Assembly: GCA_017619815.1 (NCBI GenBank)
Contig: JAFZRR010000047.1
Span: forward strand, 9,074 to 73,073
DNA: 64,000 nucleotides
Direction: 5' to 3'
DNA from: Bacilli bacterium
GTDB taxonomy: Bacteria; Bacillota_I; Bacilli_A; RFN20; CAG-826
Below, piece by piece: positions 1 to 64,000 of this stretch; positions within the stretch are counted from its first letter, which is position 1; each line of letters starts with the position of its first letter. The notes beneath the pieces are model-generated. The model did not search any database and was not told the DNA's origin. It saw nothing but the letters and a program-made list of their open reading frames with translations. Both the position numbers and the translations under genes were made by a program.

Positions 1-29
1 TTTTCTGAAAGAGTGATTAAAAAGTTCAT
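1..29 (-). CDS. 5' end of an unidentified CDS running off the left edge (MNFLITLSE...)
   Basis: Minus-strand ATG at 29-27, AGGAGG (complement of 35-40) 5 nt upstream. Only 9 codons visible. Confidence 0.3.
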
Positions 30-43
30 ACTTGCCTCCTTTC

Positions 44-655
44 TTAGTCAAAATCAATGTTTACGCCTGAGGATTCTTCTTCATCCTCATCGTCTTTAAT
101 TTCTAAAATATTGGATTTTTGCTCAGTTTTTTCCAAAATAATCTCTTCTTCTTGGATGTTTTCAGTTTCTTCAGGAATATTTGGCTCATCATCAAAGCTA
201 GGTTTAAAGAGTGGTTCTTCTTCCACTGGAGCAGGTTCTTCTTGAGGAACTTCTTCTGGTTGGACAACCTCTTCAAAAGTGTTTTCTTCAGGGACACTTT
301 CTTCTGTCTCTTGTTCTGGTTTTAAATATTCAGGAACGTAGAAAGGATCAGTGGTGTCCGCTGCTGGGCTTTCTTGTGTATTTCCGTTTAAAGCGGAAGA
401 GATATCTTCATTAGTAACTGTTGTGGTTTTTTCTTCTTGAGGGTTCATTCCTGCAAGTCTCTTTTTGGCTTCAATATCTTCTGGCAAATCTTCATATAAA
501 GAACGGCCAGTAAAGAAAAGAATTAATCCTTTAACCGCAAGGAAAAGGAAGACGAAAAATGCGACCACACCATAAACCGCCATACCCACTAAGAGGAATG
601 GTAGAACTAATACGTACAAGACGCCTTTTCCGAAATTTTTAAAGAAACTAACCAT
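44..655 (-). CDS. hypothetical membrane protein with long acidic E/P/Q-rich C-terminal tail
   Basis: 203-aa ORF. Two N-terminal hydrophobic helices, then a low-complexity acidic tail (EEVVQPEEVPQEEPAPVEEEP...). No family recognised. Confidence 0.6.
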   Translation of the reverse strand: MVSFFKNFGKGVLYVLVLPFLLVGMAVYGVVAFFVFLFLAVKGLILFFTGRSLYEDLPEDIEAKKRLAGMNPQEEKTTTVTNEDISSALNGNTQESPAADTTDPFYVPEYLKPEQETEESVPEENTFEEVVQPEEVPQEEPAPVEEEPLFKPSFDDEPNIPEETENIQEEEIILEKTEQKSNILEIKDDEDEEESSGVNIDFD

Positions 656-658
656 GTG

Positions 659-1576
659 CTATTTTATTGTATCTTTCTTGTGTGGTTTTAACAAATAATT
701 ATTGATTAAAACAATAATTGCAACGATAAAAAAGAATATATTCACGAGTATTAAACCTTTAGGTTCTTCAACCATAGAATAAATAAGAGCGAAGACAATC
801 ATCGAAACCACCAAAGAAGCTCCTAAAGAAATATAAATAACGATGCTCTTTTCTAAAACTAAATAGATGATTGCATAGCAAACAAAGAGCAAGGAAATAA
901 GACTCATTAAATATGCGATTGGTCCACAGTTAGGAATAAACATAAAAGCAAACGCTAATGTCGATGCTGCACCAATAGCCATCGCTAAAGAGAATGGGAG
1001 TTCTTTAGGTTCATTGAGTGTATATCCAAACTTAGGTAGTTCTTCTTTAATGACCATATAAGCAATAATTTGTTGTGCTAAGGCAATAAAGAAAATGAAG
1101 CAAGGCACAACATAGTTGAGATATTTGAATTCGCCTAAACCGAATACTGTTGCAAATGAAACAACAACATCCTTACCGGCAATGAGATTTAATAGTGGGA
1201 TTGTGGCGTATGAAATACCAATTTGCACTAAAGTGGTGATAGTTAAGATCCAAAATGATGGAACTTTCTTTTCCACCATAAATCCAAAGAGGAATCCAGA
1301 TATAACTGATGGAATGACGTAGAAGATAGTGTCACCGATTTGCCACATTGTACAAATCATACACAAACCTATTGTGGCGACTGCATAGATTGGGAAGTAT
1401 CTCTTCTTACAGTGCAAAGTCACAATCGTTGATGTTAATGGTAAAACGAAAACGATTAAGAAAAATAAAAATGGCACCAAAACGGTTATCAAAACGAACA
1501 CTACGTTGATAGCTGCCATAATGGCCATATATGTAATATTTTGTACTAACGTTTCCTTCTTTTTACGAGGTTCCAT
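659..1576 (-). CDS. hypothetical polytopic membrane protein
   Basis: 305-aa ORF, about 8 hydrophobic segments, stop 3 nt upstream of the next gene. No family recognised. Confidence 0.65.
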   Translation of the reverse strand: MEPRKKKETLVQNITYMAIMAAINVVFVLITVLVPFLFFLIVFVLPLTSTIVTLHCKKRYFPIYAVATIGLCMICTMWQIGDTIFYVIPSVISGFLFGFMVEKKVPSFWILTITTLVQIGISYATIPLLNLIAGKDVVVSFATVFGLGEFKYLNYVVPCFIFFIALAQQIIAYMVIKEELPKFGYTLNEPKELPFSLAMAIGAASTLAFAFMFIPNCGPIAYLMSLISLLFVCYAIIYLVLEKSIVIYISLGASLVVSMIVFALIYSMVEEPKGLILVNIFFFIVAIIVLINNYLLKPHKKDTIK

Positions 1577-1655
1577 ATAAAAAAGTTTATCATTTATACA
1601 CTTTTTTTGTTACTGATTTCGTTTTTGAACACTATTTCTTTAATAGGAGGACATT

Positions 1656-2084
1656 ATGAATAAACTTTGGATATTATCACTTGTGCTCGTTTCATTAATT
1701 GGTTGTAGCAAGAAAGAAGAAATTGTTTTAGCGAAATATGATTATGCTGATGTCGCTGATCAAATCATTTGTTGGAAAGATGTTTTGTCTCGAGACAACG
1801 AACATTATTATGCATATATCTTTTCCAAGACTTGTGGACATTGTAACGAAATAAAACAAACGGTCTTAACATATGCTTTAGAACATATTGATTCATTTTA
1901 TTTTGTAGAGTTTAATAATCAGGTACCTGTTATCAATGACGTTTCATCAACAATTGGAAAAAGCAACATTGAGGAAATCGGAATAGTGGGAACGCCGACT
2001 TTGTTTATTGTTGATAACCATGTTTTAATGGAGAATATTCCCGGTTCAAATCGCATTGTTGAGACATTGACAAATGATTATTAA
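1656..2084 (+). CDS. thioredoxin-fold lipoprotein (extracytoplasmic thiol-disulfide oxidoreductase-like)
   Basis: Signal peptide with lipobox LIGC, CGHC redox motif, GTPT cis-Pro loop region, AGGAGG RBS upstream. Confidence 0.7.
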   Translation: MNKLWILSLVLVSLIGCSKKEEIVLAKYDYADVADQIICWKDVLSRDNEHYYAYIFSKTCGHCNEIKQTVLTYALEHIDSFYFVEFNNQVPVINDVSSTIGKSNIEEIGIVGTPTLFIVDNHVLMENIPGSNRIVETLTNDY

Positions 2085-2135
2085 GAATAAATTGAGTGAT
2101 TAAAATTGCTGTGCTATTATATTGCTAAGCAATAT

Positions 2136-6336
<4,201 letters not shown>

Positions 6337-6362
6337 AAGAAGCCAACTGGCTTCTTTTTTTA
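6337..6362. terminator. bidirectional rho-independent terminator between ligA and tarJ
   Basis: Hairpin agaagcc-aact-ggcttct flanked by an A-run and a T-run. Confidence 0.75.
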
Positions 6363-7400
6363 CCACTTCATGATGTTTTTACCAATGATGGTTTTATTTT
6401 CTATATCTTTCTTATAAGCTTCGTAGATATCATTAACGGAATTAATCTTTATTTCTGACAAGACCATTGGAAGAATCTTCTTTTGAACTTCCTCATCTTC
6501 TAATATCTTTGCCACATGTTCGAAATCTTTATTATCACTTCTAGTAACACCTTTTAGAGATAATCCTTTTTCTAAGACAAGTCTTGTATTAAGTGGAACT
6601 TTTTCTTCGCTGACACCCATGAGGATGAGATCCGCACCGACAGTGGCCCAATCAATCATCTTATTAATCGCATCAGCGGAATATTTACCACCAACGATTT
6701 CGATCATTGTGTCATATTTCTCACCATTATATTCTTCGTAGGTTCTAGCTTCGACACCTTCAAACATTGCTAATTTATTTTTATCAATGCCATAAACGGT
6801 GAGCTTTGTATTTGGGTGATCGTGTCTAAATACGATGTATGTGATGTACGCTAAGATGCCATCACCGAAGATTGCAACGTGGTCTGTTTCTTTGAAGTCA
6901 ATTCTTCTTAAACCAGCAACCGCAACACTTAGCAATTCGCTAAAAACAGCTAGTTTTGCAGGGATTTTATCATCATATTTGACCAATAGGTTTGATTCTG
7001 CAACATAGAATTGTTTTAAGAAACCATCGGAAGAAGAACTGCGGAAAGTGGAGTGGATAGCGTAGTTATTACCTAAGTCCTCTCTTTCACATCTCTTATT
7101 CTCAAAATCTTTTAAATATTTCTCATCAACGGAGTTAGGAATGAGAATAACTTTATCGCCGATTTTATATTTACCAGAGTTATCTTTAACGACATGACCA
7201 ACAGCTTCATGGATTGGTGCAAGTGGATATTTTTGGTTTAATATCGCAGGATCGCGCAAGCCTAAATAATAACGGATGTCCGCTTTACAAATTGCCATAT
7301 AGTCGACTTTGACTAATACCTTGTTTTCTTCTAAATCAACGGTATCGACAAATTCTTCTATAACGCCTGGTGATGTAACTTTATATAAAAGTTGAAACAT
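6360..7400 (-). CDS. tarJ: medium-chain Zn-dependent dehydrogenase, ribitol-5-phosphate 2-dehydrogenase (TarJ)-like
   Basis: 346 aa, MDR alcohol-dehydrogenase-like fold. Start overlaps the tarI stop (TAATG). Same length and partner as pneumococcal TarJ, from memory. Confidence 0.65.
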   Translation of the reverse strand: MFQLLYKVTSPGVIEEFVDTVDLEENKVLVKVDYMAICKADIRYYLGLRDPAILNQKYPLAPIHEAVGHVVKDNSGKYKIGDKVILIPNSVDEKYLKDFENKRCEREDLGNNYAIHSTFRSSSSDGFLKQFYVAESNLLVKYDDKIPAKLAVFSELLSVAVAGLRRIDFKETDHVAIFGDGILAYITYIVFRHDHPNTKLTVYGIDKNKLAMFEGVEARTYEEYNGEKYDTMIEIVGGKYSADAINKMIDWATVGADLILMGVSEEKVPLNTRLVLEKGLSLKGVTRSDNKDFEHVAKILEDEEVQKKILPMVLSEIKINSVNDIYEAYKKDIENKTIIGKNIMKW

Positions 7401-8113
7401 TATAAGACCTCAGTTTTTCCAATCTTTAATAATGCTTTTAGCATCATTAAGTCATCAAAAGTTGTAATTTTGAAGTTGAGTTTATCGCCTTCCACTAAAT
7501 GGACTTTATGACCAAGTAATAAGACGAGTTTTGTATCATCAGTGACATTTGGAATCTCTTTATTTTTTACTGATTCATGGGCTTCCATAATCACAGAATA
7601 TTTAAATGTTTGTGGTGTTTGACCTTGATAGAGTTCGCTTCTCACTGGAATATCACTAATGGTTTTTGCATCTTCACTTTTAACGATTGTATCTGTTGCT
7701 TTAACAACAGTATCAACCGCACCATATTCTTTACAGCATTCGATGTTCTCGCGAATAATTCTTTGACTGATTAAAGGACGAGCGGAATCGTGGATGATAA
7801 TAATATCATCGTCTTGTGCTCCAACAGCTTTGACACCCATTAAACCATTAAAGACAGAGATTTGTCTGGTTGCGCCACCGGCGACAACTTTACAAACCTT
7901 GGTTAAATCATATTGTTTGCACATTAATTTAACTTCATCGATATATTCTTCATTAGTGGAGATGACGATTTTATCGACATCTGGATTCACTTCAAAAGCT
8001 TCAATGGTGTGAACCATTAATGGTTTTCCGTGTACTAATAAGAATTGTTTTGGTTTATCGGCGTTGCCCATGCGTGAGCCTGTGCCTGCTGCGAGTATTA
8101 AAGCGATATTCAT
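7400..8113 (-). CDS. tarI: IspD/TarI-family cytidylyltransferase, probably ribitol-5-phosphate cytidylyltransferase
   Basis: N-terminal AAGTGSRMG nucleotide-binding motif, 237 aa, coupled to the TarJ-like dehydrogenase. Confidence 0.75.
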   Translation of the reverse strand: MNIALILAAGTGSRMGNADKPKQFLLVHGKPLMVHTIEAFEVNPDVDKIVISTNEEYIDEVKLMCKQYDLTKVCKVVAGGATRQISVFNGLMGVKAVGAQDDDIIIIHDSARPLISQRIIRENIECCKEYGAVDTVVKATDTIVKSEDAKTISDIPVRSELYQGQTPQTFKYSVIMEAHESVKNKEIPNVTDDTKLVLLLGHKVHLVEGDKLNFKITTFDDLMMLKALLKIGKTEVL

Positions 8114-8126
8114 AATGACACCTCTT

Positions 8127-8978
8127 TTATATTTTATGCTCTTTCATGTAAGATTTATAACCCTGAGTTAATGAGAGACCTTTGTCGTGGTGGTGACCAA
8201 CTTGTTTATCTTTTGGTGGCCACTTTCTCCAATCATTAAATAAGAGAGTTAGATATTGGTCATATTCTTTTGAAACACAAACCTCGATATCTTCAAACTT
8301 GAGTTTTGTGGTTTCGGAATAGATTGCCTTTGGCATAGCTTCTTTCTTTTTGTTTGTGCCACACATATTGCCAACGACTTCAGCATCTTTAAATGGAATC
8401 TTTGTGAGAATCTTTTCTGTGTGTTTTCTTCTATAGTGGCAGATATCAAATGGCCAAAAGAGGATGGCAACAATATTAAGTAATAAATCAGTGAACCATG
8501 TTCCTTTGGAAAACTTTCTTCTCATCTGTGGAAGATAAGATAAGAAAGATTGTCTCCACACTCTAGAAACTAAATGTGCGTATTTTTCTCTTGGTTTATC
8601 AAACTTATAGCCGAAACCATCAATTGGGAAGATATCAATCCAAACACCATGGTTAATTTGATGTTTGTAATAGAAGTTCTCAATATATGTGGTATCGCTA
8701 TCTCTTAACTTAGCGTAGTTATATGTGTAGTGAGGATCACTCTTCCAAGTTTGGATAAAGTATTTTGTACCTTCATATTCTTTTTGGAGTTCAACATACT
8801 TATCGAAATCTTCTCTAGGCATACCAACATCAATGTCATCATCCCATGGGATAAAGCCTTGGTGTCTAGCGGCACCCAAGCATGAACCACCGACAAGAAA
8901 ATACGTTAAGTTATGTTTTTCACACACCCTAATAAATTCTTTTAAAATATCTAATTGCTTTTGTTGTAAGTCGTTCAT
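8127..8978 (-). CDS. licD: LicD-family phosphotransferase
   Basis: LVGGSCLGAARHQGFIPWDDDIDVGMPR is the typical LicD nucleotidyltransferase-fold DxD region. First gene of the licD-tarI-tarJ operon. Confidence 0.8.
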   Translation of the reverse strand: MNDLQQKQLDILKEFIRVCEKHNLTYFLVGGSCLGAARHQGFIPWDDDIDVGMPREDFDKYVELQKEYEGTKYFIQTWKSDPHYTYNYAKLRDSDTTYIENFYYKHQINHGVWIDIFPIDGFGYKFDKPREKYAHLVSRVWRQSFLSYLPQMRRKFSKGTWFTDLLLNIVAILFWPFDICHYRRKHTEKILTKIPFKDAEVVGNMCGTNKKKEAMPKAIYSETTKLKFEDIEVCVSKEYDQYLTLLFNDWRKWPPKDKQVGHHHDKGLSLTQGYKSYMKEHKI

Positions 8979-9135
8979 GTCTCTATTATGTTAGCAAAAT
9001 TTATTATAATTTTGTGTATAAAAAAATAAAATAGAGTTTGTTTTACTTGATAAAGAAACAAAAGTGTTAGATATTATAATTCGATTATAATAAGATAGAT
9101 TCTTACTTAATGATGAGAATTAAAGGAGAAAAGAT

Positions 9136-10152
9136 ATGGCAATTCTAGTAACAGGCGGAACAGGATACATTGGTTCCCATACAGTCGTAAATTTATTAGA
9201 CCGCGGATATGATGTGGTCATCGTTGATAACTACTGCAATAGTAAGCCAGAAGTATTAAACAGAATTTTCAAAATCACCGGCAAAAAGCCAAGATTTTAT
9301 AAATTATCCGTTCAAGATGAACCTGAATTAAGAAAAGTTTTTGAACAAGAAAATATTACAGATGTCATCCATTTCGCAGGCTTAAAGAGCGTTGCGGAAT
9401 CTGTTGCTAAACCAGACTTATACGTCGCTAATAACGTGGGTAGTAGCCGTGTGTTACTAAAACTTATGAGAGAGTATAACGTTCACAATATCGTTTTCTC
9501 CTCATCAGCGACAGTTTATGGTGTCCCAGATCATGTCCCACTTAAAGAAGATGACAAAGTTGGTGGTTGCACCAACCCATATGGTCAAACCAAATTAGAT
9601 ATCGAATATATGCTCAAGGATTACGCAAAAGCAAATCCAGACGCAAACATCGCTATCTTAAGATACTTCAATCCTATTGGTGCTCACCCAAGTGGACTTA
9701 TCGGTGAAGATCCAAATGGTATTCCAAATAACTTAATGCCATATATCACTCAAGTTGCGGTTGGCAAAAGAGACCATTTAAATGTTTATGGTGATGACTA
9801 TAAGACAGTTGATGGTACTGGTGTTAGAGACTACATTCACGTCGTGGACCTTGCTTACGGTCACTTATGTGCCTTAAGAAAGCTCGCTGAAAAACCAGGT
9901 CTTGTGATCTTTAACTTAGGAACTGGTCGTGGAACAAGTGTTTTAGAACTTGTTCATGCGTTTGAAAAAGTGAATAATATTAAAATACCATATGTTATAT
10001 GCCCAAGACGTCCTGGCGATGTTGATGAAAACTACGCAGACGCCACAAAGGCATATAGAGAAATGAACTTCAAAACAAGCTTAACCATCGAAGATGCTTG
10101 TAGAGATTCATGGAATTGGCAAAAGAACAATCCTAATGGATATGACAAATAG
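9136..10152 (+). CDS. galE: UDP-glucose 4-epimerase
   Basis: GGTGYIGSH Rossmann motif, SSSATVYG, YGQTK catalytic YxxxK. 338 aa. Confidence 0.9.
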   Translation: MAILVTGGTGYIGSHTVVNLLDRGYDVVIVDNYCNSKPEVLNRIFKITGKKPRFYKLSVQDEPELRKVFEQENITDVIHFAGLKSVAESVAKPDLYVANNVGSSRVLLKLMREYNVHNIVFSSSATVYGVPDHVPLKEDDKVGGCTNPYGQTKLDIEYMLKDYAKANPDANIAILRYFNPIGAHPSGLIGEDPNGIPNNLMPYITQVAVGKRDHLNVYGDDYKTVDGTGVRDYIHVVDLAYGHLCALRKLAEKPGLVIFNLGTGRGTSVLELVHAFEKVNNIKIPYVICPRRPGDVDENYADATKAYREMNFKTSLTIEDACRDSWNWQKNNPNGYDK

Positions 10153-10163
10153 GAGGAGAACTT

Positions 10164-11093
10164 ATGAGTGCTCAAAAAGTAACAATTGAAAGCAAAAATG
10201 GCGATAAGCTATTTGGCTTAGCCTGGCATATTGATAACGCCCTTGCAAACGTTATTATCATGGAAGGCATGGAGGAACACGCTCGTAGATATGATGACTT
10301 TGCAACATTCTTAAATGGCAAAGGATTTAACGTCTATGCTGTTGACTGCTATGGCCAAGGTGAAAACGTCTTACCAGATGAAAGCAATAAAGGTATTTGG
10401 CCTGCTTCTGGTTTTAGAAAACAAGTTCAAGCTGTTGACTCCTTAGTGGAAAAATTAAGAATCTCTTGTAAACCAACATTCATCTTCTCTCACTCCATGG
10501 GTTCATTCATGTGCCAAGACTATATCCAAAGATATACCGAACACGTGAGTAAGGTTGTCTTATGTGGTAGTGGTTCTAAAAACCCAGCTGTTCCAGTGGG
10601 TCTCCAATTAGCGAAGATTATCGTTCATAAGAGAAATAGAGACAAGAAAGCCGGTTTCTTAAATAAACTTATGTTCGGTGGATTTAACAAGAAAATTAAG
10701 AATCCAAAAACAGCCTATGATTGGCTTTCTTATAATGAAGAAAATGTTAGTAAATACATTGCAGATCCACTTTGTGGATTTGGCCCAACCAATGGTTTCT
10801 GCTACGAATTCTTAAAAGGTATGGCTCGTCTATATAAAAAGAAATTCTTAATTAAGATTCGTAAAGACTTAGATATCTTCATTATTTCCGGTGAAGAAGA
10901 TCCAGTCACAAACTATGGTAAATCCGTTGGTAAATTACAAGAAATGTACACCAAACTTGGTGTCAAAAATGTTGAAACCAAGATTTACAAAGGAATGCGT
11001 CACGAAATCTTAAACGAAAACAATAAACAAGAAGTCTACGAAGACATTGCTAACTTCTTCTTAAAAGATATCGAAAAGAAGAACATCATCTAA
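10164..11093 (+). CDS. alpha/beta hydrolase (lysophospholipase / monoacylglycerol-lipase-like)
   Basis: Nucleophile elbow SHSMGS, C-terminal GMRHEILNE His region, AGGAGG RBS. Confidence 0.7.
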   Translation: MSAQKVTIESKNGDKLFGLAWHIDNALANVIIMEGMEEHARRYDDFATFLNGKGFNVYAVDCYGQGENVLPDESNKGIWPASGFRKQVQAVDSLVEKLRISCKPTFIFSHSMGSFMCQDYIQRYTEHVSKVVLCGSGSKNPAVPVGLQLAKIIVHKRNRDKKAGFLNKLMFGGFNKKIKNPKTAYDWLSYNEENVSKYIADPLCGFGPTNGFCYEFLKGMARLYKKKFLIKIRKDLDIFIISGEEDPVTNYGKSVGKLQEMYTKLGVKNVETKIYKGMRHEILNENNKQEVYEDIANFFLKDIEKKNII

Positions 11094-11106
11094 GTTCTTC
11101 TAACGT

Positions 11107-11183
11107 GCGCCCGTAACTCAGCTGGATAGAGTACCTTCCTCCTAAGAAGGGAGTCGGACGTTCGAATCGCCTCGGGCGCGCCA
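11107..11183 (+). tRNA. tRNA-Arg (anticodon CCU)
   Basis: Cloverleaf folded by hand. Acceptor GCGCCCG/CGGGCGC, D arm ACTC-AGCTGGATA-GAGT, anticodon arm CCTTC-CTCCTAA-GAAGG, T loop TTCGAAT, encoded CCA. One A:C mismatch in the T stem. Confidence 0.85.
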
Positions 11184-11200
11184 TTTGGTATAAAAATATT

Positions 11201-11224
11201 AAGCTCCATCATGGGGCTTTTTAT
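11201..11224 (+). terminator. rho-independent terminator after tRNA-Arg
   Basis: aagctcc-atcat-ggggctt hairpin followed by a T-run. Confidence 0.6.
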
Positions 11225-11252
11225 TATCCTTATATAAACTTATATATTCTTA

Positions 11253-11281
11253 TTGATATTTTTGGAAAACATATATAAGAT
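11253..11281 (+). promoter_or_regulatory. candidate sigma-A promoter for tRNA-Ala
   Basis: TTGATA-N17-TAAGAT ending 11 nt before the mature tRNA 5' end. Confidence 0.3.
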
Positions 11282-11292
11282 AATACAAGCAC

Positions 11293-11368
11293 GGGTCTGT
11301 AGCTCACCTGGGAGAGCGCCTCCATGGCATGGAGGAGGTAGAGGGTTCGATCCCCTTCAGATCCACCA
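11293..11368 (+). tRNA. tRNA-Ala (anticodon GGC)
   Basis: Acceptor GGGTCTG/CAGATCC with the G3:U70 alanine identity pair, anticodon arm CCTCC-ATGGCAT-GGAGG, T loop TTCGATC, encoded CCA. Confidence 0.9.
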
Positions 11369-11431
11369 AATGCCCGATACCAGTCTACTGGTAAATATAG
11401 ATAAGCCAATCTACGGGAAAGGCAAGAAAAC

Positions 11432-11472
11432 ATCCGTTAATCCGCTGTTAAAAGGCGCAACGGATTTTTTTA
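11432..11472. terminator. hairpin plus T-run downstream of tRNA-Ala, abutting the stop of the convergent 116-aa gene
   Basis: atccgtt ... aacggat stem followed by ttttttt. The loop is long, about 20 nt. Confidence 0.5.
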
Positions 11473-11820
11473 TTTTTCGAACCTCTTTTTATAATTCTTG
11501 GTCATTCTTGGTTTTCTACGTTTTACAATTTCTATCATCACTTTATCTTCTTTATGGATTCGCAAACCAAATAATTCGTGATTTCCTAAATCTTTTCTTA
11601 TTGAAAGCAAAGGCCTATTTTGCACATATGATTCTTTAACTCCTTTACTCGTTGGATATTTCAACCTTGTTCTGTGTCTTCCGTTTGATGAATCGAAAAC
11701 AACAATATAGTATTTGTTCTTCCTTTTATTTTTACGAAATAATAAAGAAGGATGGGAACCGCCTGTTGTAAAGATCGAATAAAATCTCCCTTTTAATAGT
11801 CTTAATTTCTTTTTTGGCAT
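11470..11820 (-). CDS. hypothetical small, very basic protein (116 aa)
   Basis: GGAG RBS 7 nt upstream. K/R-rich N- and C-termini (MPKKKLRLLKGR..., ...RRKPRMTKNYKKRFEK). No family recognised. Confidence 0.55.
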   Translation of the reverse strand: MPKKKLRLLKGRFYSIFTTGGSHPSLLFRKNKRKNKYYIVVFDSSNGRHRTRLKYPTSKGVKESYVQNRPLLSIRKDLGNHELFGLRIHKEDKVMIEIVKRRKPRMTKNYKKRFEK

Positions 11821-11932
11821 AAAAAAACTCCAATCTATATATTCCCCATGTGTATCTTGATGATTCGAATGAGAAATATATTAAACTGGACTAACTATGT
11901 TATTATACTAACATAAAAGAACATATTAAACT

Positions 11933-12196
11933 ATGGACGTAGATGAATTAAGTTTAGAAGAATTAAAAGATTTAGGCTGGGATGGAGATTTCTCTTCATT
12001 AGAAGCTTTTAAACGAAGATTAAAGTTTGCTTTAGCTTTGGGTTGGGATAGATATGAAATGTCTCTAGAAGAGTTTGAAGAGATTGAAGAAAATGGTGAT
12101 GAACCATCCGAAGAGATAAGAAGAAAACGCGCTGAAGAAAACGGATGGGACGAGGAAGAAATGGACCTCGAAGAATTCGAAGACTTATTTATGTAA
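11933..12196 (+). CDS. hypothetical small, highly acidic protein with internal GWD...LEEFE repeats (87 aa)
   Basis: ORF with repeats GWDRYEMSLEEFEE (12041-12082) and GWDEEEMDLEEFED (12143-12184). No obvious SD. Terminator immediately downstream. Confidence 0.4.
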   Translation: MDVDELSLEELKDLGWDGDFSSLEAFKRRLKFALALGWDRYEMSLEEFEEIEENGDEPSEEIRRKRAEENGWDEEEMDLEEFEDLFM

Positions 12197-12199
12197 AAT

Positions 12200-12230
12200 A
12201 AAACCCGAGAATGAACTCGGGTTCTTTTAT
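12200..12230. terminator. bidirectional terminator between the acidic ORF and glnS
   Basis: aacccgag-aatgaa-ctcgggtt hairpin flanked by A- and T-runs. Confidence 0.75.
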
Positions 12231-13879
12231 TATTGTGGATTGAATGATGATTTTAATGGACAAGTTCTATTAAAGATTAAGTGTTCTTTGGTGGATTCTT
12301 TGTCTGTGCAGAAGTAACCGTTTCTAATGAATTGGAATCTATCTAATGGTTTTGTATTAGCTAAAGAAGCTTCGACATAACCATATTCTTTAATCCAAGA
12401 ATTTGGATTTAATCTTTCGATGAAATCTTTACCTTTGGTTTCTTCTGTTTCGTCCCACACTAATGGTTCATAGATATTGAATTGAGCTGGTAAGGCAGTA
12501 GTGGCTTCCACGTAGTGGATTGTGCCATTTGGTTTTCTGCCTTCGAAACCGGAGCCAGATTTTGTTTCTGGATCATATGTGCAGTGGAGTTCGATAATGT
12601 TGCCGTTTTCATCTTTCTTCACGCTTTCGCATTTAATGAAGTAGGCGTGCATTAATCTCACTTCATCACCTAATGATAATCTCTTCCATTTACGGTTTGG
12701 TTTTTCTTCAATGAAGTCTTCTTGTTCAATATAGAGATATTTGCCAAAGGCAATTTGTCTTGTTCCTAAGGCTTCGTTTTCCATATTATTAGAAGCTTCG
12801 ACATATTCGATTTGTCCTTCTGGATAATTATCGATAACAACCTTTAATGGATGGATAACCGCCATTGGACGTGGAGCGATTAACTTTTGTTCTTCTCTTA
12901 AGAAGTAATCCAAGTTATCTGCATTAGTTGTGGAGTTAATACGTGATAAACCGGTATAGATAATAAAGTTTTTAATACTATCTGCGGTGAAACCTTTTCT
13001 CTTTAAACCAACTAATGTTGGCATACGTGGATCGTCATATCCTGTGACATAACCCCCTTCAACGAGTTGACGGAGATATCTCTTGGACATAACTGTATTT
13101 GTGATGTTAAGTCTTCCCCATTCATATTGATGTGGAACGTGTTCCATTTCACATTTTTCAACGAACCAATCATATAAGATTCTGTGGTTATCATATTCTA
13201 ATGAACACATAGAATGTGTCACGCCTTCAAAGGCGTCTTGTAATGGATGAGCGAAGTCATACATTGGATAGATACACCATTTGGTTCCTTGACGGTGGTG
13301 GGCAACATGTAAGATACGATACATGACTGGGTCACGCATATTGATATTTGGGTGAGACATATCGATTTTTGCTCTTAATGTCTTTTCACCATTCGCGTAC
13401 TTGCCTGCGCGCATTTCTTCAAATAATTTGAGGTTTTCTTCGATACTTCTATTACGGCATGGAGATTCTTTACCTGGTTCGGTTAATGTACCACGATAAG
13501 CGGTCATTTCTTCTGGAGATAAATCATCGACATAAGCTAAACCTTTCTTAATTAAGAGGATGGCTCTTTCATATGTCTTTTCGAAATAATCACTGCCGAA
13601 GAAAACGTTCTTTGGTTCATAACCCAACCATTTTAAGTCTTCGATAATAGCATCAACGTATTCAGCACCTTCGTTAATTGGGTTAGTGTCATCAAATCTT
13701 AAATTGGTATAACCACCAAAGCATTTCGCAAGTTCAAAGTCATTGACGATTGCTCTAGCGTGGCCAATATGTAAATAAGCATTTGGTTCTGGAGGGAATC
13801 TGGTAACGATTTCCTTAACACGGCCTTCTTCAAGGTCTTTCTCCATAATGGTTTTAATAAAGTTATTAATCTCTTCCAT
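12230..13879 (-). CDS. glnS: glutaminyl-tRNA synthetase
   Basis: TRFPPEPNAYLHIGHARA (HIGH), NLRFDDTNP, VMSKR (KMSKS). Collinear with E. coli GlnRS from NFI..I...DL onward. Start moved to ATG 13879 (GAGG RBS 8 nt upstream) rather than 13927. Confidence 0.9.
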   Translation of the reverse strand: MEEINNFIKTIMEKDLEEGRVKEIVTRFPPEPNAYLHIGHARAIVNDFELAKCFGGYTNLRFDDTNPINEGAEYVDAIIEDLKWLGYEPKNVFFGSDYFEKTYERAILLIKKGLAYVDDLSPEEMTAYRGTLTEPGKESPCRNRSIEENLKLFEEMRAGKYANGEKTLRAKIDMSHPNINMRDPVMYRILHVAHHRQGTKWCIYPMYDFAHPLQDAFEGVTHSMCSLEYDNHRILYDWFVEKCEMEHVPHQYEWGRLNITNTVMSKRYLRQLVEGGYVTGYDDPRMPTLVGLKRKGFTADSIKNFIIYTGLSRINSTTNADNLDYFLREEQKLIAPRPMAVIHPLKVVIDNYPEGQIEYVEASNNMENEALGTRQIAFGKYLYIEQEDFIEEKPNRKWKRLSLGDEVRLMHAYFIKCESVKKDENGNIIELHCTYDPETKSGSGFEGRKPNGTIHYVEATTALPAQFNIYEPLVWDETEETKGKDFIERLNPNSWIKEYGYVEASLANTKPLDRFQFIRNGYFCTDKESTKEHLIFNRTCPLKSSFNPQ

Positions 13880-13931
13880 AAAAGGTACCTCGGTGAATAT
13901 TTTATAGAATACATTTTTATCATTCAATAAA

Positions 13932-14897
13932 ATGATTCAAAATGTACGAAAGCAAATAAATAAATGCTATCATATTGCTGTTATGGGAATTGTGACAAGT
14001 ATCTTTAAAAAGAGAATGCTACATCGGTATGACAAAGATGGTTATACCCCTTATTTATCCAGCGATGATTTCGCTGGATTAAATAAAGAAACACACACCT
14101 TTATTAATTCATTAGGAGTAGAGATTTCTTATTTCTACTACTATTACGATAAATACAATCCAAACCTTATCATCTTGTTCTTACATGGATTAGGTCCTGG
14201 ACATACTGCATATATTAGAGAAATTGAAACACTCGCCATGATGGGATATAAAGTTTTAACTTTAGACTACATGGGATGCGACTCGTCTAAGGGTGATAAA
14301 TTGCCTTCTTTAAATGAGCCAACAAGAGATGTTGATGATCTACTTAGCTTATTGGAGATTAAAGAAGAAGTCGTTGTTATTGGTCATTCCTTAGGAGCGT
14401 ATACCACACTCAATATCATGAACATTCGTGACGAACTAAAGAAAGCGGTAGTGATATCTGGATTTCCAAGACCAGATATAGTTCTTAATGCTTTATTAGG
14501 CACCAAAATTTTTTCCGGTTCTATTGCGAGATATGAGAAAAAGATTGAACCAAAGTATTTTCCAATCGATAACTATGAATATGTGAAAAACACCAAAGAT
14601 AAGCTCATGTTCATCCATAGCAAAGATGATCCAGTGGTGAATTATGCCGCAGCGATGAAACCAGTGTTTGAGGCAAATAATCCAAACATCCAAGTTGTCA
14701 CTGTGGATGGAAGAGGGCATAACCCAAACTACTCAGATGAAGCCGCAAAAATGGTCACTGAAGTTTTTGCAAAATATTACAAATTAAAGAAAGATGAAGA
14801 TAAGAAAAAACTCATGGAAAATCTTGATCCTTGGAAAATAACAGAACAAGATCCTGAGGTATTTAGAAAGATAAAAGAATTTATTGAAGAGTCCTGA
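13932..14897 (+). CDS. alpha/beta hydrolase
   Basis: HGLGPGH oxyanion region, GHSLGAY nucleophile elbow, C-terminal DGRGHNP. Start uncertain: alternative ATGs at 13983 and 14016, none with a clear SD. Confidence 0.65.
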   Translation: MIQNVRKQINKCYHIAVMGIVTSIFKKRMLHRYDKDGYTPYLSSDDFAGLNKETHTFINSLGVEISYFYYYYDKYNPNLIILFLHGLGPGHTAYIREIETLAMMGYKVLTLDYMGCDSSKGDKLPSLNEPTRDVDDLLSLLEIKEEVVVIGHSLGAYTTLNIMNIRDELKKAVVISGFPRPDIVLNALLGTKIFSGSIARYEKKIEPKYFPIDNYEYVKNTKDKLMFIHSKDDPVVNYAAAMKPVFEANNPNIQVVTVDGRGHNPNYSDEAAKMVTEVFAKYYKLKKDEDKKKLMENLDPWKITEQDPEVFRKIKEFIEES

Positions 14898-14972
14898 TAA
14901 AAAAGGACTTTTCTTTTTATAAACAAAGTGTAGAATATAGTTAAATCATACTAAAAAGGTAGGAAATAAAAT

Positions 14973-15899
14973 ATGTTAGTCAAAAACTTAATTGAATTAG
15001 TCGGCAACACTCCACTTATGGAATTAGCCAAGGTTGAAGAAAAATACGCATTAAAAGGCAAAATCTTCGCAAAAATCGAATATTTTAACCCAGCAGGCTC
15101 TGTTAAAGACCGTATCGCAATGCAAATGATTCTTGATGCAGAAGCAGAAGGAAAACTCAAAAAAGGCGCGACAATTATTGAACCAACAAGCGGTAATACA
15201 GGTATTGGTTTATCCGCAATTGGTGTGGCAAGAGGATATAGAGTTATCATCGTTATGCCTGAATCAATGTCTTTAGAAAGAAGAAAATTAGTTCAAGCGT
15301 ATGGCGCGGAATTAGTCCTTACTGAAGCGGCTTTAGGTATGAAAGGCGCCATCGCAAAAGCTAATGAATTATTGAATGAAATTGAAGGTTCAGTTATTCT
15401 TGGCCAATTCGATAATCCTAGCAATCCAAAAGTTCACTATTTAACAACTGGTCCAGAAATTTATAAAGATCTTAATGGTAAGGTTGATGCCTTTGTATCT
15501 GGCGTTGGAACTGGTGGCACAATCAGTGGTGTTGGTAAATATCTCAAAGAACAAAATAAGGACGTTAAAGTTATCGCAGTTGAACCAGATGCTTCTGCAG
15601 TTTTATCCGGGGAAAAACCTGGTCCACATATGATTCAAGGTATTGGCGCAGGCTTTATTCCAAATACACTCAACACCAAAATATATGATGAAATTATTAG
15701 AGTTCCAAATGAACAAGCTTTAGAATTTGGCAAAATGATTTCACGTACAGAAGGTATCTTGGTCGGTATTTCTTCTGGTGCTGCTTTATTTGCAGGTGTT
15801 CAATTAGCACAAAGAAAAGAATTCGAAGGCAAAAATATTGTTGTCTTATTGCCAGACAATGGTGATAGATACTTAACTACAAAATTATTTGAGGAATAA
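14973..15899 (+). CDS. cysK: cysteine synthase A (O-acetylserine sulfhydrylase)
   Basis: PLP lysine motif GSVKDR, TSGNTGIGLS, GTGGTISG. 308 aa. Confidence 0.9.
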   Translation: MLVKNLIELVGNTPLMELAKVEEKYALKGKIFAKIEYFNPAGSVKDRIAMQMILDAEAEGKLKKGATIIEPTSGNTGIGLSAIGVARGYRVIIVMPESMSLERRKLVQAYGAELVLTEAALGMKGAIAKANELLNEIEGSVILGQFDNPSNPKVHYLTTGPEIYKDLNGKVDAFVSGVGTGGTISGVGKYLKEQNKDVKVIAVEPDASAVLSGEKPGPHMIQGIGAGFIPNTLNTKIYDEIIRVPNEQALEFGKMISRTEGILVGISSGAALFAGVQLAQRKEFEGKNIVVLLPDNGDRYLTTKLFEE

Positions 15900-15901
15900 C
15901 C

Positions 15902-16336
15902 ATGAAGATTTCTACAAGAGGTAGATACGGTTTAAGAATGATGATTGATATCGCCGAACATTTCGACGATGGGCCAATCTCTTTGGAAGCTATTGCGGAA
16001 AGACAAGGCATCTCTTTTAAGTATGCTGAGTCAATTATGAGATCACTTGTTAAAGCGAATCTTGTAAAGAGCAGTAGAGGCAAAACCGGTGGTTATTGCT
16101 TAAGCAAAAAAACAAACAAATATACTTTAGAAGAAATATTAACTGCAACGGAAGGCGACCTCTATCCTATCGATTGTCTTTCCTGCACTAAACCCGTTTG
16201 CCCAAAGCAAGATAAGTGTAAAGCTAGAAAGATGTGGGCGGACTATTACCGCATCATAAAAGACTATTTTTCTAGTATTTCACTATCTTCTTTGGTGGGC
16301 AATTCATCTTTCTATGAAGATGGACTCGGTATTTAG
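15902..16336 (+). CDS. Rrf2-family transcriptional regulator (CymR/IscR-like)
   Basis: MKISTRGRYGLRMMIDIA wHTH N-terminus, three Cys in the C-terminal half, immediately downstream of cysK. Confidence 0.8.
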   Translation: MKISTRGRYGLRMMIDIAEHFDDGPISLEAIAERQGISFKYAESIMRSLVKANLVKSSRGKTGGYCLSKKTNKYTLEEILTATEGDLYPIDCLSCTKPVCPKQDKCKARKMWADYYRIIKDYFSSISLSSLVGNSSFYEDGLGI

Positions 16337-16351
16337 TGTATTATAGTTAAT

Positions 16352-17491
16352 ATGAACATAATCACTTACGTAAGAACATTTGGACATAAATCATTCAGCG
16401 AATTGCCATTCAATAATGTGGATGGTCTTATTTTGTCACAAATGAGTTATATTAATTTCCATTTAATCTCGGCGGAATCAGGATTTATTAAGTTTAAATC
16501 ACTAAAGAACCATCCAATGCTAAACAACAAAGATTTGTACTTTGGAAGTGTTGACGCAAAGGACAATGAAAAGATATTTAAACTCTTAATTAAGTCTCGT
16601 CGTTATAGAAACATACAGTTTGGATATCCAAAAGCAGACTTTGATGAGAAAACTCATAAACAGTTTTACGCTGTGACATTTTTGATGCCTCACAACATTG
16701 GTTTTATTTCTTTCCGTGGAACAGATATAACGATGGTGGGGTGGAGAGAAGACTTTTATATTGCCTACCGCGATACCATTCCTGGACAAGAAGATGCAGT
16801 GGAATATGTAAAAACGGTCACAAAATTATTCCAAGGCAATTTCTATGTTGGTGGACATAGTAAAGGTGGCAATTTATCCATCTATGCTTGCTTAAATATG
16901 TATAAGAAATTATGTCCAAGACTTATTAAAGTTTTCTCATATGATGGTCCTGGATTTAAGACTTCAATTAGAGAACACTCACATTACGAATTAATTAAAC
17001 CTAAAGTTGTGAAATTCTTAACTTCAAACGATATGATTGGCGTTATTTATAACAACGTTGAAAATGCAAAAGTTGTTTATTCTAATGGTATCCTTTTAGG
17101 TGGTCACGATCCATTTAGATGGATGGTTGATTTTAGCAAAATAGACTTTGTCTACGCGAAAGATAGAAGCTTCATGTCAAAGAAATATGAAGAAGCTTTA
17201 ATGGCGTGGCTAAACACTGTTGATGAAGAAGATAAAAGACTTGCGGTGCATGTCATTTTTGAGATGCTCGGTGATTCTAAAAACGTCTATGACTTATTGC
17301 TTAAAAGTGGACGTTTAATCATAAACGGTAAAAAGACTTGGGATGAATATACACCACAACAAAGAATGAAAGCTCGAGAAACGTTTAAGATTCTCGGTAA
17401 ATATTTCCTATCTGCGTACTCTCCAAAGAGATTTTTGATTGAGAAATTTGCTCCTAAAAAAGAAGTGGACGAACCTAAGAAACTAACCTAA
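16352..17491 (+). CDS. alpha/beta-fold lipase-like protein (DUF2974 / Mbeg1-like)
   Basis: FRGTD...W.ED then GHSKGGNL nucleophile elbow. Family recalled from memory. Confidence 0.5.
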   Translation: MNIITYVRTFGHKSFSELPFNNVDGLILSQMSYINFHLISAESGFIKFKSLKNHPMLNNKDLYFGSVDAKDNEKIFKLLIKSRRYRNIQFGYPKADFDEKTHKQFYAVTFLMPHNIGFISFRGTDITMVGWREDFYIAYRDTIPGQEDAVEYVKTVTKLFQGNFYVGGHSKGGNLSIYACLNMYKKLCPRLIKVFSYDGPGFKTSIREHSHYELIKPKVVKFLTSNDMIGVIYNNVENAKVVYSNGILLGGHDPFRWMVDFSKIDFVYAKDRSFMSKKYEEALMAWLNTVDEEDKRLAVHVIFEMLGDSKNVYDLLLKSGRLIINGKKTWDEYTPQQRMKARETFKILGKYFLSAYSPKRFLIEKFAPKKEVDEPKKLT

Positions 17492-17542
17492 TTAACTATT
17501 TTGACTTACAAAATAGGCAAAAAAATGAGATAATGTTTGTGT

Positions 17543-18025
17543 ATGAACGATTATAAAATTGGGCAACAAGTCATACACTGCAGAGATGGTTTGGCCGTAG
17601 TTGTTGGAAGCACCAACATGGCGGACAAAGATTATTACATCGTCAAAACCGTTCGTGGAAGCGGTGAAAATATTTATGTACCTGTTGATCGCGCAGACCA
17701 AATCATTCGTTTTTTGATGTCGTCTGAAGAAGCCGATAAACTTATCGCATACATTAAAACCATTCCTTTGGAATTTAATCCAAATACCAAACAAAGAAGA
17801 GACGCTATTAAAAAACGACTCCTATCTGGAGACGTTAAGGATAGTGCATATTTATTTAAACAATTATTCTTCTTTAAGGCTCAAAACGATGGCTCAATTA
17901 AGTTTGGCGCTTTAGATATCGATATGTTATCTTTCGCAAGCAATAACTTATTAGATGAATTTGCGATTTCTTATAATAAGAATCGTGATGAGATTGAAGA
18001 GTTTGTCTTTGCTAAACTTAAATAA
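17543..18025 (+). CDS. CarD/CdnL-family RNA-polymerase-binding transcription factor-like protein
   Basis: N-terminal YKIGQQVIH..G.AVV...YY.V...I.VPVD Tudor-like pattern, then a helical C-terminal half. ATG 17543 preferred over TTG 17537. Confidence 0.55.
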   Translation: MNDYKIGQQVIHCRDGLAVVVGSTNMADKDYYIVKTVRGSGENIYVPVDRADQIIRFLMSSEEADKLIAYIKTIPLEFNPNTKQRRDAIKKRLLSGDVKDSAYLFKQLFFFKAQNDGSIKFGALDIDMLSFASNNLLDEFAISYNKNRDEIEEFVFAKLK

Positions 18026-18674
18026 CTTTTCTTATATAGTTCAATAACTCTTCTGGAGTATCTACGAGGTTCGTGCAAATACACGAATTTTTTATTTCTT
18101 CCTTGGTGCGATAACCATATGTTACTAAAACATAATCAACATCACCGTTTTGCGCTGTTTCTTCATCGACATTTGTATCACCGATATAAAGAATTTCATC
18201 TTTAGAAACTTTGTAATGTTTTCTGATATTGTTGATCATATCTGGATGAGGTTTTTTATGAACACCGAAGGCATCGCCTTGGATATAGTCAAATTGTTCT
18301 GGATAGTGGATATCTAAAAGTTCTTTAGCAACATCAATAATCTTATTTGTGGCCACAGTGACGATAAATCCTTCATTACGTAGGGTTTTAACAACATCAA
18401 GCATGCCTCCGTATGCACAAGTATGAACGTTGTAGTTTCTTCCATAATATTCTTTGAATATTTCTAATGCTTGTCTATACATCTCATTGTCTAAACCACC
18501 AGGAATAGATCTTTCCATTAACTTAGCAACACCGTTTCCGATATCTTTTCTCACTTGTTCCAAAGAACGTAATGGGAAATTAAATTGTGATAAAGAAAAA
18601 TTGACCGCGGTTTGTAAATCCTTAAGCGTGTCTAAAAGAGTGCCATCTAAATCGAATATAATTACTTTTTTCAT
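18018..18674 (-). CDS. HAD-superfamily phosphatase (phosphoglycolate-phosphatase-like)
   Basis: FDLDGTLLDT motif I, T/S motif II, GDTNVDEE motif IV. ATG 18674 preferred over TTG 18692. Confidence 0.8.
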   Translation of the reverse strand: MKKVIIFDLDGTLLDTLKDLQTAVNFSLSQFNFPLRSLEQVRKDIGNGVAKLMERSIPGGLDNEMYRQALEIFKEYYGRNYNVHTCAYGGMLDVVKTLRNEGFIVTVATNKIIDVAKELLDIHYPEQFDYIQGDAFGVHKKPHPDMINNIRKHYKVSKDEILYIGDTNVDEETAQNGDVDYVLVTYGYRTKEEIKNSCICTNLVDTPEELLNYIRKVI

Positions 18675-18675
18675 A

Positions 18676-19425
18676 CTATTTGATGTTATCAATTACTTTA
18701 ATGATGTCTTCATTGAAGACTAAGTCACACATATTGTCATAATTGGTTTCTTGTTTATTGATGACAATAAGGTTTTTGCCACGGAAATATCTAATGAATC
18801 CCGCAGCTGGATAAACGGTTAGTGATGTACCCATGATAATGAGTGTTTCGCATGTCATGATTGCGGATATGGATAAGTGAATAGTGTTTTCATCAAGTTG
18901 TTCTTCATATAAAACAACATCAGGTTTCACTAAACCCTTACATTTATCGCATAGTGGAACATCTTTCGCGTTCAAAACATATTGAAGGCCAAATAATCTT
19001 CCACATCTTTCACAATAGTTTCTATGAATGGAACCATGAAGTTCATATACTTTCGTGGATCCTGCGGCTTGATGCAAACCATCAATGTTTTGAGTGACAA
19101 CTATGACGTTTTTACCTTTTTTCTCTAAATCAGCGAAGTATTTATGCGCTGCATTTGGCTTGGCGTTTGGATAACACATCTTCTCTTTATAGAATTCATA
19201 GAACATATCCGGATGTTCCATAAAGAAAGAATGTGAAATGATTTCTTCGGGACGATAATTAACTTTGGCTTTTTGGTTATAAATTCCATCTGCGCTACGG
19301 AAATCTGGAATACCACTAGGTGTGGATATGCCAGCGCCTGTAAAAACGACGATGGAGTTAGATTCATTAATTATTTCTTTTAGTACTTCGTATTTATTCA
19401 TAAAAATATTATGTCTCTTTTCCAC
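18676..19425 (-). CDS. cobB: NAD-dependent protein deacylase (Sir2/CobB family)
   Basis: GAGISTPSGIPDFRS, QNIDGLH, ELHGS catalytic His, Zn ribbon CERCG...CDKC. GTG start with GGAGA 6 nt upstream. Confidence 0.85.
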   Translation of the reverse strand: MEKRHNIFMNKYEVLKEIINESNSIVVFTGAGISTPSGIPDFRSADGIYNQKAKVNYRPEEIISHSFFMEHPDMFYEFYKEKMCYPNAKPNAAHKYFADLEKKGKNVIVVTQNIDGLHQAAGSTKVYELHGSIHRNYCERCGRLFGLQYVLNAKDVPLCDKCKGLVKPDVVLYEEQLDENTIHLSISAIMTCETLIIMGTSLTVYPAAGFIRYFRGKNLIVINKQETNYDNMCDLVFNEDIIKVIDNIK

Positions 19426-19542
19426 TTAAATCTCCATATTAAAGATATATATCTTTCTTTTTCGGTAGTATTTTTCAAACAAGTGAAGAACATTGTTCTT
19501 TCTTGTTTAATTATTCTTACACCTTTATAATGTTAAAAGTTT

Positions 19543-21618
19543 ATGGGTAAATTAAAATTTACATTATCTAATATTTGGTTCTGGGTTGCTTTAATAGCGG
19601 TCTCCTTTTTGACTGAAAATTTATCGCTTCTTACAACCAACTTCAAACAAGGATTCAATGCCGCAACATTAGGCATTCTTTCTGCTGGATGTTTGCTTTG
19701 TTTATTCTTGTACTATTTCATCAACCACAAAGAGAATAAGATCAAACTCGACTATGTCCTTTTACCAGGTATTGCTATAGTCGGCCTTTCTTTACTCTTA
19801 GGTATTTGGTTACAACAAACATCAGTGGTTCCATATGCAGATGGCAGTGATTCAATTACCGTTTCTTTCTCTAATTACGAAAAGATACGTGCCTCAATCA
19901 TATTAGTGTTATTCCTTGGTGTTGCCTATGCCTTTACCTTTATGATGAACGTCAATAGACCAGGTCATCGCATTATTATGCTTATGGCTTGTGTTGGAAT
20001 AGGCGCAGCAGTGGTGAGTGTTATTTACTCTTTAGCCACAGAAATGAATGTTTATATCGCTATCTTCAAAGGTGACGAAGTCCGTAACTTATCCATCGAT
20101 TCTTTCTACGGTAATAAAAATTATTACGGTGGCATTTTGTTCATCGGAATCCTAACTTGTTTTATTGCTAACTACTATAGGCCAAGACTTCACTGGTACA
20201 TCTTAATATGCGCGTTATACGTTATTTTGGTGTCCACTGCAGCGGTGCTCCCATCACTTATTTGTACCATCGCAGTACCTGTTTATCTTTTAGAAGAAAT
20301 CGTACGTTTTGGCTTAAAACACAAATGGAAATACTTCGTTTTTGCAATTATTGCCCTAATGTTATTATTTGCCTTAATCATTTTGTTCTACTGGGGTACA
20401 ACACATTCTTGGAAAGGCTTTATCGGTTTAGATACTTATATTTCACAAACATTCCAAGCCAAAGACTTCTTAACATATTCCGGAAGAACACAAATCTGGC
20501 AAACAGTCATACCATTATGCTTTGATAGCCCAATACATATGATATTTGGCCACGGCTTTATGCTATCTGAAAAACTATTAGTCGCTGTTACTGGCGCAAT
20601 GTATAACAGAGCGGATGGTGTGAAGACCACACACAATGGTTATTTAGAAATTATGTTCGATTACGGAGCGATTGGATTAATCGTTCACGTTTTACTCGTT
20701 TGTTACTTTATCTACTGTGCTATTAGGCTATTAATGGAAAAACGTATTCATTTCGTCTTCGTTTATTCCTTTGTTGTTTTATGCTGTGCAGCATTTAATT
20801 TCTGTGAGTCCAGTTCCTTCTTTGATATCGGTGTCAAAGAGATTTATATGACTATGGTGTTTATGATGCCGGTTATCGCGGAATACAAGATGAGTCGTCA
20901 TCCAGAAAAAATTGAAGAACTTAAAAATCTTCCTGTGGAAAGAAAGACTATGAAACCAGTGAGAGTTGGTCAATGGATTGCTCTTATTATGATGTCTTTC
21001 TTAATTGTCGCTGTTGCGTCATTAACATTTACTACAGTTTATACAGTTCCATTTGTGAAGAATTTAATTCTTAACATTGTTATTGGATTAGCCATTTCCA
21101 TTTTATTTATCCCTTATTTAGTTACCCTTTACTTCAAAGGGGACAAGATGAATTTTATTGTTCACGCTGTATTTAATGGTTTGTTAATCCCAGCGTTTAT
21201 GGTTGTTTTATATATTCTTTTAAGAGGCGAAGCTTCCACGAAAGCAATGATTCCATATTTGTTACCAGGATTATACGTTCTCATATTAACTCTTGAGGTC
21301 GTTTCCTATTCATTAATTAAAAACGGCTCATTTAAAGAATGGAAAAACGTCGTTCTTAAAGGATGCTTCTCCATTAATAGATACGCCCTTGTTGGTGGTT
21401 TCCTATTCACATTAATACCTGGTCTTATTTTAGAAACAATGGGCTATATGAATTTCTATATTTACATCGTTTGTGTGATTATTGGTCTTATCGGTTATTA
21501 CGCCGTTTTCCACTTCTTGCCTACAAAAGATGGTAAAGAATTACTTAATGACGCTAACGAACTAGCGGTTTGGAATATTAAACGCATTGCGTTAAAGGAT
21601 GAGAAATACTATGGATAA
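19543..21618 (+). CDS. O-antigen ligase/polymerase (Wzy_C)-like polytopic membrane protein with an extra C-terminal multi-TM module
   Basis: 691 aa. THNGYLEIMFDYGAIGL region typical of O-antigen-ligase-family loops. About 6 further TM helices after a cytoplasmic linker (MSRHPEKIEELKNLP...). Confidence 0.55.
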   Translation: MGKLKFTLSNIWFWVALIAVSFLTENLSLLTTNFKQGFNAATLGILSAGCLLCLFLYYFINHKENKIKLDYVLLPGIAIVGLSLLLGIWLQQTSVVPYADGSDSITVSFSNYEKIRASIILVLFLGVAYAFTFMMNVNRPGHRIIMLMACVGIGAAVVSVIYSLATEMNVYIAIFKGDEVRNLSIDSFYGNKNYYGGILFIGILTCFIANYYRPRLHWYILICALYVILVSTAAVLPSLICTIAVPVYLLEEIVRFGLKHKWKYFVFAIIALMLLFALIILFYWGTTHSWKGFIGLDTYISQTFQAKDFLTYSGRTQIWQTVIPLCFDSPIHMIFGHGFMLSEKLLVAVTGAMYNRADGVKTTHNGYLEIMFDYGAIGLIVHVLLVCYFIYCAIRLLMEKRIHFVFVYSFVVLCCAAFNFCESSSFFDIGVKEIYMTMVFMMPVIAEYKMSRHPEKIEELKNLPVERKTMKPVRVGQWIALIMMSFLIVAVASLTFTTVYTVPFVKNLILNIVIGLAISILFIPYLVTLYFKGDKMNFIVHAVFNGLLIPAFMVVLYILLRGEASTKAMIPYLLPGLYVLILTLEVVSYSLIKNGSFKEWKNVVLKGCFSINRYALVGGFLFTLIPGLILETMGYMNFYIYIVCVIIGLIGYYAVFHFLPTKDGKELLNDANELAVWNIKRIALKDEKYYG

Positions 21619-22069
21619 AAACGTTGGTATTAAAGTAATCGCTAGTAATAAGAAAGCACACTTTAATTATTTCCTTTCTGATTTCACAGAATGTGGAATT
21701 GTCCTTAAAGGAACGGAAATAAAATCTTTACGCGTACACTCCTGTAGCATAGGTGATGCCTACGTTATTATTCGTAATGGCGAAGCAGAAATTATTAATA
21801 TGCATATCAATCCTTACGAACAAGGAAATATCTTTAACCAAGATCCTTTGAGAAATCGTAAGCTTTTATTACATAAAAAAGAAATTAAATGGTTTATGGA
21901 CAAAGCACAAAAGAGTGGTTTTTCTATCGTCCCAACAAAGGTTTACTTTAAGAAAGGTAAATGCAAAGTGGAAATTGCTTTAGCAAAAGGTAAGAAAATC
22001 TACGATAAACGTGAAACCATAAAACAACGTGACTTAGAAAGAAATATGAGAAGTGGAGGAGATTATTAA
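21611..22069 (+). CDS. smpB: SsrA-binding protein
   Basis: IASNKKAHFNYF...GIVLKGTEIKSLR and C-terminal basic tail. ATG 21611 matches SmpB N-termini better than 21599. Confidence 0.9.
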   Translation: MDKNVGIKVIASNKKAHFNYFLSDFTECGIVLKGTEIKSLRVHSCSIGDAYVIIRNGEAEIINMHINPYEQGNIFNQDPLRNRKLLLHKKEIKWFMDKAQKSGFSIVPTKVYFKKGKCKVEIALAKGKKIYDKRETIKQRDLERNMRSGGDY

Positions 22070-23298
22070 TGAATAAAGAATTCTTTGATGGCTTTCGACT
22101 TGGTGGATACCAAAGAGAAAATCTCGACTCCTTTTTAGAATCACTACATTTCTCCTATAAGACCCCATCTATCCATATTGCGGGCACAAACGGTAAAGGA
22201 AGCACATCTTCTTATATTGCTTCCGTTTACTCCGCAAACGGTTACAAAGTGGGCTTATTTAAATCACCTTTCTTATTTATTCCTAACGAAATGATTTCCA
22301 TAAATGGAACTAATATATCAGATGATGATTTTATGACGATTTTTAATCGTTATAAGAAGCAAATCGATAAATATGATTTATCTGCTTTTGAGATTCAAAC
22401 ATTCGTTGCATTGACCTATTTTGATGAACAAAAATGCGATATCGCCATTATTGAATGTGGTATGGGTGGAGAAGTGGATGCCACAAACGTATTTGATCCA
22501 ATTCTTTCTATTATTACCACAATCTCATTAGAGCATACCGAATATCTTGGCTGCTCCATCAGTGAAATTGCTGAACAAAAAGGCGGAATCATTAAAGAAG
22601 AAGTTCCTGTTTTAATTGGCGACAGCTTAACTGAAGATGCTTTGACCGTTCTTGCGAAAATCGCAAAAGATAATAATTCACGTATTTGTTATATGTCTCA
22701 CTATGTGAATAAAGAATATTCCGATAGTGGTTTTACATTTGACTATAACGACTTTTATGGTGCGCACATTCAATCGCGTGCAGACTCCAGTGTCACAGAT
22801 GCATGTATGGCGTTAGAAGCAGTTTGCATCTTGAGAGATAAATATCCAATTGATGTCGAAAAAGCAAAAGAGGGTTTAGCTTCAGTATATATGGAATGCC
22901 GTATGGATATTATCAAAGATAATCCACTTGTAATTATCGATGGCGCGCATAATCCAGAAGCTATGAAAATGCTCTGTGAAAAGTCATTGGGACTTGTAAC
23001 ACAAGGAAGACCAATTCACGTCGTTTTCGCTTGTTTTAGAGACAAAAACCTAGGGAACATGCTTTCTTCTTTAGGCGCAATCACTGATGATTTAACAATC
23101 ACAACATTTGATAATCCAAGAGCGAGAACGGAAGATGAATATTTCTTATTCGCACAGGATTATCCATTTAATGGAAACGCTGAAGAATTAATACAAAGTA
23201 AGATTACCGAATTCCCTGAAGATGCAATTTTAATCACGGGTTCTTTAGCCTTTGCAGCATATGCGAAAAAACTATTTTTGGAAGGTAAGATTAAGTAA
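22069..23298 (+). CDS. folC: folylpolyglutamate synthase / dihydrofolate synthase (Mur-ligase family)
   Basis: HIAGTNGKGST P-loop, DGAHNPEA. Start overlaps the smpB stop (TAATG). Confidence 0.85.
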   Translation: MNKEFFDGFRLGGYQRENLDSFLESLHFSYKTPSIHIAGTNGKGSTSSYIASVYSANGYKVGLFKSPFLFIPNEMISINGTNISDDDFMTIFNRYKKQIDKYDLSAFEIQTFVALTYFDEQKCDIAIIECGMGGEVDATNVFDPILSIITTISLEHTEYLGCSISEIAEQKGGIIKEEVPVLIGDSLTEDALTVLAKIAKDNNSRICYMSHYVNKEYSDSGFTFDYNDFYGAHIQSRADSSVTDACMALEAVCILRDKYPIDVEKAKEGLASVYMECRMDIIKDNPLVIIDGAHNPEAMKMLCEKSLGLVTQGRPIHVVFACFRDKNLGNMLSSLGAITDDLTITTFDNPRARTEDEYFLFAQDYPFNGNAEELIQSKITEFPEDAILITGSLAFAAYAKKLFLEGKIK

Positions 23299-24089
23299 TG
23301 ACTAAAGGTTTACTAAAGTGTAATTTAACGACCGTCCAAAAGATATGTTTTGCCGGTATTTTTATTGCGGTTGTAACCATCCTTCAAAAGGTTTTAGCAA
23401 TAAACTACATTCCGGTTATTCCATTCTTGAGAATTTCTCTTGGTGGACCAGCGGTTATTATCTTCTCATCAATCTTCCTTGGTCCTATATATGGTATGTG
23501 TATCGGAGCAATTTCTGACATCTTAGGCTATTTCCTTTTAGATCCAAAAATGATGGGATTTTTACCACAAATTACCGCCATTTATGCATTATTGGGTTTA
23601 GTTCCTTATTTCATTTTCTGGCTATTTAAGCTCATCAAGAAAGACAATATCTTGTTCATTATTGAGGGTGTTTCATTTATTGCTTTGCTTACTGGAATCA
23701 CAACTTATTTATTCTTGAATAATAACCTTCAATTATATGGCAGTACTTATACATTAGCGCTTTGGCAAAAGATCCTAATTCCATCTGTTTTATTAGTCCT
23801 TTTAGCGGGTTTATTTGTCTCTTCATTTTTGTTCTCTCGCAAGTACAAAAAAGAGTCTTTACCAATATCACCAATTTGCATCACTTTCTGTTGTTTCGTT
23901 ATTGAACTTTTAGTCATGGTTTTATTTGGAACATTTATGAAAGGCTGGGCATTTGGTTTTAAGACATATCCAATGATTTTGATATGCCAAATTATCGTTT
24001 TATTTATCAACATTCCACTCAATACGTGGTTATTAATTTTACTTTTAAGAGTAACTGGTCGTTTCTATAAACCAGTTGAATCAATATAA
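23298..24089 (+). CDS. ECF-transporter S-component-like membrane protein (folate-family candidate)
   Basis: LRISLGGPAVIIFSSIFLGPIYGMCIGAISDILGYF resembles the S-component GP..G...G..D motif. TAATG-coupled to folC. Longer (263 aa) than typical FolT. Confidence 0.5.
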   Translation: MTKGLLKCNLTTVQKICFAGIFIAVVTILQKVLAINYIPVIPFLRISLGGPAVIIFSSIFLGPIYGMCIGAISDILGYFLLDPKMMGFLPQITAIYALLGLVPYFIFWLFKLIKKDNILFIIEGVSFIALLTGITTYLFLNNNLQLYGSTYTLALWQKILIPSVLLVLLAGLFVSSFLFSRKYKKESLPISPICITFCCFVIELLVMVLFGTFMKGWAFGFKTYPMILICQIIVLFINIPLNTWLLILLLRVTGRFYKPVESI

Positions 24090-24101
24090 TGAGGTTAGTA
24101 T

Positions 24102-24302
24102 ATGGCGGAAAGAGAAAAGAAAGAATTTATTGAACACAAGAATCCCGAATTAGAAGAAGTTAAGGATAACGAACCAGTTCAGGACCATTACTCATTTCCT
24201 TGGAAAGGATTTGTGATTGTTTTTGGTGTTCTTATTACTCTAATCGTTGTTTGTGTTATTGTCATTCTTTGCAATGGAGGTTTTAATCAATGGTCAAAAT
24301 AG
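24102..24302 (+). CDS. small single-pass membrane protein
   Basis: 66-aa ORF, acidic N-terminus, one TM helix, GAGG-like RBS upstream. Confidence 0.4.
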   Translation: MAEREKKEFIEHKNPELEEVKDNEPVQDHYSFPWKGFVIVFGVLITLIVVCVIVILCNGGFNQWSK

Positions 24303-25021
24303 CAGCATTACCATTGCTATTCCTTACCTCAATCTTTGGTTTATCCACAAACGTATCCAAAGATGACTTTAAAGCAGCTTTAAATGTTACCTCTAATGAA
24401 AGAGGCAATTACACTTTAGTGTCTATCGATGATTCTTCTTTAGAAGATGAACCTCGTATTTATAGATATGATGACCAACTTATCGATGAAATCGCAGATA
24501 ACGCATTCTCGGGTATATCTTTCACATCCGTAGCGATATCTAATTGTGTAACCCTCATAGGCACAAACGCCTTCGCAGGACAAACATCACTAACTACATG
24601 CAATTTCACTGGTTCTGAAGAAGAGTGGAATTCCTTAAACGTTACTTACGTGTTTAATCGTGTCAATTATTACGCAATCGATGAAGGGTTCATCAATTAC
24701 TGGGTCAAAGAAGTAAGACCAACCGCGGATACTAATATTTGTGAAATCACAAAAGACCAATACAATTACATTCGTGAATTATATTCAGACTTATCCGCTG
24801 AAGATAAAGCTGTTGTGGACGTTTATGAAGATTTAGCGGGTTCTACTATTAAAGACTCGATAAAAGAATTAAATCGTCACTTTGCCTCGCCAGAAGGGGC
24901 TAAAAGAAGTGAAGAATGGAATCAAACAGGTGCTATTACATTGATTCTTATCATTGCTGTTATTGGTATGACATCAATCACCATCTTCTACTTGCTCAAA
25001 ACCAAGCAGATTATCAAATAG
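24290..25021 (+). CDS. secreted, C-terminally anchored protein with BspA-type leucine-rich-repeat-like segment
   Basis: N-terminal signal sequence, IADNAFSGISFTSVAISNCVTLIGTNAFAGQTSLTTCNF, C-terminal TM helix. Confidence 0.5.
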   Translation: MVKIAALPLLFLTSIFGLSTNVSKDDFKAALNVTSNERGNYTLVSIDDSSLEDEPRIYRYDDQLIDEIADNAFSGISFTSVAISNCVTLIGTNAFAGQTSLTTCNFTGSEEEWNSLNVTYVFNRVNYYAIDEGFINYWVKEVRPTADTNICEITKDQYNYIRELYSDLSAEDKAVVDVYEDLAGSTIKDSIKELNRHFASPEGAKRSEEWNQTGAITLILIIAVIGMTSITIFYLLKTKQIIK

Positions 25022-25054
25022 CGTGAGCGCAAAAAATATTTTATGTACGCGCTC

Positions 25055-25083
25055 TTTACAACTAGAAAGTGTAGTGATAAATT
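25055..25083 (+). promoter_or_regulatory. candidate promoter of rpmG-secE-nusG
   Basis: TTTACA-N17-TAAATT, preceded by a gagcgc...gcgctc hairpin. Confidence 0.35.
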
Positions 25084-25120
25084 ATTAAAGCAAACTTAAG
25101 ATACTGAGGAGGGCAAATAG

Positions 25121-25267
25121 ATGAGAGAAAAAGTTCTTTTGATTTGCGAGGAATGTCTCTCTCGTAATTACCAAACGACGATTACCAAAGATCGTACCAA
25201 AACCTTAGAAATCAAAAAGTATTGTCCAAAATGTGGTAAGCATACGCTCCACAAGATTAGCAAATAA
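25121..25267 (+). CDS. rpmG: 50S ribosomal protein L33 (zinc-ribbon form)
   Basis: Not in the ORF track (48 aa). Translated by hand: [59 protein letters not shown]. Classical position upstream of secE-nusG. Confidence 0.85.
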
Positions 25268-25278
25268 GGAGGAGTCCT

Positions 25279-25479
25279 ATGGGAGTCAAGAGTTACGCCA
25301 AAGGTGTAGTAAAAGAAGGCAAACGTGTTCGTTGGCCTAAGAGGGATGTTCTTATTCCATCCATTATCGTTGTCATAGTCATCGCTGCAGTCGCAGGATT
25401 ACTTTTATTCGCGGAAGATGCCGCAGGTGCGAGACTTATCTCCATCCTTAAAGATGCATTTAAGAGCATGGGTGCTTAG
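25279..25479 (+). CDS. secE: preprotein translocase subunit SecE
   Basis: 66 aa, KEGKRVRWPKRD followed by a single TM helix, located between rpmG and nusG. Confidence 0.8.
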   Translation: MGVKSYAKGVVKEGKRVRWPKRDVLIPSIIVVIVIAAVAGLLLFAEDAAGARLISILKDAFKSMGA

Positions 25480-25496
25480 TAGGAGGAAAATAATTT

Positions 25497-26120
25497 ATGG
25501 GTGACGAAATTAATCGTTTTACTGATTCGACTACCGATCTTAATGATGAAAGTAGTTCTAGTAACAAGCAATTAGGTGAAAAAGCTTGGTACGTTGTTAA
25601 TACATATTCCACACACGAAAGAAAAGTCGCGGACTATTTACAAAAACGTGTTGAATCCATGGGATTACAACAATTAATCTTCCGTATCGTTGTCGCAGAA
25701 CAAGAAGTTCCTGTGATGGATAGAGAAACTGGTTTACCAACCGAAAAGACCAGAATGAAAAACTTATATCCAGGTTATGTCTTCGTGGAAATGATCATGA
25801 CAGACTATGCTTGGTATGTTGTTAGAAACACTCCAGGTGTTACCGGCTTCGTCGGATCTTCTGGTAAAGGTACAAAACCATTCCCAATTCCAAGAGAACA
25901 AATCGAACCAGTCTTAAAGAGAATGGGCATGGTCGACGAATCAATGTACGATCGTTACAAAGAAGGCGATCCAGTCAAAGTTATTCATGGTCCATTTGAA
26001 GGAACAGAAGGTAACATTCTTAGTATCAATCGTGAAACCGGCGCAGTTGTTGTGGAAACATACTTCTTCGGTAAGAGCACAAACGTCGAAATCGACTTCT
26101 CTGAAATCGAAAAGATCTAA
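25497..26120 (+). CDS. nusG: transcription termination/antitermination factor NusG
   Basis: WYVVNTYSTHERKV NGN domain, GYVFVEM, C-terminal KOW (GDPVKVIHGPFEGTEGNI). Confidence 0.9.
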   Translation: MGDEINRFTDSTTDLNDESSSSNKQLGEKAWYVVNTYSTHERKVADYLQKRVESMGLQQLIFRIVVAEQEVPVMDRETGLPTEKTRMKNLYPGYVFVEMIMTDYAWYVVRNTPGVTGFVGSSGKGTKPFPIPREQIEPVLKRMGMVDESMYDRYKEGDPVKVIHGPFEGTEGNILSINRETGAVVVETYFFGKSTNVEIDFSEIEKI

Positions 26121-26125
26121 CAAAA

Positions 26126-26156
26126 TAAAAAGGCCACTCGATGAGTGGTCTTTTAT
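26126..26156. terminator. bidirectional terminator between nusG and trkA
   Basis: aggccactc-gat-gagtggtct hairpin flanked by A- and T-runs. Confidence 0.8.
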
Positions 26157-26169
26157 TATGTCTTTAAGA

Positions 26170-26850
26170 CTATTTCTTAATTTTCTTTTTACCATTAACT
26201 TCTTCACGGAAGTTTTTAATTTCTTTTGTGGTACCCACAACGAAGATTGTGTCATCTGGTAATAGTGAGTCATTACCACCAGGAACGAACGACTTATTAT
26301 TTCTAATAATTAAGACGATAGAGACACCGTAAACTTCTTTGGAGTTCAATTCCCTTAATGTCACAGGAACAAAGCCAGGATTGATGATAATGGAGATAAT
26401 GGAGTATTTAGCATCTAATCTATAAAAGTCTTTATAGTCTTCGTTACCTAATCTATTAGCAAGAGCTTGACCAGCGGCTTTTTGTGGAGTGATAACATCG
26501 GTAGCACCGAGTTTTTTCATAATTGGGACATAGTAGTCATCGTCGACACGAACAATAATTTGTTCAATGCCAAATTCACGCAAAATAACGGTGGTAAGAA
26601 TGCTGGCTTCCTTATTATCGCCATAGGCGACAATGGCAGCGTCAACGTCCTGAATTCCTAATTCTTTTAAAGCTTGTTCATTAGTGGAGTCTGCGACGAA
26701 AGCAGTGGGAAGCTTTTTAGAGATTTTGTTAATTGCTTCTTCACTTGTGTCAATCGCGATAACGTCCATACCGTTTTCGATTAATTCATCGACTAATGCA
26801 CGTCCGAATTGGCCTAAACCAATAACTGCAAATGATTTTGAACTACCCAT
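26170..26850 (-). CDS. trkA: Trk/Ktr potassium-uptake NAD-binding (RCK) subunit
   Basis: VIGLGQFGRAL Rossmann GxGxxG, RCK_C-like C-terminus, AAGGAG RBS, 12 nt downstream of trkH. Confidence 0.85.
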   Translation of the reverse strand: MGSSKSFAVIGLGQFGRALVDELIENGMDVIAIDTSEEAINKISKKLPTAFVADSTNEQALKELGIQDVDAAIVAYGDNKEASILTTVILREFGIEQIIVRVDDDYYVPIMKKLGATDVITPQKAAGQALANRLGNEDYKDFYRLDAKYSIISIIINPGFVPVTLRELNSKEVYGVSIVLIIRNNKSFVPGGNDSLLPDDTIFVVGTTKEIKNFREEVNGKKKIKK

Positions 26851-26862
26851 ATTGTTTACTCC

Positions 26863-28296
26863 TTATCCGATGAGGAAGTCCTCTTCAACATATTCATAAT
26901 GTAATGTTTGTTTCTTGTCCATGTTGGCTTGGAAAATTTGTAAGAATGTCATTGGACCTAAACGTCCAAAGAACATTAAAAAGCATAACACAATTTTACT
27001 ACCAACTGATATATATGGTGTCACGCCTGTGGAAACACCTACGGTGCCAAAGGCGCTAAAGATTTCAAAGAAGATAACGGCTTCATTATCCGTTTTTAAA
27101 CCTAAAGCGGAAACATCTAAATTTCTTTCAAATGAGGCAATAAAGATGAAACCAATAATAATTGTTCCGATTCCTAAGAACACTAATGACATAGCTTTCA
27201 CAATCATATTTGAGGAATATGTACGTTTGAATGCGATAACGTGTTTTCCTCTGAAATATGAATACATCGCTAATAAGACCATGAAAGCGGTTGTGGTTTT
27301 GATACCACCAGCAGTGGATAATGGTGATCCACCGATGAACATAAGGCCACAGCTAACAACCTTACCAATCAAGGAAACATTATCTTGGTTGTAGGTTGCA
27401 AAACCAGCTGTTCTTAAAGTCACGCTCTGGAATAGTGCTTGGAAGACATCCATGCCACCTTTTGTGAAGATCACATCGGTGAATAAGAATGTAATAAAAC
27501 CAAAGGCTAATAAGACAGCGGTGGTGCTTAAAACGATCTTTGTAAACGCTCTCCATTGTGTATGTTTTTTAAAGGCAAATATATCAATAATAACAAGGAA
27601 TGAAATACCGCCCATAACAATGAGAAGCATAATGTAGATACACATATAGATGTATGCCCATTGAGGCATAGAAACGGCGGCATCTCCTGTACCAATTATG
27701 CCGTTTTGTATCAACAATGAAGAACCACCGAATAAGTCAAAACCAGCGTTGTTAAATGCGGAAACGGCGGTAAATAAACTGACCCAAATGGCTTGTAATG
27801 GTTTGTCTGGATAGACCTCAAGAAATACAGGTAAACCAAGTAATGTACCAGCGATTTCTGAGATGAAAGAAATAAGGATTAATTTACGCACAAATTTGAC
27901 GACATCAGCAAAGTTTGTGGAGCCGACCATCTGTGATAATAAGTATCTATTTCTGAATTGTAATTTGCTAGCGAATAATGTGATAAAGAAGGTTAAGACA
28001 GTAACGAATCCAAGACCACCGATTTGAATCATTAATAAGAGAATCAATTGGCCGAAGAATGTTAATTGGTTACCGATACCTTGAGCGTATGTACAAAGAC
28101 CAGTCACACAAGTAGCGCTGACTGCGGAGAATAAAGCATCCATATAGTTTCCCCAATGTCCATCTTTTTGTGAAAATGGTAGGACAAGAAGGAAGGATCC
28201 GATAAAGATAACAACTAAGAAGGAAAGAATGACAAGAACGTAAGGGTTCAATTGCCAGAATTTCTTTTTGGTGACTTTTTCAATTAAATTCGCCAT
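26863..28296 (-). CDS. trkH: TrkH/KtrB-family potassium transporter membrane subunit
   Basis: Repeated pore-loop motifs (TGLCT, NAGFD, RTAGF, TVGVSTG). Start at ATG 28296 with GAGG RBS rather than 28335. Confidence 0.85.
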   Translation of the reverse strand: MANLIEKVTKKKFWQLNPYVLVILSFLVVIFIGSFLLVLPFSQKDGHWGNYMDALFSAVSATCVTGLCTYAQGIGNQLTFFGQLILLLMIQIGGLGFVTVLTFFITLFASKLQFRNRYLLSQMVGSTNFADVVKFVRKLILISFISEIAGTLLGLPVFLEVYPDKPLQAIWVSLFTAVSAFNNAGFDLFGGSSLLIQNGIIGTGDAAVSMPQWAYIYMCIYIMLLIVMGGISFLVIIDIFAFKKHTQWRAFTKIVLSTTAVLLAFGFITFLFTDVIFTKGGMDVFQALFQSVTLRTAGFATYNQDNVSLIGKVVSCGLMFIGGSPLSTAGGIKTTTAFMVLLAMYSYFRGKHVIAFKRTYSSNMIVKAMSLVFLGIGTIIIGFIFIASFERNLDVSALGLKTDNEAVIFFEIFSAFGTVGVSTGVTPYISVGSKIVLCFLMFFGRLGPMTFLQIFQANMDKKQTLHYEYVEEDFLIG

Positions 28297-28342
28297 ACTT
28301 CGCCTCATTATACAACGAACAAATACAAAACTCAATAATTAG

Positions 28343-28360
28343 CAAATTATTAATAATTTG
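28343..28360. repeat. 18-bp perfect palindrome CAAATTATTAATAATTTG upstream of trkH
   Basis: Read directly. Lies about 50 nt upstream of the trkH start on the minus strand. Confidence 0.6.
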
Positions 28361-28416
28361 AGTAAGTCATTTTGCACGAGTTTATCTTTATCATTTAAAC
28401 AAAATTAAAAAAATGC

Positions 28417-28446
28417 TTGCGGTCGCATATACATATTTGATACGAT
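28417..28446 (+). promoter_or_regulatory. candidate promoter of the rplK-rplA operon
   Basis: TTGCGG-N18-TACGAT with TGn extended -10 and an A-rich upstream tract. Shares the octamer TGCTTGCG with the rpsL promoter candidate. Confidence 0.4.
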
Positions 28447-28575
28447 ATACGAGCATGTTGTTTTCACATACGAGAGAGTGATTACACGCGCTATATAAGT
28501 ATCGTGGAAGAGTGGCGATTCCACTCAAAAATGTGACCACGACACTGACTAAACCAAAAAAGGAGGAAAAGTCAC

Positions 28576-28989
28576 GTGAGTAAAAAAATCGCAAAAGTCG
28601 TGAAGATGGAACTCCCTGGTGGCGAAGCTAAACCAGGTCCAAAACTTGCCTCTGCCGGTGTTAACATGGCGAAATTCTGCACAGATTTCAACGCCAAGAC
28701 CGCTGACAGACGTGGTGAAGTTGTCCCAGTTCTTATCACAGCTTATGAAGACAAATCTTATGATTTCGTCATCAAGACCTCTCCAGCTGCAGGTCTCATC
28801 TTAAAAGCAGCAGGATTACAAAAAGGTAATGCTTTAGGCCGTAAGACCGTTATCGGAAGCATCACCCGTGATCAACTTCGCCAAATCGCGGAGTACAAAT
28901 TACCAGACTTAAACAGCAATGACATTGAGGCTGCTATGAAAGTCATCGAAGGCACTGCCAATAACATGGGCATCGTGGTTAAAGACTAA
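28576..28989 (+). CDS. rplK: 50S ribosomal protein L11
   Basis: GTG start after [34 protein letters not shown], the L11 signature. Confidence 0.95.
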
Positions 28990-29000
28990 GGAGTATCACT

Positions 29001-29684
29001 ATGAAAAAAGGTAAGAAATACGTTGCCGCTTTTGAAAAAGTTGATGCTAACAAGCTCTACACCATCGAAGAAGCTGCCAAATTAGTTAAAGAAACATCCA
29101 CAGTTAAATTTGACGCAACTGTCGACGTCTCCTTCAAACTCAATGTCGATCCAAAACAAGCAGACCAACAAGTCAGAGGAACTCTCGTCCTTCCACACGG
29201 AAATGGTAAAACCAAAAAGGTCTTAGCCATTACTGACAAAGTTGAAGATGCAAAAGCCGCCGGCGCAGATTTCTATGGCGGACAAGAAATGATTGATAAA
29301 ATCCAACACGAAAACTGGTTCGGTTTCGATGTCATCGTTGCCACACCAAACATGATGGGTATTATCGGTAAAGTCGCTAGAATCTTAGGTCCTAAAGGCT
29401 TAATGCCAAACCCAAAGACTGGTACAGTCACAATGGATTTAGCAAAAGCTATCGCGGATATCAAAGCCGGTAAAGTCGAATACAGAACAGATAAAGAAGC
29501 AAATATGCACGTCTCTATCGCTAAAGTTTCATTCGACGAAAAGAAAATTGCTGAAAACTTAACAGCGTTAGTCGAAGCTGTCTTAAAAGCCAGACCAGCC
29601 GCAGTTAAAGGCAATTACATCAAAACAGCTGTCATCCACACGACCATGGGTCCAGCCATCAATTTCACATTTAACGGTCGTTAA
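29001..29684 (+). CDS. rplA: 50S ribosomal protein L1
   Basis: 227 aa. [22 protein letters not shown], position after rplK. Confidence 0.95.
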
Positions 29685-29689
29685 TTAAC

Positions 29690-29815
29690 AAAGATTTCAA
29701 TATACCTAAGACAGTAACGGGCGAAGTTAGCCTTAATCATGTTACCGAGGCGTAGAAACATATTTCTCAAAACTCAAGTATATTGGAGCCTCAAACAAAA
29801 CAAATTGAAAAGGAG
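29690..29815 (+). ncRNA. candidate ribosomal protein L10 leader (autoregulatory 5' UTR of rplJ-rplL)
   Basis: 141-nt untranslated gap. The element CCTAAGACAGTAACGGGCGAAGTTAGCCTTAATCATGTTACCGAGGCGTAG resembles the Firmicute L10-leader core as I remember it. Confidence 0.45.
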
Positions 29816-29825
29816 GTCAAGAATA

Positions 29826-30314
29826 ATGAATAAAGAAGTCTTAGAAGCGAAACAAAGCGTCGTGAAAGAGATCGTCGAAAAAGCTAACAATTCCACAACA
29901 ATCGTTGTTGCTGAATACCGTGGCTTAACCGTCGCTCAACTTCAAGAACTCCGTCGTGCCCTCCGCAAGGAAGAAGCAGAACTCTGTGTCTACAAGAATT
30001 CCTTAGTGGAAAGAGCAGGCGAAGAATTAGGCTATAAAGATTGGAATGAAATCCTCTCTGGTCCTAACGCCATCATCTTCTCTAAAGAAGTTAGTAATGG
30101 TGCAAAAGTCGTCGCCAAATACGCTAGAAGATTCGGAGACACCCTTAAAGTCAAAGGTGGCATTGTCGAAGGCAAATATGTCACAGCTGACCAAATGAAG
30201 GAAGTTGCAAAACTCCCAGGAAGAGAAGGTCTCTTATCAATGTTCTTATCGTGCTTACAAGCACCAATCCGCCAATTTGCTTGCACAGTTAAAGCTGTGG
30301 CGGATGCAAAATAA
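29826..30314 (+). CDS. rplJ: 50S ribosomal protein L10
   Basis: ATG 29826 after AAGGAGG. The upstream in-frame extension in the ORF track lies in the leader. Confidence 0.93.
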   Translation: MNKEVLEAKQSVVKEIVEKANNSTTIVVAEYRGLTVAQLQELRRALRKEEAELCVYKNSLVERAGEELGYKDWNEILSGPNAIIFSKEVSNGAKVVAKYARRFGDTLKVKGGIVEGKYVTADQMKEVAKLPGREGLLSMFLSCLQAPIRQFACTVKAVADAK

Positions 30315-30336
30315 TGCCAATTAGGAGGAAATGAAT

Positions 30337-30714
30337 ATGGCAAAGTTAACAAAAGAAGAAATCGTTGCGGCATTAAAAGAAATGTCCGTAATGGAACTTA
30401 ATGAATTAGTCAAAGCAGTCGAAGAAGAATTCGGCGTTACAGCCGCTGCTCCAGTCGCTGCCGCTGCTGCACCAGCAGAAGAAGAAGGACCAGCCGCTGG
30501 CCCAACAGAAGTCTCTTTATTCTTAAAGAGCGCTGGAATGAGCAAAGTCCCAGTTATTAAAGCAATCCAAGCCATCACAGGTTTAGGCTTAATGGAAGCT
30601 AAAAAGTTAGTTGACGCAGCTCCAGTTGCAGTCAAAGAACACATCTCCCCAGTCGAAGCTGAAGAACACAAGAAAGCTCTTGAAGCCGCTGGCGCAGAAT
30701 GCGAAATTAAATAA
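30337..30714 (+). CDS. rplL: 50S ribosomal protein L7/L12
   Basis: [34 protein letters not shown], Ala-rich hinge, C-terminal domain. ATG 30337 has 8-nt spacing from AGGAGG, versus 2 nt for 30331. Confidence 0.93.
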
Positions 30715-30760
30715 TTTCCGCACAACTATTAAACTCGTTATCCAAAATTAGTATATCTAT

Positions 30761-31369
30761 ATGGCCCATTATTTCGATTTAGATCCCTCTCTAGCGTCAA
30801 AGGAGAGAAATATTGAATACGTTATCGATGGACGTGTCATTACTTTAGTAAGTGATAACGGAGTGTTTTCCAAAGACAAGATCGATGAGGGGAGTTTGGC
30901 CTTTTTAAAGGTTATTGTTCCCCTCCGACTGTCGGGAAAAATACTGGATTTAGGATGTGGTTATGGCCCTATCGGCTTAACTATCGCTATAACTAGTCCG
31001 ACGGCGAGAGTTGATCTCGCTGATATTAATACGCGCGCTCTTGCATTATGTGAGAAAAACGCGTTCAAACTTGGATTAAGCCAAAGAGTCACGATCCTTC
31101 ATAGTGACATCTACGAAAGTATTGAAGGAAAATATGATTCAATTGTTGTGAATCCTCCTATCCGAGCCGGTAAGATTGTTACCTATGCTATGTACGAAGG
31201 AGCGTTTACACACTTAATTGATGGCGGCTCATTATTCATTGTGATTCGTAAAAACCAAGGTGCTCCAAGTGCCTCTAAATATATAGAAAGCATATTTGGA
31301 AACATCACCCTTCTTAAGAAGGACAAAGGTTATTACATCTATCAAGCGAAAAAGATGAGCAGTAAATAA
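30761..31369 (+). CDS. class I SAM-dependent methyltransferase (RsmC/YbxB-like, small-domain MTase)
   Basis: LDLGCGYGPIG motif I, VVNPPIRAG motif IV. Same rplL-rpoB position as Bacillus ybxB. Confidence 0.8.
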   Translation: MAHYFDLDPSLASKERNIEYVIDGRVITLVSDNGVFSKDKIDEGSLAFLKVIVPLRLSGKILDLGCGYGPIGLTIAITSPTARVDLADINTRALALCEKNAFKLGLSQRVTILHSDIYESIEGKYDSIVVNPPIRAGKIVTYAMYEGAFTHLIDGGSLFIVIRKNQGAPSASKYIESIFGNITLLKKDKGYYIYQAKKMSSK

Positions 31370-31390
31370 TAGATTTAAGGAGCCATTTCA

Positions 31391-34300
31391 ATGATTAGAA
31401 ATATCAAAGACTTGAAACAACTCAACAATGGTCGTTATGACTATTCACATGTTAGTGGTGATCTCGAACTCCCTAACTTAGTCGAAATTCAAACCAAATC
31501 ATTTGAAGAGTTCAAAAACAAGGGCTTAGATGATGTCTTTAGAGAAGCTTTCCCTATTCTTAACTATACCGAAACCTTATCTATCGACTACGTCTCCGCT
31601 CGTTTTGGTGAACCAGAGCATTCCTATTTAGAATGCAAAACCCAAGACTTAACATATTCCGTCCCAATCTATGTCACTTTACGTTTAACACATAAAGAGA
31701 CTGGAGAAATCCAAGAATCTGAAGTCTATATGGGTGAGTTCCCATTAATGACATCTGGCGGCACATTCATCGTCAACGGTGTCGAAAAAGTTATCATTTC
31801 TCAATTAGTCCGTTCTCCGGGCGCCTACTTCTCTGCCACACAAAAAGCAGGCAAGTATTTATATGGTTGTGACTTAATTCCTGGAAGAGGAACATGGTTA
31901 CAATTTGAAAGTGACAATAAGGATATCTTAAGCGTTCGTATCGATCACCAAAGAAAGATGAACGTCTGCTTATTACTTCGTGCCTTAGGTTTCGAAGAAG
32001 ATAAAGATATTCTCCAATTATTCGGTAAAAACGAAGCCTTACAACTCACATTAGAAAAAGATGATACTTTAAAGGTCAAAGATTCAAAGAATGCGTTAGC
32101 GGAAATCTTTAGAAAGATGAAACCAGGTGAGCCTGTTACTGAAGAAGGTAACATCACATACTTGGTGCAAAAATTCTTCGATAGCAAACGTAACGATTTG
32201 GGTCGCGCAGGCCGTTATAAATATATTAAGAAGTTAAGCGTATATGGTCGTTTAGCTGGTCGTATCTTAGCTGAAAATTTAGTAAGCGCAGATGGCGAAA
32301 TCAGATTTACCAAAGGTACACTCTTAACTGAAAAGGATGTCGAAGACTTAAGAAACGAAGACTTCTTCGAAAAAGGAGCCCACTTACACAAGTTAGGTTC
32401 TAACGATCGTCTTGACACCCATAACTTAGTCAACATTGTTAAAGTTTATAACAATGAAAAAGAAAAGAAAGTCTGTCACATCATTGGTACAGACTTAAAT
32501 GGCACAGCACAAACCGCCACAATCAGTGACATTGTTGCTAGCTTCTCATACTTCTTAAACATCATCGATGGATTCGGGACCACAGATGATATTGACCATT
32601 TAGGAAATAGAAGAATTCGCTGTGTCGGTGAATTAATTCAAAACCAATTCCGTATCGGTTTAGGCAAGATGGTGAAAACCGTCCAACAAAAGATGTCCAT
32701 TTCCGATTTAGGTAATGTGAAACCAAAAGCATTGATCAATCCACGTCCATTGAACGCTTCAATCCGTGAATTCTTTGCTTCTTCACAATTATCTCAATTC
32801 ATGGATCAAACCAACCCACTCGCGGAATTAACAAATAAGAGAAGATTATCCGCGTTAGGCCCAGGCGGTTTAACACGTGATAGAGCTTCAACCGCTGTCC
32901 GTGACGTTCACGTTTCTCACTATGGACGTATCTGCCCAATTGAAACACCTGAAGGTCAAAACATCGGTTTGATTAACAACCTCGCTTCTTATGCGAAAGT
33001 CAATAAATACGGTTTCATTGAAACACCATACCGTAAAGTCGTGGATGGTCGTGTCTTAAATGACGCCAAAGACTGTGTTTACCTTTCCGCAGATGAAGAA
33101 TGGGACAAATGTATTGCTGAAGCTAACATTAATTTAGGTCCTAACGGTGAAATTTTAGATGACCAAGTCGTCGCCCGTTATAAAGGCGAAAACATCATGG
33201 CTCCAAAAGAAGATGTCGACTTTGTCGACGTTAGCCCAAAACAAATTGTTAGTATTGCGGCAGGTAGCATTCCATTCCTCGAAAACGACGATACCATGCG
33301 TGCCCTTATGGGTAGTAACATGCAACGTCAAGCCTTACCACTTTTAAAACCAACTGCTCCATTAGTGGGTACCGGTCTTGAACACCAAGTTGCGAAAGAC
33401 TCCGGTTTAGCAGTCGTAGCAGTGGAAGATGGTGTAGTTACATATAGTGACTCCAGAACCATCAAAGTGTTAGAAGCTGAAGGTAAAGAAAGAGCTTACC
33501 ACTTACAAAAATTCGAAAGAAGTAACCAAGGCACATGTATCAATCAACACAGTATCGTGCGCGTTGGTGACAAAATTAAACGCGGACAAATCATCGCTGA
33601 TGGTCCAGCAATGCAAAACGGTGACTTAGCGTTAGGTCAAAACGTCACAATCGCCTTTATGACCTGGAATGGTTATAACTACGAAGACGCGGTCATCATG
33701 TCCGAAAGATTAGTTAAAGATGATGTCTACACATCTATCCATATTGAAAGATATGAATTAGAATGCCGTAGCATTCCTAAATTAGGTGATGAAGAAATTA
33801 CCAGAGATGTTCCAGGTGTTTCTGAATCCGCGAAAGCCTACCTCGATGAACGCGGTATTATCGTTCCAGGTAGTGAAGTTAAAGAAGGCGACATCCTCGT
33901 TGGTAAAGTGACCCCACGTGGTCAAACCGAACCAAGCCCAGAAGAAAAACTCTTAATGGCCATCTTCGGTGAAAAGACAAACGAAGGAAAAGACGCTTCC
34001 TTAAGAGTCCCTCACGGTGGTTCTGGTATCGTCTTAGATGTCAAAGTGTTCAAACACGAAGGCAAAGCGAAAGATAATAGATTCCCACCAGGAGTTAACG
34101 AAATCGTTCACGTCTATATCGTCCAAAAGAGAAAGATCTCTGAAGGTGATAAGATGTCCGGTCGTCATGGTAATAAGGGTGTTATTTCCCGTATTTTACC
34201 AGAAGCCGATATGCCATTCTTACCAGATGGTACACCAGTGGATATTATGCTTAACCCATTAGGCGTTCCTTCCCGTATGAATATCGGTCAAATTCTTGAA

Positions 34301-34990
34301 GTCCATTTAGGTATGGCCTTAAAGAAATTAGGTTATAAGATTGCCACACCTGTCTTTGATGGCATTTCTAACGAAGAAATCTTCGATATGATGGAAAAAG
34401 CAAAGATGGCAAAAGATGGTAAAACCATTCTTTATGATGGAACTACCGGTGACAGATTCGATGAAAGAATCACTGTTGGTGTCATGTATATGATTAAACT
34501 CGTCCACATGGTCGATGATAAGTTACATGCTCGTGCAACTGGTCCATATAGCTTAGTTACACAACAACCTTTAGGTGGTAAAGCCCAAAATGGTGGTCAA
34601 AGATTCGGTGAAATGGAAGTCTGGGCTCTTGAAGCTTACGGCGCCGCTCACGTCTTACAAGAAATCATCACTGTTAAATCCGATGATAGAGTCGGTCGTA
34701 GAAAGACATACGAAGCCATCATCAAAGGACAAGAATTACCAAAACCAGGCATGCCAGAAGCATTCCGTGTTCTTGTTAAAGAATTACAATCCCTCGCTAT
34801 TGATGTTTCATTACTCGATAACGAAGGCAACCAAATCGATATGGATGCCCTTGCTAAAGAAGCCCTTAAGGAAGAAAGAAAGATCAACTCTTCTATCCGT
34901 AACCTTACCGGTGAAGCAGGTCCAGAATCAGTGGTGGACAGCGAAGGTACAAGCTTCAATGTTCATGCCTATGGTGAAAAAGAAGATTAA
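31391..34990 (+). CDS. rpoB: DNA-directed RNA polymerase subunit beta
   Basis: 1199 aa. [32 protein letters not shown]. Confidence 0.97.
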
Positions 34991-35004
34991 GGAGGTAAAT
35001 TACG

Positions 35005-38000
35005 ATGTTTGATGTCAAAAAATTAGCGGCAATCCAAGTCGGACTCGCCTCCCCAGATACTATCCGTAAATGGTCCCATGGTGAAGTCTTAAAACCAGAA
35101 ACCATTAACTACAGAAGCCAAAAACCAGAACCAGATGGTTTATACTGCGAAAGAATCTTTGGTCCTAGCAAGGACTACGAATGTCACTGTGGTAGATATA
35201 AGAAAATTAGATTTGCCGGTGTCGTTTGTGAACACTGTGGTGTCGAGATTACCACCAAAGATGTCCGTCGTGAAAGAATGGGTCATATTGAACTCCATGC
35301 TCCATGTACACATATTTGGTACTTAAAAGGTATCCCATCAAGAATTGGCTTATTACTCTCTATTTCTCCAAAAGATTTAGAAGAAGTCGTGTATTACGCT
35401 GCCCACTTATGTATTAAGAAAGGCAACAGCCACACCCTTTACTACCGTGAATTCATCAATGAACGTAACGGTAGAGAAATCTTCATCGCCGCTTTACGCG
35501 ATATCCAAGATAACGCTGAAGAATTCGGTTTAATCGAAGGTAGTGAAGATTGGGAAAAATGCAACCGTTTAATCGAAAGATTAGAAAACCGCGCAGAAGT
35601 CTTTGACTTCCAAACCAATGCCAACTTTGTGGAAAAATACACAGGTGCTAAATTCTCTGAAGGTGCTGGTGCAATCCAACAATTATTAAAAGAAGTCGAT
35701 TTAGATGCTGAAGCCGAAGAAATTTCTAAATCCATTAAGGATGCTTCTAGCGCAAATAGACAAAAATTAACCAAGAGATTAGAAGTTATTGAAGCATTCA
35801 GAAACTCCAATAACAGACCTGAATGGATGGTCTTAGATGCCCTTCCAGTCATCCCACCAGATCTCCGTCCTATGTTAGCTCTTGATGGTGGACGTTTCGC
35901 CACATCTGACTTAAATGACTTATATCGTAGAGTTATTTCTAGAAACAACCGTTTAAAGAAATTAATTGATATGAACTCACCACAAGCCATCTTGATGAAC
36001 GAAAAACGTATGCTTCAAGAATGTGTCGACGCTTTAATCGATAACGGTAGAAGAAATAAAGCCGTTCAAGGTGCCGGTGGTCGTGCATTAAAGAGCTTAT
36101 CTAACGCCTTAAGAGGCAAACAAGGTCGTTTCAGACAAAACTTATTAGGTAAACGTGTCGACTATTCTGGTCGTTCCGTTATTGCCGTCGGTCCATTCTT
36201 AAAGATGTATCAATGTGGTCTTCCAAGAGAAATGGCCATCCAATTACTCCGTCCATTTATCGCATGCGAGCTCTTAAAGAGAGGTATCGCCAATGCGCAT
36301 AGACAAGCGGACAAAATTATCGATAGATATGACAATGTTGTCTTTGACATCATTGAAGAAATCATTTCTAAACACCCAGTCTTATTGAACCGTGCTCCAA
36401 CACTTCATAGACTTGGTATTCAAGCCTTCCAACCAATCTTAGTCGATGGCCGTGCCATTCGTTTACACCCGTTAGTGTGTACCGGATTCAACGCTGACTT
36501 CGATGGTGACCAAATGGCGGTTCACGTGCCACTTTCTAAAGCCGCACAAGAAGAAGCTCTTAACTTAATGTTAGCGAGCAACAACATCCTTGGTCCTAAG
36601 GACGGCAAACCAATCGTTACACCTTCCCAAGACATGGTTATTGGTAACTACTACTTAACCAGTGAAAATACTAAGGAAGAATTCTTAGCGAAAGCCAAAG
36701 AATTACGTGAAAACGGTGATGATGAAGAAGCTGAAAGATACGAATTATACGCTGCTAGTGAAGGTAAAGCATTCCGTAGCGTTGATGATGTCTTATTAGC
36801 CTATCAAACAAAACAAATCCACTTACATAACCGTATTGCCATCTTAGGTAGTGCGTTATTAAAGAAAGACTTCACAGAAGAAGAAAATAAGAGCTACTTA
36901 TTAACATCTGTTGGTAAGATCATCTTCAACCTCATCTTCCCAAGTGACTTCCCATACTTAAACGAAGTTAACGAAAAAGTCTTAAGTGGTAAACATGATG
37001 AAATCGCGAAATTCTTCATCCCACGTGGTAGCAATATCCGTGAAGAAATCGCAAAACGCTCAGTCTTAAAACCATTTGGTAAGAAAGACTTAGGAAAGAT
37101 TATTAACGAAGTATTCCAACGTTATGATCGTCAAGGTAATCCAAAGACCAGCGCAGTTCTTGATAAGATTAAAGACCAAGGCTTCCGCTTCTCCACAATT
37201 GCCGGCTTATCCATTTCCTTATTCGACATCCACATGGTTGAAGGTAAAGAACAAATCCTTGAAGAAGGTGACAAGAAAGTCGCTGAACTCAAAGAAATGT
37301 ACGAAATGGGCTTATTAACCAACAAAGAAAGACACGCCCAAGTCGTCGATGTCTGGAATGGTGTTAAGAACAAAGTTCAATCCATCTTAACCGATCAATT
37401 CGGCAAAGATCGTTCTAACTCCATCTTCATGATGTCTGACTCTGGTGCTCGTGGTAACATCTCTAACATTCTTCAATTAGCAGGTATGCGTGGTTTGATG
37501 GGTTCTACATCCGGTGAAACCATCGAATTACCAGTTAAACGCTGTTTCCGTGAAGGTATGTCCGTGTCCGAGTTCTTTATTGCCACACACGGTGCCCGTA
37601 AGGGTGGTGCTGATACAGCCTTAAAGACCGCTGACTCAGGTTACTTAACCAGACGTTTAGTCGACGTTTCTCAAGACGTTATCGTCAGAGAAGAAGATTG
37701 TGGTACAGACCACGGCTTCAAAGTCAAAGAAATTAGAGATACTTCTAAGAACGCAGTTATCGTTAAACTTGAAGATCGTTTAGTCGGACGTTTCGCCTTA
37801 AGAGATATCGTTAACCCAGAAACGGGTGAAGTTATCGTTGAAGGCAACACCATGATTAACGAAGATCAAGCTAAAGCTATCGTTAACGCAGGCATTAAAG
37901 AAGTGGAAATCAGATCCTTATTCGGTTGTGAAACCAAAGACGGTGTCTGTGTCCATTGCTATGGCCGTAACTTAGCGACAGGCCGTAAGGTTGAAATTGG

Positions 38001-38934
38001 TGAAGCGGTTGGTATTATGGCTGCTCAATCCATTGGTGAACCAGGTACACAATTAACGATGAGAACATTCCATACCGGTGGTGTCGCGGGTAGCGATATT
38101 ACTGAAGGTTTGCCTCGTGTTCAAGAATTATTCGAAGCTCGTACACCTAAAGGTGAAGCTTTAATTAGTGAAATCCCAGGTGAAATTACCAATATTAAAG
38201 AAGAAGGCGGTTGCTTCTTAGTCACCGTCAAGAACGACATTGAAGAAAAGACATATAAGACCCCATTCGGTGCTCACTTAAGAGTGAAGAAGGGTGACAA
38301 AGTCATCAATGGTGGTAAGATCACTGAAGGTGCTATTTCTCCAAAAGTCTTATTAGAAAACGCTGACGAAACAGCCGTTGAAAACTACATCTTAAAAGAA
38401 GTACAAAAGGTTTATAGCGCACAATCCATCGGTATTTCTGATAAACACATCGAAGTTATCGTGAGACAAATGTTAAGAAGAGTCTTCGTCGTCGATGCTG
38501 GTGATACAGATATGCTCTCTGGTACACGTGTTAACATCAATACCTTCACCGCGAAGAACGCTAAAGTTTTAGCGGAAGGTAAGAGACCAGCTGTCTTCTC
38601 ACCTCTCATTCTTGGTATTACTAAAGCCGCTATTGAAACTGATAGTTTCTTATCCGCAGCTTCCTTCCAAGAAACCACACGTGTCTTAACCGATGCCGTT
38701 ATCAAATGTAAACGCGATAACTTACACGGTTTAAAAGAAAACGTCATTACCGGTCACTTAATCCCAGCAGGTCGTGGATTATTATCTACTGCTGAAGAAG
38801 AAGCCGTTGTTGACGGATTCACTGTGGAAAAGAAGATGAAAGAAGTTTCTGACCGCTATGTCGAAGAACATGATCGTGTTATTAATGAAATTCACGAAAA
38901 GATTCGTAAAGCGGAAGAAGAAAATAAGAAATAG
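35005..38934 (+). CDS. rpoC: DNA-directed RNA polymerase subunit beta-prime
   Basis: 1309 aa. Zn finger CHCGRYKK...[17 protein letters not shown] catalytic motif. Confidence 0.97.
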
Positions 38935-38953
38935 TCTTCTCTAATAAAAAAAT

Positions 38954-38984
38954 AAGGTCCTGATTATTCAGGGCCTTTTATTTT
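38954..38984. terminator. bidirectional terminator between rpoC and the convergent hydrolase gene
   Basis: aaggtcctga-ttat-tcagggcctt hairpin flanked by an A-run and a T-run. Confidence 0.8.
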
Positions 38985-40009
38985 GTGACGAAATCGATAC
39001 ATTTCTTAATCAGTTTAGTATCGACCATATGATTGTATTTATTTCTATCGATATGTTCCTTGAGATAAGTGACTTTTTCTTCTTCGGTTGGTTTATTCTT
39101 CTTGACGAACTTATCGTAGTCTTTATGAACCTTGTCGTAGTAGTGTTTGCCTTCAAGTGTGTAATAGACAGTGCCATGACCGTGTTCTAATAATTTAATG
39201 AATTTGAAACGTTTATCTTTTCCGAATTCTTTCTTATAGATGGAGAAACCCGCTTCGATAGGGACGGTCATATCATCTTCAGAATGAACGATAACAATCT
39301 TGGCTTTACTCTTAGCAAAGCTACTTACCGCAGTATTTTTACATATATCACCAAAAAGGAACCTCTCGTAGGTATCTACGTAAAGCATGAAATCATTTGC
39401 TTTGTCACCTGCAAAACGCTCGCCATTGGCCTTAAAAATCGTGGTTGCGGAGTTAAATCCGCTAAAAGCGACGAGTCCTTTGACTCTTTTATGTAGATAA
39501 AGGGCATTTGAGGAAGAATATGCACCCCAAGAATGGCCCATTAAATATAAAGGAAGTTTCTTATATTCATTAAGTGATTCCACAAAAGATAAAGCTTTAT
39601 CAGCATCTAAGAATCCTTGAGTAAATCCTTTGATGGTGGTGCCTTCACTTTCATCGTTAGCGGTAGCGTCATAGGCGAACACATAAAAACCCAGTTCACA
39701 TAAGACATTAATGAGGTCCAAATAGCAGTGGTGTCCTCCACCTCCATAACCATGGCAAAAGACAAAAATACCGCGTTTTTGCTGAGTTTTATCGTTATAG
39801 ACATATCCCACTAAGCGGTGTTTATTACAGGAATAAAACTCATATCTCTTCCTTTCTAAATTAGGAAAATCTTCCATCTCAAAATAGAAAGGTTTAAATG
39901 TCAAAAAGTGGTGGTTAAACATCTTGCTATAGACTTGTTGAGTAACTACTGCAGGAGCCACAACTTTTGTGACACCGATTATTTCTTCAAATAACTTTTT
40001 CCTGTCCAT
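38978..40009 (-). CDS. alpha/beta hydrolase
   Basis: FCHGYGGGG oxyanion region, GHSWGAY nucleophile elbow, C-terminal EHGHG. 343 aa. Confidence 0.65.
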   Translation of the reverse strand: MDRKKLFEEIIGVTKVVAPAVVTQQVYSKMFNHHFLTFKPFYFEMEDFPNLERKRYEFYSCNKHRLVGYVYNDKTQQKRGIFVFCHGYGGGGHHCYLDLINVLCELGFYVFAYDATANDESEGTTIKGFTQGFLDADKALSFVESLNEYKKLPLYLMGHSWGAYSSSNALYLHKRVKGLVAFSGFNSATTIFKANGERFAGDKANDFMLYVDTYERFLFGDICKNTAVSSFAKSKAKIVIVHSEDDMTVPIEAGFSIYKKEFGKDKRFKFIKLLEHGHGTVYYTLEGKHYYDKVHKDYDKFVKKNKPTEEEKVTYLKEHIDRNKYNHMVDTKLIKKCIDFVTK

Positions 40010-40129
40010 ATCAATATTATATACCTATTGTTTATTAACAATTTCTATCGCTTTTTACAAAATGTTGCTATAATCATAAACATTCAATATAAGTTTGTAC
40101 CGTTTCGGTACAGGAAAGGAAAAGAAATT

Positions 40130-41755
40130 ATGAAGAAAATGACAATCTTAAAAGGTATGATCTTCTGTACAGCTCTCACAATGACAGTTGCTGGCTGTAA
40201 AGGCAATAACTTAGAAGCCATTCAAGTTGACCCTTACACCTTAGTGAGCAATTACCGTGATGTCCGTGTCTTAGGTACCGGATACGCTGGTGAACAATTC
40301 ACTGAACACAGCAGAATCGTTGATGATAATGGTGTGACAAAACAACAAAAAACATATGTTGTTGAAGACGTTAAAGTTTTAGTTGTCCCAGTGGACTTCA
40401 CTGACGCTCCATATTCTTGGTATAACGATACCGAAGATGGCGCTCGCGCTGAACTTAACAAAGTTTTCTTTGGTGGACCAGATGATATGCAATGGTACTC
40501 TTTAGCAGAATATTACAAATCATCCAGTTTCGGTCAATGTAATGTTACTGGTTCTGTAGCTCCATGGTGGCACACTGGTGTTAGTTATAAATCAATCACC
40601 AAATCTAACACAGGCTATGCCGAAGAAATTGCTACCGACATTCAAGACTACTATCGTGAACACAACGATGAAATTAACTTAGCGGATTACGATGCAAATA
40701 AAGACGGTTTCGTTGATACCATTGTTATGGTTTATACCGCACCAATCACCACAACTGGTGAAGTTTGGTGGGCATTCTGTTCATCCGTTGGTGGTGCATT
40801 TGGTAAATACACCCCATCCGGAACTAAAGAAGGCGTCAATAGATATTTCTGGGCTTCCTATCGTTTCTTATACGAAAGATGGAACCGTTCATCATTAGAC
40901 GAAGCGCAATATACATCCGCCGAAATTAAAGCTGGTGTTGATAAATATGGTAATCCAATTTATCCAGATGCTCATACAATGACTCACGAATTCGGTCACT
41001 GTTTATCATTACCTGACTATTACATTACCGACTATAACGATAAAGATTATGGTGGAATGGGTGGTCTTGATATGATGGACTATAACGTTGGTGACCACAA
41101 TGCATATTCCAAAATGTGCTATGGTTGGATTAATCCAAGAAGAATTGCTGGTACAAGTGGTAAGATTACTCTCACAATGAAAAGTACAACCACAACTGGT
41201 GATACCATTATTGTTCCTGCTCCAAATGGTTGGAATGATACATACATGGATCAATACCTCGTTATCGAATTCCTAACTCCAGAAGGCGTGGCAAAAGCTG
41301 ATGGCGAACAACGCTACTTGGGTAACTATCCTCTCTATTATAATAGAGCGGGTATCAGAATTATCCACGTTGACTCTCGTTTAGGTGTCTTCCAATACTC
41401 TGGTGCTGGTGACCAAGCTGGTTATCATTTCGCTGGTTATACACCAGCTGTGAAAACAGACTTAGAACATGCATATGTTGGTGTTGCCGCTGATAACACA
41501 ATGACCAGAAGTTGTTATCCAGATTATAAGATCGCTGAAGTTCTTGCTTCTGATGGCAAAACCATGAAAGAACACAAGAGTGAATCTAACACCGATTGCT
41601 TATACTTTGAAGGCCAAGGCTTTGGTTACAATGGCGTTTGGAAAAACTTCAAAATGAACGGCATCGATGGTTCTAAGAACAAAGCATTTGGTTTCAAAAT
41701 CCACGTTGATAAGATCGACGGAAACAACTCCGCAACAATCACAATCTCTCGTTAA
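40130..41755 (+). CDS. lipoprotein, M6 (immune inhibitor A-like) zinc metalloprotease domain
   Basis: Lipobox VAGC, VVPVDFTD N-terminal strand, HEFGHCLSLPDYY HExxH site resembling InhA HEFGHDLGLPDEY. Start ATG 40130 (GGAAAGGAAAAG RBS) rather than 40028. Confidence 0.65.
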   Translation: MKKMTILKGMIFCTALTMTVAGCKGNNLEAIQVDPYTLVSNYRDVRVLGTGYAGEQFTEHSRIVDDNGVTKQQKTYVVEDVKVLVVPVDFTDAPYSWYNDTEDGARAELNKVFFGGPDDMQWYSLAEYYKSSSFGQCNVTGSVAPWWHTGVSYKSITKSNTGYAEEIATDIQDYYREHNDEINLADYDANKDGFVDTIVMVYTAPITTTGEVWWAFCSSVGGAFGKYTPSGTKEGVNRYFWASYRFLYERWNRSSLDEAQYTSAEIKAGVDKYGNPIYPDAHTMTHEFGHCLSLPDYYITDYNDKDYGGMGGLDMMDYNVGDHNAYSKMCYGWINPRRIAGTSGKITLTMKSTTTTGDTIIVPAPNGWNDTYMDQYLVIEFLTPEGVAKADGEQRYLGNYPLYYNRAGIRIIHVDSRLGVFQYSGAGDQAGYHFAGYTPAVKTDLEHAYVGVAADNTMTRSCYPDYKIAEVLASDGKTMKEHKSESNTDCLYFEGQGFGYNGVWKNFKMNGIDGSKNKAFGFKIHVDKIDGNNSATITISR

Positions 41756-41779
41756 TTTAAAAACGATATATTGAATACT

Positions 41780-41808
41780 AAGGCGTCTCGCAAGAGATGC
41801 CTTTCTTT
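41780..41808 (+). terminator. rho-independent terminator between the two M6 paralogues
   Basis: aaggcgtctc-gcaa-gagatgcctt, 10-bp stem with a GNRA loop, followed by tcttt. Confidence 0.7.
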
Positions 41809-41841
41809 ACAAATAAATACTTAGTTTTTAGAATTATATAT

Positions 41842-43386
41842 ATGAACAAGAAATACATTTCTTTTGCTATATTACCCTGTTTATTAAGTGGCTGTTCTCA
41901 TGGAATAACATTAAAGTATGTTCCATATACTTTTTCTATTGAAGAACAAGATTTGATGAAAGAAGACACCACACCAGTCGCTTATAAAAAAGGAAGTATC
42001 AATTCTCTTTCCGATTTCTTGGCTGATTTTAAAAGTGGTCATAAAAGAGAAAGTATTCCCACCAGAGGTGATAGAAAACTTTTAGTGGTTCCTATTTCTT
42101 TTACTGATAGTGATAAAACTAACCAAGATAATAAGACTATTTTCCTACAAAACGCCTTCTTTGGGGCGAATAATCACACAAATTATTATTCTGTCGCAGG
42201 ATATTACAATGCTTCTTCATATGGGCAATTAAGAATCACTGGTGAAGTGGCACCTTGGTTCAATTTAAATATGTCCTCACAAGAACTTTTGAATTTATCT
42301 CCATCATATATGACAAAGTCATCCATGGTGGTGGAACAAGCGGTTGATTACTATAAAGCCAATAACCTCATCGAAAATCTATCTGGTTACGATACAGATG
42401 ATGATGACGATATTGACGGCGTTTATGCGATTTACGATCATCCATATAATGAAACTAATAACAAAGACCATTTGTTCTGGGCTTACACTCATTACACATT
42501 TAAAGGTGAAAATTCACTTAATAATGAAGCGCCATATGTGAATGGATATTCTTGGACAAGTATTGATACAGTGATGCAAAAAGATAATCGTTCCTATACG
42601 AATTATCTCATTCACGAAACTGGCCACTTATTAGGTTTAACTGACTATTACAACACTAAATACACAACTACAGGAAGTGACTATCATTTCCAACCAACTG
42701 GATGTTTTGATGTTATGGATTATAACATCGGTGATCATTCTTCTTTCAGTAAGTATCTCTTTAAATGGACATCTCCAACAATTTTGGAAGGTAATGAAAC
42801 AAGAACAATTAAATTAAAACCATTTGTTAATTCCGGTGAATATTTACTTATCCCATCAACATCATATAATGGTTCACCTTATAGTGAGTATTTACTCGTA
42901 GAATACTTTGCTCCTACAGGATTAAATAAGTTCTCTGGAGCCTATAGTTATGTAGATAAAGAAGGCAAAACGGGTATATATAAATTCCCAGATCATTATG
43001 GTTTAAAGATTTATCATATTGATGCCACGCTTGGTTATTACAAGATTGGCATGAATACCAATTTGATATGCACAATCGATGATCCAAATTGGGAAAGTAA
43101 AGTCGGCACTGATAATGTCGGTTTGGATTTTGCTTACTCAAATACAATTAAAGATTCTGATGTTGGCAATAAACCAGTTTTAATCCATTTACTCGAAAGT
43201 AGTGGTAATAATACATTCAAGGATTCAATCCCTGCGAATAACAATACTTTATTTAGAACTGGTGATGATTTTGGTGTAACCAAGTTCACTGATTTTAGAT
43301 TCTTCGATGGATCAGCACCTGAATACACAATTAAAGTCAAACAATTGTCCACAAGAGAGATAACTTTAGAAATAAATCATAAGTAA
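41842..43386 (+). CDS. lipoprotein, M6 (immune inhibitor A-like) zinc metalloprotease domain, paralogue
   Basis: Lipobox LSGC, LVVPISFTD, HETGHLLGLTDYY. Collinear with the upstream paralogue. Start ATG 41842. Confidence 0.65.
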   Translation: MNKKYISFAILPCLLSGCSHGITLKYVPYTFSIEEQDLMKEDTTPVAYKKGSINSLSDFLADFKSGHKRESIPTRGDRKLLVVPISFTDSDKTNQDNKTIFLQNAFFGANNHTNYYSVAGYYNASSYGQLRITGEVAPWFNLNMSSQELLNLSPSYMTKSSMVVEQAVDYYKANNLIENLSGYDTDDDDDIDGVYAIYDHPYNETNNKDHLFWAYTHYTFKGENSLNNEAPYVNGYSWTSIDTVMQKDNRSYTNYLIHETGHLLGLTDYYNTKYTTTGSDYHFQPTGCFDVMDYNIGDHSSFSKYLFKWTSPTILEGNETRTIKLKPFVNSGEYLLIPSTSYNGSPYSEYLLVEYFAPTGLNKFSGAYSYVDKEGKTGIYKFPDHYGLKIYHIDATLGYYKIGMNTNLICTIDDPNWESKVGTDNVGLDFAYSNTIKDSDVGNKPVLIHLLESSGNNTFKDSIPANNNTLFRTGDDFGVTKFTDFRFFDGSAPEYTIKVKQLSTREITLEINHK

Positions 43387-43394
43387 TTTGGTGT

Positions 43395-43418
43395 ATGATA
43401 CACCTGGATACGTTGAAA
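43395..43418 (+). repeat. copy 1 of a 24-nt imperfect direct repeat flanking the rpsL promoter
   Basis: ATGATACACCTGGATACGTTGAAA versus ATGATACACCCGGAACCGTGGAAA at 43534-43557, 20/24 identical. Confidence 0.6.
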
Positions 43419-43447
43419 ATATTTTTATATTTTTTGTGTTTTTTTGC

Positions 43448-43476
43448 TTGCGCGACAATATCTATTTAATTAATAT
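43448..43476 (+). promoter_or_regulatory. candidate promoter of the rpsL-rpsG-fusA(-tuf) operon
   Basis: TTGCGC-N17-TAATAT with a T-rich upstream tract. Leaves a roughly 120-nt leader. Confidence 0.45.
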
Positions 43477-43533
43477 ATATAAGCGTGTGTATTCTACACG
43501 GTGACCAAAATGGTCTATTTTTAAGGGGAATTA

Positions 43534-43557
43534 ATGATACACCCGGAACCGTGGAAA
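43534..43557 (+). repeat. copy 2 of the 24-nt direct repeat, inside the rpsL leader
   Basis: See copy 1. Confidence 0.6.
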
Positions 43558-43600
43558 CAACACACCAAACATTAAATTAGTTATCGAAAGGAGCAATTAT

Positions 43601-44020
43601 ATGCCAACCATTAACCAATTAGTTCGTGAAGGTCGCCACAACAAGACTTGGAAATCCAAGGCTCCAGCTCTCGGCACAAGATGGAACTCTTTAAAGAAGA
43701 AAAACATCGGTCAAGCCGCTAGCCAAAAACGTGGTGTCTGCACCCGTGTCGGTACAATGACTCCTAAAAAACCTAACTCTGCGTTAAGAAAATACGCCCG
43801 TGTTAGATTATCAAACGGATATGAAGTCACAGCCTACATCGGTGGTGAAGGTCACAACTTACAAGAACACTCCACAGTTATGATTAGAGGTGGACGTGTT
43901 AAAGATTTACCAGGTGTTAGATATCACATCGTTCGTGGTACTCTCGACTGCGCTGGTATCGAAGCTCGCCGTCAAGGTAGAAGCTTATATGGCACTAAAA
44001 AGCCAAAAGGAAACGAATAA
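43601..44020 (+). CDS. rpsL: 30S ribosomal protein S12
   Basis: MPTINQLVR..., [23 protein letters not shown]. Confidence 0.97.
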
Positions 44021-44039
44021 TTGATAGGAGGAAAACATT

Positions 44040-44507
44040 ATGCGTAAAGGAAATGCAGTAAAACGTGACGTCTTACCAGATCCAATTTATAACAGTAAGT
44101 TAGTCACTCGTTTAATTAACAAAATTATGCTTGATGGTAAAAAGGGAACTGCTCAAAACATTCTCTATTCCGCCTTCAAGAGAATCGAAGCGAAAACAGG
44201 ACAACCAGCAATGGACGTCTTTGCAACAGCGCTTAACAACATTATGCCAACCGTTGAATTAAAAATGAGACGTGTTGGTGGTAGCAACTTCCAAGTTCCA
44301 ACCGAAGTTACCCCAGATAGAAAGGTCACATTAGGTCTTAGATGGTTAGTTAACTATTCCCGTTTAAGAAATGAAAAGAGCATGGAAGAACGCTTAGCTA
44401 ATGAAATCATCGATGCCGCTAACGGCACAGGTGCTTCTGTTAAGAAGAGAGAAGATACTCACAAGATGGCAGAAGCCAACAAAGCTTACGCCCATTATCG
44501 TTGGTAA
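44040..44507 (+). CDS. rpsG: 30S ribosomal protein S7
   Basis: 155 aa, [22 protein letters not shown]-terminal AHYRW. Confidence 0.97.
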
Positions 44508-44525
44508 TCCGGGAGGGAATAATTT

Positions 44526-46607
44526 ATGGCAAATCGTGAATTTGACTTAGCCCATACCCGTAATATCGGTATCATGGCTCACATCGACGCCGGTAAAACA
44601 ACCACAACTGAACGTATTCTTTATTTCACTGGTAAAATCCATAAGATTGGCGAAACCCATGAAGGTGCCGCTACTATGGACTGGATGGCCCAAGAACAAG
44701 AAAGAGGTATTACAATTACCTCCGCTGCTACAACAGCACACTGGAAGGGCAATCGTATTAACATCATCGACACTCCGGGGCACGTCGACTTCACCGTTGA
44801 AGTTGAACGTTCACTTCGTGTCTTAGACGGTGCTATCACCGTTCTCGATGGTAAAAGTGGTGTTGAACCACAAACAGAAACCGTTTGGAGACAAGGTAGC
44901 AAATATGGCGTTCCTAGAATCGTCTTTGTTAACAAACTCGACGCTATCGGTGCTGACTTCGAAATGAGTGTTCGCTCATTATACGAAAGACTCGGTGCTA
45001 ACGCCGCTGCTGTCCAATACCCAATCGGCATTGAAAGTTCTTTAAGCGGATGTATCGATATCATTGAACAAAAGGCTTATCAATACACATCTGATGTGCA
45101 TGATGAACCACAAGAAATCGCCATCCCTGAAGAATATAAAGCCAAAGTCCAAGAATTAAGAGGCAAATTATTCGAAGCATTATCTAACTTCGATGAAGAA
45201 ATCTTAATGATGGTCTTAGAAGGTGAAGAACCATCTGTTGAAAAGACTAAAGAAGTTATTCGTAAAGCCGTTTTAACAGGTGAATTCCACCCAGTCTTCT
45301 GTGGTAGTGCCTATAAGAACAAAAACATTCAAATGCTCTTAGATGGCGTTATTGACTACTTACCAAGCCCACTCGACATCAATCCTGCAAAAGGTACTGA
45401 TGACAGAGGTAACGAAGTTGTCTGCCAACCAACAGATGACGCTCCATTAGCCGCCTTAGCATTTAAAATCGCGACAGACCCATTCATTGGCCGTTTAGCC
45501 TATGTCCGTGTCTACAGCGGTGTCTTAAAAGCCGGTAGCTATGTCCTCAACAGCACCAAAGGTGTTAAAGAAAGAATCGGCCGTGTCGTGTTAATGCACT
45601 CTAACCACCGTCAAGAAGTTGAAGAACTCCATGCTGGTGATATCGGTGCCGTTATCGGTCTTAAAAACACCATTACTGGTGACACACTCTGTGAAGAAAA
45701 ACACGAAATCATCTTAGAAAAGATGGAATTCCCAGATCCAGTTATCGAAGAAGCTGTTGAACCAAAAACTAAAGCAGACCAAGAAAAGATGGCCATTGCT
45801 TTACAAAAATTAGCGGAAGAAGATCCAACCTTCAAAGTCCGTACCAATGCGGAAACAGGTCAAACCTTAATCGCTGGTGTCGGTGAATTACACTTAGACA
45901 TCATCGTCGACCGTATGAGAAGAGAATTCGGTGTTCAAGTTAACGTCGGTGCTCCTCAAGTCGAATATAAGGAAACCATCAAATCCACAGCGGAATGTGA
46001 AGGTAAGTACATCAAACAATCCGGTGGTCGTGGTCAATACGGTCACGTCTGGATCAAGTTTGAACCAAACCCAGGCAAAGGCTTCGAATTCGTTGACGCC
46101 GTTGTCGGTGGTACCGTTCCAAGAGAATACATCAAACCAACTCAAGATGGTTTAGTGGACGCTCTTAAGAGAGGTATGGTTGCAGGCTTTGATGTCATGG
46201 ATATTAAAGCGACATTATTCGACGGTAGTTCCCACGATGTCGATAGTAGTGAAGCCGCTTACAAGATTGCTGCTTCCTTAGCTCTTAAAGAAGCTGCAAA
46301 GAAATGTAACCCAGTCATTCTTGAACCAATCATGAAGATTGAAGTTACAATTCCTGAACAATACTATGGTGACGTCTTAGGTGATATCTCTCGTAGAAGA
46401 GGTAACATCATGGGCGAAAGCCAAAGAAACAACGCCAAAACAATCGAAGCAGAAGTTCCATTATGCGAAATGTTCGGTTATGTTACCGACTTACGTAGTA
46501 TGACTCAAGGTCGTGGTAACTACGTCATGCAATTCGATCACTATGGCGAATGTCCAAAATACGTTCAAGAAGAAATTATTAAAAAGAGTGGCATGTCCGC
46601 TCGCTAA
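44526..46607 (+). CDS. fusA: elongation factor G
   Basis: [33 protein letters not shown]. 693 aa. Confidence 0.97.
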
Positions 46608-46625
46608 TGCCAATTTAAATTGGTA

Positions 46626-46654
46626 TTGCTAATTAAAAATTATTGCTATATTAT
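46626..46654 (+). promoter_or_regulatory. candidate internal promoter for tuf
   Basis: TTGCTA-N17-TATTAT in the 97-nt fusA-tuf spacer, after a ccaattt/aaattgg palindrome. Confidence 0.35.
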
Positions 46655-46704
46655 GATTTCGTTGCAAAATTGCATATACGAAAGAGAAGGGAGATTTCAA
46701 TTTT

Positions 46705-47889
46705 ATGGCAAAACAACATTTTGACAGAACCAAACAACACGTTAATATTGGTACAATTGGTCACGTTGACCACGGTAAAACAACATTAACCGCTGCCATT
46801 ACTTCTGTCTTAGCTAAAAAGGGCGGTGCTGTCAAAACCGATTATGCACAAATCGACTCCGCTCCAGAAGAAAAAGCTCGTGGTATTACAATCAACACAG
46901 CTCACATCGAATATCAAACAGAAACAAGACACTATGCTCACGTTGACTGCCCAGGGCACGCTGACTATGTTAAAAACATGATTACAGGTGCTGCACAAAT
47001 GGATGGTGCAATCCTTGTTGTCGCAGGTACAGATGGCGTTATGCCACAAACACGTGAACACATCTTACTTGCTCGTCAAGTCGGTGTTCCATACATCGTT
47101 GTCTTCATCAACAAGACTGACTTAGTCGACGATCCAGAATTATTAGACTTAGTCGAAATGGATGTCCGTGACTTATTAAACAGCTACGGTTTCCCAGGCG
47201 ACGAAGTTCCAGTGATTCGTGGTTCCGCTCGTAAAGCCCTTGATGGTGACCCAGCAGAAGAAGCTAACATCATGAAATTAATGGATGCTTGTGATTCTTA
47301 CATCCCAGCTCCAGCTCGTGAAAACGACAAACCATTCTTACTCGCGATCGAAGACGTTATGACAATTTCTGGTCGTGGTACAGTTGTTACAGGCCGTGTC
47401 GAACGTGGTCAAGCCAAACTTGGCGACGAAGTCGAAATCGTCGGTATCAAACCAACCCAAAAATCTGTTATTACAGGTCTTGAATCCTTCCGTAAGATCT
47501 TAGACTACGCCGAAGCAGGCGATAACGTTGGTGTCTTATTAAGAGGTATCAACCGTGACCAAGTCCAACGTGGTCAAGTCTTAGCAAAACCAGGTTCCGT
47601 TACACCACACAGCAAATTCACAGGTCAAGTCTACGTTTTAACAAAAGAAGAAGGTGGCCGTCACACAGCGTTCTTAACAAACTACCGTCCACAATTCTAC
47701 TTCCGTACAACAGACGTTACCGGTGTTATCACACTTCCTGCAGGTGTTGACATGGTTATGCCTGGCGATAACGTTGAATTAACAGTTGAATTAATTCACC
47801 CAATCGCTATGGAAAAAGGTACCAAATTCTCCATCCGTGAAGGTGGCAGAACAGTCGGTGCTGGTACAGTTAGCGAAATTATTAAATAA
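46705..47889 (+). CDS. tuf: elongation factor Tu
   Basis: [27 protein letters not shown]. 394 aa. Confidence 0.97.
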
Positions 47890-47909
47890 TTTAGTTAAAC
47901 TTATACAAG

Positions 47910-47940
47910 AAGCCCATCCTTATGGATGGGTTTTTCTTTT
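47910..47940 (+). terminator. rho-independent terminator after tuf
   Basis: cccatcc-ttat-ggatggg followed by tttttctttt. Confidence 0.8.
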
Positions 47941-47950
47941 GTCTTTATCG

Positions 47951-47959
47951 TGTTATAAT
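47951..47959 (+). promoter_or_regulatory. extended -10 box TGTTATAAT ending 6 nt before the ATG of the nuclease lipoprotein gene
   Basis: Read directly. No SD between the box and ATG 47966, so a leaderless transcript is plausible. Confidence 0.4.
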
Positions 47960-47965
47960 CTAGCC

Positions 47966-49102
47966 ATGAAATATAAAAGATTTCTTTTGATTGGTTCGAT
48001 AATTCCAATACTTTTATCTGGTTGTACAAAAGCGAATTCCTTTATCGGTGGAGATTTAATTTTCACGGAATTCTATGTCGGTGAAGTATACGCCAATAGA
48101 GCGGTGGAAATCGCTAATGTTGGAAACAAAGAATTAGATTTATCTAAATATCACATTTCTATCTTTAGAGATGGTGGACAAGAAAAAGCCAAACCCACAG
48201 ATAAAATCTATTTAGAAGGAAGTCTTCAACCTGGTGAAACATATGTCATTGCCTATAGCGAAGCGAAAGAAGAAATAAAAGCAAAAGCTAACTTAATAAG
48301 TGAAGATTTATTAAATGATGGTACTTTCCCGATGACTATTAATAATAAAAAGGAACAAGTTATCGATTATTTAGGATATCCTGGATATTTTTATAATCTC
48401 GCACAATGTGGGGACGCAGTAAGAAAAGTAGAGAAGTTAAGCGCGTCTACATATAACGCTTATGATTGGATTAGGTATCCAACAAGTAATTTAGACAACT
48501 TAGGTAATTTAAATTGTTTAGATAATAAAACAATCTTCAAAGGTCCAAAACTCACCACAGAAGACTTTAATAAACCATATGCAGTCAATAATAGCACTGC
48601 AGGTGGTGGCGCAGTGAAAGTATCACTTAATTACACAATCGATGGAGATACAACTAAATTTAACTTCCCTTCCTCTTTAGCGGAGTTTGGTTTATCAGGC
48701 AGCCAATCTGTTAGATATTACGGAATTAATACTCCAGAACTCCCTCATGGTGGTAATCCCGCAGATCCATATGGACCAGAAGCCAGGGATTTCACGAATA
48801 ATATCATTAACTCTGCAAAGCACTTTGTTGTGCAATCTATCGAAGGATACGAATTAACGGAAACATATGGAAGAATATTAGCCTATGTTTGGGTATCTTT
48901 TGAGAATAATCCAGAACCAAGTGACTATTTCTTACTCAATCACTACATCTTACAAAACGGTTTTGCTCGTGTTGGACGTATTGAAAGAGGTAGTTATAAC
49001 GATTTAATGCTTTATAATGGTATCAGTTACGTCGAATATTTCTATGACGCTCAACAATACGCAATCAGTAATAAATTACATATCTATGAGGAGGGTTTGT
49101 AA
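47966..49102 (+). CDS. lipoprotein: lamin-tail-domain (LTD) plus staphylococcal-nuclease (SNase) domain extracellular nuclease
   Basis: Lipobox LSGC. LIFTEFYVGEVYANRAVEIANVGNKELDLSKYHISIF matches the LTD pattern of NucH/ExeM-type nucleases. C-terminal TIDGDTTKF...VRYYGINTPE...YGRILAYVW is an SNase core. The ORF-track start 47837 overlaps tuf and is rejected. Confidence 0.75.
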   Translation: MKYKRFLLIGSIIPILLSGCTKANSFIGGDLIFTEFYVGEVYANRAVEIANVGNKELDLSKYHISIFRDGGQEKAKPTDKIYLEGSLQPGETYVIAYSEAKEEIKAKANLISEDLLNDGTFPMTINNKKEQVIDYLGYPGYFYNLAQCGDAVRKVEKLSASTYNAYDWIRYPTSNLDNLGNLNCLDNKTIFKGPKLTTEDFNKPYAVNNSTAGGGAVKVSLNYTIDGDTTKFNFPSSLAEFGLSGSQSVRYYGINTPELPHGGNPADPYGPEARDFTNNIINSAKHFVVQSIEGYELTETYGRILAYVWVSFENNPEPSDYFLLNHYILQNGFARVGRIERGSYNDLMLYNGISYVEYFYDAQQYAISNKLHIYEEGL

Positions 49103-50256
49103 TGAATAAGAATTATCGTGTTTTATTTTCTCTAGCTTCAGTTATTTTATTAACTGCTTGTAGCGCACCTAGTGGTTTAAAAGTTACTGGTTCTACTCAT
49201 TTTACTGAAGTACAAGAAGCATATTTAAAAAGTTCTAACATCGAAGATACAACTCCATATAACGGAAATATGTCTTTAAGCGCACCTGCTCCAACAGTAT
49301 TAAAGTGGAGTGGTAGCAGTCTTCAAGGATATGTAGTTAACATTTATAAAGATAAAGAACTTAAAGATTTAGCATTCAGCTACACCACAAAGAAAACGTC
49401 ATTAGAATTCTATAATGAAGAATTGAATAAAGTATATTATTGGAATGTTACAGATAAAGCCTCTAACAAAGTTAGCGAAACTCATGGTTTCCAAAACATC
49501 ATCAACGTTGCGGGTCCAAGAAACCTCAATATTGATGGAGTAGAAAACTTCAGAGATATCGGTGGTTGGGGTGTTTTAACTGACCAAGGATATCAACGTT
49601 ATATGAAACAAGGCATGGTCTATCGTTCAGGTAGATTTAACGAAGATAAAGCGGATGAAGTGAATATTACCGCAAGTGCGGAAGGTATTCGTGAAGCCAA
49701 AGAAAACCTCAAGATTAAAACTGAAATTGACTTTAGAAGAAGTAGTAATAATGAAATTGGTTCTTTAACCAGTTCCGCATTAGGTGAAGGTGTTAATTAC
49801 TATAATTTACCAATGTTATATGAAGGTAAGAATCTCCTCACCTTTACTGGTAAGTCTGGTAAAGATACATATGAATACAATAATCCAGCGATGATTAAAC
49901 AATTCTTTGAAATCCTTTCTGATGAGAATAACTATCCAGTGAATTTCCACTGTTCCATAGGAAAAGATAGAACTGGTTGTTTAGCCTTCTTATTAGAAGG
50001 ATTATTAGGATTTGATCAAGAAGTGATGAATAGAGACTACATGTTCACTAACTTCGCAAATGCCGGTATGTGTAAACTACAAGATGATATCTATGCTTCA
50101 AATAGATATGGCTATACATTAGAAAACTACGAAAACGGTAGCACAATTAACGAAAAGATTTATAACTATCTAAAAGATGTCATCGGTGTTGAAGCAGAAA
50201 AACTCGATAATATTATCTCTATTTTAAAAGTAGATTATATCGATCCTCTTAATTAA
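49102..50256 (+). CDS. lipoprotein with protein-tyrosine-phosphatase-fold (CX5R, Y_phosphatase3-like) domain
   Basis: Lipobox LTAC. VENFRDIGGW...VYRSGRF and the HCSIGKDRTG P-loop. Start overlaps the nuclease stop (TAATG). Confidence 0.7.
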   Translation: MNKNYRVLFSLASVILLTACSAPSGLKVTGSTHFTEVQEAYLKSSNIEDTTPYNGNMSLSAPAPTVLKWSGSSLQGYVVNIYKDKELKDLAFSYTTKKTSLEFYNEELNKVYYWNVTDKASNKVSETHGFQNIINVAGPRNLNIDGVENFRDIGGWGVLTDQGYQRYMKQGMVYRSGRFNEDKADEVNITASAEGIREAKENLKIKTEIDFRRSSNNEIGSLTSSALGEGVNYYNLPMLYEGKNLLTFTGKSGKDTYEYNNPAMIKQFFEILSDENNYPVNFHCSIGKDRTGCLAFLLEGLLGFDQEVMNRDYMFTNFANAGMCKLQDDIYASNRYGYTLENYENGSTINEKIYNYLKDVIGVEAEKLDNIISILKVDYIDPLN

Positions 50257-50272
50257 TATATAATTAATAGCA

Positions 50273-51445
50273 ATGAGCGAAAAGAAAACCAAAGTAGTGG
50301 AACTACGTCCACTCGGAAAATTTAAAAGAATACTATTATTCTTAGGTGATTACTTTATCACCTTTATCTTTTCTTTTATTCTTTTTAATTTAGCGGTTTT
50401 CCCATTAGCAAAAGTGATTTGTAAAACTAATCAGAAATCTCAAGAGATTGCAAATTTAGAAAAAGCCTCAAATGATTTACTAATCGGTAGTGGAATTCTC
50501 TTTGAAGATCCAGAAGGAACTTTTGAGTTCAAAGAGCACGTTAATTACACCTTTAAAGTGTTCCTTTCTTATTACGCTTTTGATGATGAAAATGTCGACA
50601 CAAATCATCCTCAATATGGTCATAAAGAAGAAAACGAAGTCCTTAGACATTACTATGTGACTTATATGCATGATACCACTGATGGTGCTGCTTCCTATTT
50701 AGCGGATTTTGCTAATGTCAATGAAGATGGTATGTTCACCATTGGTGAAACTATTAATGACATTAAATTAAAATCTGATTATAAAGAATTATTAGGTACA
50801 GAACTTTTAGAGCAAACTGATGAGAGCAAATACTCCGTCAATATGACCAATTTCCGTGATCATATTTTTGCGAAACTTTTCTATCTCCACGTCTATGAAG
50901 ACATCAATACAAATGACTTCGTAAAAGATGATATATCCTTTAAAGGATGTCTTAATAGAATTGGTGAAATTAATAACTATTTGAAATGGGTGGCAACATG
51001 GCCAGCGATTATTTCCGCAGTATTATCTTGGGGAATTGTTTACTTAATGTATCCAATGATTAATCGCGAAAGAAGAACGATGACAATGTCCGTGATGAAA
51101 CTTAATAAATTAAAGATGGTCTCAATGGTGGACATTAACCGCAAAGATGTCGCTCTTCAATCTTTCTATAATTTATTACTTTCAATGAGTTCAGTTTTGT
51201 TCTTGCCGGTCCTATATTTTGGTTTTGCGTATTGCTTTAACCTACCACTTTTATTCATTTTGACAGCTATCTCTATCGTTCTCACTCTTACGTCATTATT
51301 CTTTATCTTGTTTAATGAACACAATAGAAGCGGTAGTGATGTTCTTACTTTTTCTGTTGTTATACCAACAGAGGAAATTGATAATATATACAAAGAGAAA
51401 TTAAACGATGAAAGATCCGTATCAAGTCAAGGAACATCAGAATAA
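50273..51445 (+). CDS. RDD-like polytopic membrane protein with large extracytoplasmic insert
   Basis: KRILLFLGDYFITFIF N-terminal helix, about 190-aa soluble region, C-terminal TM bundle. RDD assignment is tentative. Confidence 0.45.
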   Translation: MSEKKTKVVELRPLGKFKRILLFLGDYFITFIFSFILFNLAVFPLAKVICKTNQKSQEIANLEKASNDLLIGSGILFEDPEGTFEFKEHVNYTFKVFLSYYAFDDENVDTNHPQYGHKEENEVLRHYYVTYMHDTTDGAASYLADFANVNEDGMFTIGETINDIKLKSDYKELLGTELLEQTDESKYSVNMTNFRDHIFAKLFYLHVYEDINTNDFVKDDISFKGCLNRIGEINNYLKWVATWPAIISAVLSWGIVYLMYPMINRERRTMTMSVMKLNKLKMVSMVDINRKDVALQSFYNLLLSMSSVLFLPVLYFGFAYCFNLPLLFILTAISIVLTLTSLFFILFNEHNRSGSDVLTFSVVIPTEEIDNIYKEKLNDERSVSSQGTSE

Positions 51446-52493
51446 CGAAGTACTTCGTGTCGAATATACTAGACCAAAGTTTTGGCATCGTTGCATGGCC
51501 AATTTTACTGACTTTGCAATTATGCTTGCGACATTCCTTGGTTTATTTATCGGTGTGAGAGCGATTGTTCAAAATACTCCTTCCTACAAAGCATCTCTAT
51601 CTAGGATGAGTGAAATCCAAATTCAATCTGGTTTATATGTGAGTTCTGAAGAAGGACAAACCGCGACAAAGAATATGGATCTCATTTATTACTGTGATAC
51701 ATATTTAGGTTCCTATGGAAAGTATTACGATATTAACGAAGAAATTACTGATCCAAAAACCAAAAACGCTTATGTTATTTTAGGACTTCAAAAATTCTTT
51801 ACATATTGTAGTGATGAAAACAATTGTCCAAATGAAAGATATGTCGAATTATTAACATATTTTGATGAAGCGAGATTAACACCAACTTTAAACGATATTC
51901 ATTATTACATCAAAGATGCGGATGATAAGATTATTCCTAATGAAACGCTTGCAGATAACGCAACATATTCCGATGAATATTACACCTATGTATTTAAACC
52001 ATTTATCGAAAAGAAAGCCTTACCATTTTTAAGCGCAAACGTTCCTGAATATAGAACTCTCAGTAAGGTCGATTATAACTATTTGTTATTCTTAGAATTA
52101 CCTGTCGCCTATGCTGTTGCGGGCATCCTTACTTATTTAGTTCCTCCATTATTCTTTAGAAGAGGAAGAAAAACCTTAGGAAAAGCTTTATACCATATCG
52201 GTTTAATCGATGGTCGTGTATTATCTCCAACCTTCCCTCGTTTCTTAGCGAGATTTGCCATCTTCTTCTTTGGAGAACTAATACTTTCATTGTTCTCGTT
52301 TGGCATACCCTACATTATTTCATTTTCTCTCATGGCCTTCAGCAAGAAAAAACAAGGATTCCCAGATTACATGCTTGGTTTATATGAGATAGATACTTCG
52401 AAGGCAAACATATATATGGATTATGTAGAGGCTCAACTCAAAAACGAGCTTCACGGCAAAGCAATTGACTTCAAAATGAAGGAGCGCCTATAA
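51408..52493 (+). CDS. RDD-family membrane protein with large extracytoplasmic insert
   Basis: FWHRCMANFTDFAIM (R..A...D) and RRGRKTLGKALYHIGLID, typical RDD features. The 38-nt overlap with the upstream gene makes the start uncertain. Confidence 0.5.
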   Translation: MKDPYQVKEHQNNEVLRVEYTRPKFWHRCMANFTDFAIMLATFLGLFIGVRAIVQNTPSYKASLSRMSEIQIQSGLYVSSEEGQTATKNMDLIYYCDTYLGSYGKYYDINEEITDPKTKNAYVILGLQKFFTYCSDENNCPNERYVELLTYFDEARLTPTLNDIHYYIKDADDKIIPNETLADNATYSDEYYTYVFKPFIEKKALPFLSANVPEYRTLSKVDYNYLLFLELPVAYAVAGILTYLVPPLFFRRGRKTLGKALYHIGLIDGRVLSPTFPRFLARFAIFFFGELILSLFSFGIPYIISFSLMAFSKKKQGFPDYMLGLYEIDTSKANIYMDYVEAQLKNELHGKAIDFKMKERL

Positions 52494-52512
52494 CGCTCTT
52501 TCTTTTTATTTG

Positions 52513-52541
52513 TTTACAAAACGCACATATTTGCCTACAAT
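52513..52541 (+). promoter_or_regulatory. candidate promoter of the 712-aa protein / ABC transporter operon
   Basis: TTTACA-N17-TACAAT, 33 nt upstream of ATG 52574. Confidence 0.45.
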
Positions 52542-52573
52542 ATGAGTGTATTAAAAATTAAGGCGGCTTAGAT

Positions 52574-54712
52574 ATGAATAATATTAAAAAAACCGTGTCT
52601 AGTTTCTTAGTTCTTGGTCTTTTAGCCAGCAGTGGTTTTTTTGCATTTAACGCATTAACACGTTCTTTTGATGCAACACAAGCTTCTGCACCAACTTTAA
52701 AGAGAAATGTCAAATCATCAGTGAGTAGTTTATCCGCTGATGATTTTTCTTCTGAAGTTGAGGCTAACCACGAAGAATTAGGCGTAAGTATTACTCAAAG
52801 TACGCTTACTGACACATCCCAATCCTTAACAGTTTCATTCAGATCCAAAACCCTTGCTGGTTTTAAAACCGCTATCGGAAACTACATCGTCGAAATCGAT
52901 GATGATAACTATTCCGGTGACGAAAACAACCCAGCGCCTGAAGGATACGACAAATTCAATGAAGAAACTGGTTTACCTGAATTTGAAGGAAAGATTGCCT
53001 TTATTGTCGGTTCCGTTAGTGAAAACAACAAGAGTGTCTATCTTCCATCAACATTCACCAAAGCAGGAAAATTCACTGCGAAAATCACCACAATCGGTGC
53101 AGGCTGTGTTTCTGCCGATGGTAGTGAATTCAATGGCCAAAACGTCTGGGCAGTTAATGGTGTAAGCAAAATTACAAACATTTACATTCCTGACACCATT
53201 GAAAAGGTTGAAGCAGACGCATTCAAAGGCGTTCCAACTGAAGGTGTTACCATTCACTATGAAGGTACAGAATTCTCCTCTAGCGTTTTCCAATCCGGTT
53301 GGACAGATGCCCCAACAACAGCTTTAGATGCTTCCACAACTAGCTACAACAAAAAAGCTAATAAGAAAGCCAATGCTGCTGCTGGTAAAGTCGAACTTCC
53401 TGATGCATTAGGTCGTCCAATCAACTTCATCCTTGGTTGCCAACAAGATGTTAACAATCCAAAGGTTGCGGATGAAAAATGCAATAGACCATTAGTTATT
53501 CAATACGACAAAATCACTAATGGAACTAGAGAAACCATTTTTGAAGAATTACCATTAACAAATACCACAAATAACCCATATGACTCCTGTGGTAAGCTCG
53601 CATCCATGAGCTACACAAGACAATTTGGTTATAAATTAGGTCCAGGCGAATCCATCGATGATGAATCCGTCGTCTTCCATAACATTATGAAAGCGGACGC
53701 TCAAGGTAACGTTGATGTTTCTAAAACATATTTTGCTAAACCAATGATTGGTTATTCCGAAAAGCAAAACATCACCAACTTAGTGAACTACAAAGCATCC
53801 ATGAATAGCACATTTGCTGGATACTCAATGTTCACATTAAAGATGGACAAAAACTTAAGTATCACTTCTGAAAGATATCCAGAGCCACACAGCTTATATC
53901 TCGATGTTAAGACTGATATTTATGAACAAAACAAAGCGGCTATCGAATCCGGAAAAACCAAGATTCGTTATTCCTTATATAACCTTTACAATTCCTCATT
54001 CCATTTCCAATATCTCGGAAAAGGTAATGAATTAAAGGATGTTGTCATCCCAGTCAGTTCCCTCATTTCCTATCAAACATTAGATAGCAATAAAGGTAAC
54101 TTAGTTTCTGTCTTATTAAAGGATTCTCAAATCGGTCCAGATTTCAAACCTAAAAAAGTCAGATTATTCGAATTACAAGACATTACCATTCAAATGGACT
54201 TATTAACCACAAGTGATTCTGGTTCTGCATCCATTTTAGGTAAATCATCAATCAGCTATAAATTCGCTTATATCACAGTTATCGATACAGAAAAGAACAT
54301 CTCAGTATTTAACTGGAATGTCTTTCTTATTGTTTTCTTCATCGCTTATGTCGTGGTTTATGCTGCCGCAGCATTCATCACATACAAAGTTATGAAAGAA
54401 AAATTCAAAAACGATGAATTTAGACGTGTTAACGACAAGAAATTCCTCAAACAAGCCGTCTTAGGTGGTTTAGGACTTGGCGTTGTCTTATGCGCAGTCT
54501 TATTCATCTATATGAGAACCGTTGGATTCAAGAACACAATCGTCGTCTTTAACCCAACCGATCCTCTATTAATCGCCTTCGCTATTGCCGGCATGATCAT
54601 CGTTGGCTACTTCATCGTCTACGTGATTAAACTCGTCAAAGCGGAACGCGAAAGAAGAAAAGCAATTCGTCTCAAACTCAATGAAGATGTCGCAGACGAT
54701 GGAACAAACTAG
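52574..54712 (+). CDS. large surface protein, N-terminal signal/anchor and three C-terminal TM helices, function unknown
   Basis: 712 aa. Beta-rich ectodomain with one BspA-LRR-like unit (ITNIYIPDTIEKVEADAFKGV). C-terminal helices at about aa 575-700. Codon usage like the neighbouring highly biased genes. Confidence 0.5.
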   Translation: MNNIKKTVSSFLVLGLLASSGFFAFNALTRSFDATQASAPTLKRNVKSSVSSLSADDFSSEVEANHEELGVSITQSTLTDTSQSLTVSFRSKTLAGFKTAIGNYIVEIDDDNYSGDENNPAPEGYDKFNEETGLPEFEGKIAFIVGSVSENNKSVYLPSTFTKAGKFTAKITTIGAGCVSADGSEFNGQNVWAVNGVSKITNIYIPDTIEKVEADAFKGVPTEGVTIHYEGTEFSSSVFQSGWTDAPTTALDASTTSYNKKANKKANAAAGKVELPDALGRPINFILGCQQDVNNPKVADEKCNRPLVIQYDKITNGTRETIFEELPLTNTTNNPYDSCGKLASMSYTRQFGYKLGPGESIDDESVVFHNIMKADAQGNVDVSKTYFAKPMIGYSEKQNITNLVNYKASMNSTFAGYSMFTLKMDKNLSITSERYPEPHSLYLDVKTDIYEQNKAAIESGKTKIRYSLYNLYNSSFHFQYLGKGNELKDVVIPVSSLISYQTLDSNKGNLVSVLLKDSQIGPDFKPKKVRLFELQDITIQMDLLTTSDSGSASILGKSSISYKFAYITVIDTEKNISVFNWNVFLIVFFIAYVVVYAAAAFITYKVMKEKFKNDEFRRVNDKKFLKQAVLGGLGLGVVLCAVLFIYMRTVGFKNTIVVFNPTDPLLIAFAIAGMIIVGYFIVYVIKLVKAERERRKAIRLKLNEDVADDGTN

Positions 54713-54732
54713 TTTATTGAAGGAGTTAAACT

Positions 54733-56643
54733 ATGGAAATTAGAATTAAAGAATTAACCAAGATTTTCCCTGGTGATGCGAAGAAGAACATTCGTGACAC
54801 CATCGCTGTCAAGGATTTAGACTTCGTAGTCAAAGATGGCGAACTCGTCGGTTTATTAGGACCTTCTGGATGCGGTAAATCCACAACCCTTTACATGATT
54901 GCTGGCTTACACACACCAACATCTGGTGAAGTCTGGTTCGGTGATCAAGAAGTTACTAATTTATCACCAGAAAAAAGAGGTATTGGCTTAGTCTTCCAAA
55001 ACTACGCCTTATATCCTCATATGACAATTTATAAAAACATTGAATTCCCACTCACAAACTTACAAGTTGAAGTTCCATTAGTGACATTCTTCAATTATAA
55101 ATTGACATTCTCATACAAAATGAAGAAAGCCGATGAACCTGCTGGTATTGCAAAATCCATCAAGTCATTAGCAAGAAAATGTGGTTTCAATAATAAACAA
55201 TTCGCTTTAGCCTATACCGCTGGTGAAATGTTCGAAGCCAATGTTTCCTTGAACAAGATTTCCCCAACCGGAAAAGATATGTTCGTCGAAAATATGGCCA
55301 AGATCGTTGATTTCAAACTCGAAAAAGAAGAATCCGAACAAGCCAGTGATGCCTTATTCGATACAAACTTCAGAGCTACAGTCAACCACATCGGTGAACA
55401 CGAAACAGTGGAACTCAATCTCAAGGGTCGTTTAGGAAAAGCCTTCCAAACATCCATGATTGATGAAACAATCAATAACTTAAAACACGCAGTCGGTAGC
55501 GCTGGTGGTAAAGCCGCAGAATGCGTTATTACAAAAACACAACACGGTTATGAAATCATGGCCCGTGCTTTGAACTTACCACATCAAAACTTAGAACAAT
55601 GCGTTGAAGCCGTTAAAGCAGCATATGCCTATGAAACATTCGGCTACTCTATCACACAAGTTATTAATAAAGAATTAACAGGTTATGTGAAGAACTTCTT
55701 AAAACAACGCAAATTAGAATTCTCTGACTTCAAGATTTACTTTGACAAAGTCAATGTTAAGATCTTCTTCAAACTCATGAAAGCTTCTAGAGAAGCCGCT
55801 GAAGAAGCCTTAACCAAATTAGCAGAAGAATTACAACTCTCTGATGTTGAAAGAGAAGAAAAACAAGCTGTCGCACACCGTAAGCTTACAAAAGAAGAAC
55901 GTAGAGACATTATTTATGAAACCGCGAAATTGGTCCAAGTTGATGAATACTTACAACGTAAACCAAACCAATTATCCGGTGGTCAACAACAACGTGTCGC
56001 TATCGCTCGTGCCTTAGTTAAACACCCAAGAGTGTTACTCTTAGACGAACCATTATCCAACTTAGATGCTCGTTTGAGATTACAAACACGTGAAGAAATT
56101 AGACGTATTCAACAAGAAACAGGCATTACCTCCGTTTTCGTTACACACGACCAAGAAGAAGCTATGTCCATCTCTGATGAAATCGTCGTTATGAAATTAG
56201 GTGAAATGCAACAAATGGGCAAACCACAAGATGTTTATAATAGCCCAGCCAACTTATTCGTTGCACAATTCTTAGGAACCCCACCAGTGAACGTCTTCAA
56301 AGGACACGTTTCCGGTAAGAAAGTGCTCATTGGTAAAGAACAAGTATTAGAAATTAGCGAAGACCTCGGTGAAAAAGATGTCTATGTCGCTATCCGTCCA
56401 GAAGGATTTATTCTCGCCAAACCAGGTGAAAAGAATACATTAGGCGGTGAATGTGAAATGGTTCAAGTCATGGGCCGTGACATTTCCGCAATCGTGAAGA
56501 ATGAAAACTGTATCAAACCAAGCTACAGAGTCATCATTTCCTCTGATGACAAAGTCGCTCCAGGAACAGTTGCATTCAAATTAAAGCCACACAAAGTGTT
56601 CTTATTCGATGGTGAAACCGAAGATCGTATTTATCTCAAATAA
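54733..56643 (+). CDS. ABC transporter ATP-binding protein, MalK/UgpC type, with a roughly 270-aa insertion in the helical subdomain
   Basis: Walker A GPSGCGKST, Q-loop VFQNYALYPH, signature LSGGQQQR, Walker B LLLDEP, H-loop VTHDQ, C-terminal regulatory (TOBE-like) domain. 636 aa. Confidence 0.9.
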   Translation: MEIRIKELTKIFPGDAKKNIRDTIAVKDLDFVVKDGELVGLLGPSGCGKSTTLYMIAGLHTPTSGEVWFGDQEVTNLSPEKRGIGLVFQNYALYPHMTIYKNIEFPLTNLQVEVPLVTFFNYKLTFSYKMKKADEPAGIAKSIKSLARKCGFNNKQFALAYTAGEMFEANVSLNKISPTGKDMFVENMAKIVDFKLEKEESEQASDALFDTNFRATVNHIGEHETVELNLKGRLGKAFQTSMIDETINNLKHAVGSAGGKAAECVITKTQHGYEIMARALNLPHQNLEQCVEAVKAAYAYETFGYSITQVINKELTGYVKNFLKQRKLEFSDFKIYFDKVNVKIFFKLMKASREAAEEALTKLAEELQLSDVEREEKQAVAHRKLTKEERRDIIYETAKLVQVDEYLQRKPNQLSGGQQQRVAIARALVKHPRVLLLDEPLSNLDARLRLQTREEIRRIQQETGITSVFVTHDQEEAMSISDEIVVMKLGEMQQMGKPQDVYNSPANLFVAQFLGTPPVNVFKGHVSGKKVLIGKEQVLEISEDLGEKDVYVAIRPEGFILAKPGEKNTLGGECEMVQVMGRDISAIVKNENCIKPSYRVIISSDDKVAPGTVAFKLKPHKVFLFDGETEDRIYLK

Positions 56644-56654
56644 GGGGGACGAAT

Positions 56655-57788
56655 ATGGGCATTGAATTATTAAACTTTTTGAAAGGAAAGAAGAAACGTC
56701 AAGCCGGCGGTAACTCTATTGGGTTACAAACCGTCGAACCTGAAAAAGTTCCAGAATATACTCCTGGACTTCAAGAAGACGGCAAGACGATTGTAAGACT
56801 TACTTCTAATAAGAAGATTAAGAATCCTTACAAAGTCAGCGGTATTGATGACGTTGCCAGTAAGAATAACTGGAAAGCTTGGTTATACCTCGCCCCAGTC
56901 ATTATTCTTGTTGTCATCTTCCTTCTTTATCCATTAATTAACACGATATTTATTTCTTTCACAAAGAACTACAACTACACAACCGGTAAGTATGATGGAT
57001 TTACCTTAGAAAACTTCGGTATCATCCTCCATATGATTCCATATCAAAGTGCTGATGGTGCGGCGTGGGAAACAAGCTTTACAAGTAACGCTATTCCTAA
57101 CACCTTCATCCTCACATTCGTTACAGTTCCTGTATCAATTATGTTAGCTTTGATCATCTCTGTTGCTCTTAACAGCATCAAAGCTTTCCAAAAATTCTTA
57201 CAAACCGTCTTCTTCCTTCCATACGTTACAAACAGTATCGCTATTGGTATGGTGTTCTCCGTCTTATTTGACGATGCAGGTTTAATCAACTTCATCTTTG
57301 GATTACAACATGCCGGTGCCAATGGTGGACCAATGCAATGGATTTACAACACTCCAACATATATCGCTATGGTGCCATTATGTTTGTTCATCGTTTGGAA
57401 CAGTATCCCATTTAAGATTTTAATCTTATTATCTGGCTTACAAGGTATTGATAAACAATACTATCAAGCAGCCCAAATCGACGCTGCTCCAAAATGGAAA
57501 GTATTCGCAAGAATCACAGTCCCATTATTATCACCACAAATCCTTTATTTGATGATTACATCATTTATCGGTGCATTTAAGGAATACAACTCAATCGTCG
57601 CTATCTTTGGTAAGAAAGGTGAAACTTTAGCGGGTCAAAAGAACATGTACACCGTCGTTTTCTACGTGTACGATAACATTTCCGCGAACACATCATTCGC
57701 TGCCGCAGCGGCCGTGTTCCTCTTTGTTATTATCTTAATCTTTACATTCTTCCAATTCTGGGCGAGTAGTAAGAGAGTTCACTATTAG
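56655..57788 (+). CDS. ABC transporter permease (MalF/UgpA-like)
   Basis: EAA loop YQAAQIDAAPKWKVFARITVPLLSP, 6 TM helices, about 70-aa N-terminal extension. Confidence 0.85.
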   Translation: MGIELLNFLKGKKKRQAGGNSIGLQTVEPEKVPEYTPGLQEDGKTIVRLTSNKKIKNPYKVSGIDDVASKNNWKAWLYLAPVIILVVIFLLYPLINTIFISFTKNYNYTTGKYDGFTLENFGIILHMIPYQSADGAAWETSFTSNAIPNTFILTFVTVPVSIMLALIISVALNSIKAFQKFLQTVFFLPYVTNSIAIGMVFSVLFDDAGLINFIFGLQHAGANGGPMQWIYNTPTYIAMVPLCLFIVWNSIPFKILILLSGLQGIDKQYYQAAQIDAAPKWKVFARITVPLLSPQILYLMITSFIGAFKEYNSIVAIFGKKGETLAGQKNMYTVVFYVYDNISANTSFAAAAAVFLFVIILIFTFFQFWASSKRVHY

Positions 57789-57799
57789 GAGGTATCAAC

Positions 57800-58897
57800 A
57801 TGTTATTTGAAGAAGAATTAGAACAACAAGTAGTTGAAGAAGAACAAGTTGAAGAAACTCCTTTAGAAGAAAAACCTGAAGTCGTGGAAGAAGTTCATCA
57901 AGAACAACCACAACCAGAAAAAGAAGAAAAAGCTCAATACATCGACTTTGCTTCTGTCAAAGTTAATAACAACTTAGTCTTATCAATTACAGAAGCTAGT
58001 AAGACAGTTGACCAAATTAAAAAGGCTGAAAAAGTGACACACATCATCTTTACCGCCTTAACATATTTGTTCATCGTTGCATTAGCGCTTATCGTGATCT
58101 TCCCATTCTATTGGATGATCATCACATCATTAAAAACATATTCCGAAATTACACAAGAACAACAAACATTCTTCCCAAGCGTTGTTATGTGGACTAACTA
58201 CGTGTATGTTTTCCAACACTTTAATTTCTTAACTTATATGAAGAACACCATCGTGGTCGCAATCTTCTCCACAATTGGTACTCTTCTTACAACTATCTTC
58301 GCCGCCTTTGCATTCTCTAGATTGCAATTCAAAGGTAGAGAAGCATTATTTATGGTCTTCTTAGCCACAATGATGATTCCTGGTGAAATGATGGTTATTT
58401 CTAACTACATCACAGTCGCATCCTTTGGATGGATTACAAGTTCAACCCATACACAAACACTCATGGAAGCTTATGCCGCTATGATTGTCCCATTCTGGGT
58501 CAGCGTCTTCCACATCTATTTGTTAAGACAGAACTTCAAACAAATTCCAAACGAGTTATACCTTGCCGCGAAAGTTGACGGTAAGAGCGACTGGAGTTAC
58601 TTATGGAAAGTCATGGTTCCTCTTGCGGCACCAACACTTATCTCCATTACAATCTTAAAATTCATGGGAACTTGGAACTCCTATGTGTGGCCAAACTTAG
58701 TCACTGAAATTCCACAATACCGTTTGATTTCTAACGGTCTTCGTGAATCAAGCTTCCAAAACGCTGACTTAGGTACCATTGAATATGGTTATCAAATGGC
58801 AGCGTCCATCTTGGTCACCGTGCCTCTATTCTTACTCTTCATCTTCTTCAGAAAGTACATCATGAAGGGTGTTGGCAGAGCCGGTATCAAGGGTTAA
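57800..58897 (+). CDS. ABC transporter permease (MalG/UgpE-like) with acidic N-terminal extension
   Basis: EAA loop YLAAKVDGKSDWSYLWKVMVPLAAP, preceded by an E/Q/P-rich region of about 80 aa. Confidence 0.85.
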   Translation: MLFEEELEQQVVEEEQVEETPLEEKPEVVEEVHQEQPQPEKEEKAQYIDFASVKVNNNLVLSITEASKTVDQIKKAEKVTHIIFTALTYLFIVALALIVIFPFYWMIITSLKTYSEITQEQQTFFPSVVMWTNYVYVFQHFNFLTYMKNTIVVAIFSTIGTLLTTIFAAFAFSRLQFKGREALFMVFLATMMIPGEMMVISNYITVASFGWITSSTHTQTLMEAYAAMIVPFWVSVFHIYLLRQNFKQIPNELYLAAKVDGKSDWSYLWKVMVPLAAPTLISITILKFMGTWNSYVWPNLVTEIPQYRLISNGLRESSFQNADLGTIEYGYQMAASILVTVPLFLLFIFFRKYIMKGVGRAGIKG

Positions 58898-58963
58898 TTA
58901 TGATTTAATTAGCCCGTCTGCGGTAATTAAATATATTTATTAAATGACTTTTAGGAGGAAATT

Positions 58964-60391
58964 ATGAAAACTAGTCGTTTATTCGCAGTTTCAGCAGCAG
59001 CCTTAATGGCGATGTCTCTTGCTGGATGTAGAGGTGGTAACAATAATATCGAAATCGTTATTTGGACCACATACAATGACACATATCAAACAATCATCAA
59101 CAACGCGATTGATGAATTCAAAGAATTAGAACCAAATGTCACTGTTAAAAACATCAAACAACAAGGTTCTTATCAAGATTTAGCCAAAATGTGTGTTGAT
59201 GGATTCGCCGTTGACAACTATCCAGATATGGTTGCAGCCTATCCAGATTCCGTTTCTGACTTCATCAACAACGCAAAAGCGTTAAATATTCAACCTTATA
59301 TGGAAAATGCCGAATATGGTTGGACCGAAGATGATATCAATGATATCCCAGAAGCATACATTAAATTAGGTCAACAATATGCCATTCCAGGTACATATTC
59401 CTTACCAGCTTCCAAATCCACAGAAGCTATGTACTATAACCAAGACGTCCTCGTTGGTTTAAACCTTTCCGCTATTGATTCCACAATTAACGGTGGTCAA
59501 CCATTAACAGACGACTACTTACAAAACTTAACATGGGACGAATTATTCGAAAAATTAGTTCCAGCACTTGATCAATATGACCAAGCACAAGATAGTGCTC
59601 ATAAGATTATCGATCGTGACTCATACGAAGACTGGGCATGGGTTGGTTATGACTCCGATGATAACTTATTCATCACATTAGCTGAACAATATGGCTATGG
59701 TTATACATCAGTCGATCCAGTTACCGGTAAAGGTAAAATCGAATTCAATAATGATGGTATGAAGAACCTCATGAAGAAATTCAAAGGTTATTATGACAAT
59801 CATTACTTCACCACAAAAGGTGTCTTAAAACAAAACGTTAACTACCGTTCTACAGTCGATGCTATGTTATTCTCTATCGGCTCCACAGGTGGTGTTAAAT
59901 ATCAATTCGCAGATGCAACCGCACATAACGTCGGTGTTGCAAAAATCCCACAAGCGAACTTATCCAATCCAAAACTTATCTCTCAAGGTCCAGATTTCGC
60001 ATTCTTAAATCACAATAACGACAAGAGAGCAGAAGCCGTTTGGAAATTCTTCAAATTATTCACAAGCACAAAATACAATACCGCTTGGGCAATGACCACA
60101 GGCTACTCCCCAGTTAGATATTCCGTTCTTGAAACAGAAGAATACGCTGATTACTCCGATTGGGAATCTAAAGATGAACACACACTCGATAGATTAACCG
60201 CTCTTAACGCAAACTATGCCGCCAGTGTCGGTGATTATCAATTCACATCAGCAGTCTTCAAAGGCAGCTCTGAAGCTCGTGTTCAAGTTGGTACAATCTT
60301 CGCCGCATGTGTCGCAGCAGGCGCAAACTTAGATGCACAAATCGATGGCATTTTCCAAACCGCAGTCGATAATACAAAACTCAAAATGTAA
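58964..60391 (+). CDS. ABC transporter substrate-binding lipoprotein (family-1 SBP)
   Basis: Lipobox LAGC. Collinear with the next gene (GSYQDLAKM, AAYPDSV, GTYSLPASKSTEAMYYN, YFTTKGV, SIGSTGG, GYSPVRYS). Confidence 0.8.
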   Translation: MKTSRLFAVSAAALMAMSLAGCRGGNNNIEIVIWTTYNDTYQTIINNAIDEFKELEPNVTVKNIKQQGSYQDLAKMCVDGFAVDNYPDMVAAYPDSVSDFINNAKALNIQPYMENAEYGWTEDDINDIPEAYIKLGQQYAIPGTYSLPASKSTEAMYYNQDVLVGLNLSAIDSTINGGQPLTDDYLQNLTWDELFEKLVPALDQYDQAQDSAHKIIDRDSYEDWAWVGYDSDDNLFITLAEQYGYGYTSVDPVTGKGKIEFNNDGMKNLMKKFKGYYDNHYFTTKGVLKQNVNYRSTVDAMLFSIGSTGGVKYQFADATAHNVGVAKIPQANLSNPKLISQGPDFAFLNHNNDKRAEAVWKFFKLFTSTKYNTAWAMTTGYSPVRYSVLETEEYADYSDWESKDEHTLDRLTALNANYAASVGDYQFTSAVFKGSSEARVQVGTIFAACVAAGANLDAQIDGIFQTAVDNTKLKM

Positions 60392-60417
60392 TTAAAATTC
60401 ATAGGAGGTAATAAACT

Positions 60418-61878
60418 ATGAAATTAAAAGCTAGAGCTTTATTACTCTTGCCACTCCTTGCTGGTGGTCTCTCTAGTGTTACAGCTTGTAACTCTTATAA
60501 AGGCCTTACCATTAAGTTCTGGCATACATTTGGCCAAACTGTTCAAGATGGTTTAAAACCAAAAATTAACGAGTTCGTTAAAGCCGTCAAAGAACAAGAA
60601 GGCGTGGATTTAAGAATCCAAATGGTCTATCAAGGCAGTTATGATGACATTGCCAAGAAGATCGCTGATGGTTTCTCTGTCCAAAACACCCCAACACTCG
60701 CTGTTGCTTATCCAGATAACGTTGCCGACTATCTCGAAGTTGGTAAATCCGCGAAAAAGGAATTCGTCGTTAACTTAGAAAAATACATTAACGATGAAAA
60801 AGTCGGATTTGGTAAAGAAGCATGGTTAGGCGATGTCGCTGGTAAAGATGAAACAGACTTCGTTGAAGACTTCTATCAAGAAGGCAAAAACTACGCTGTT
60901 GAAGGTACATATTCCTTACCATTCATGAAATCCACTGAAATCATGTTCTACAATTTGACATTACTTCAATATTTCATGCCTGGCTTTAACGCTGAAGTCG
61001 GTAACTCTGAAGAAGCCATCAAAGCTTATATGTCCACAATCTCATGGGATACATTCATGGATCTTTGCCAATATATCGAAGCCAATAGAGCAAGTGTTTC
61101 TGATACACTCGAAGTTGCTGCTTGGTACGATAGTGATGCTAACTTCTTAGTCAGCAAGATGTTCCAAAACAACATCGGTTATTCCGCTGTTAATGATCAA
61201 GGTAAAGGTAGCATTTTATTCGCTGATGGCGAAAACTACACCAAATTAACCGCTTTATTAGAAGAACTTAATACTCAATATCAAGCTAACTATTTCACCA
61301 CAAAAGGTATCAAGAATACCTATGGTAGTGATTTCTTCACTGGTGAAAAGTGTGTCTTCTCTATCGGTTCTTCCGGTGGTTCTGGTTATAACTTCCCACA
61401 AGCTGAAGCCTTTGAATTAGGCGTTTGTAAAGTTCCAGCCAGTAACAATAATCCTTTATATGTTTCTCAAGGTCCAACACTCGCAATCTTTAACGATAAA
61501 GGTTTGAGTAGTGAAAAGAATGAACAAACAACCTTATATGCTTGGAAATTCTTAAAATACATCACCAACGGACAAGCTAATGCTGAATTATGTGTTAACG
61601 GTTCTGAAGGTTATGCTCCAGTGCGTTATAGCGCATATGAAACAGAATTCTTCCAAGAATTTATGGAATACGGCGAACAATATGCAAAATGTTATGACGT
61701 TATCGTCAATGACATCAACATTAACGCTGGTTACTTAGTGGCACCAGCCTTCAAAGGTAGTGCGGCATTAAGAGATGAATGCGGTTCCTTATTAACCGCA
61801 GCCATCAAAGCCACAGATCCAAGTACAATCCCATCATTAATCGATCGTTGTGTTTCTAACGCTAGACAAAAATTCTAG
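60418..61878 (+). CDS. ABC transporter substrate-binding lipoprotein, paralogue
   Basis: Lipobox VTAC. Shares the motif series of the upstream SBP (GSYDDIAKK, VAYPDNV, GTYSLPFMKSTEIMFYN, YFTTKGI, SIGSSGG, GYAPVRYS). Confidence 0.8.
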   Translation: MKLKARALLLLPLLAGGLSSVTACNSYKGLTIKFWHTFGQTVQDGLKPKINEFVKAVKEQEGVDLRIQMVYQGSYDDIAKKIADGFSVQNTPTLAVAYPDNVADYLEVGKSAKKEFVVNLEKYINDEKVGFGKEAWLGDVAGKDETDFVEDFYQEGKNYAVEGTYSLPFMKSTEIMFYNLTLLQYFMPGFNAEVGNSEEAIKAYMSTISWDTFMDLCQYIEANRASVSDTLEVAAWYDSDANFLVSKMFQNNIGYSAVNDQGKGSILFADGENYTKLTALLEELNTQYQANYFTTKGIKNTYGSDFFTGEKCVFSIGSSGGSGYNFPQAEAFELGVCKVPASNNNPLYVSQGPTLAIFNDKGLSSEKNEQTTLYAWKFLKYITNGQANAELCVNGSEGYAPVRYSAYETEFFQEFMEYGEQYAKCYDVIVNDININAGYLVAPAFKGSAALRDECGSLLTAAIKATDPSTIPSLIDRCVSNARQKF

Positions 61879-61889
61879 GAGGAAATTAT

Positions 61890-63329
61890 ATGAATAAATT
61901 TACCTCATTTATTAAAACAGTCGTCTTTTCCGGCATGTTAATAGCTGGTACTGCAGGCGTTGCTGCTTGCGGTCCAAAATTCCATGACTACACAAAAGAC
62001 GGTTCTGTCACATTGCAACTAGATTTCCAAGGCAAAGACTTCTATGTCGACGGCATTGGCGAATTTGAACTTGCACACACAATCGATGGTGATACCGCTC
62101 ACTTTACACCAAAAGTGGACAGCACCCATCAAGGATTAATGAAAGCCCGTTTCTTCGGTATCGATACACCAGAATCCACTGGTAAAGTCCAAGAATACGG
62201 TCATGCTGCTAGCAATTTCACTAAAGAAAAACTCAATCAAGCCAAAGAACATGGCACAATTGTCATTTCTTCCCCACAAGATCACTATGGCGCACCAAGT
62301 CCAGATAGCACTGGTAGCCGTTACGTTTCTCTTGTATGGATTAATACAGAAAAGAAAAACGCATCACGTGATGAATTAGTGTTATTAAACCTTTGGATTG
62401 TTCAAGAAGGTTTAAGCTGGGTCAAAAACGTTGGCGATATGCCACAATATGAAAAGACTTTCTACGCTGCTGAAGAACAAGCGAAGAAATTCAAACTCAA
62501 CTTACACTCTGGAAAACCAGATGGTGATTTCAACTACGGCGACTATATAGAAACATCATTATTAGATGTTAAACAAGAATTAGCCTTATGTTTAGCGGAT
62601 CCAGATCGTGTCAATCAATTTGATAACCAAAAGATGAGAATCCAAGGTACAGTTTGTGGTTTTTCTAACCACATCTTGTATTTACAAGATTTCTGCTACT
62701 ACGATCAAAATGATGAATCTAAAGGTGGCGAAATGTGTGGTATTAACATCTTCGTCGGTATGGGTTCCATTAGTAGCAAATACACAAAACTCAATACTTA
62801 TATTGAAGTCTGTGGTTTAGCTCAATACACTGAAAACTATGGTTTCCAAGTGACCGATACCCAAGGTCGTTTCCCAGTTGGTAGTGCAACAAGTCCAAAT
62901 GATGCTCGTGTTATCTTTACACCTGAAGAAAATGCGGACACAGAACACAATTTAGTGCCAGCGCAATACACAATCGCTGGAATGAACGCTGTTGCTGAAG
63001 CAACTGATCCATACAATCTCGAATGCTTAAATACCGCTGTTGAAATCACTGAAACACTAACATGTTCAAGAGCATACCCATCCGAGAGCGGTAAAGAAAT
63101 GACTCTTATTTTCAGTGGCGCCAGCTTCAATGTCTATGTTCCATTTAACTATCATGGTAATCCTGATTTACCAGCAGATCGTTGGAATGAAGCTTCTGAC
63201 TTTGAAGGAAAACAATTCACAGTCAAAGGCGTCTATGTCTTCCATAAGACACAATCTGGAAACATTAAATTCCAAATCGTCCCAAACGGCGAAAAAGACC
63301 TCGTTTGTCTTAACCCAACAGGTGAATAA
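61890..63329 (+). CDS. lipoprotein: SNase-domain membrane nuclease with beta-rich (possibly OB-fold-like) C-terminal region
   Basis: Lipobox VAAC. HTIDGDTAHFTP...ARFFGIDTPESTGK...SRYVSLVW is an SNase core. The C-terminal region (MRIQGTVCGF...YIEVCGLAQY) is OB-like by eye only. Confidence 0.75.
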   Translation: MNKFTSFIKTVVFSGMLIAGTAGVAACGPKFHDYTKDGSVTLQLDFQGKDFYVDGIGEFELAHTIDGDTAHFTPKVDSTHQGLMKARFFGIDTPESTGKVQEYGHAASNFTKEKLNQAKEHGTIVISSPQDHYGAPSPDSTGSRYVSLVWINTEKKNASRDELVLLNLWIVQEGLSWVKNVGDMPQYEKTFYAAEEQAKKFKLNLHSGKPDGDFNYGDYIETSLLDVKQELALCLADPDRVNQFDNQKMRIQGTVCGFSNHILYLQDFCYYDQNDESKGGEMCGINIFVGMGSISSKYTKLNTYIEVCGLAQYTENYGFQVTDTQGRFPVGSATSPNDARVIFTPEENADTEHNLVPAQYTIAGMNAVAEATDPYNLECLNTAVEITETLTCSRAYPSESGKEMTLIFSGASFNVYVPFNYHGNPDLPADRWNEASDFEGKQFTVKGVYVFHKTQSGNIKFQIVPNGEKDLVCLNPTGE

Positions 63330-63348
63330 TATTTAGGAGGCAAGATAT

Positions 63349-63843
63349 ATGTATTGTTATCATTGCGGAAAAGAAATTGATGAACACAAACTTGAAGCGA
63401 AACAATCTTCTTTAAGTTTAAAAGATGAAAATGGTGAACTTAGAGAAATTGATAGCGACGCACAAGTGGCTTATGTATGCCCACAATGTGGTCATTTAAT
63501 CCGTGCTAATGCAACTCCTGAAGATTTAAAAGCTTTATCTCAAGCAAGCCATAGCCAACTTCAAAGAGGCGCAAATAGCTTTGCTAGAGGTATGGCGTTA
63601 AACCTTATTGGTTTAATCATAGGCATTCTTGCCATTTCATTCTTACTATTATCCTATCAAAGTGATGGTGGTGGAAAGACCCTTAATCCAGGTAAATCCA
63701 CCTTCCTTATCTTTGTGATAATGGGTATTGTTGCTGTTATTCTTTTAGGATTCGGTATTGTCTCTACTGTCATTGGTCTCAGAAAAAAAGTGACATACAC
63801 CAAATTACTAAAAGATTTAAATAACAAAACCTTTGTTCAATAG
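63349..63843 (+). CDS. zinc-ribbon membrane protein
   Basis: CYHCG...CPQCG pair, two C-terminal TM helices, AGGAGG RBS. Confidence 0.5.
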   Translation: MYCYHCGKEIDEHKLEAKQSSLSLKDENGELREIDSDAQVAYVCPQCGHLIRANATPEDLKALSQASHSQLQRGANSFARGMALNLIGLIIGILAISFLLLSYQSDGGGKTLNPGKSTFLIFVIMGIVAVILLGFGIVSTVIGLRKKVTYTKLLKDLNNKTFVQ

Positions 63844-63892
63844 GAGCAAAGAAATTATAATAATTTCATAAGTAATAAAAGAGGAGGGTTTT

Positions 63893-64000
63893 ATGAAAAA
63901 ACAGATTTTATTACCTTTCGTCTTATTAGGTTCCTTAGGAATGGTTGCTTCCTTAGCGGCTTGCCAACCAAAAGAAGCGAAACCTGAAGAAGGTTATGGC
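63893..64000 (+). CDS. lipoprotein, N-terminal fragment (continues beyond the window)
   Basis: GAGGAGGG RBS. MKKQILLPFVLLGSLGMVASLAACQPK with lipobox LAAC. Confidence 0.5.
   Translation, partial: MKKQILLPFVLLGSLGMVASLAACQPKEAKPEEGYG

Follow-up and report, generated by a model that had tools for sequence, protein, structure and literature searches.

In mycoplasmas, an SNase gene directly adjoins the genes of an ABC transporter, in an operon with the order lipoprotein, SNase, long ATPase and two permeases. The lipoprotein of this operon, MslA, has been reported to bind single- and double-stranded DNA (PMC4045577), and the operon has been named a putative nucleotide transporter (PMC3585158, PMC4045577), so that the general idea considered here is not new. 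The Mycoplasma pneumoniae genes MPN134-136 have also been labelled as a putative glycerol-3-phosphate transporter (PMC3178575). In Mycoplasmopsis cynos, the operon is followed after a few genes by three DHH/DHHA1 genes, at a distance of about 3.5 kb from the second permease gene. Enzymes of the DHH/DHHA1 family degrade short oligonucleotides.

Here we describe a related cassette, found directly downstream of tuf in a 64,000-nt stretch of DNA (the window). The host is an uncultured Mollicutes-related bacterium from the gut or rumen, and its relatives bear names such as Ca. Enteromonas, Enterosoma and Scatoplasma. A sequence-only reading of the window had suggested that the 16 kb downstream of tuf could encode one pathway leading from nucleic acid degradation through dephosphorylation to import.

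Layout of the locus and extent of the conserved core

The region contains the following features.

47908-47935, plus strand: terminator-like hairpin after tuf (12-bp stem, then a T run)
47966-49102, plus strand: g1, predicted accessory lipoprotein nuclease with lamin-tail (LTD) and SNase domains (Pfam; lipobox LSGC)
49102-50256, plus strand: g2, predicted accessory lipoprotein phosphatase of PTP fold (Y_phosphatase3, Pfam 98.5 bits; lipobox LTAC)
50273-51445, plus strand: g3, membrane protein, distant paralogue of g4 (RDD-type; hhalign)
51408-52493, plus strand: g4, RDD-family membrane protein (Pfam RDD 41.3 bits, cutoff 24.1)
52478-52541, plus strand: terminator-like hairpin (52478-52502), then promoter-like TTTACA-17-TACAAT (52513-52541), just before g5
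52574-54712, plus strand: g5, 712-aa membrane protein, first core gene (AF2 mean pLDDT 80)
54733-56643, plus strand: g6, UgpC/MalK-type ABC ATPase (Pfam ABC_tran)
56655-57788, plus strand: g7, permease, UgpA/MalF-like (BPD_transp_1, 63 bits)
57800-58897, plus strand: g8, UgpE/MalG-like permease extended at its N-terminus by an acidic stretch (BPD_transp_1, 58 bits)
58964-60391, plus strand: g9, lipoprotein substrate-binding protein (SBP) 1, phospho-ligand branch of CUT1 (SBP_bac_8, 73 bits)
60418-61878, plus strand: g10, lipoprotein SBP 2, paralogue of g9 (33% identity)
61890-63329, plus strand: g11, predicted core lipoprotein nuclease, SNase domain (46.7 bits) followed by a C-terminal region of about 270 aa
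63349-63843, plus strand: g12, small protein, last core gene, two CxxC pairs (Zn-ribbon)
63893-64000, plus strand: g13, beginning of a further lipoprotein gene, truncated where the window ends (lipobox LAAC)

Between 47966 and 64000 there are thus 13 ORFs, not the fourteen counted earlier, the last of them incomplete. Their common strand and short or overlapping junctions (-38 to +80 nt) had been described correctly, as had the six lipoboxes (LSGC, LTAC, LAGC, VTAC, VAAC and LAAC), which are found exactly at the genes named. Because the hairpin at 47908-47935 falls within a longer GTG-started ORF (47837-49102), g1 likely starts at the ATG at 47966. Profile searches recovered all the domains that had been anticipated, i.e. 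LTD, SNase, Y_phosphatase3, RDD and SBP_bac_8.

Of 61 related species-level genomes with room for the eight genes g5-g12, 60 carry the complete set in collinear order, with median junctions of 11-54 nt. The first, g5, occurs in 79 of 80 loci, and the ATPase gene follows it after a median of 18 nt; g12 was found in 64 loci, always immediately 3' of g11. Both g3 and g4 accompany the core in 45 of the 62 loci with room for them. Upstream of these, the genes are lineage-specific: g2 is present in 15 of the 80 loci, and g1 has an orthologue in one other locus only (L005). Moreover, the terminator-like hairpin and promoter-like site ahead of g5 separate g1-g4 from the genes that follow, at a position which coincides with a break both in conservation and in codon usage. 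The proposal of 16 kb conserved and transcribed as a single unit could not, therefore, be upheld; what is conserved as a unit is g5-g12, which g3/g4 usually accompany.

As a measure of codon bias we used C/(C+T) in two-fold NNY codons, for which the window median is 0.39. Values of 0.48-0.65 were obtained for g5-g11, to be compared with 0.59-0.79 for the genes of L11, L1, L10 and L7/L12, rpsL and tuf, 0.60 for fusA and 0.50 for rpsG, whereas g1-g4 and g12 reach just 0.30-0.34. The C-ending bias reported from 52574 onward is thus real for g5-g11, but does not extend to g12. Together with the promoter-like site before g5, the codon usage of g5-g11 may be regarded as a sign of high expression.

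The protein encoded by g5 is predicted to span the membrane with one helix near its N-terminus and three near its C-terminus, and to have an outer domain rich in beta structure; its Pfam match (LRR_5) is weak and below cutoff, and a fold search in the PDB gave no meaningful match (TM-scores < 0.1, except for one weak unrelated hit with TMt 0.23). For g12, Pfam returned only weak Zn-ribbon matches, and two hydrophobic C-terminal segments can be read as transmembrane helices. The description of g3 and g4 as two RDD-like proteins holds because, although g3 had no match in the Pfam search, its family aligns with that of g4 (hhalign probability 96%, E 2e-9, 290 columns). In 30 related loci, the position of g13 is occupied by a family of large lipoproteins, up to 917 aa, without Pfam domain.

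Predicted nucleases and phosphatase, and the genes upstream of the core

That SNase-domain lipoproteins sit at both ends of the region was confirmed, but the two differ in their catalytic residues. g11 retains all the SNase catalytic and calcium-binding residues (D21, R35, D40, T41, E43 and R87), which are kept in 64-66 of the 66 aligned sequences (65 orthologues plus the window copy); with the Staphylococcus aureus reference included, 64 of the 67 aligned sequences have a lipobox. Its profile matched only SNase structures in the PDB, and g11 looks like an active nuclease. In g1 (LTD 36 bits, SNase 45 bits), D21, R35, T41, E43 and R87 are kept, but the calcium-ligand position D40 is Asn.

The phosphatase-fold lipoprotein predicted from its CX5R motif was likewise recovered. 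The motif, HCSIGKDRT (HCX5R), is kept in those g2 orthologues that were checked, and the best match among solved structures is 8dhi; the substrates of the nearest characterized relatives are protein or inositol phosphates.

In other species, the region upstream of the core contains Endonuclease I with Big_2 (8 loci) or 5'-nucleotidase-like genes (7-8 loci) instead of the Y_phosphatase3 and LTD-SNase genes mentioned above. This recurrence of four unrelated families with related chemistry favours a nucleic-acid theme, the counts being a simple tally over phylogenetically related loci rather than a formal enrichment test. In some species the same region also holds unrelated genes (NAD salvage, ZIP, PFK, GpsA and Fic). 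No homologue of a glycerophosphodiesterase (UgpQ/GDPD) was found in any of the 80 loci. We read g1 and g2 as exchangeable, lineage-specific accessories that are probably transcribed apart from the core, as part of an upstream unit.

The transporter, its binding proteins and the proposed function

The MalK/UgpC-type ATPase and two permeases were identified as expected, and their NCBIfam matches are all UgpC/A/E-like and all below their cutoffs: g6 scored 344 bits against NF008653 (UgpC-like), and the top matches of g7 and g8 are UgpA and UgpE respectively. Full-length g6, kept in relatives at 55-98% identity, has an insertion of about 285 aa in the helical subdomain (approximately residues 108-395), outside which it is 44% identical to Escherichia coli UgpC, and a C-terminal regulatory domain. 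Homologues of the ATPase in mycoplasmas and entomoplasmas, that of M. cynos among them, carry an insertion at this position too, and the M. cynos ATPase is 44% identical to g6 over the C-terminal 270 aa, while the M. cynos permeases are 30% and 29% identical to g7 and g8. The suggested kinship with the mycoplasma operon is therefore well founded for the ABC part; the SNase gene stands beside the ABC genes in both systems, but the gene order differs.

The two binding proteins are indeed paralogous, even though g10 had no match in the Pfam search. Both are closest to a Thermus protein (PDB 7C0x series), whose entries are titled 'dinucleotide-binding protein of ABC transporter endogenously bound to uridylyl-3'-5'-phospho-guanosine', at an identity of only 20-22%. 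The E-value was 2.5e-8 for g9, and 9e-12 (single sequence) or 2.4e-18 (profile, with UgpB proteins next at about 1e-4) for g10. Eight residues were mutated in the 7C0x structures (Y56, F79, N81, S127, Y224, T240, Y246 and Q274); their g10 counterparts (respectively Y75, Y98, D100, S172, Y302, S318, Y324 and Q351) are invariant or nearly so across 42 family members. In g9, the four residues of the phosphate clamp (Y, S, S, Y) and the equivalents of D100, Y324 and Q351 are retained, with Asn at the Y302 position. The likeness of both proteins to the dinucleotide binder provides independent evidence in favour of the nucleic-acid theme.

On these grounds, we propose that the cassette serves to scavenge nucleic acids at the cell surface and to import short nucleotide fragments, a reading to which we assign a probability of about 0.6. 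Membrane-anchored g11 would cut extracellular DNA or RNA to 3'-phosphorylated mono-, di- and oligonucleotides, as expected from SNase-family chemistry; the lipid-anchored g9 and g10 would capture short phosphodiester-containing fragments, as their specific likeness to the Thermus protein suggests, and the CUT1-type importer (permeases g7/g8, long UgpC-like ATPase g6) would bring them in. Beside this system, g1 would act as an extra nuclease, and g2 may strip terminal phosphates off the nuclease products. We infer the order of degradation, dephosphorylation and import, as well as the enzyme activities and the transported ligand. What survives of the earlier pathway is thus its nucleic-acid theme, favoured by the binding proteins, by the upstream nucleases and nucleotidases and by the absence of GDPD, but not its extension to the whole 16 kb.

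A Ugp-type importer that takes up glycerol-3-phosphate or glycerophosphodiesters for the supply of membrane lipids or carbon, with nucleases that are unrelated or only release phosphate, appears unlikely, although it is the best of the alternatives. The ATPase and permeases match UgpC, UgpA and UgpE best, the homologous MPN134-136 bear the glycerol-3-phosphate label mentioned above, and the phosphate clamp is common to glycerol-3-phosphate and glycerophosphocholine binders (UgpB and the Mycobacterium tuberculosis protein). In a Foldseek search with the g10 AF2 model (pLDDT 85), E. coli UgpB came third and scored nearly as well as the dinucleotide-binding series at the top. In the profile search, however, UgpB proteins lagged behind the dinucleotide binder by 14 orders of magnitude in E-value. 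E. coli UgpB lacks counterparts of g10 Y302, Y324 and Q351, its E66, which contacts the glycerol hydroxyls, is replaced by an invariant Pro in the g9/g10 family, and its second clamp residue W172 is Tyr. In addition, GDPD is missing from all the loci, while nucleases and nucleotidases recur.

Less probable still is phosphate scavenging, in which nucleic acids would be broken down outside the cell to phosphate and nucleosides, and the transporter would import some other organophosphate or be only loosely linked. Phosphatase or 5'-nucleotidase genes do stand beside the core in many loci, a phosphonate-type SBP gene and ABC genes lie downstream of tuf and ahead of the core in loci L054 and L062, and the SBPs are clearly predicted to recognize a phosphate group. 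Nevertheless, phosphatases are accessory, whereas the SNase and the SBPs belong to the core; the locus showed neither Pst/Pho genes nor Pho-type signals, and the SBP pocket residues fit a dinucleoside monophosphate binder rather than a simple phosphate ester binder. Finally, a conventional CUT1 importer of sugars or oligosaccharides, with its nuclease neighbours a coincidence of genome organization, is very improbable: sugars are the cargo of most characterized CUT1 systems, sugar-binding SBPs appear further down the Foldseek list and the closest PDB chains were labelled 'sugar ABC transporter' by their depositors, but the two-Tyr, two-Ser clamp, a mark of phospho-ligand binders reported to be absent from sugar binders (PMC12718374), is invariant here, in more than 60 species the SNase gene keeps a fixed place 11-15 nt past the gene of the second SBP, and the mycoplasma SNase gene also directly adjoins homologous ABC genes, though in a different order.

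Read as a scavenging system for nucleic acids, the cassette adds a new variant to a kind of system that has been proposed, and is still unproven, in mycoplasmas. Its binding proteins could help settle the cargo of the mycoplasma-type transporter.

Gene content and conservation of the locus

Downstream of rpsL-rpsG-fusA-tuf, a run of 13 ORFs (fourteen in the count of the sequence-only reading) extends from 47966 to the end of the window, with junctions of -38 to +80 nt:

47966..49102, plus strand: g1, LTD-SNase lipoprotein
49102..50256, plus strand: g2, Y_phosphatase3 lipoprotein
50273..51445, plus strand: g3, RDD-type membrane protein
51408..52493, plus strand: g4, RDD-type membrane protein
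52574..54712, plus strand: g5, membrane protein of 712 aa
54733..56643, plus strand: g6, UgpC-like ATPase
56655..57788, plus strand: g7, permease
57800..58897, plus strand: g8, permease
58964..60391, plus strand: g9, substrate-binding protein (SBP)
60418..61878, plus strand: g10, SBP
61890..63329, plus strand: g11, SNase lipoprotein
63349..63843, plus strand: g12, Zn-ribbon protein
63893..64000, plus strand: g13, lipoprotein gene cut by the window end

Lipoboxes are present at exactly the six genes for which they had been claimed (g1, g2, g9, g10, g11 and g13), and the domains proposed from the sequence were borne out by Pfam and NCBIfam searches, which assigned LTD and SNase to g1, Y_phosphatase3 to g2, RDD to g4, SBP_bac_8 to g9 and SNase to g11, and classified g6 as a UgpC/MalK-type ATPase and g7 and g8 as MalF/G-type permeases.

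The bias towards C-ending codons, which had been described as running from 52574 onward, holds for g5-g11 (0.48-0.65, with a window median of 0.39) but not for g12, which, like g1-g4, lies at 0.30-0.34. The corresponding values are 0.59-0.79 for the genes of L11, L1, L10 and L7/L12 and for rpsL and tuf, 0.50 for rpsG and 0.60 for fusA. The break in codon usage between g4 and g5 coincides with a terminator-like hairpin after g4 (52478-52502) and with a TTTACA-17-TACAAT site located directly past this hairpin, ahead of g5. Another terminator-like hairpin (47908-47935) follows tuf; the longest ORF of g1 (47837-49102, from GTG 47837) overlaps it, and with ATG 47966, the likely true start of g1, the product has a normal lipoprotein signal peptide. 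Neither g1 nor g5 is preceded by a riboswitch or leader that Rfam recognises, the only two Rfam matches in the window being the L10 leader ahead of rplJ (29687-29777) and one tRNA gene (11293-11365). Just upstream of rpsL, at 40028-43386, are encoded two adjoining proteins with weak Peptidase_M6 (InhA-like) matches, the second of which has a lipobox-like LLSGC.

A scan of one genome per species returned 80 loci with a full-length relative of the ATPase (55-83% identity), all of them from gut, rumen or faecal MAGs, some named Ca. Enteromonas, Alloenteromonas, Enterosoma or Scatoplasma. The genetic code is the standard one, since the long ORFs stay open when TGA is taken as a stop. When the window proteins were compared with the 80 loci by tblastn, the neighbourhood conservation expected for a 16-kb nucleic-acid harvesting island was found for a part of it: 60 of the 61 loci with room for them had all eight genes g5-g12 in collinear order (median junctions 11-54 nt), and g3 and g4 lay just upstream in 45/62, whereas g2 was found in only 15 of the 80 loci and an ortholog of g1 in one other locus only (L005). 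This pattern of conservation, together with the hairpins, the promoter-like site and the codon break, divides the 16 kb into at least two units: an accessory unit, g1-g4, of which g3 and g4 are widely kept, and a conserved core, g5-g12, which probably continues into g13.

A mobile element, a phage or a horizontally acquired island was considered and rejected, given the host-like codon usage of the highly expressed type and the fixed place after tuf, which lies at most 9.3 kb upstream of the core in 30 of the 46 loci with enough upstream sequence. In L005 (17074-19659) and in 29 other loci, the Zn-ribbon gene is followed by a member of a large lipoprotein family (up to 917 aa, without any Pfam domain), as it is at 63893-64000 of the window; this family may also belong to the surface system.

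The importer and its binding proteins

Together with an SBP of cluster D, the MalK/UgpC-type ATPase g6 and the two MalF/G-type permeases g7 and g8 make up a transporter set of the CUT1 type (TC 3.A.1.1). Outside an insertion of about 285 aa after residue 107, the ATPase shares 44% identity with E. coli UgpC, and its C-terminal 120 residues align with the UgpC regulatory domain. The insertion falls in the helical subdomain (about residues 108-395), and both its length and its sequence are conserved throughout the clade. At the N-terminus of g8 (57800-57990), the first 60 or so residues, before the first transmembrane segment, are acidic, Glu/Gln-rich and of low complexity.

The two SBPs are paralogs (33% identity), and both are kept in 69 loci, which suggests that g9 and g10 recognise different ligands. 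For both, the best PDB matches by sequence are the entries of the 7C0x series (E 2.5e-8 for g9, 9e-12 for g10), against which a profile of 42 SBP sequences gave E 2.4e-18, with UgpB proteins next at about 1e-4. The AF2 model of g10 (pLDDT 85) likewise retrieved these entries as top Foldseek matches, with a target-normalised TM-score of 0.79 and E. coli UgpB closely behind. They carry the title 'dinucleotide-binding protein of ABC transporter endogenously bound to uridylyl-3'-5'-phospho-guanosine'. This UpG (U3G) binder of Thermus thermophilus (7C0F series; Chandravanshi et al., FEBS J 2021, as cited in PMC12718374) is thus the closest solved relative of both SBPs, at 20-22% identity; g9 and g10 are 70-80 residues longer and lipid-anchored, and g9 differs at one Tyr.

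The presumed contact residues of the U3G binder were taken from the mutant names in the titles (Y56, F79, N81, S127, Y224, T240, Y246 and Q274), all eight residue identities being recovered when chain and residue numbering are taken to differ by a constant two. They align to Y75, Y98, D100, S172, Y302, S318, Y324 and Q351 of g10, each identical or a conservative replacement and with little or no variation within the family; g9 has Asn at the Y302 position. Two Tyr and two Ser that hold a phosphate are common to UgpB, the M. tuberculosis glycerophosphocholine binder and the U3G binder, but not to sugar binders (PMC12718374). This clamp is formed in g10 by Y75, S172, S318 and Y399, which are invariant in 42 sequences including g9 and which, in an alignment with the actual E. 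coli UgpB sequence, correspond to Y42, S121, one Ser of the TTASS motif and Y323. Outside this clamp, the U3G binder's F79, N81, Y224, Y246 and Q274 are matched by Y98, D100, Y302, Y324 and Q351, three of them identical and two conservative replacements, and Y302, Y324 and Q351 are without a UgpB counterpart. In turn, UgpB E66, which binds the glycerol hydroxyls, is replaced by an invariant P99; W169 is kept as W236, and W172 is replaced by Y237. To judge from these residues, the SBPs appear to have a pocket of the dinucleotide-binder type and not of the UgpB type.

The general reading that we favour is nucleic-acid scavenging with import of short nucleotide fragments, to which we would assign a probability of about 0.6. 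The importer shares its subunit architecture and the phosphate clamp of its SBPs with E. coli UgpBAEC, the CUT1 glycerol-3-phosphate importer, and import of glycerol phosphates in the manner of Ugp would therefore agree with the clamp and with the family matches. However, the present ATPase differs by its 285-aa insertion, neither E66 nor the second clamp Trp is kept in the SBPs, the locus includes nuclease genes, and no homolog of the glycerophosphodiesterase UgpQ was found in any of the 80 loci. With the pocket residues, the missing UgpQ and the fixed nuclease gene all at odds with it, Ugp-type import appears unlikely.

Surface enzymes and membrane proteins

The nuclease gene of the core, g11, starts 11 nt past g10 and encodes a lipoprotein (lipobox VAAC) with an SNase domain (46.7 bits). 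The residues of S. aureus nuclease assessed through PF00565 were the Ca-binding D21, D40 and T41 and the catalytic R35, E43 and R87. All six are present in g11, and the set is kept in 64-66 of the 66 sequences of the g11 alignment; the SNase domain of g1 keeps five of the six, D40 being replaced by Asn. For the C-terminal region of about 270 aa of g11, the only PDB matches of a profile built from 26 sequences were to SNase, and none gave a fold for the region itself. Like ExeM, g1 has LTD and SNase domains, with a weak match to the N-terminal region of ExeM, but the endonuclease/exonuclease/phosphatase domain of ExeM is absent. Both g1 and g11 differ from ExeM-type enzymes and from staphylococcal thermonuclease in being lipoproteins, and g11 also in its extra 270-aa C-terminal region. 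The putative phosphatase g2 has HCSIGKDRT at residue 283, and the HCX5R(S/T) loop reads HC[SA][IE]GKDRT in 7/7 orthologs checked.

The two RDD-like proteins recognised from the sequence are confirmed on different grounds: g4 matches RDD in Pfam (PF06271, 41.3 bits, cutoff 24.1), while g3, which has no Pfam match and no significant BLASTP similarity to g4, qualifies solely through a relationship visible by profile-profile comparison of the two families (hhalign, probability 96%, E 2e-9). In a more distant long-ATPase locus, L084 (4875-6978), a 378-aa protein paired with an RDD protein is encoded about 2 kb upstream of the ATPase (589 aa), and the RDD pairing may thus reach beyond the clade of the window. 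For g5, a confident AF2 model (pLDDT 80) displays a beta-rich outer domain, one N-terminal helix and three C-terminal helices, all four predicted to be transmembrane; a Foldseek search of the model against the PDB produced generic beta-sandwich matches with TM-scores below 0.1, except for one weak unrelated match (TMt 0.23).

The region between tuf and the core is variable. It contains an Endonuclease I with a Big_2 domain in 8 loci, Metallophos/5'-nucleotidase-like genes in 7-8 and the Y_phosphatase3 lipoprotein in its 15, with the LTD-SNase as a further alternative occupant, and most of the copies of these accessory enzymes that were examined begin with a lipobox or a hydrophobic, signal-peptide-like segment. 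That four unrelated enzyme families with related chemistry adjoin the same core is suggestive, as an informal tally. In more distant species, unrelated NAD salvage, ZIP, PFK, GpsA and Fic genes also occur in this region. In L030 (5995-7392) and L038 (6141-7433), a 5'-nucleotidase-like gene lies between g4 and g5, where the window has the terminator and promoter-like sites. An Mbeg1-like (lipase-type) protein is encoded at 16352-17491 of the window, and a member of its family is located between tuf and the core in L007 (986-2050), beside 5'-nucleotidase-like and Endonuclease I genes.

The recurrence of phosphatases near the core could also be read as phosphate scavenging, the cargo of the ABC transporter being unrelated. 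Nevertheless, the phosphatases are accessory, whereas the SNase and the SBPs belong to the core, and we regard this explanation as improbable. Plain sugar import is contradicted by the invariant phosphate clamp and by the fixed position of the SNase gene, and may be considered very improbable.

Kinship with the mycoplasma operon and proposed function

The parallel drawn from the sequence with mycoplasmas, in which an SNase lipoprotein is encoded beside a UgpC/A/E-like ABC transporter, was borne out by homology of the ABC part. The hit lists of protein searches with g6, g10 and g5 were filled by close relatives, and the link was found only by an exhaustive search of 50%-identity representatives followed by cluster look-up. 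Among these representatives, many ATPase relatives of 480-800 aa have an insertion in the same place and match g6 on either side of it, the named ones being from Mycoplasmopsis cynos (696 aa), M. felifaucium (697 aa) and Williamsoniiplasma (611 aa); in the mycoplasma homologs the insertion is of other sequence and length. The neighbourhoods of the named relatives (L082, L085 and L086) comprise a Lipoprotein_X/10 (MG185-type) lipoprotein, an SNase, the long ATPase and two permeases, and the M. cynos proteins share 44% (ATPase) and 29-30% (permeases) identity with g6-g8. Known examples of this operon are M. genitalium MG185-189, M. pneumoniae MPN133-136, M. agalactiae MAG_5030-5070 and the loci of M. 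hyopneumoniae mhp379, M. gallisepticum MslA/MGA_0676 and M. bovis MBOVPG45_0307-0311.

Both systems have an SNase lipoprotein adjoining the importer, a long UgpC-like ATPase, two MalF/G-type permeases and surface lipoproteins as presumed binding proteins, and the role proposed in mycoplasmas is import of nucleic-acid precursors (PMC3585158, PMC4045577, PMC9740415). They differ in gene order, which is membrane protein, C, A, E, SBP, SBP, SNase in the window and lipoprotein, SNase, C, A, E in mycoplasmas, and in the binding proteins, which are two canonical SBP_bac_8-type proteins in the former and Lipoprotein_X/Lipoprotein_10 (MG185/MslA/P80-type) in the latter. The SBP profile gave only weak motif matches to the M. 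cynos lipoprotein (KST, FSIGS; E 0.03 in a 14-sequence search), and against NCBIfam lipo_P68 g9 and g10 scored 25.6 and 36.9 bits, far under the cutoff of 200. No counterparts of g3, g4, g5 or g12 were detected in the comparison with M. cynos. Moreover, the present host is not a Mycoplasma, but an uncultured commensal with the standard genetic code.

The name of nucleotide transporter has been applied to the SNase-ABC operon since 2007-2013, and other work has made it a glycerol-3-phosphate transporter (PMC3585158, PMC4045577, PMC3178575), MPN134-136 being drawn as the latter (PMC3178575). We found no report in the literature of a measured substrate. For mycoplasma proteins, there are reports of nuclease activity and of binding to polynucleotides (PMC3585158; PMC4045577, citing Masukagami 2013), and MslA is reported to bind single- and double-stranded DNA (PMC4045577). 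In M. cynos (L082, 17566-20488), the operon is followed, a few genes further on and some 3.5 kb beyond the second permease, by three tandem DHH/DHHA1 (NrnA-like) genes, an arrangement that would fit import of short oligonucleotides followed by intracellular breakdown. No nanoRNase (DHH) gene was present near the cassette among the ten other window ORFs scanned.

Enzymes of the SNase family yield 3'-phosphorylated products. In the scavenging that we favour, the anchored SNase g11, with its intact catalytic residues and this known chemistry, would cut external DNA or RNA to 3'-phosphorylated mono-, di- and oligonucleotides, and the accessory nucleases and phosphatases, where present, would extend or trim the cutting. 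Short phosphodiester fragments would then be bound by g9 and g10 and imported by g7/g8/g6, and a cytoplasmic nanoRNase would complete their breakdown, a last step suggested only by the M. cynos context and general knowledge of DHH proteins. A more specific proposal, which we advance tentatively, is that of a dedicated importer of di- and short oligonucleotides, in which two U3G-type SBPs feed a Mollicutes-type long-ATPase ABC transporter, with g3, g4, g5, g12 and the ATPase insertion as hitherto undescribed parts of a surface complex for the capture and processing of nucleic acids. If this is true, the long-disputed mycoplasma transporter MG187-189/MPN134-136 would have the same class of substrate.

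The type of system is therefore already known from mycoplasmas, where its substrate is putative. What is new is a fixed, reordered cassette in a large uncultured clade with the standard genetic code, in which canonical U3G-type SBPs replace the MG185-type lipoproteins, four extra conserved membrane proteins are present, and exchangeable accessory enzymes are encoded upstream of the core; a limited literature search found no paper describing such a cassette. Because the SBPs are of the ordinary soluble type, with a pocket that appears to match that of a solved protein holding a dinucleotide, the question of the substrate is directly testable with recombinant g9 and g10, and g3, g4, g5, g12 and the 285-aa ATPase insertion are candidate new components. 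The same type of transporter is a fixed and apparently highly expressed cassette across a large uncultured gut and rumen clade, and if these abundant commensals feed on extracellular DNA or RNA, this would bear on nucleotide cross-feeding in the gut and on ways of bringing them into culture.
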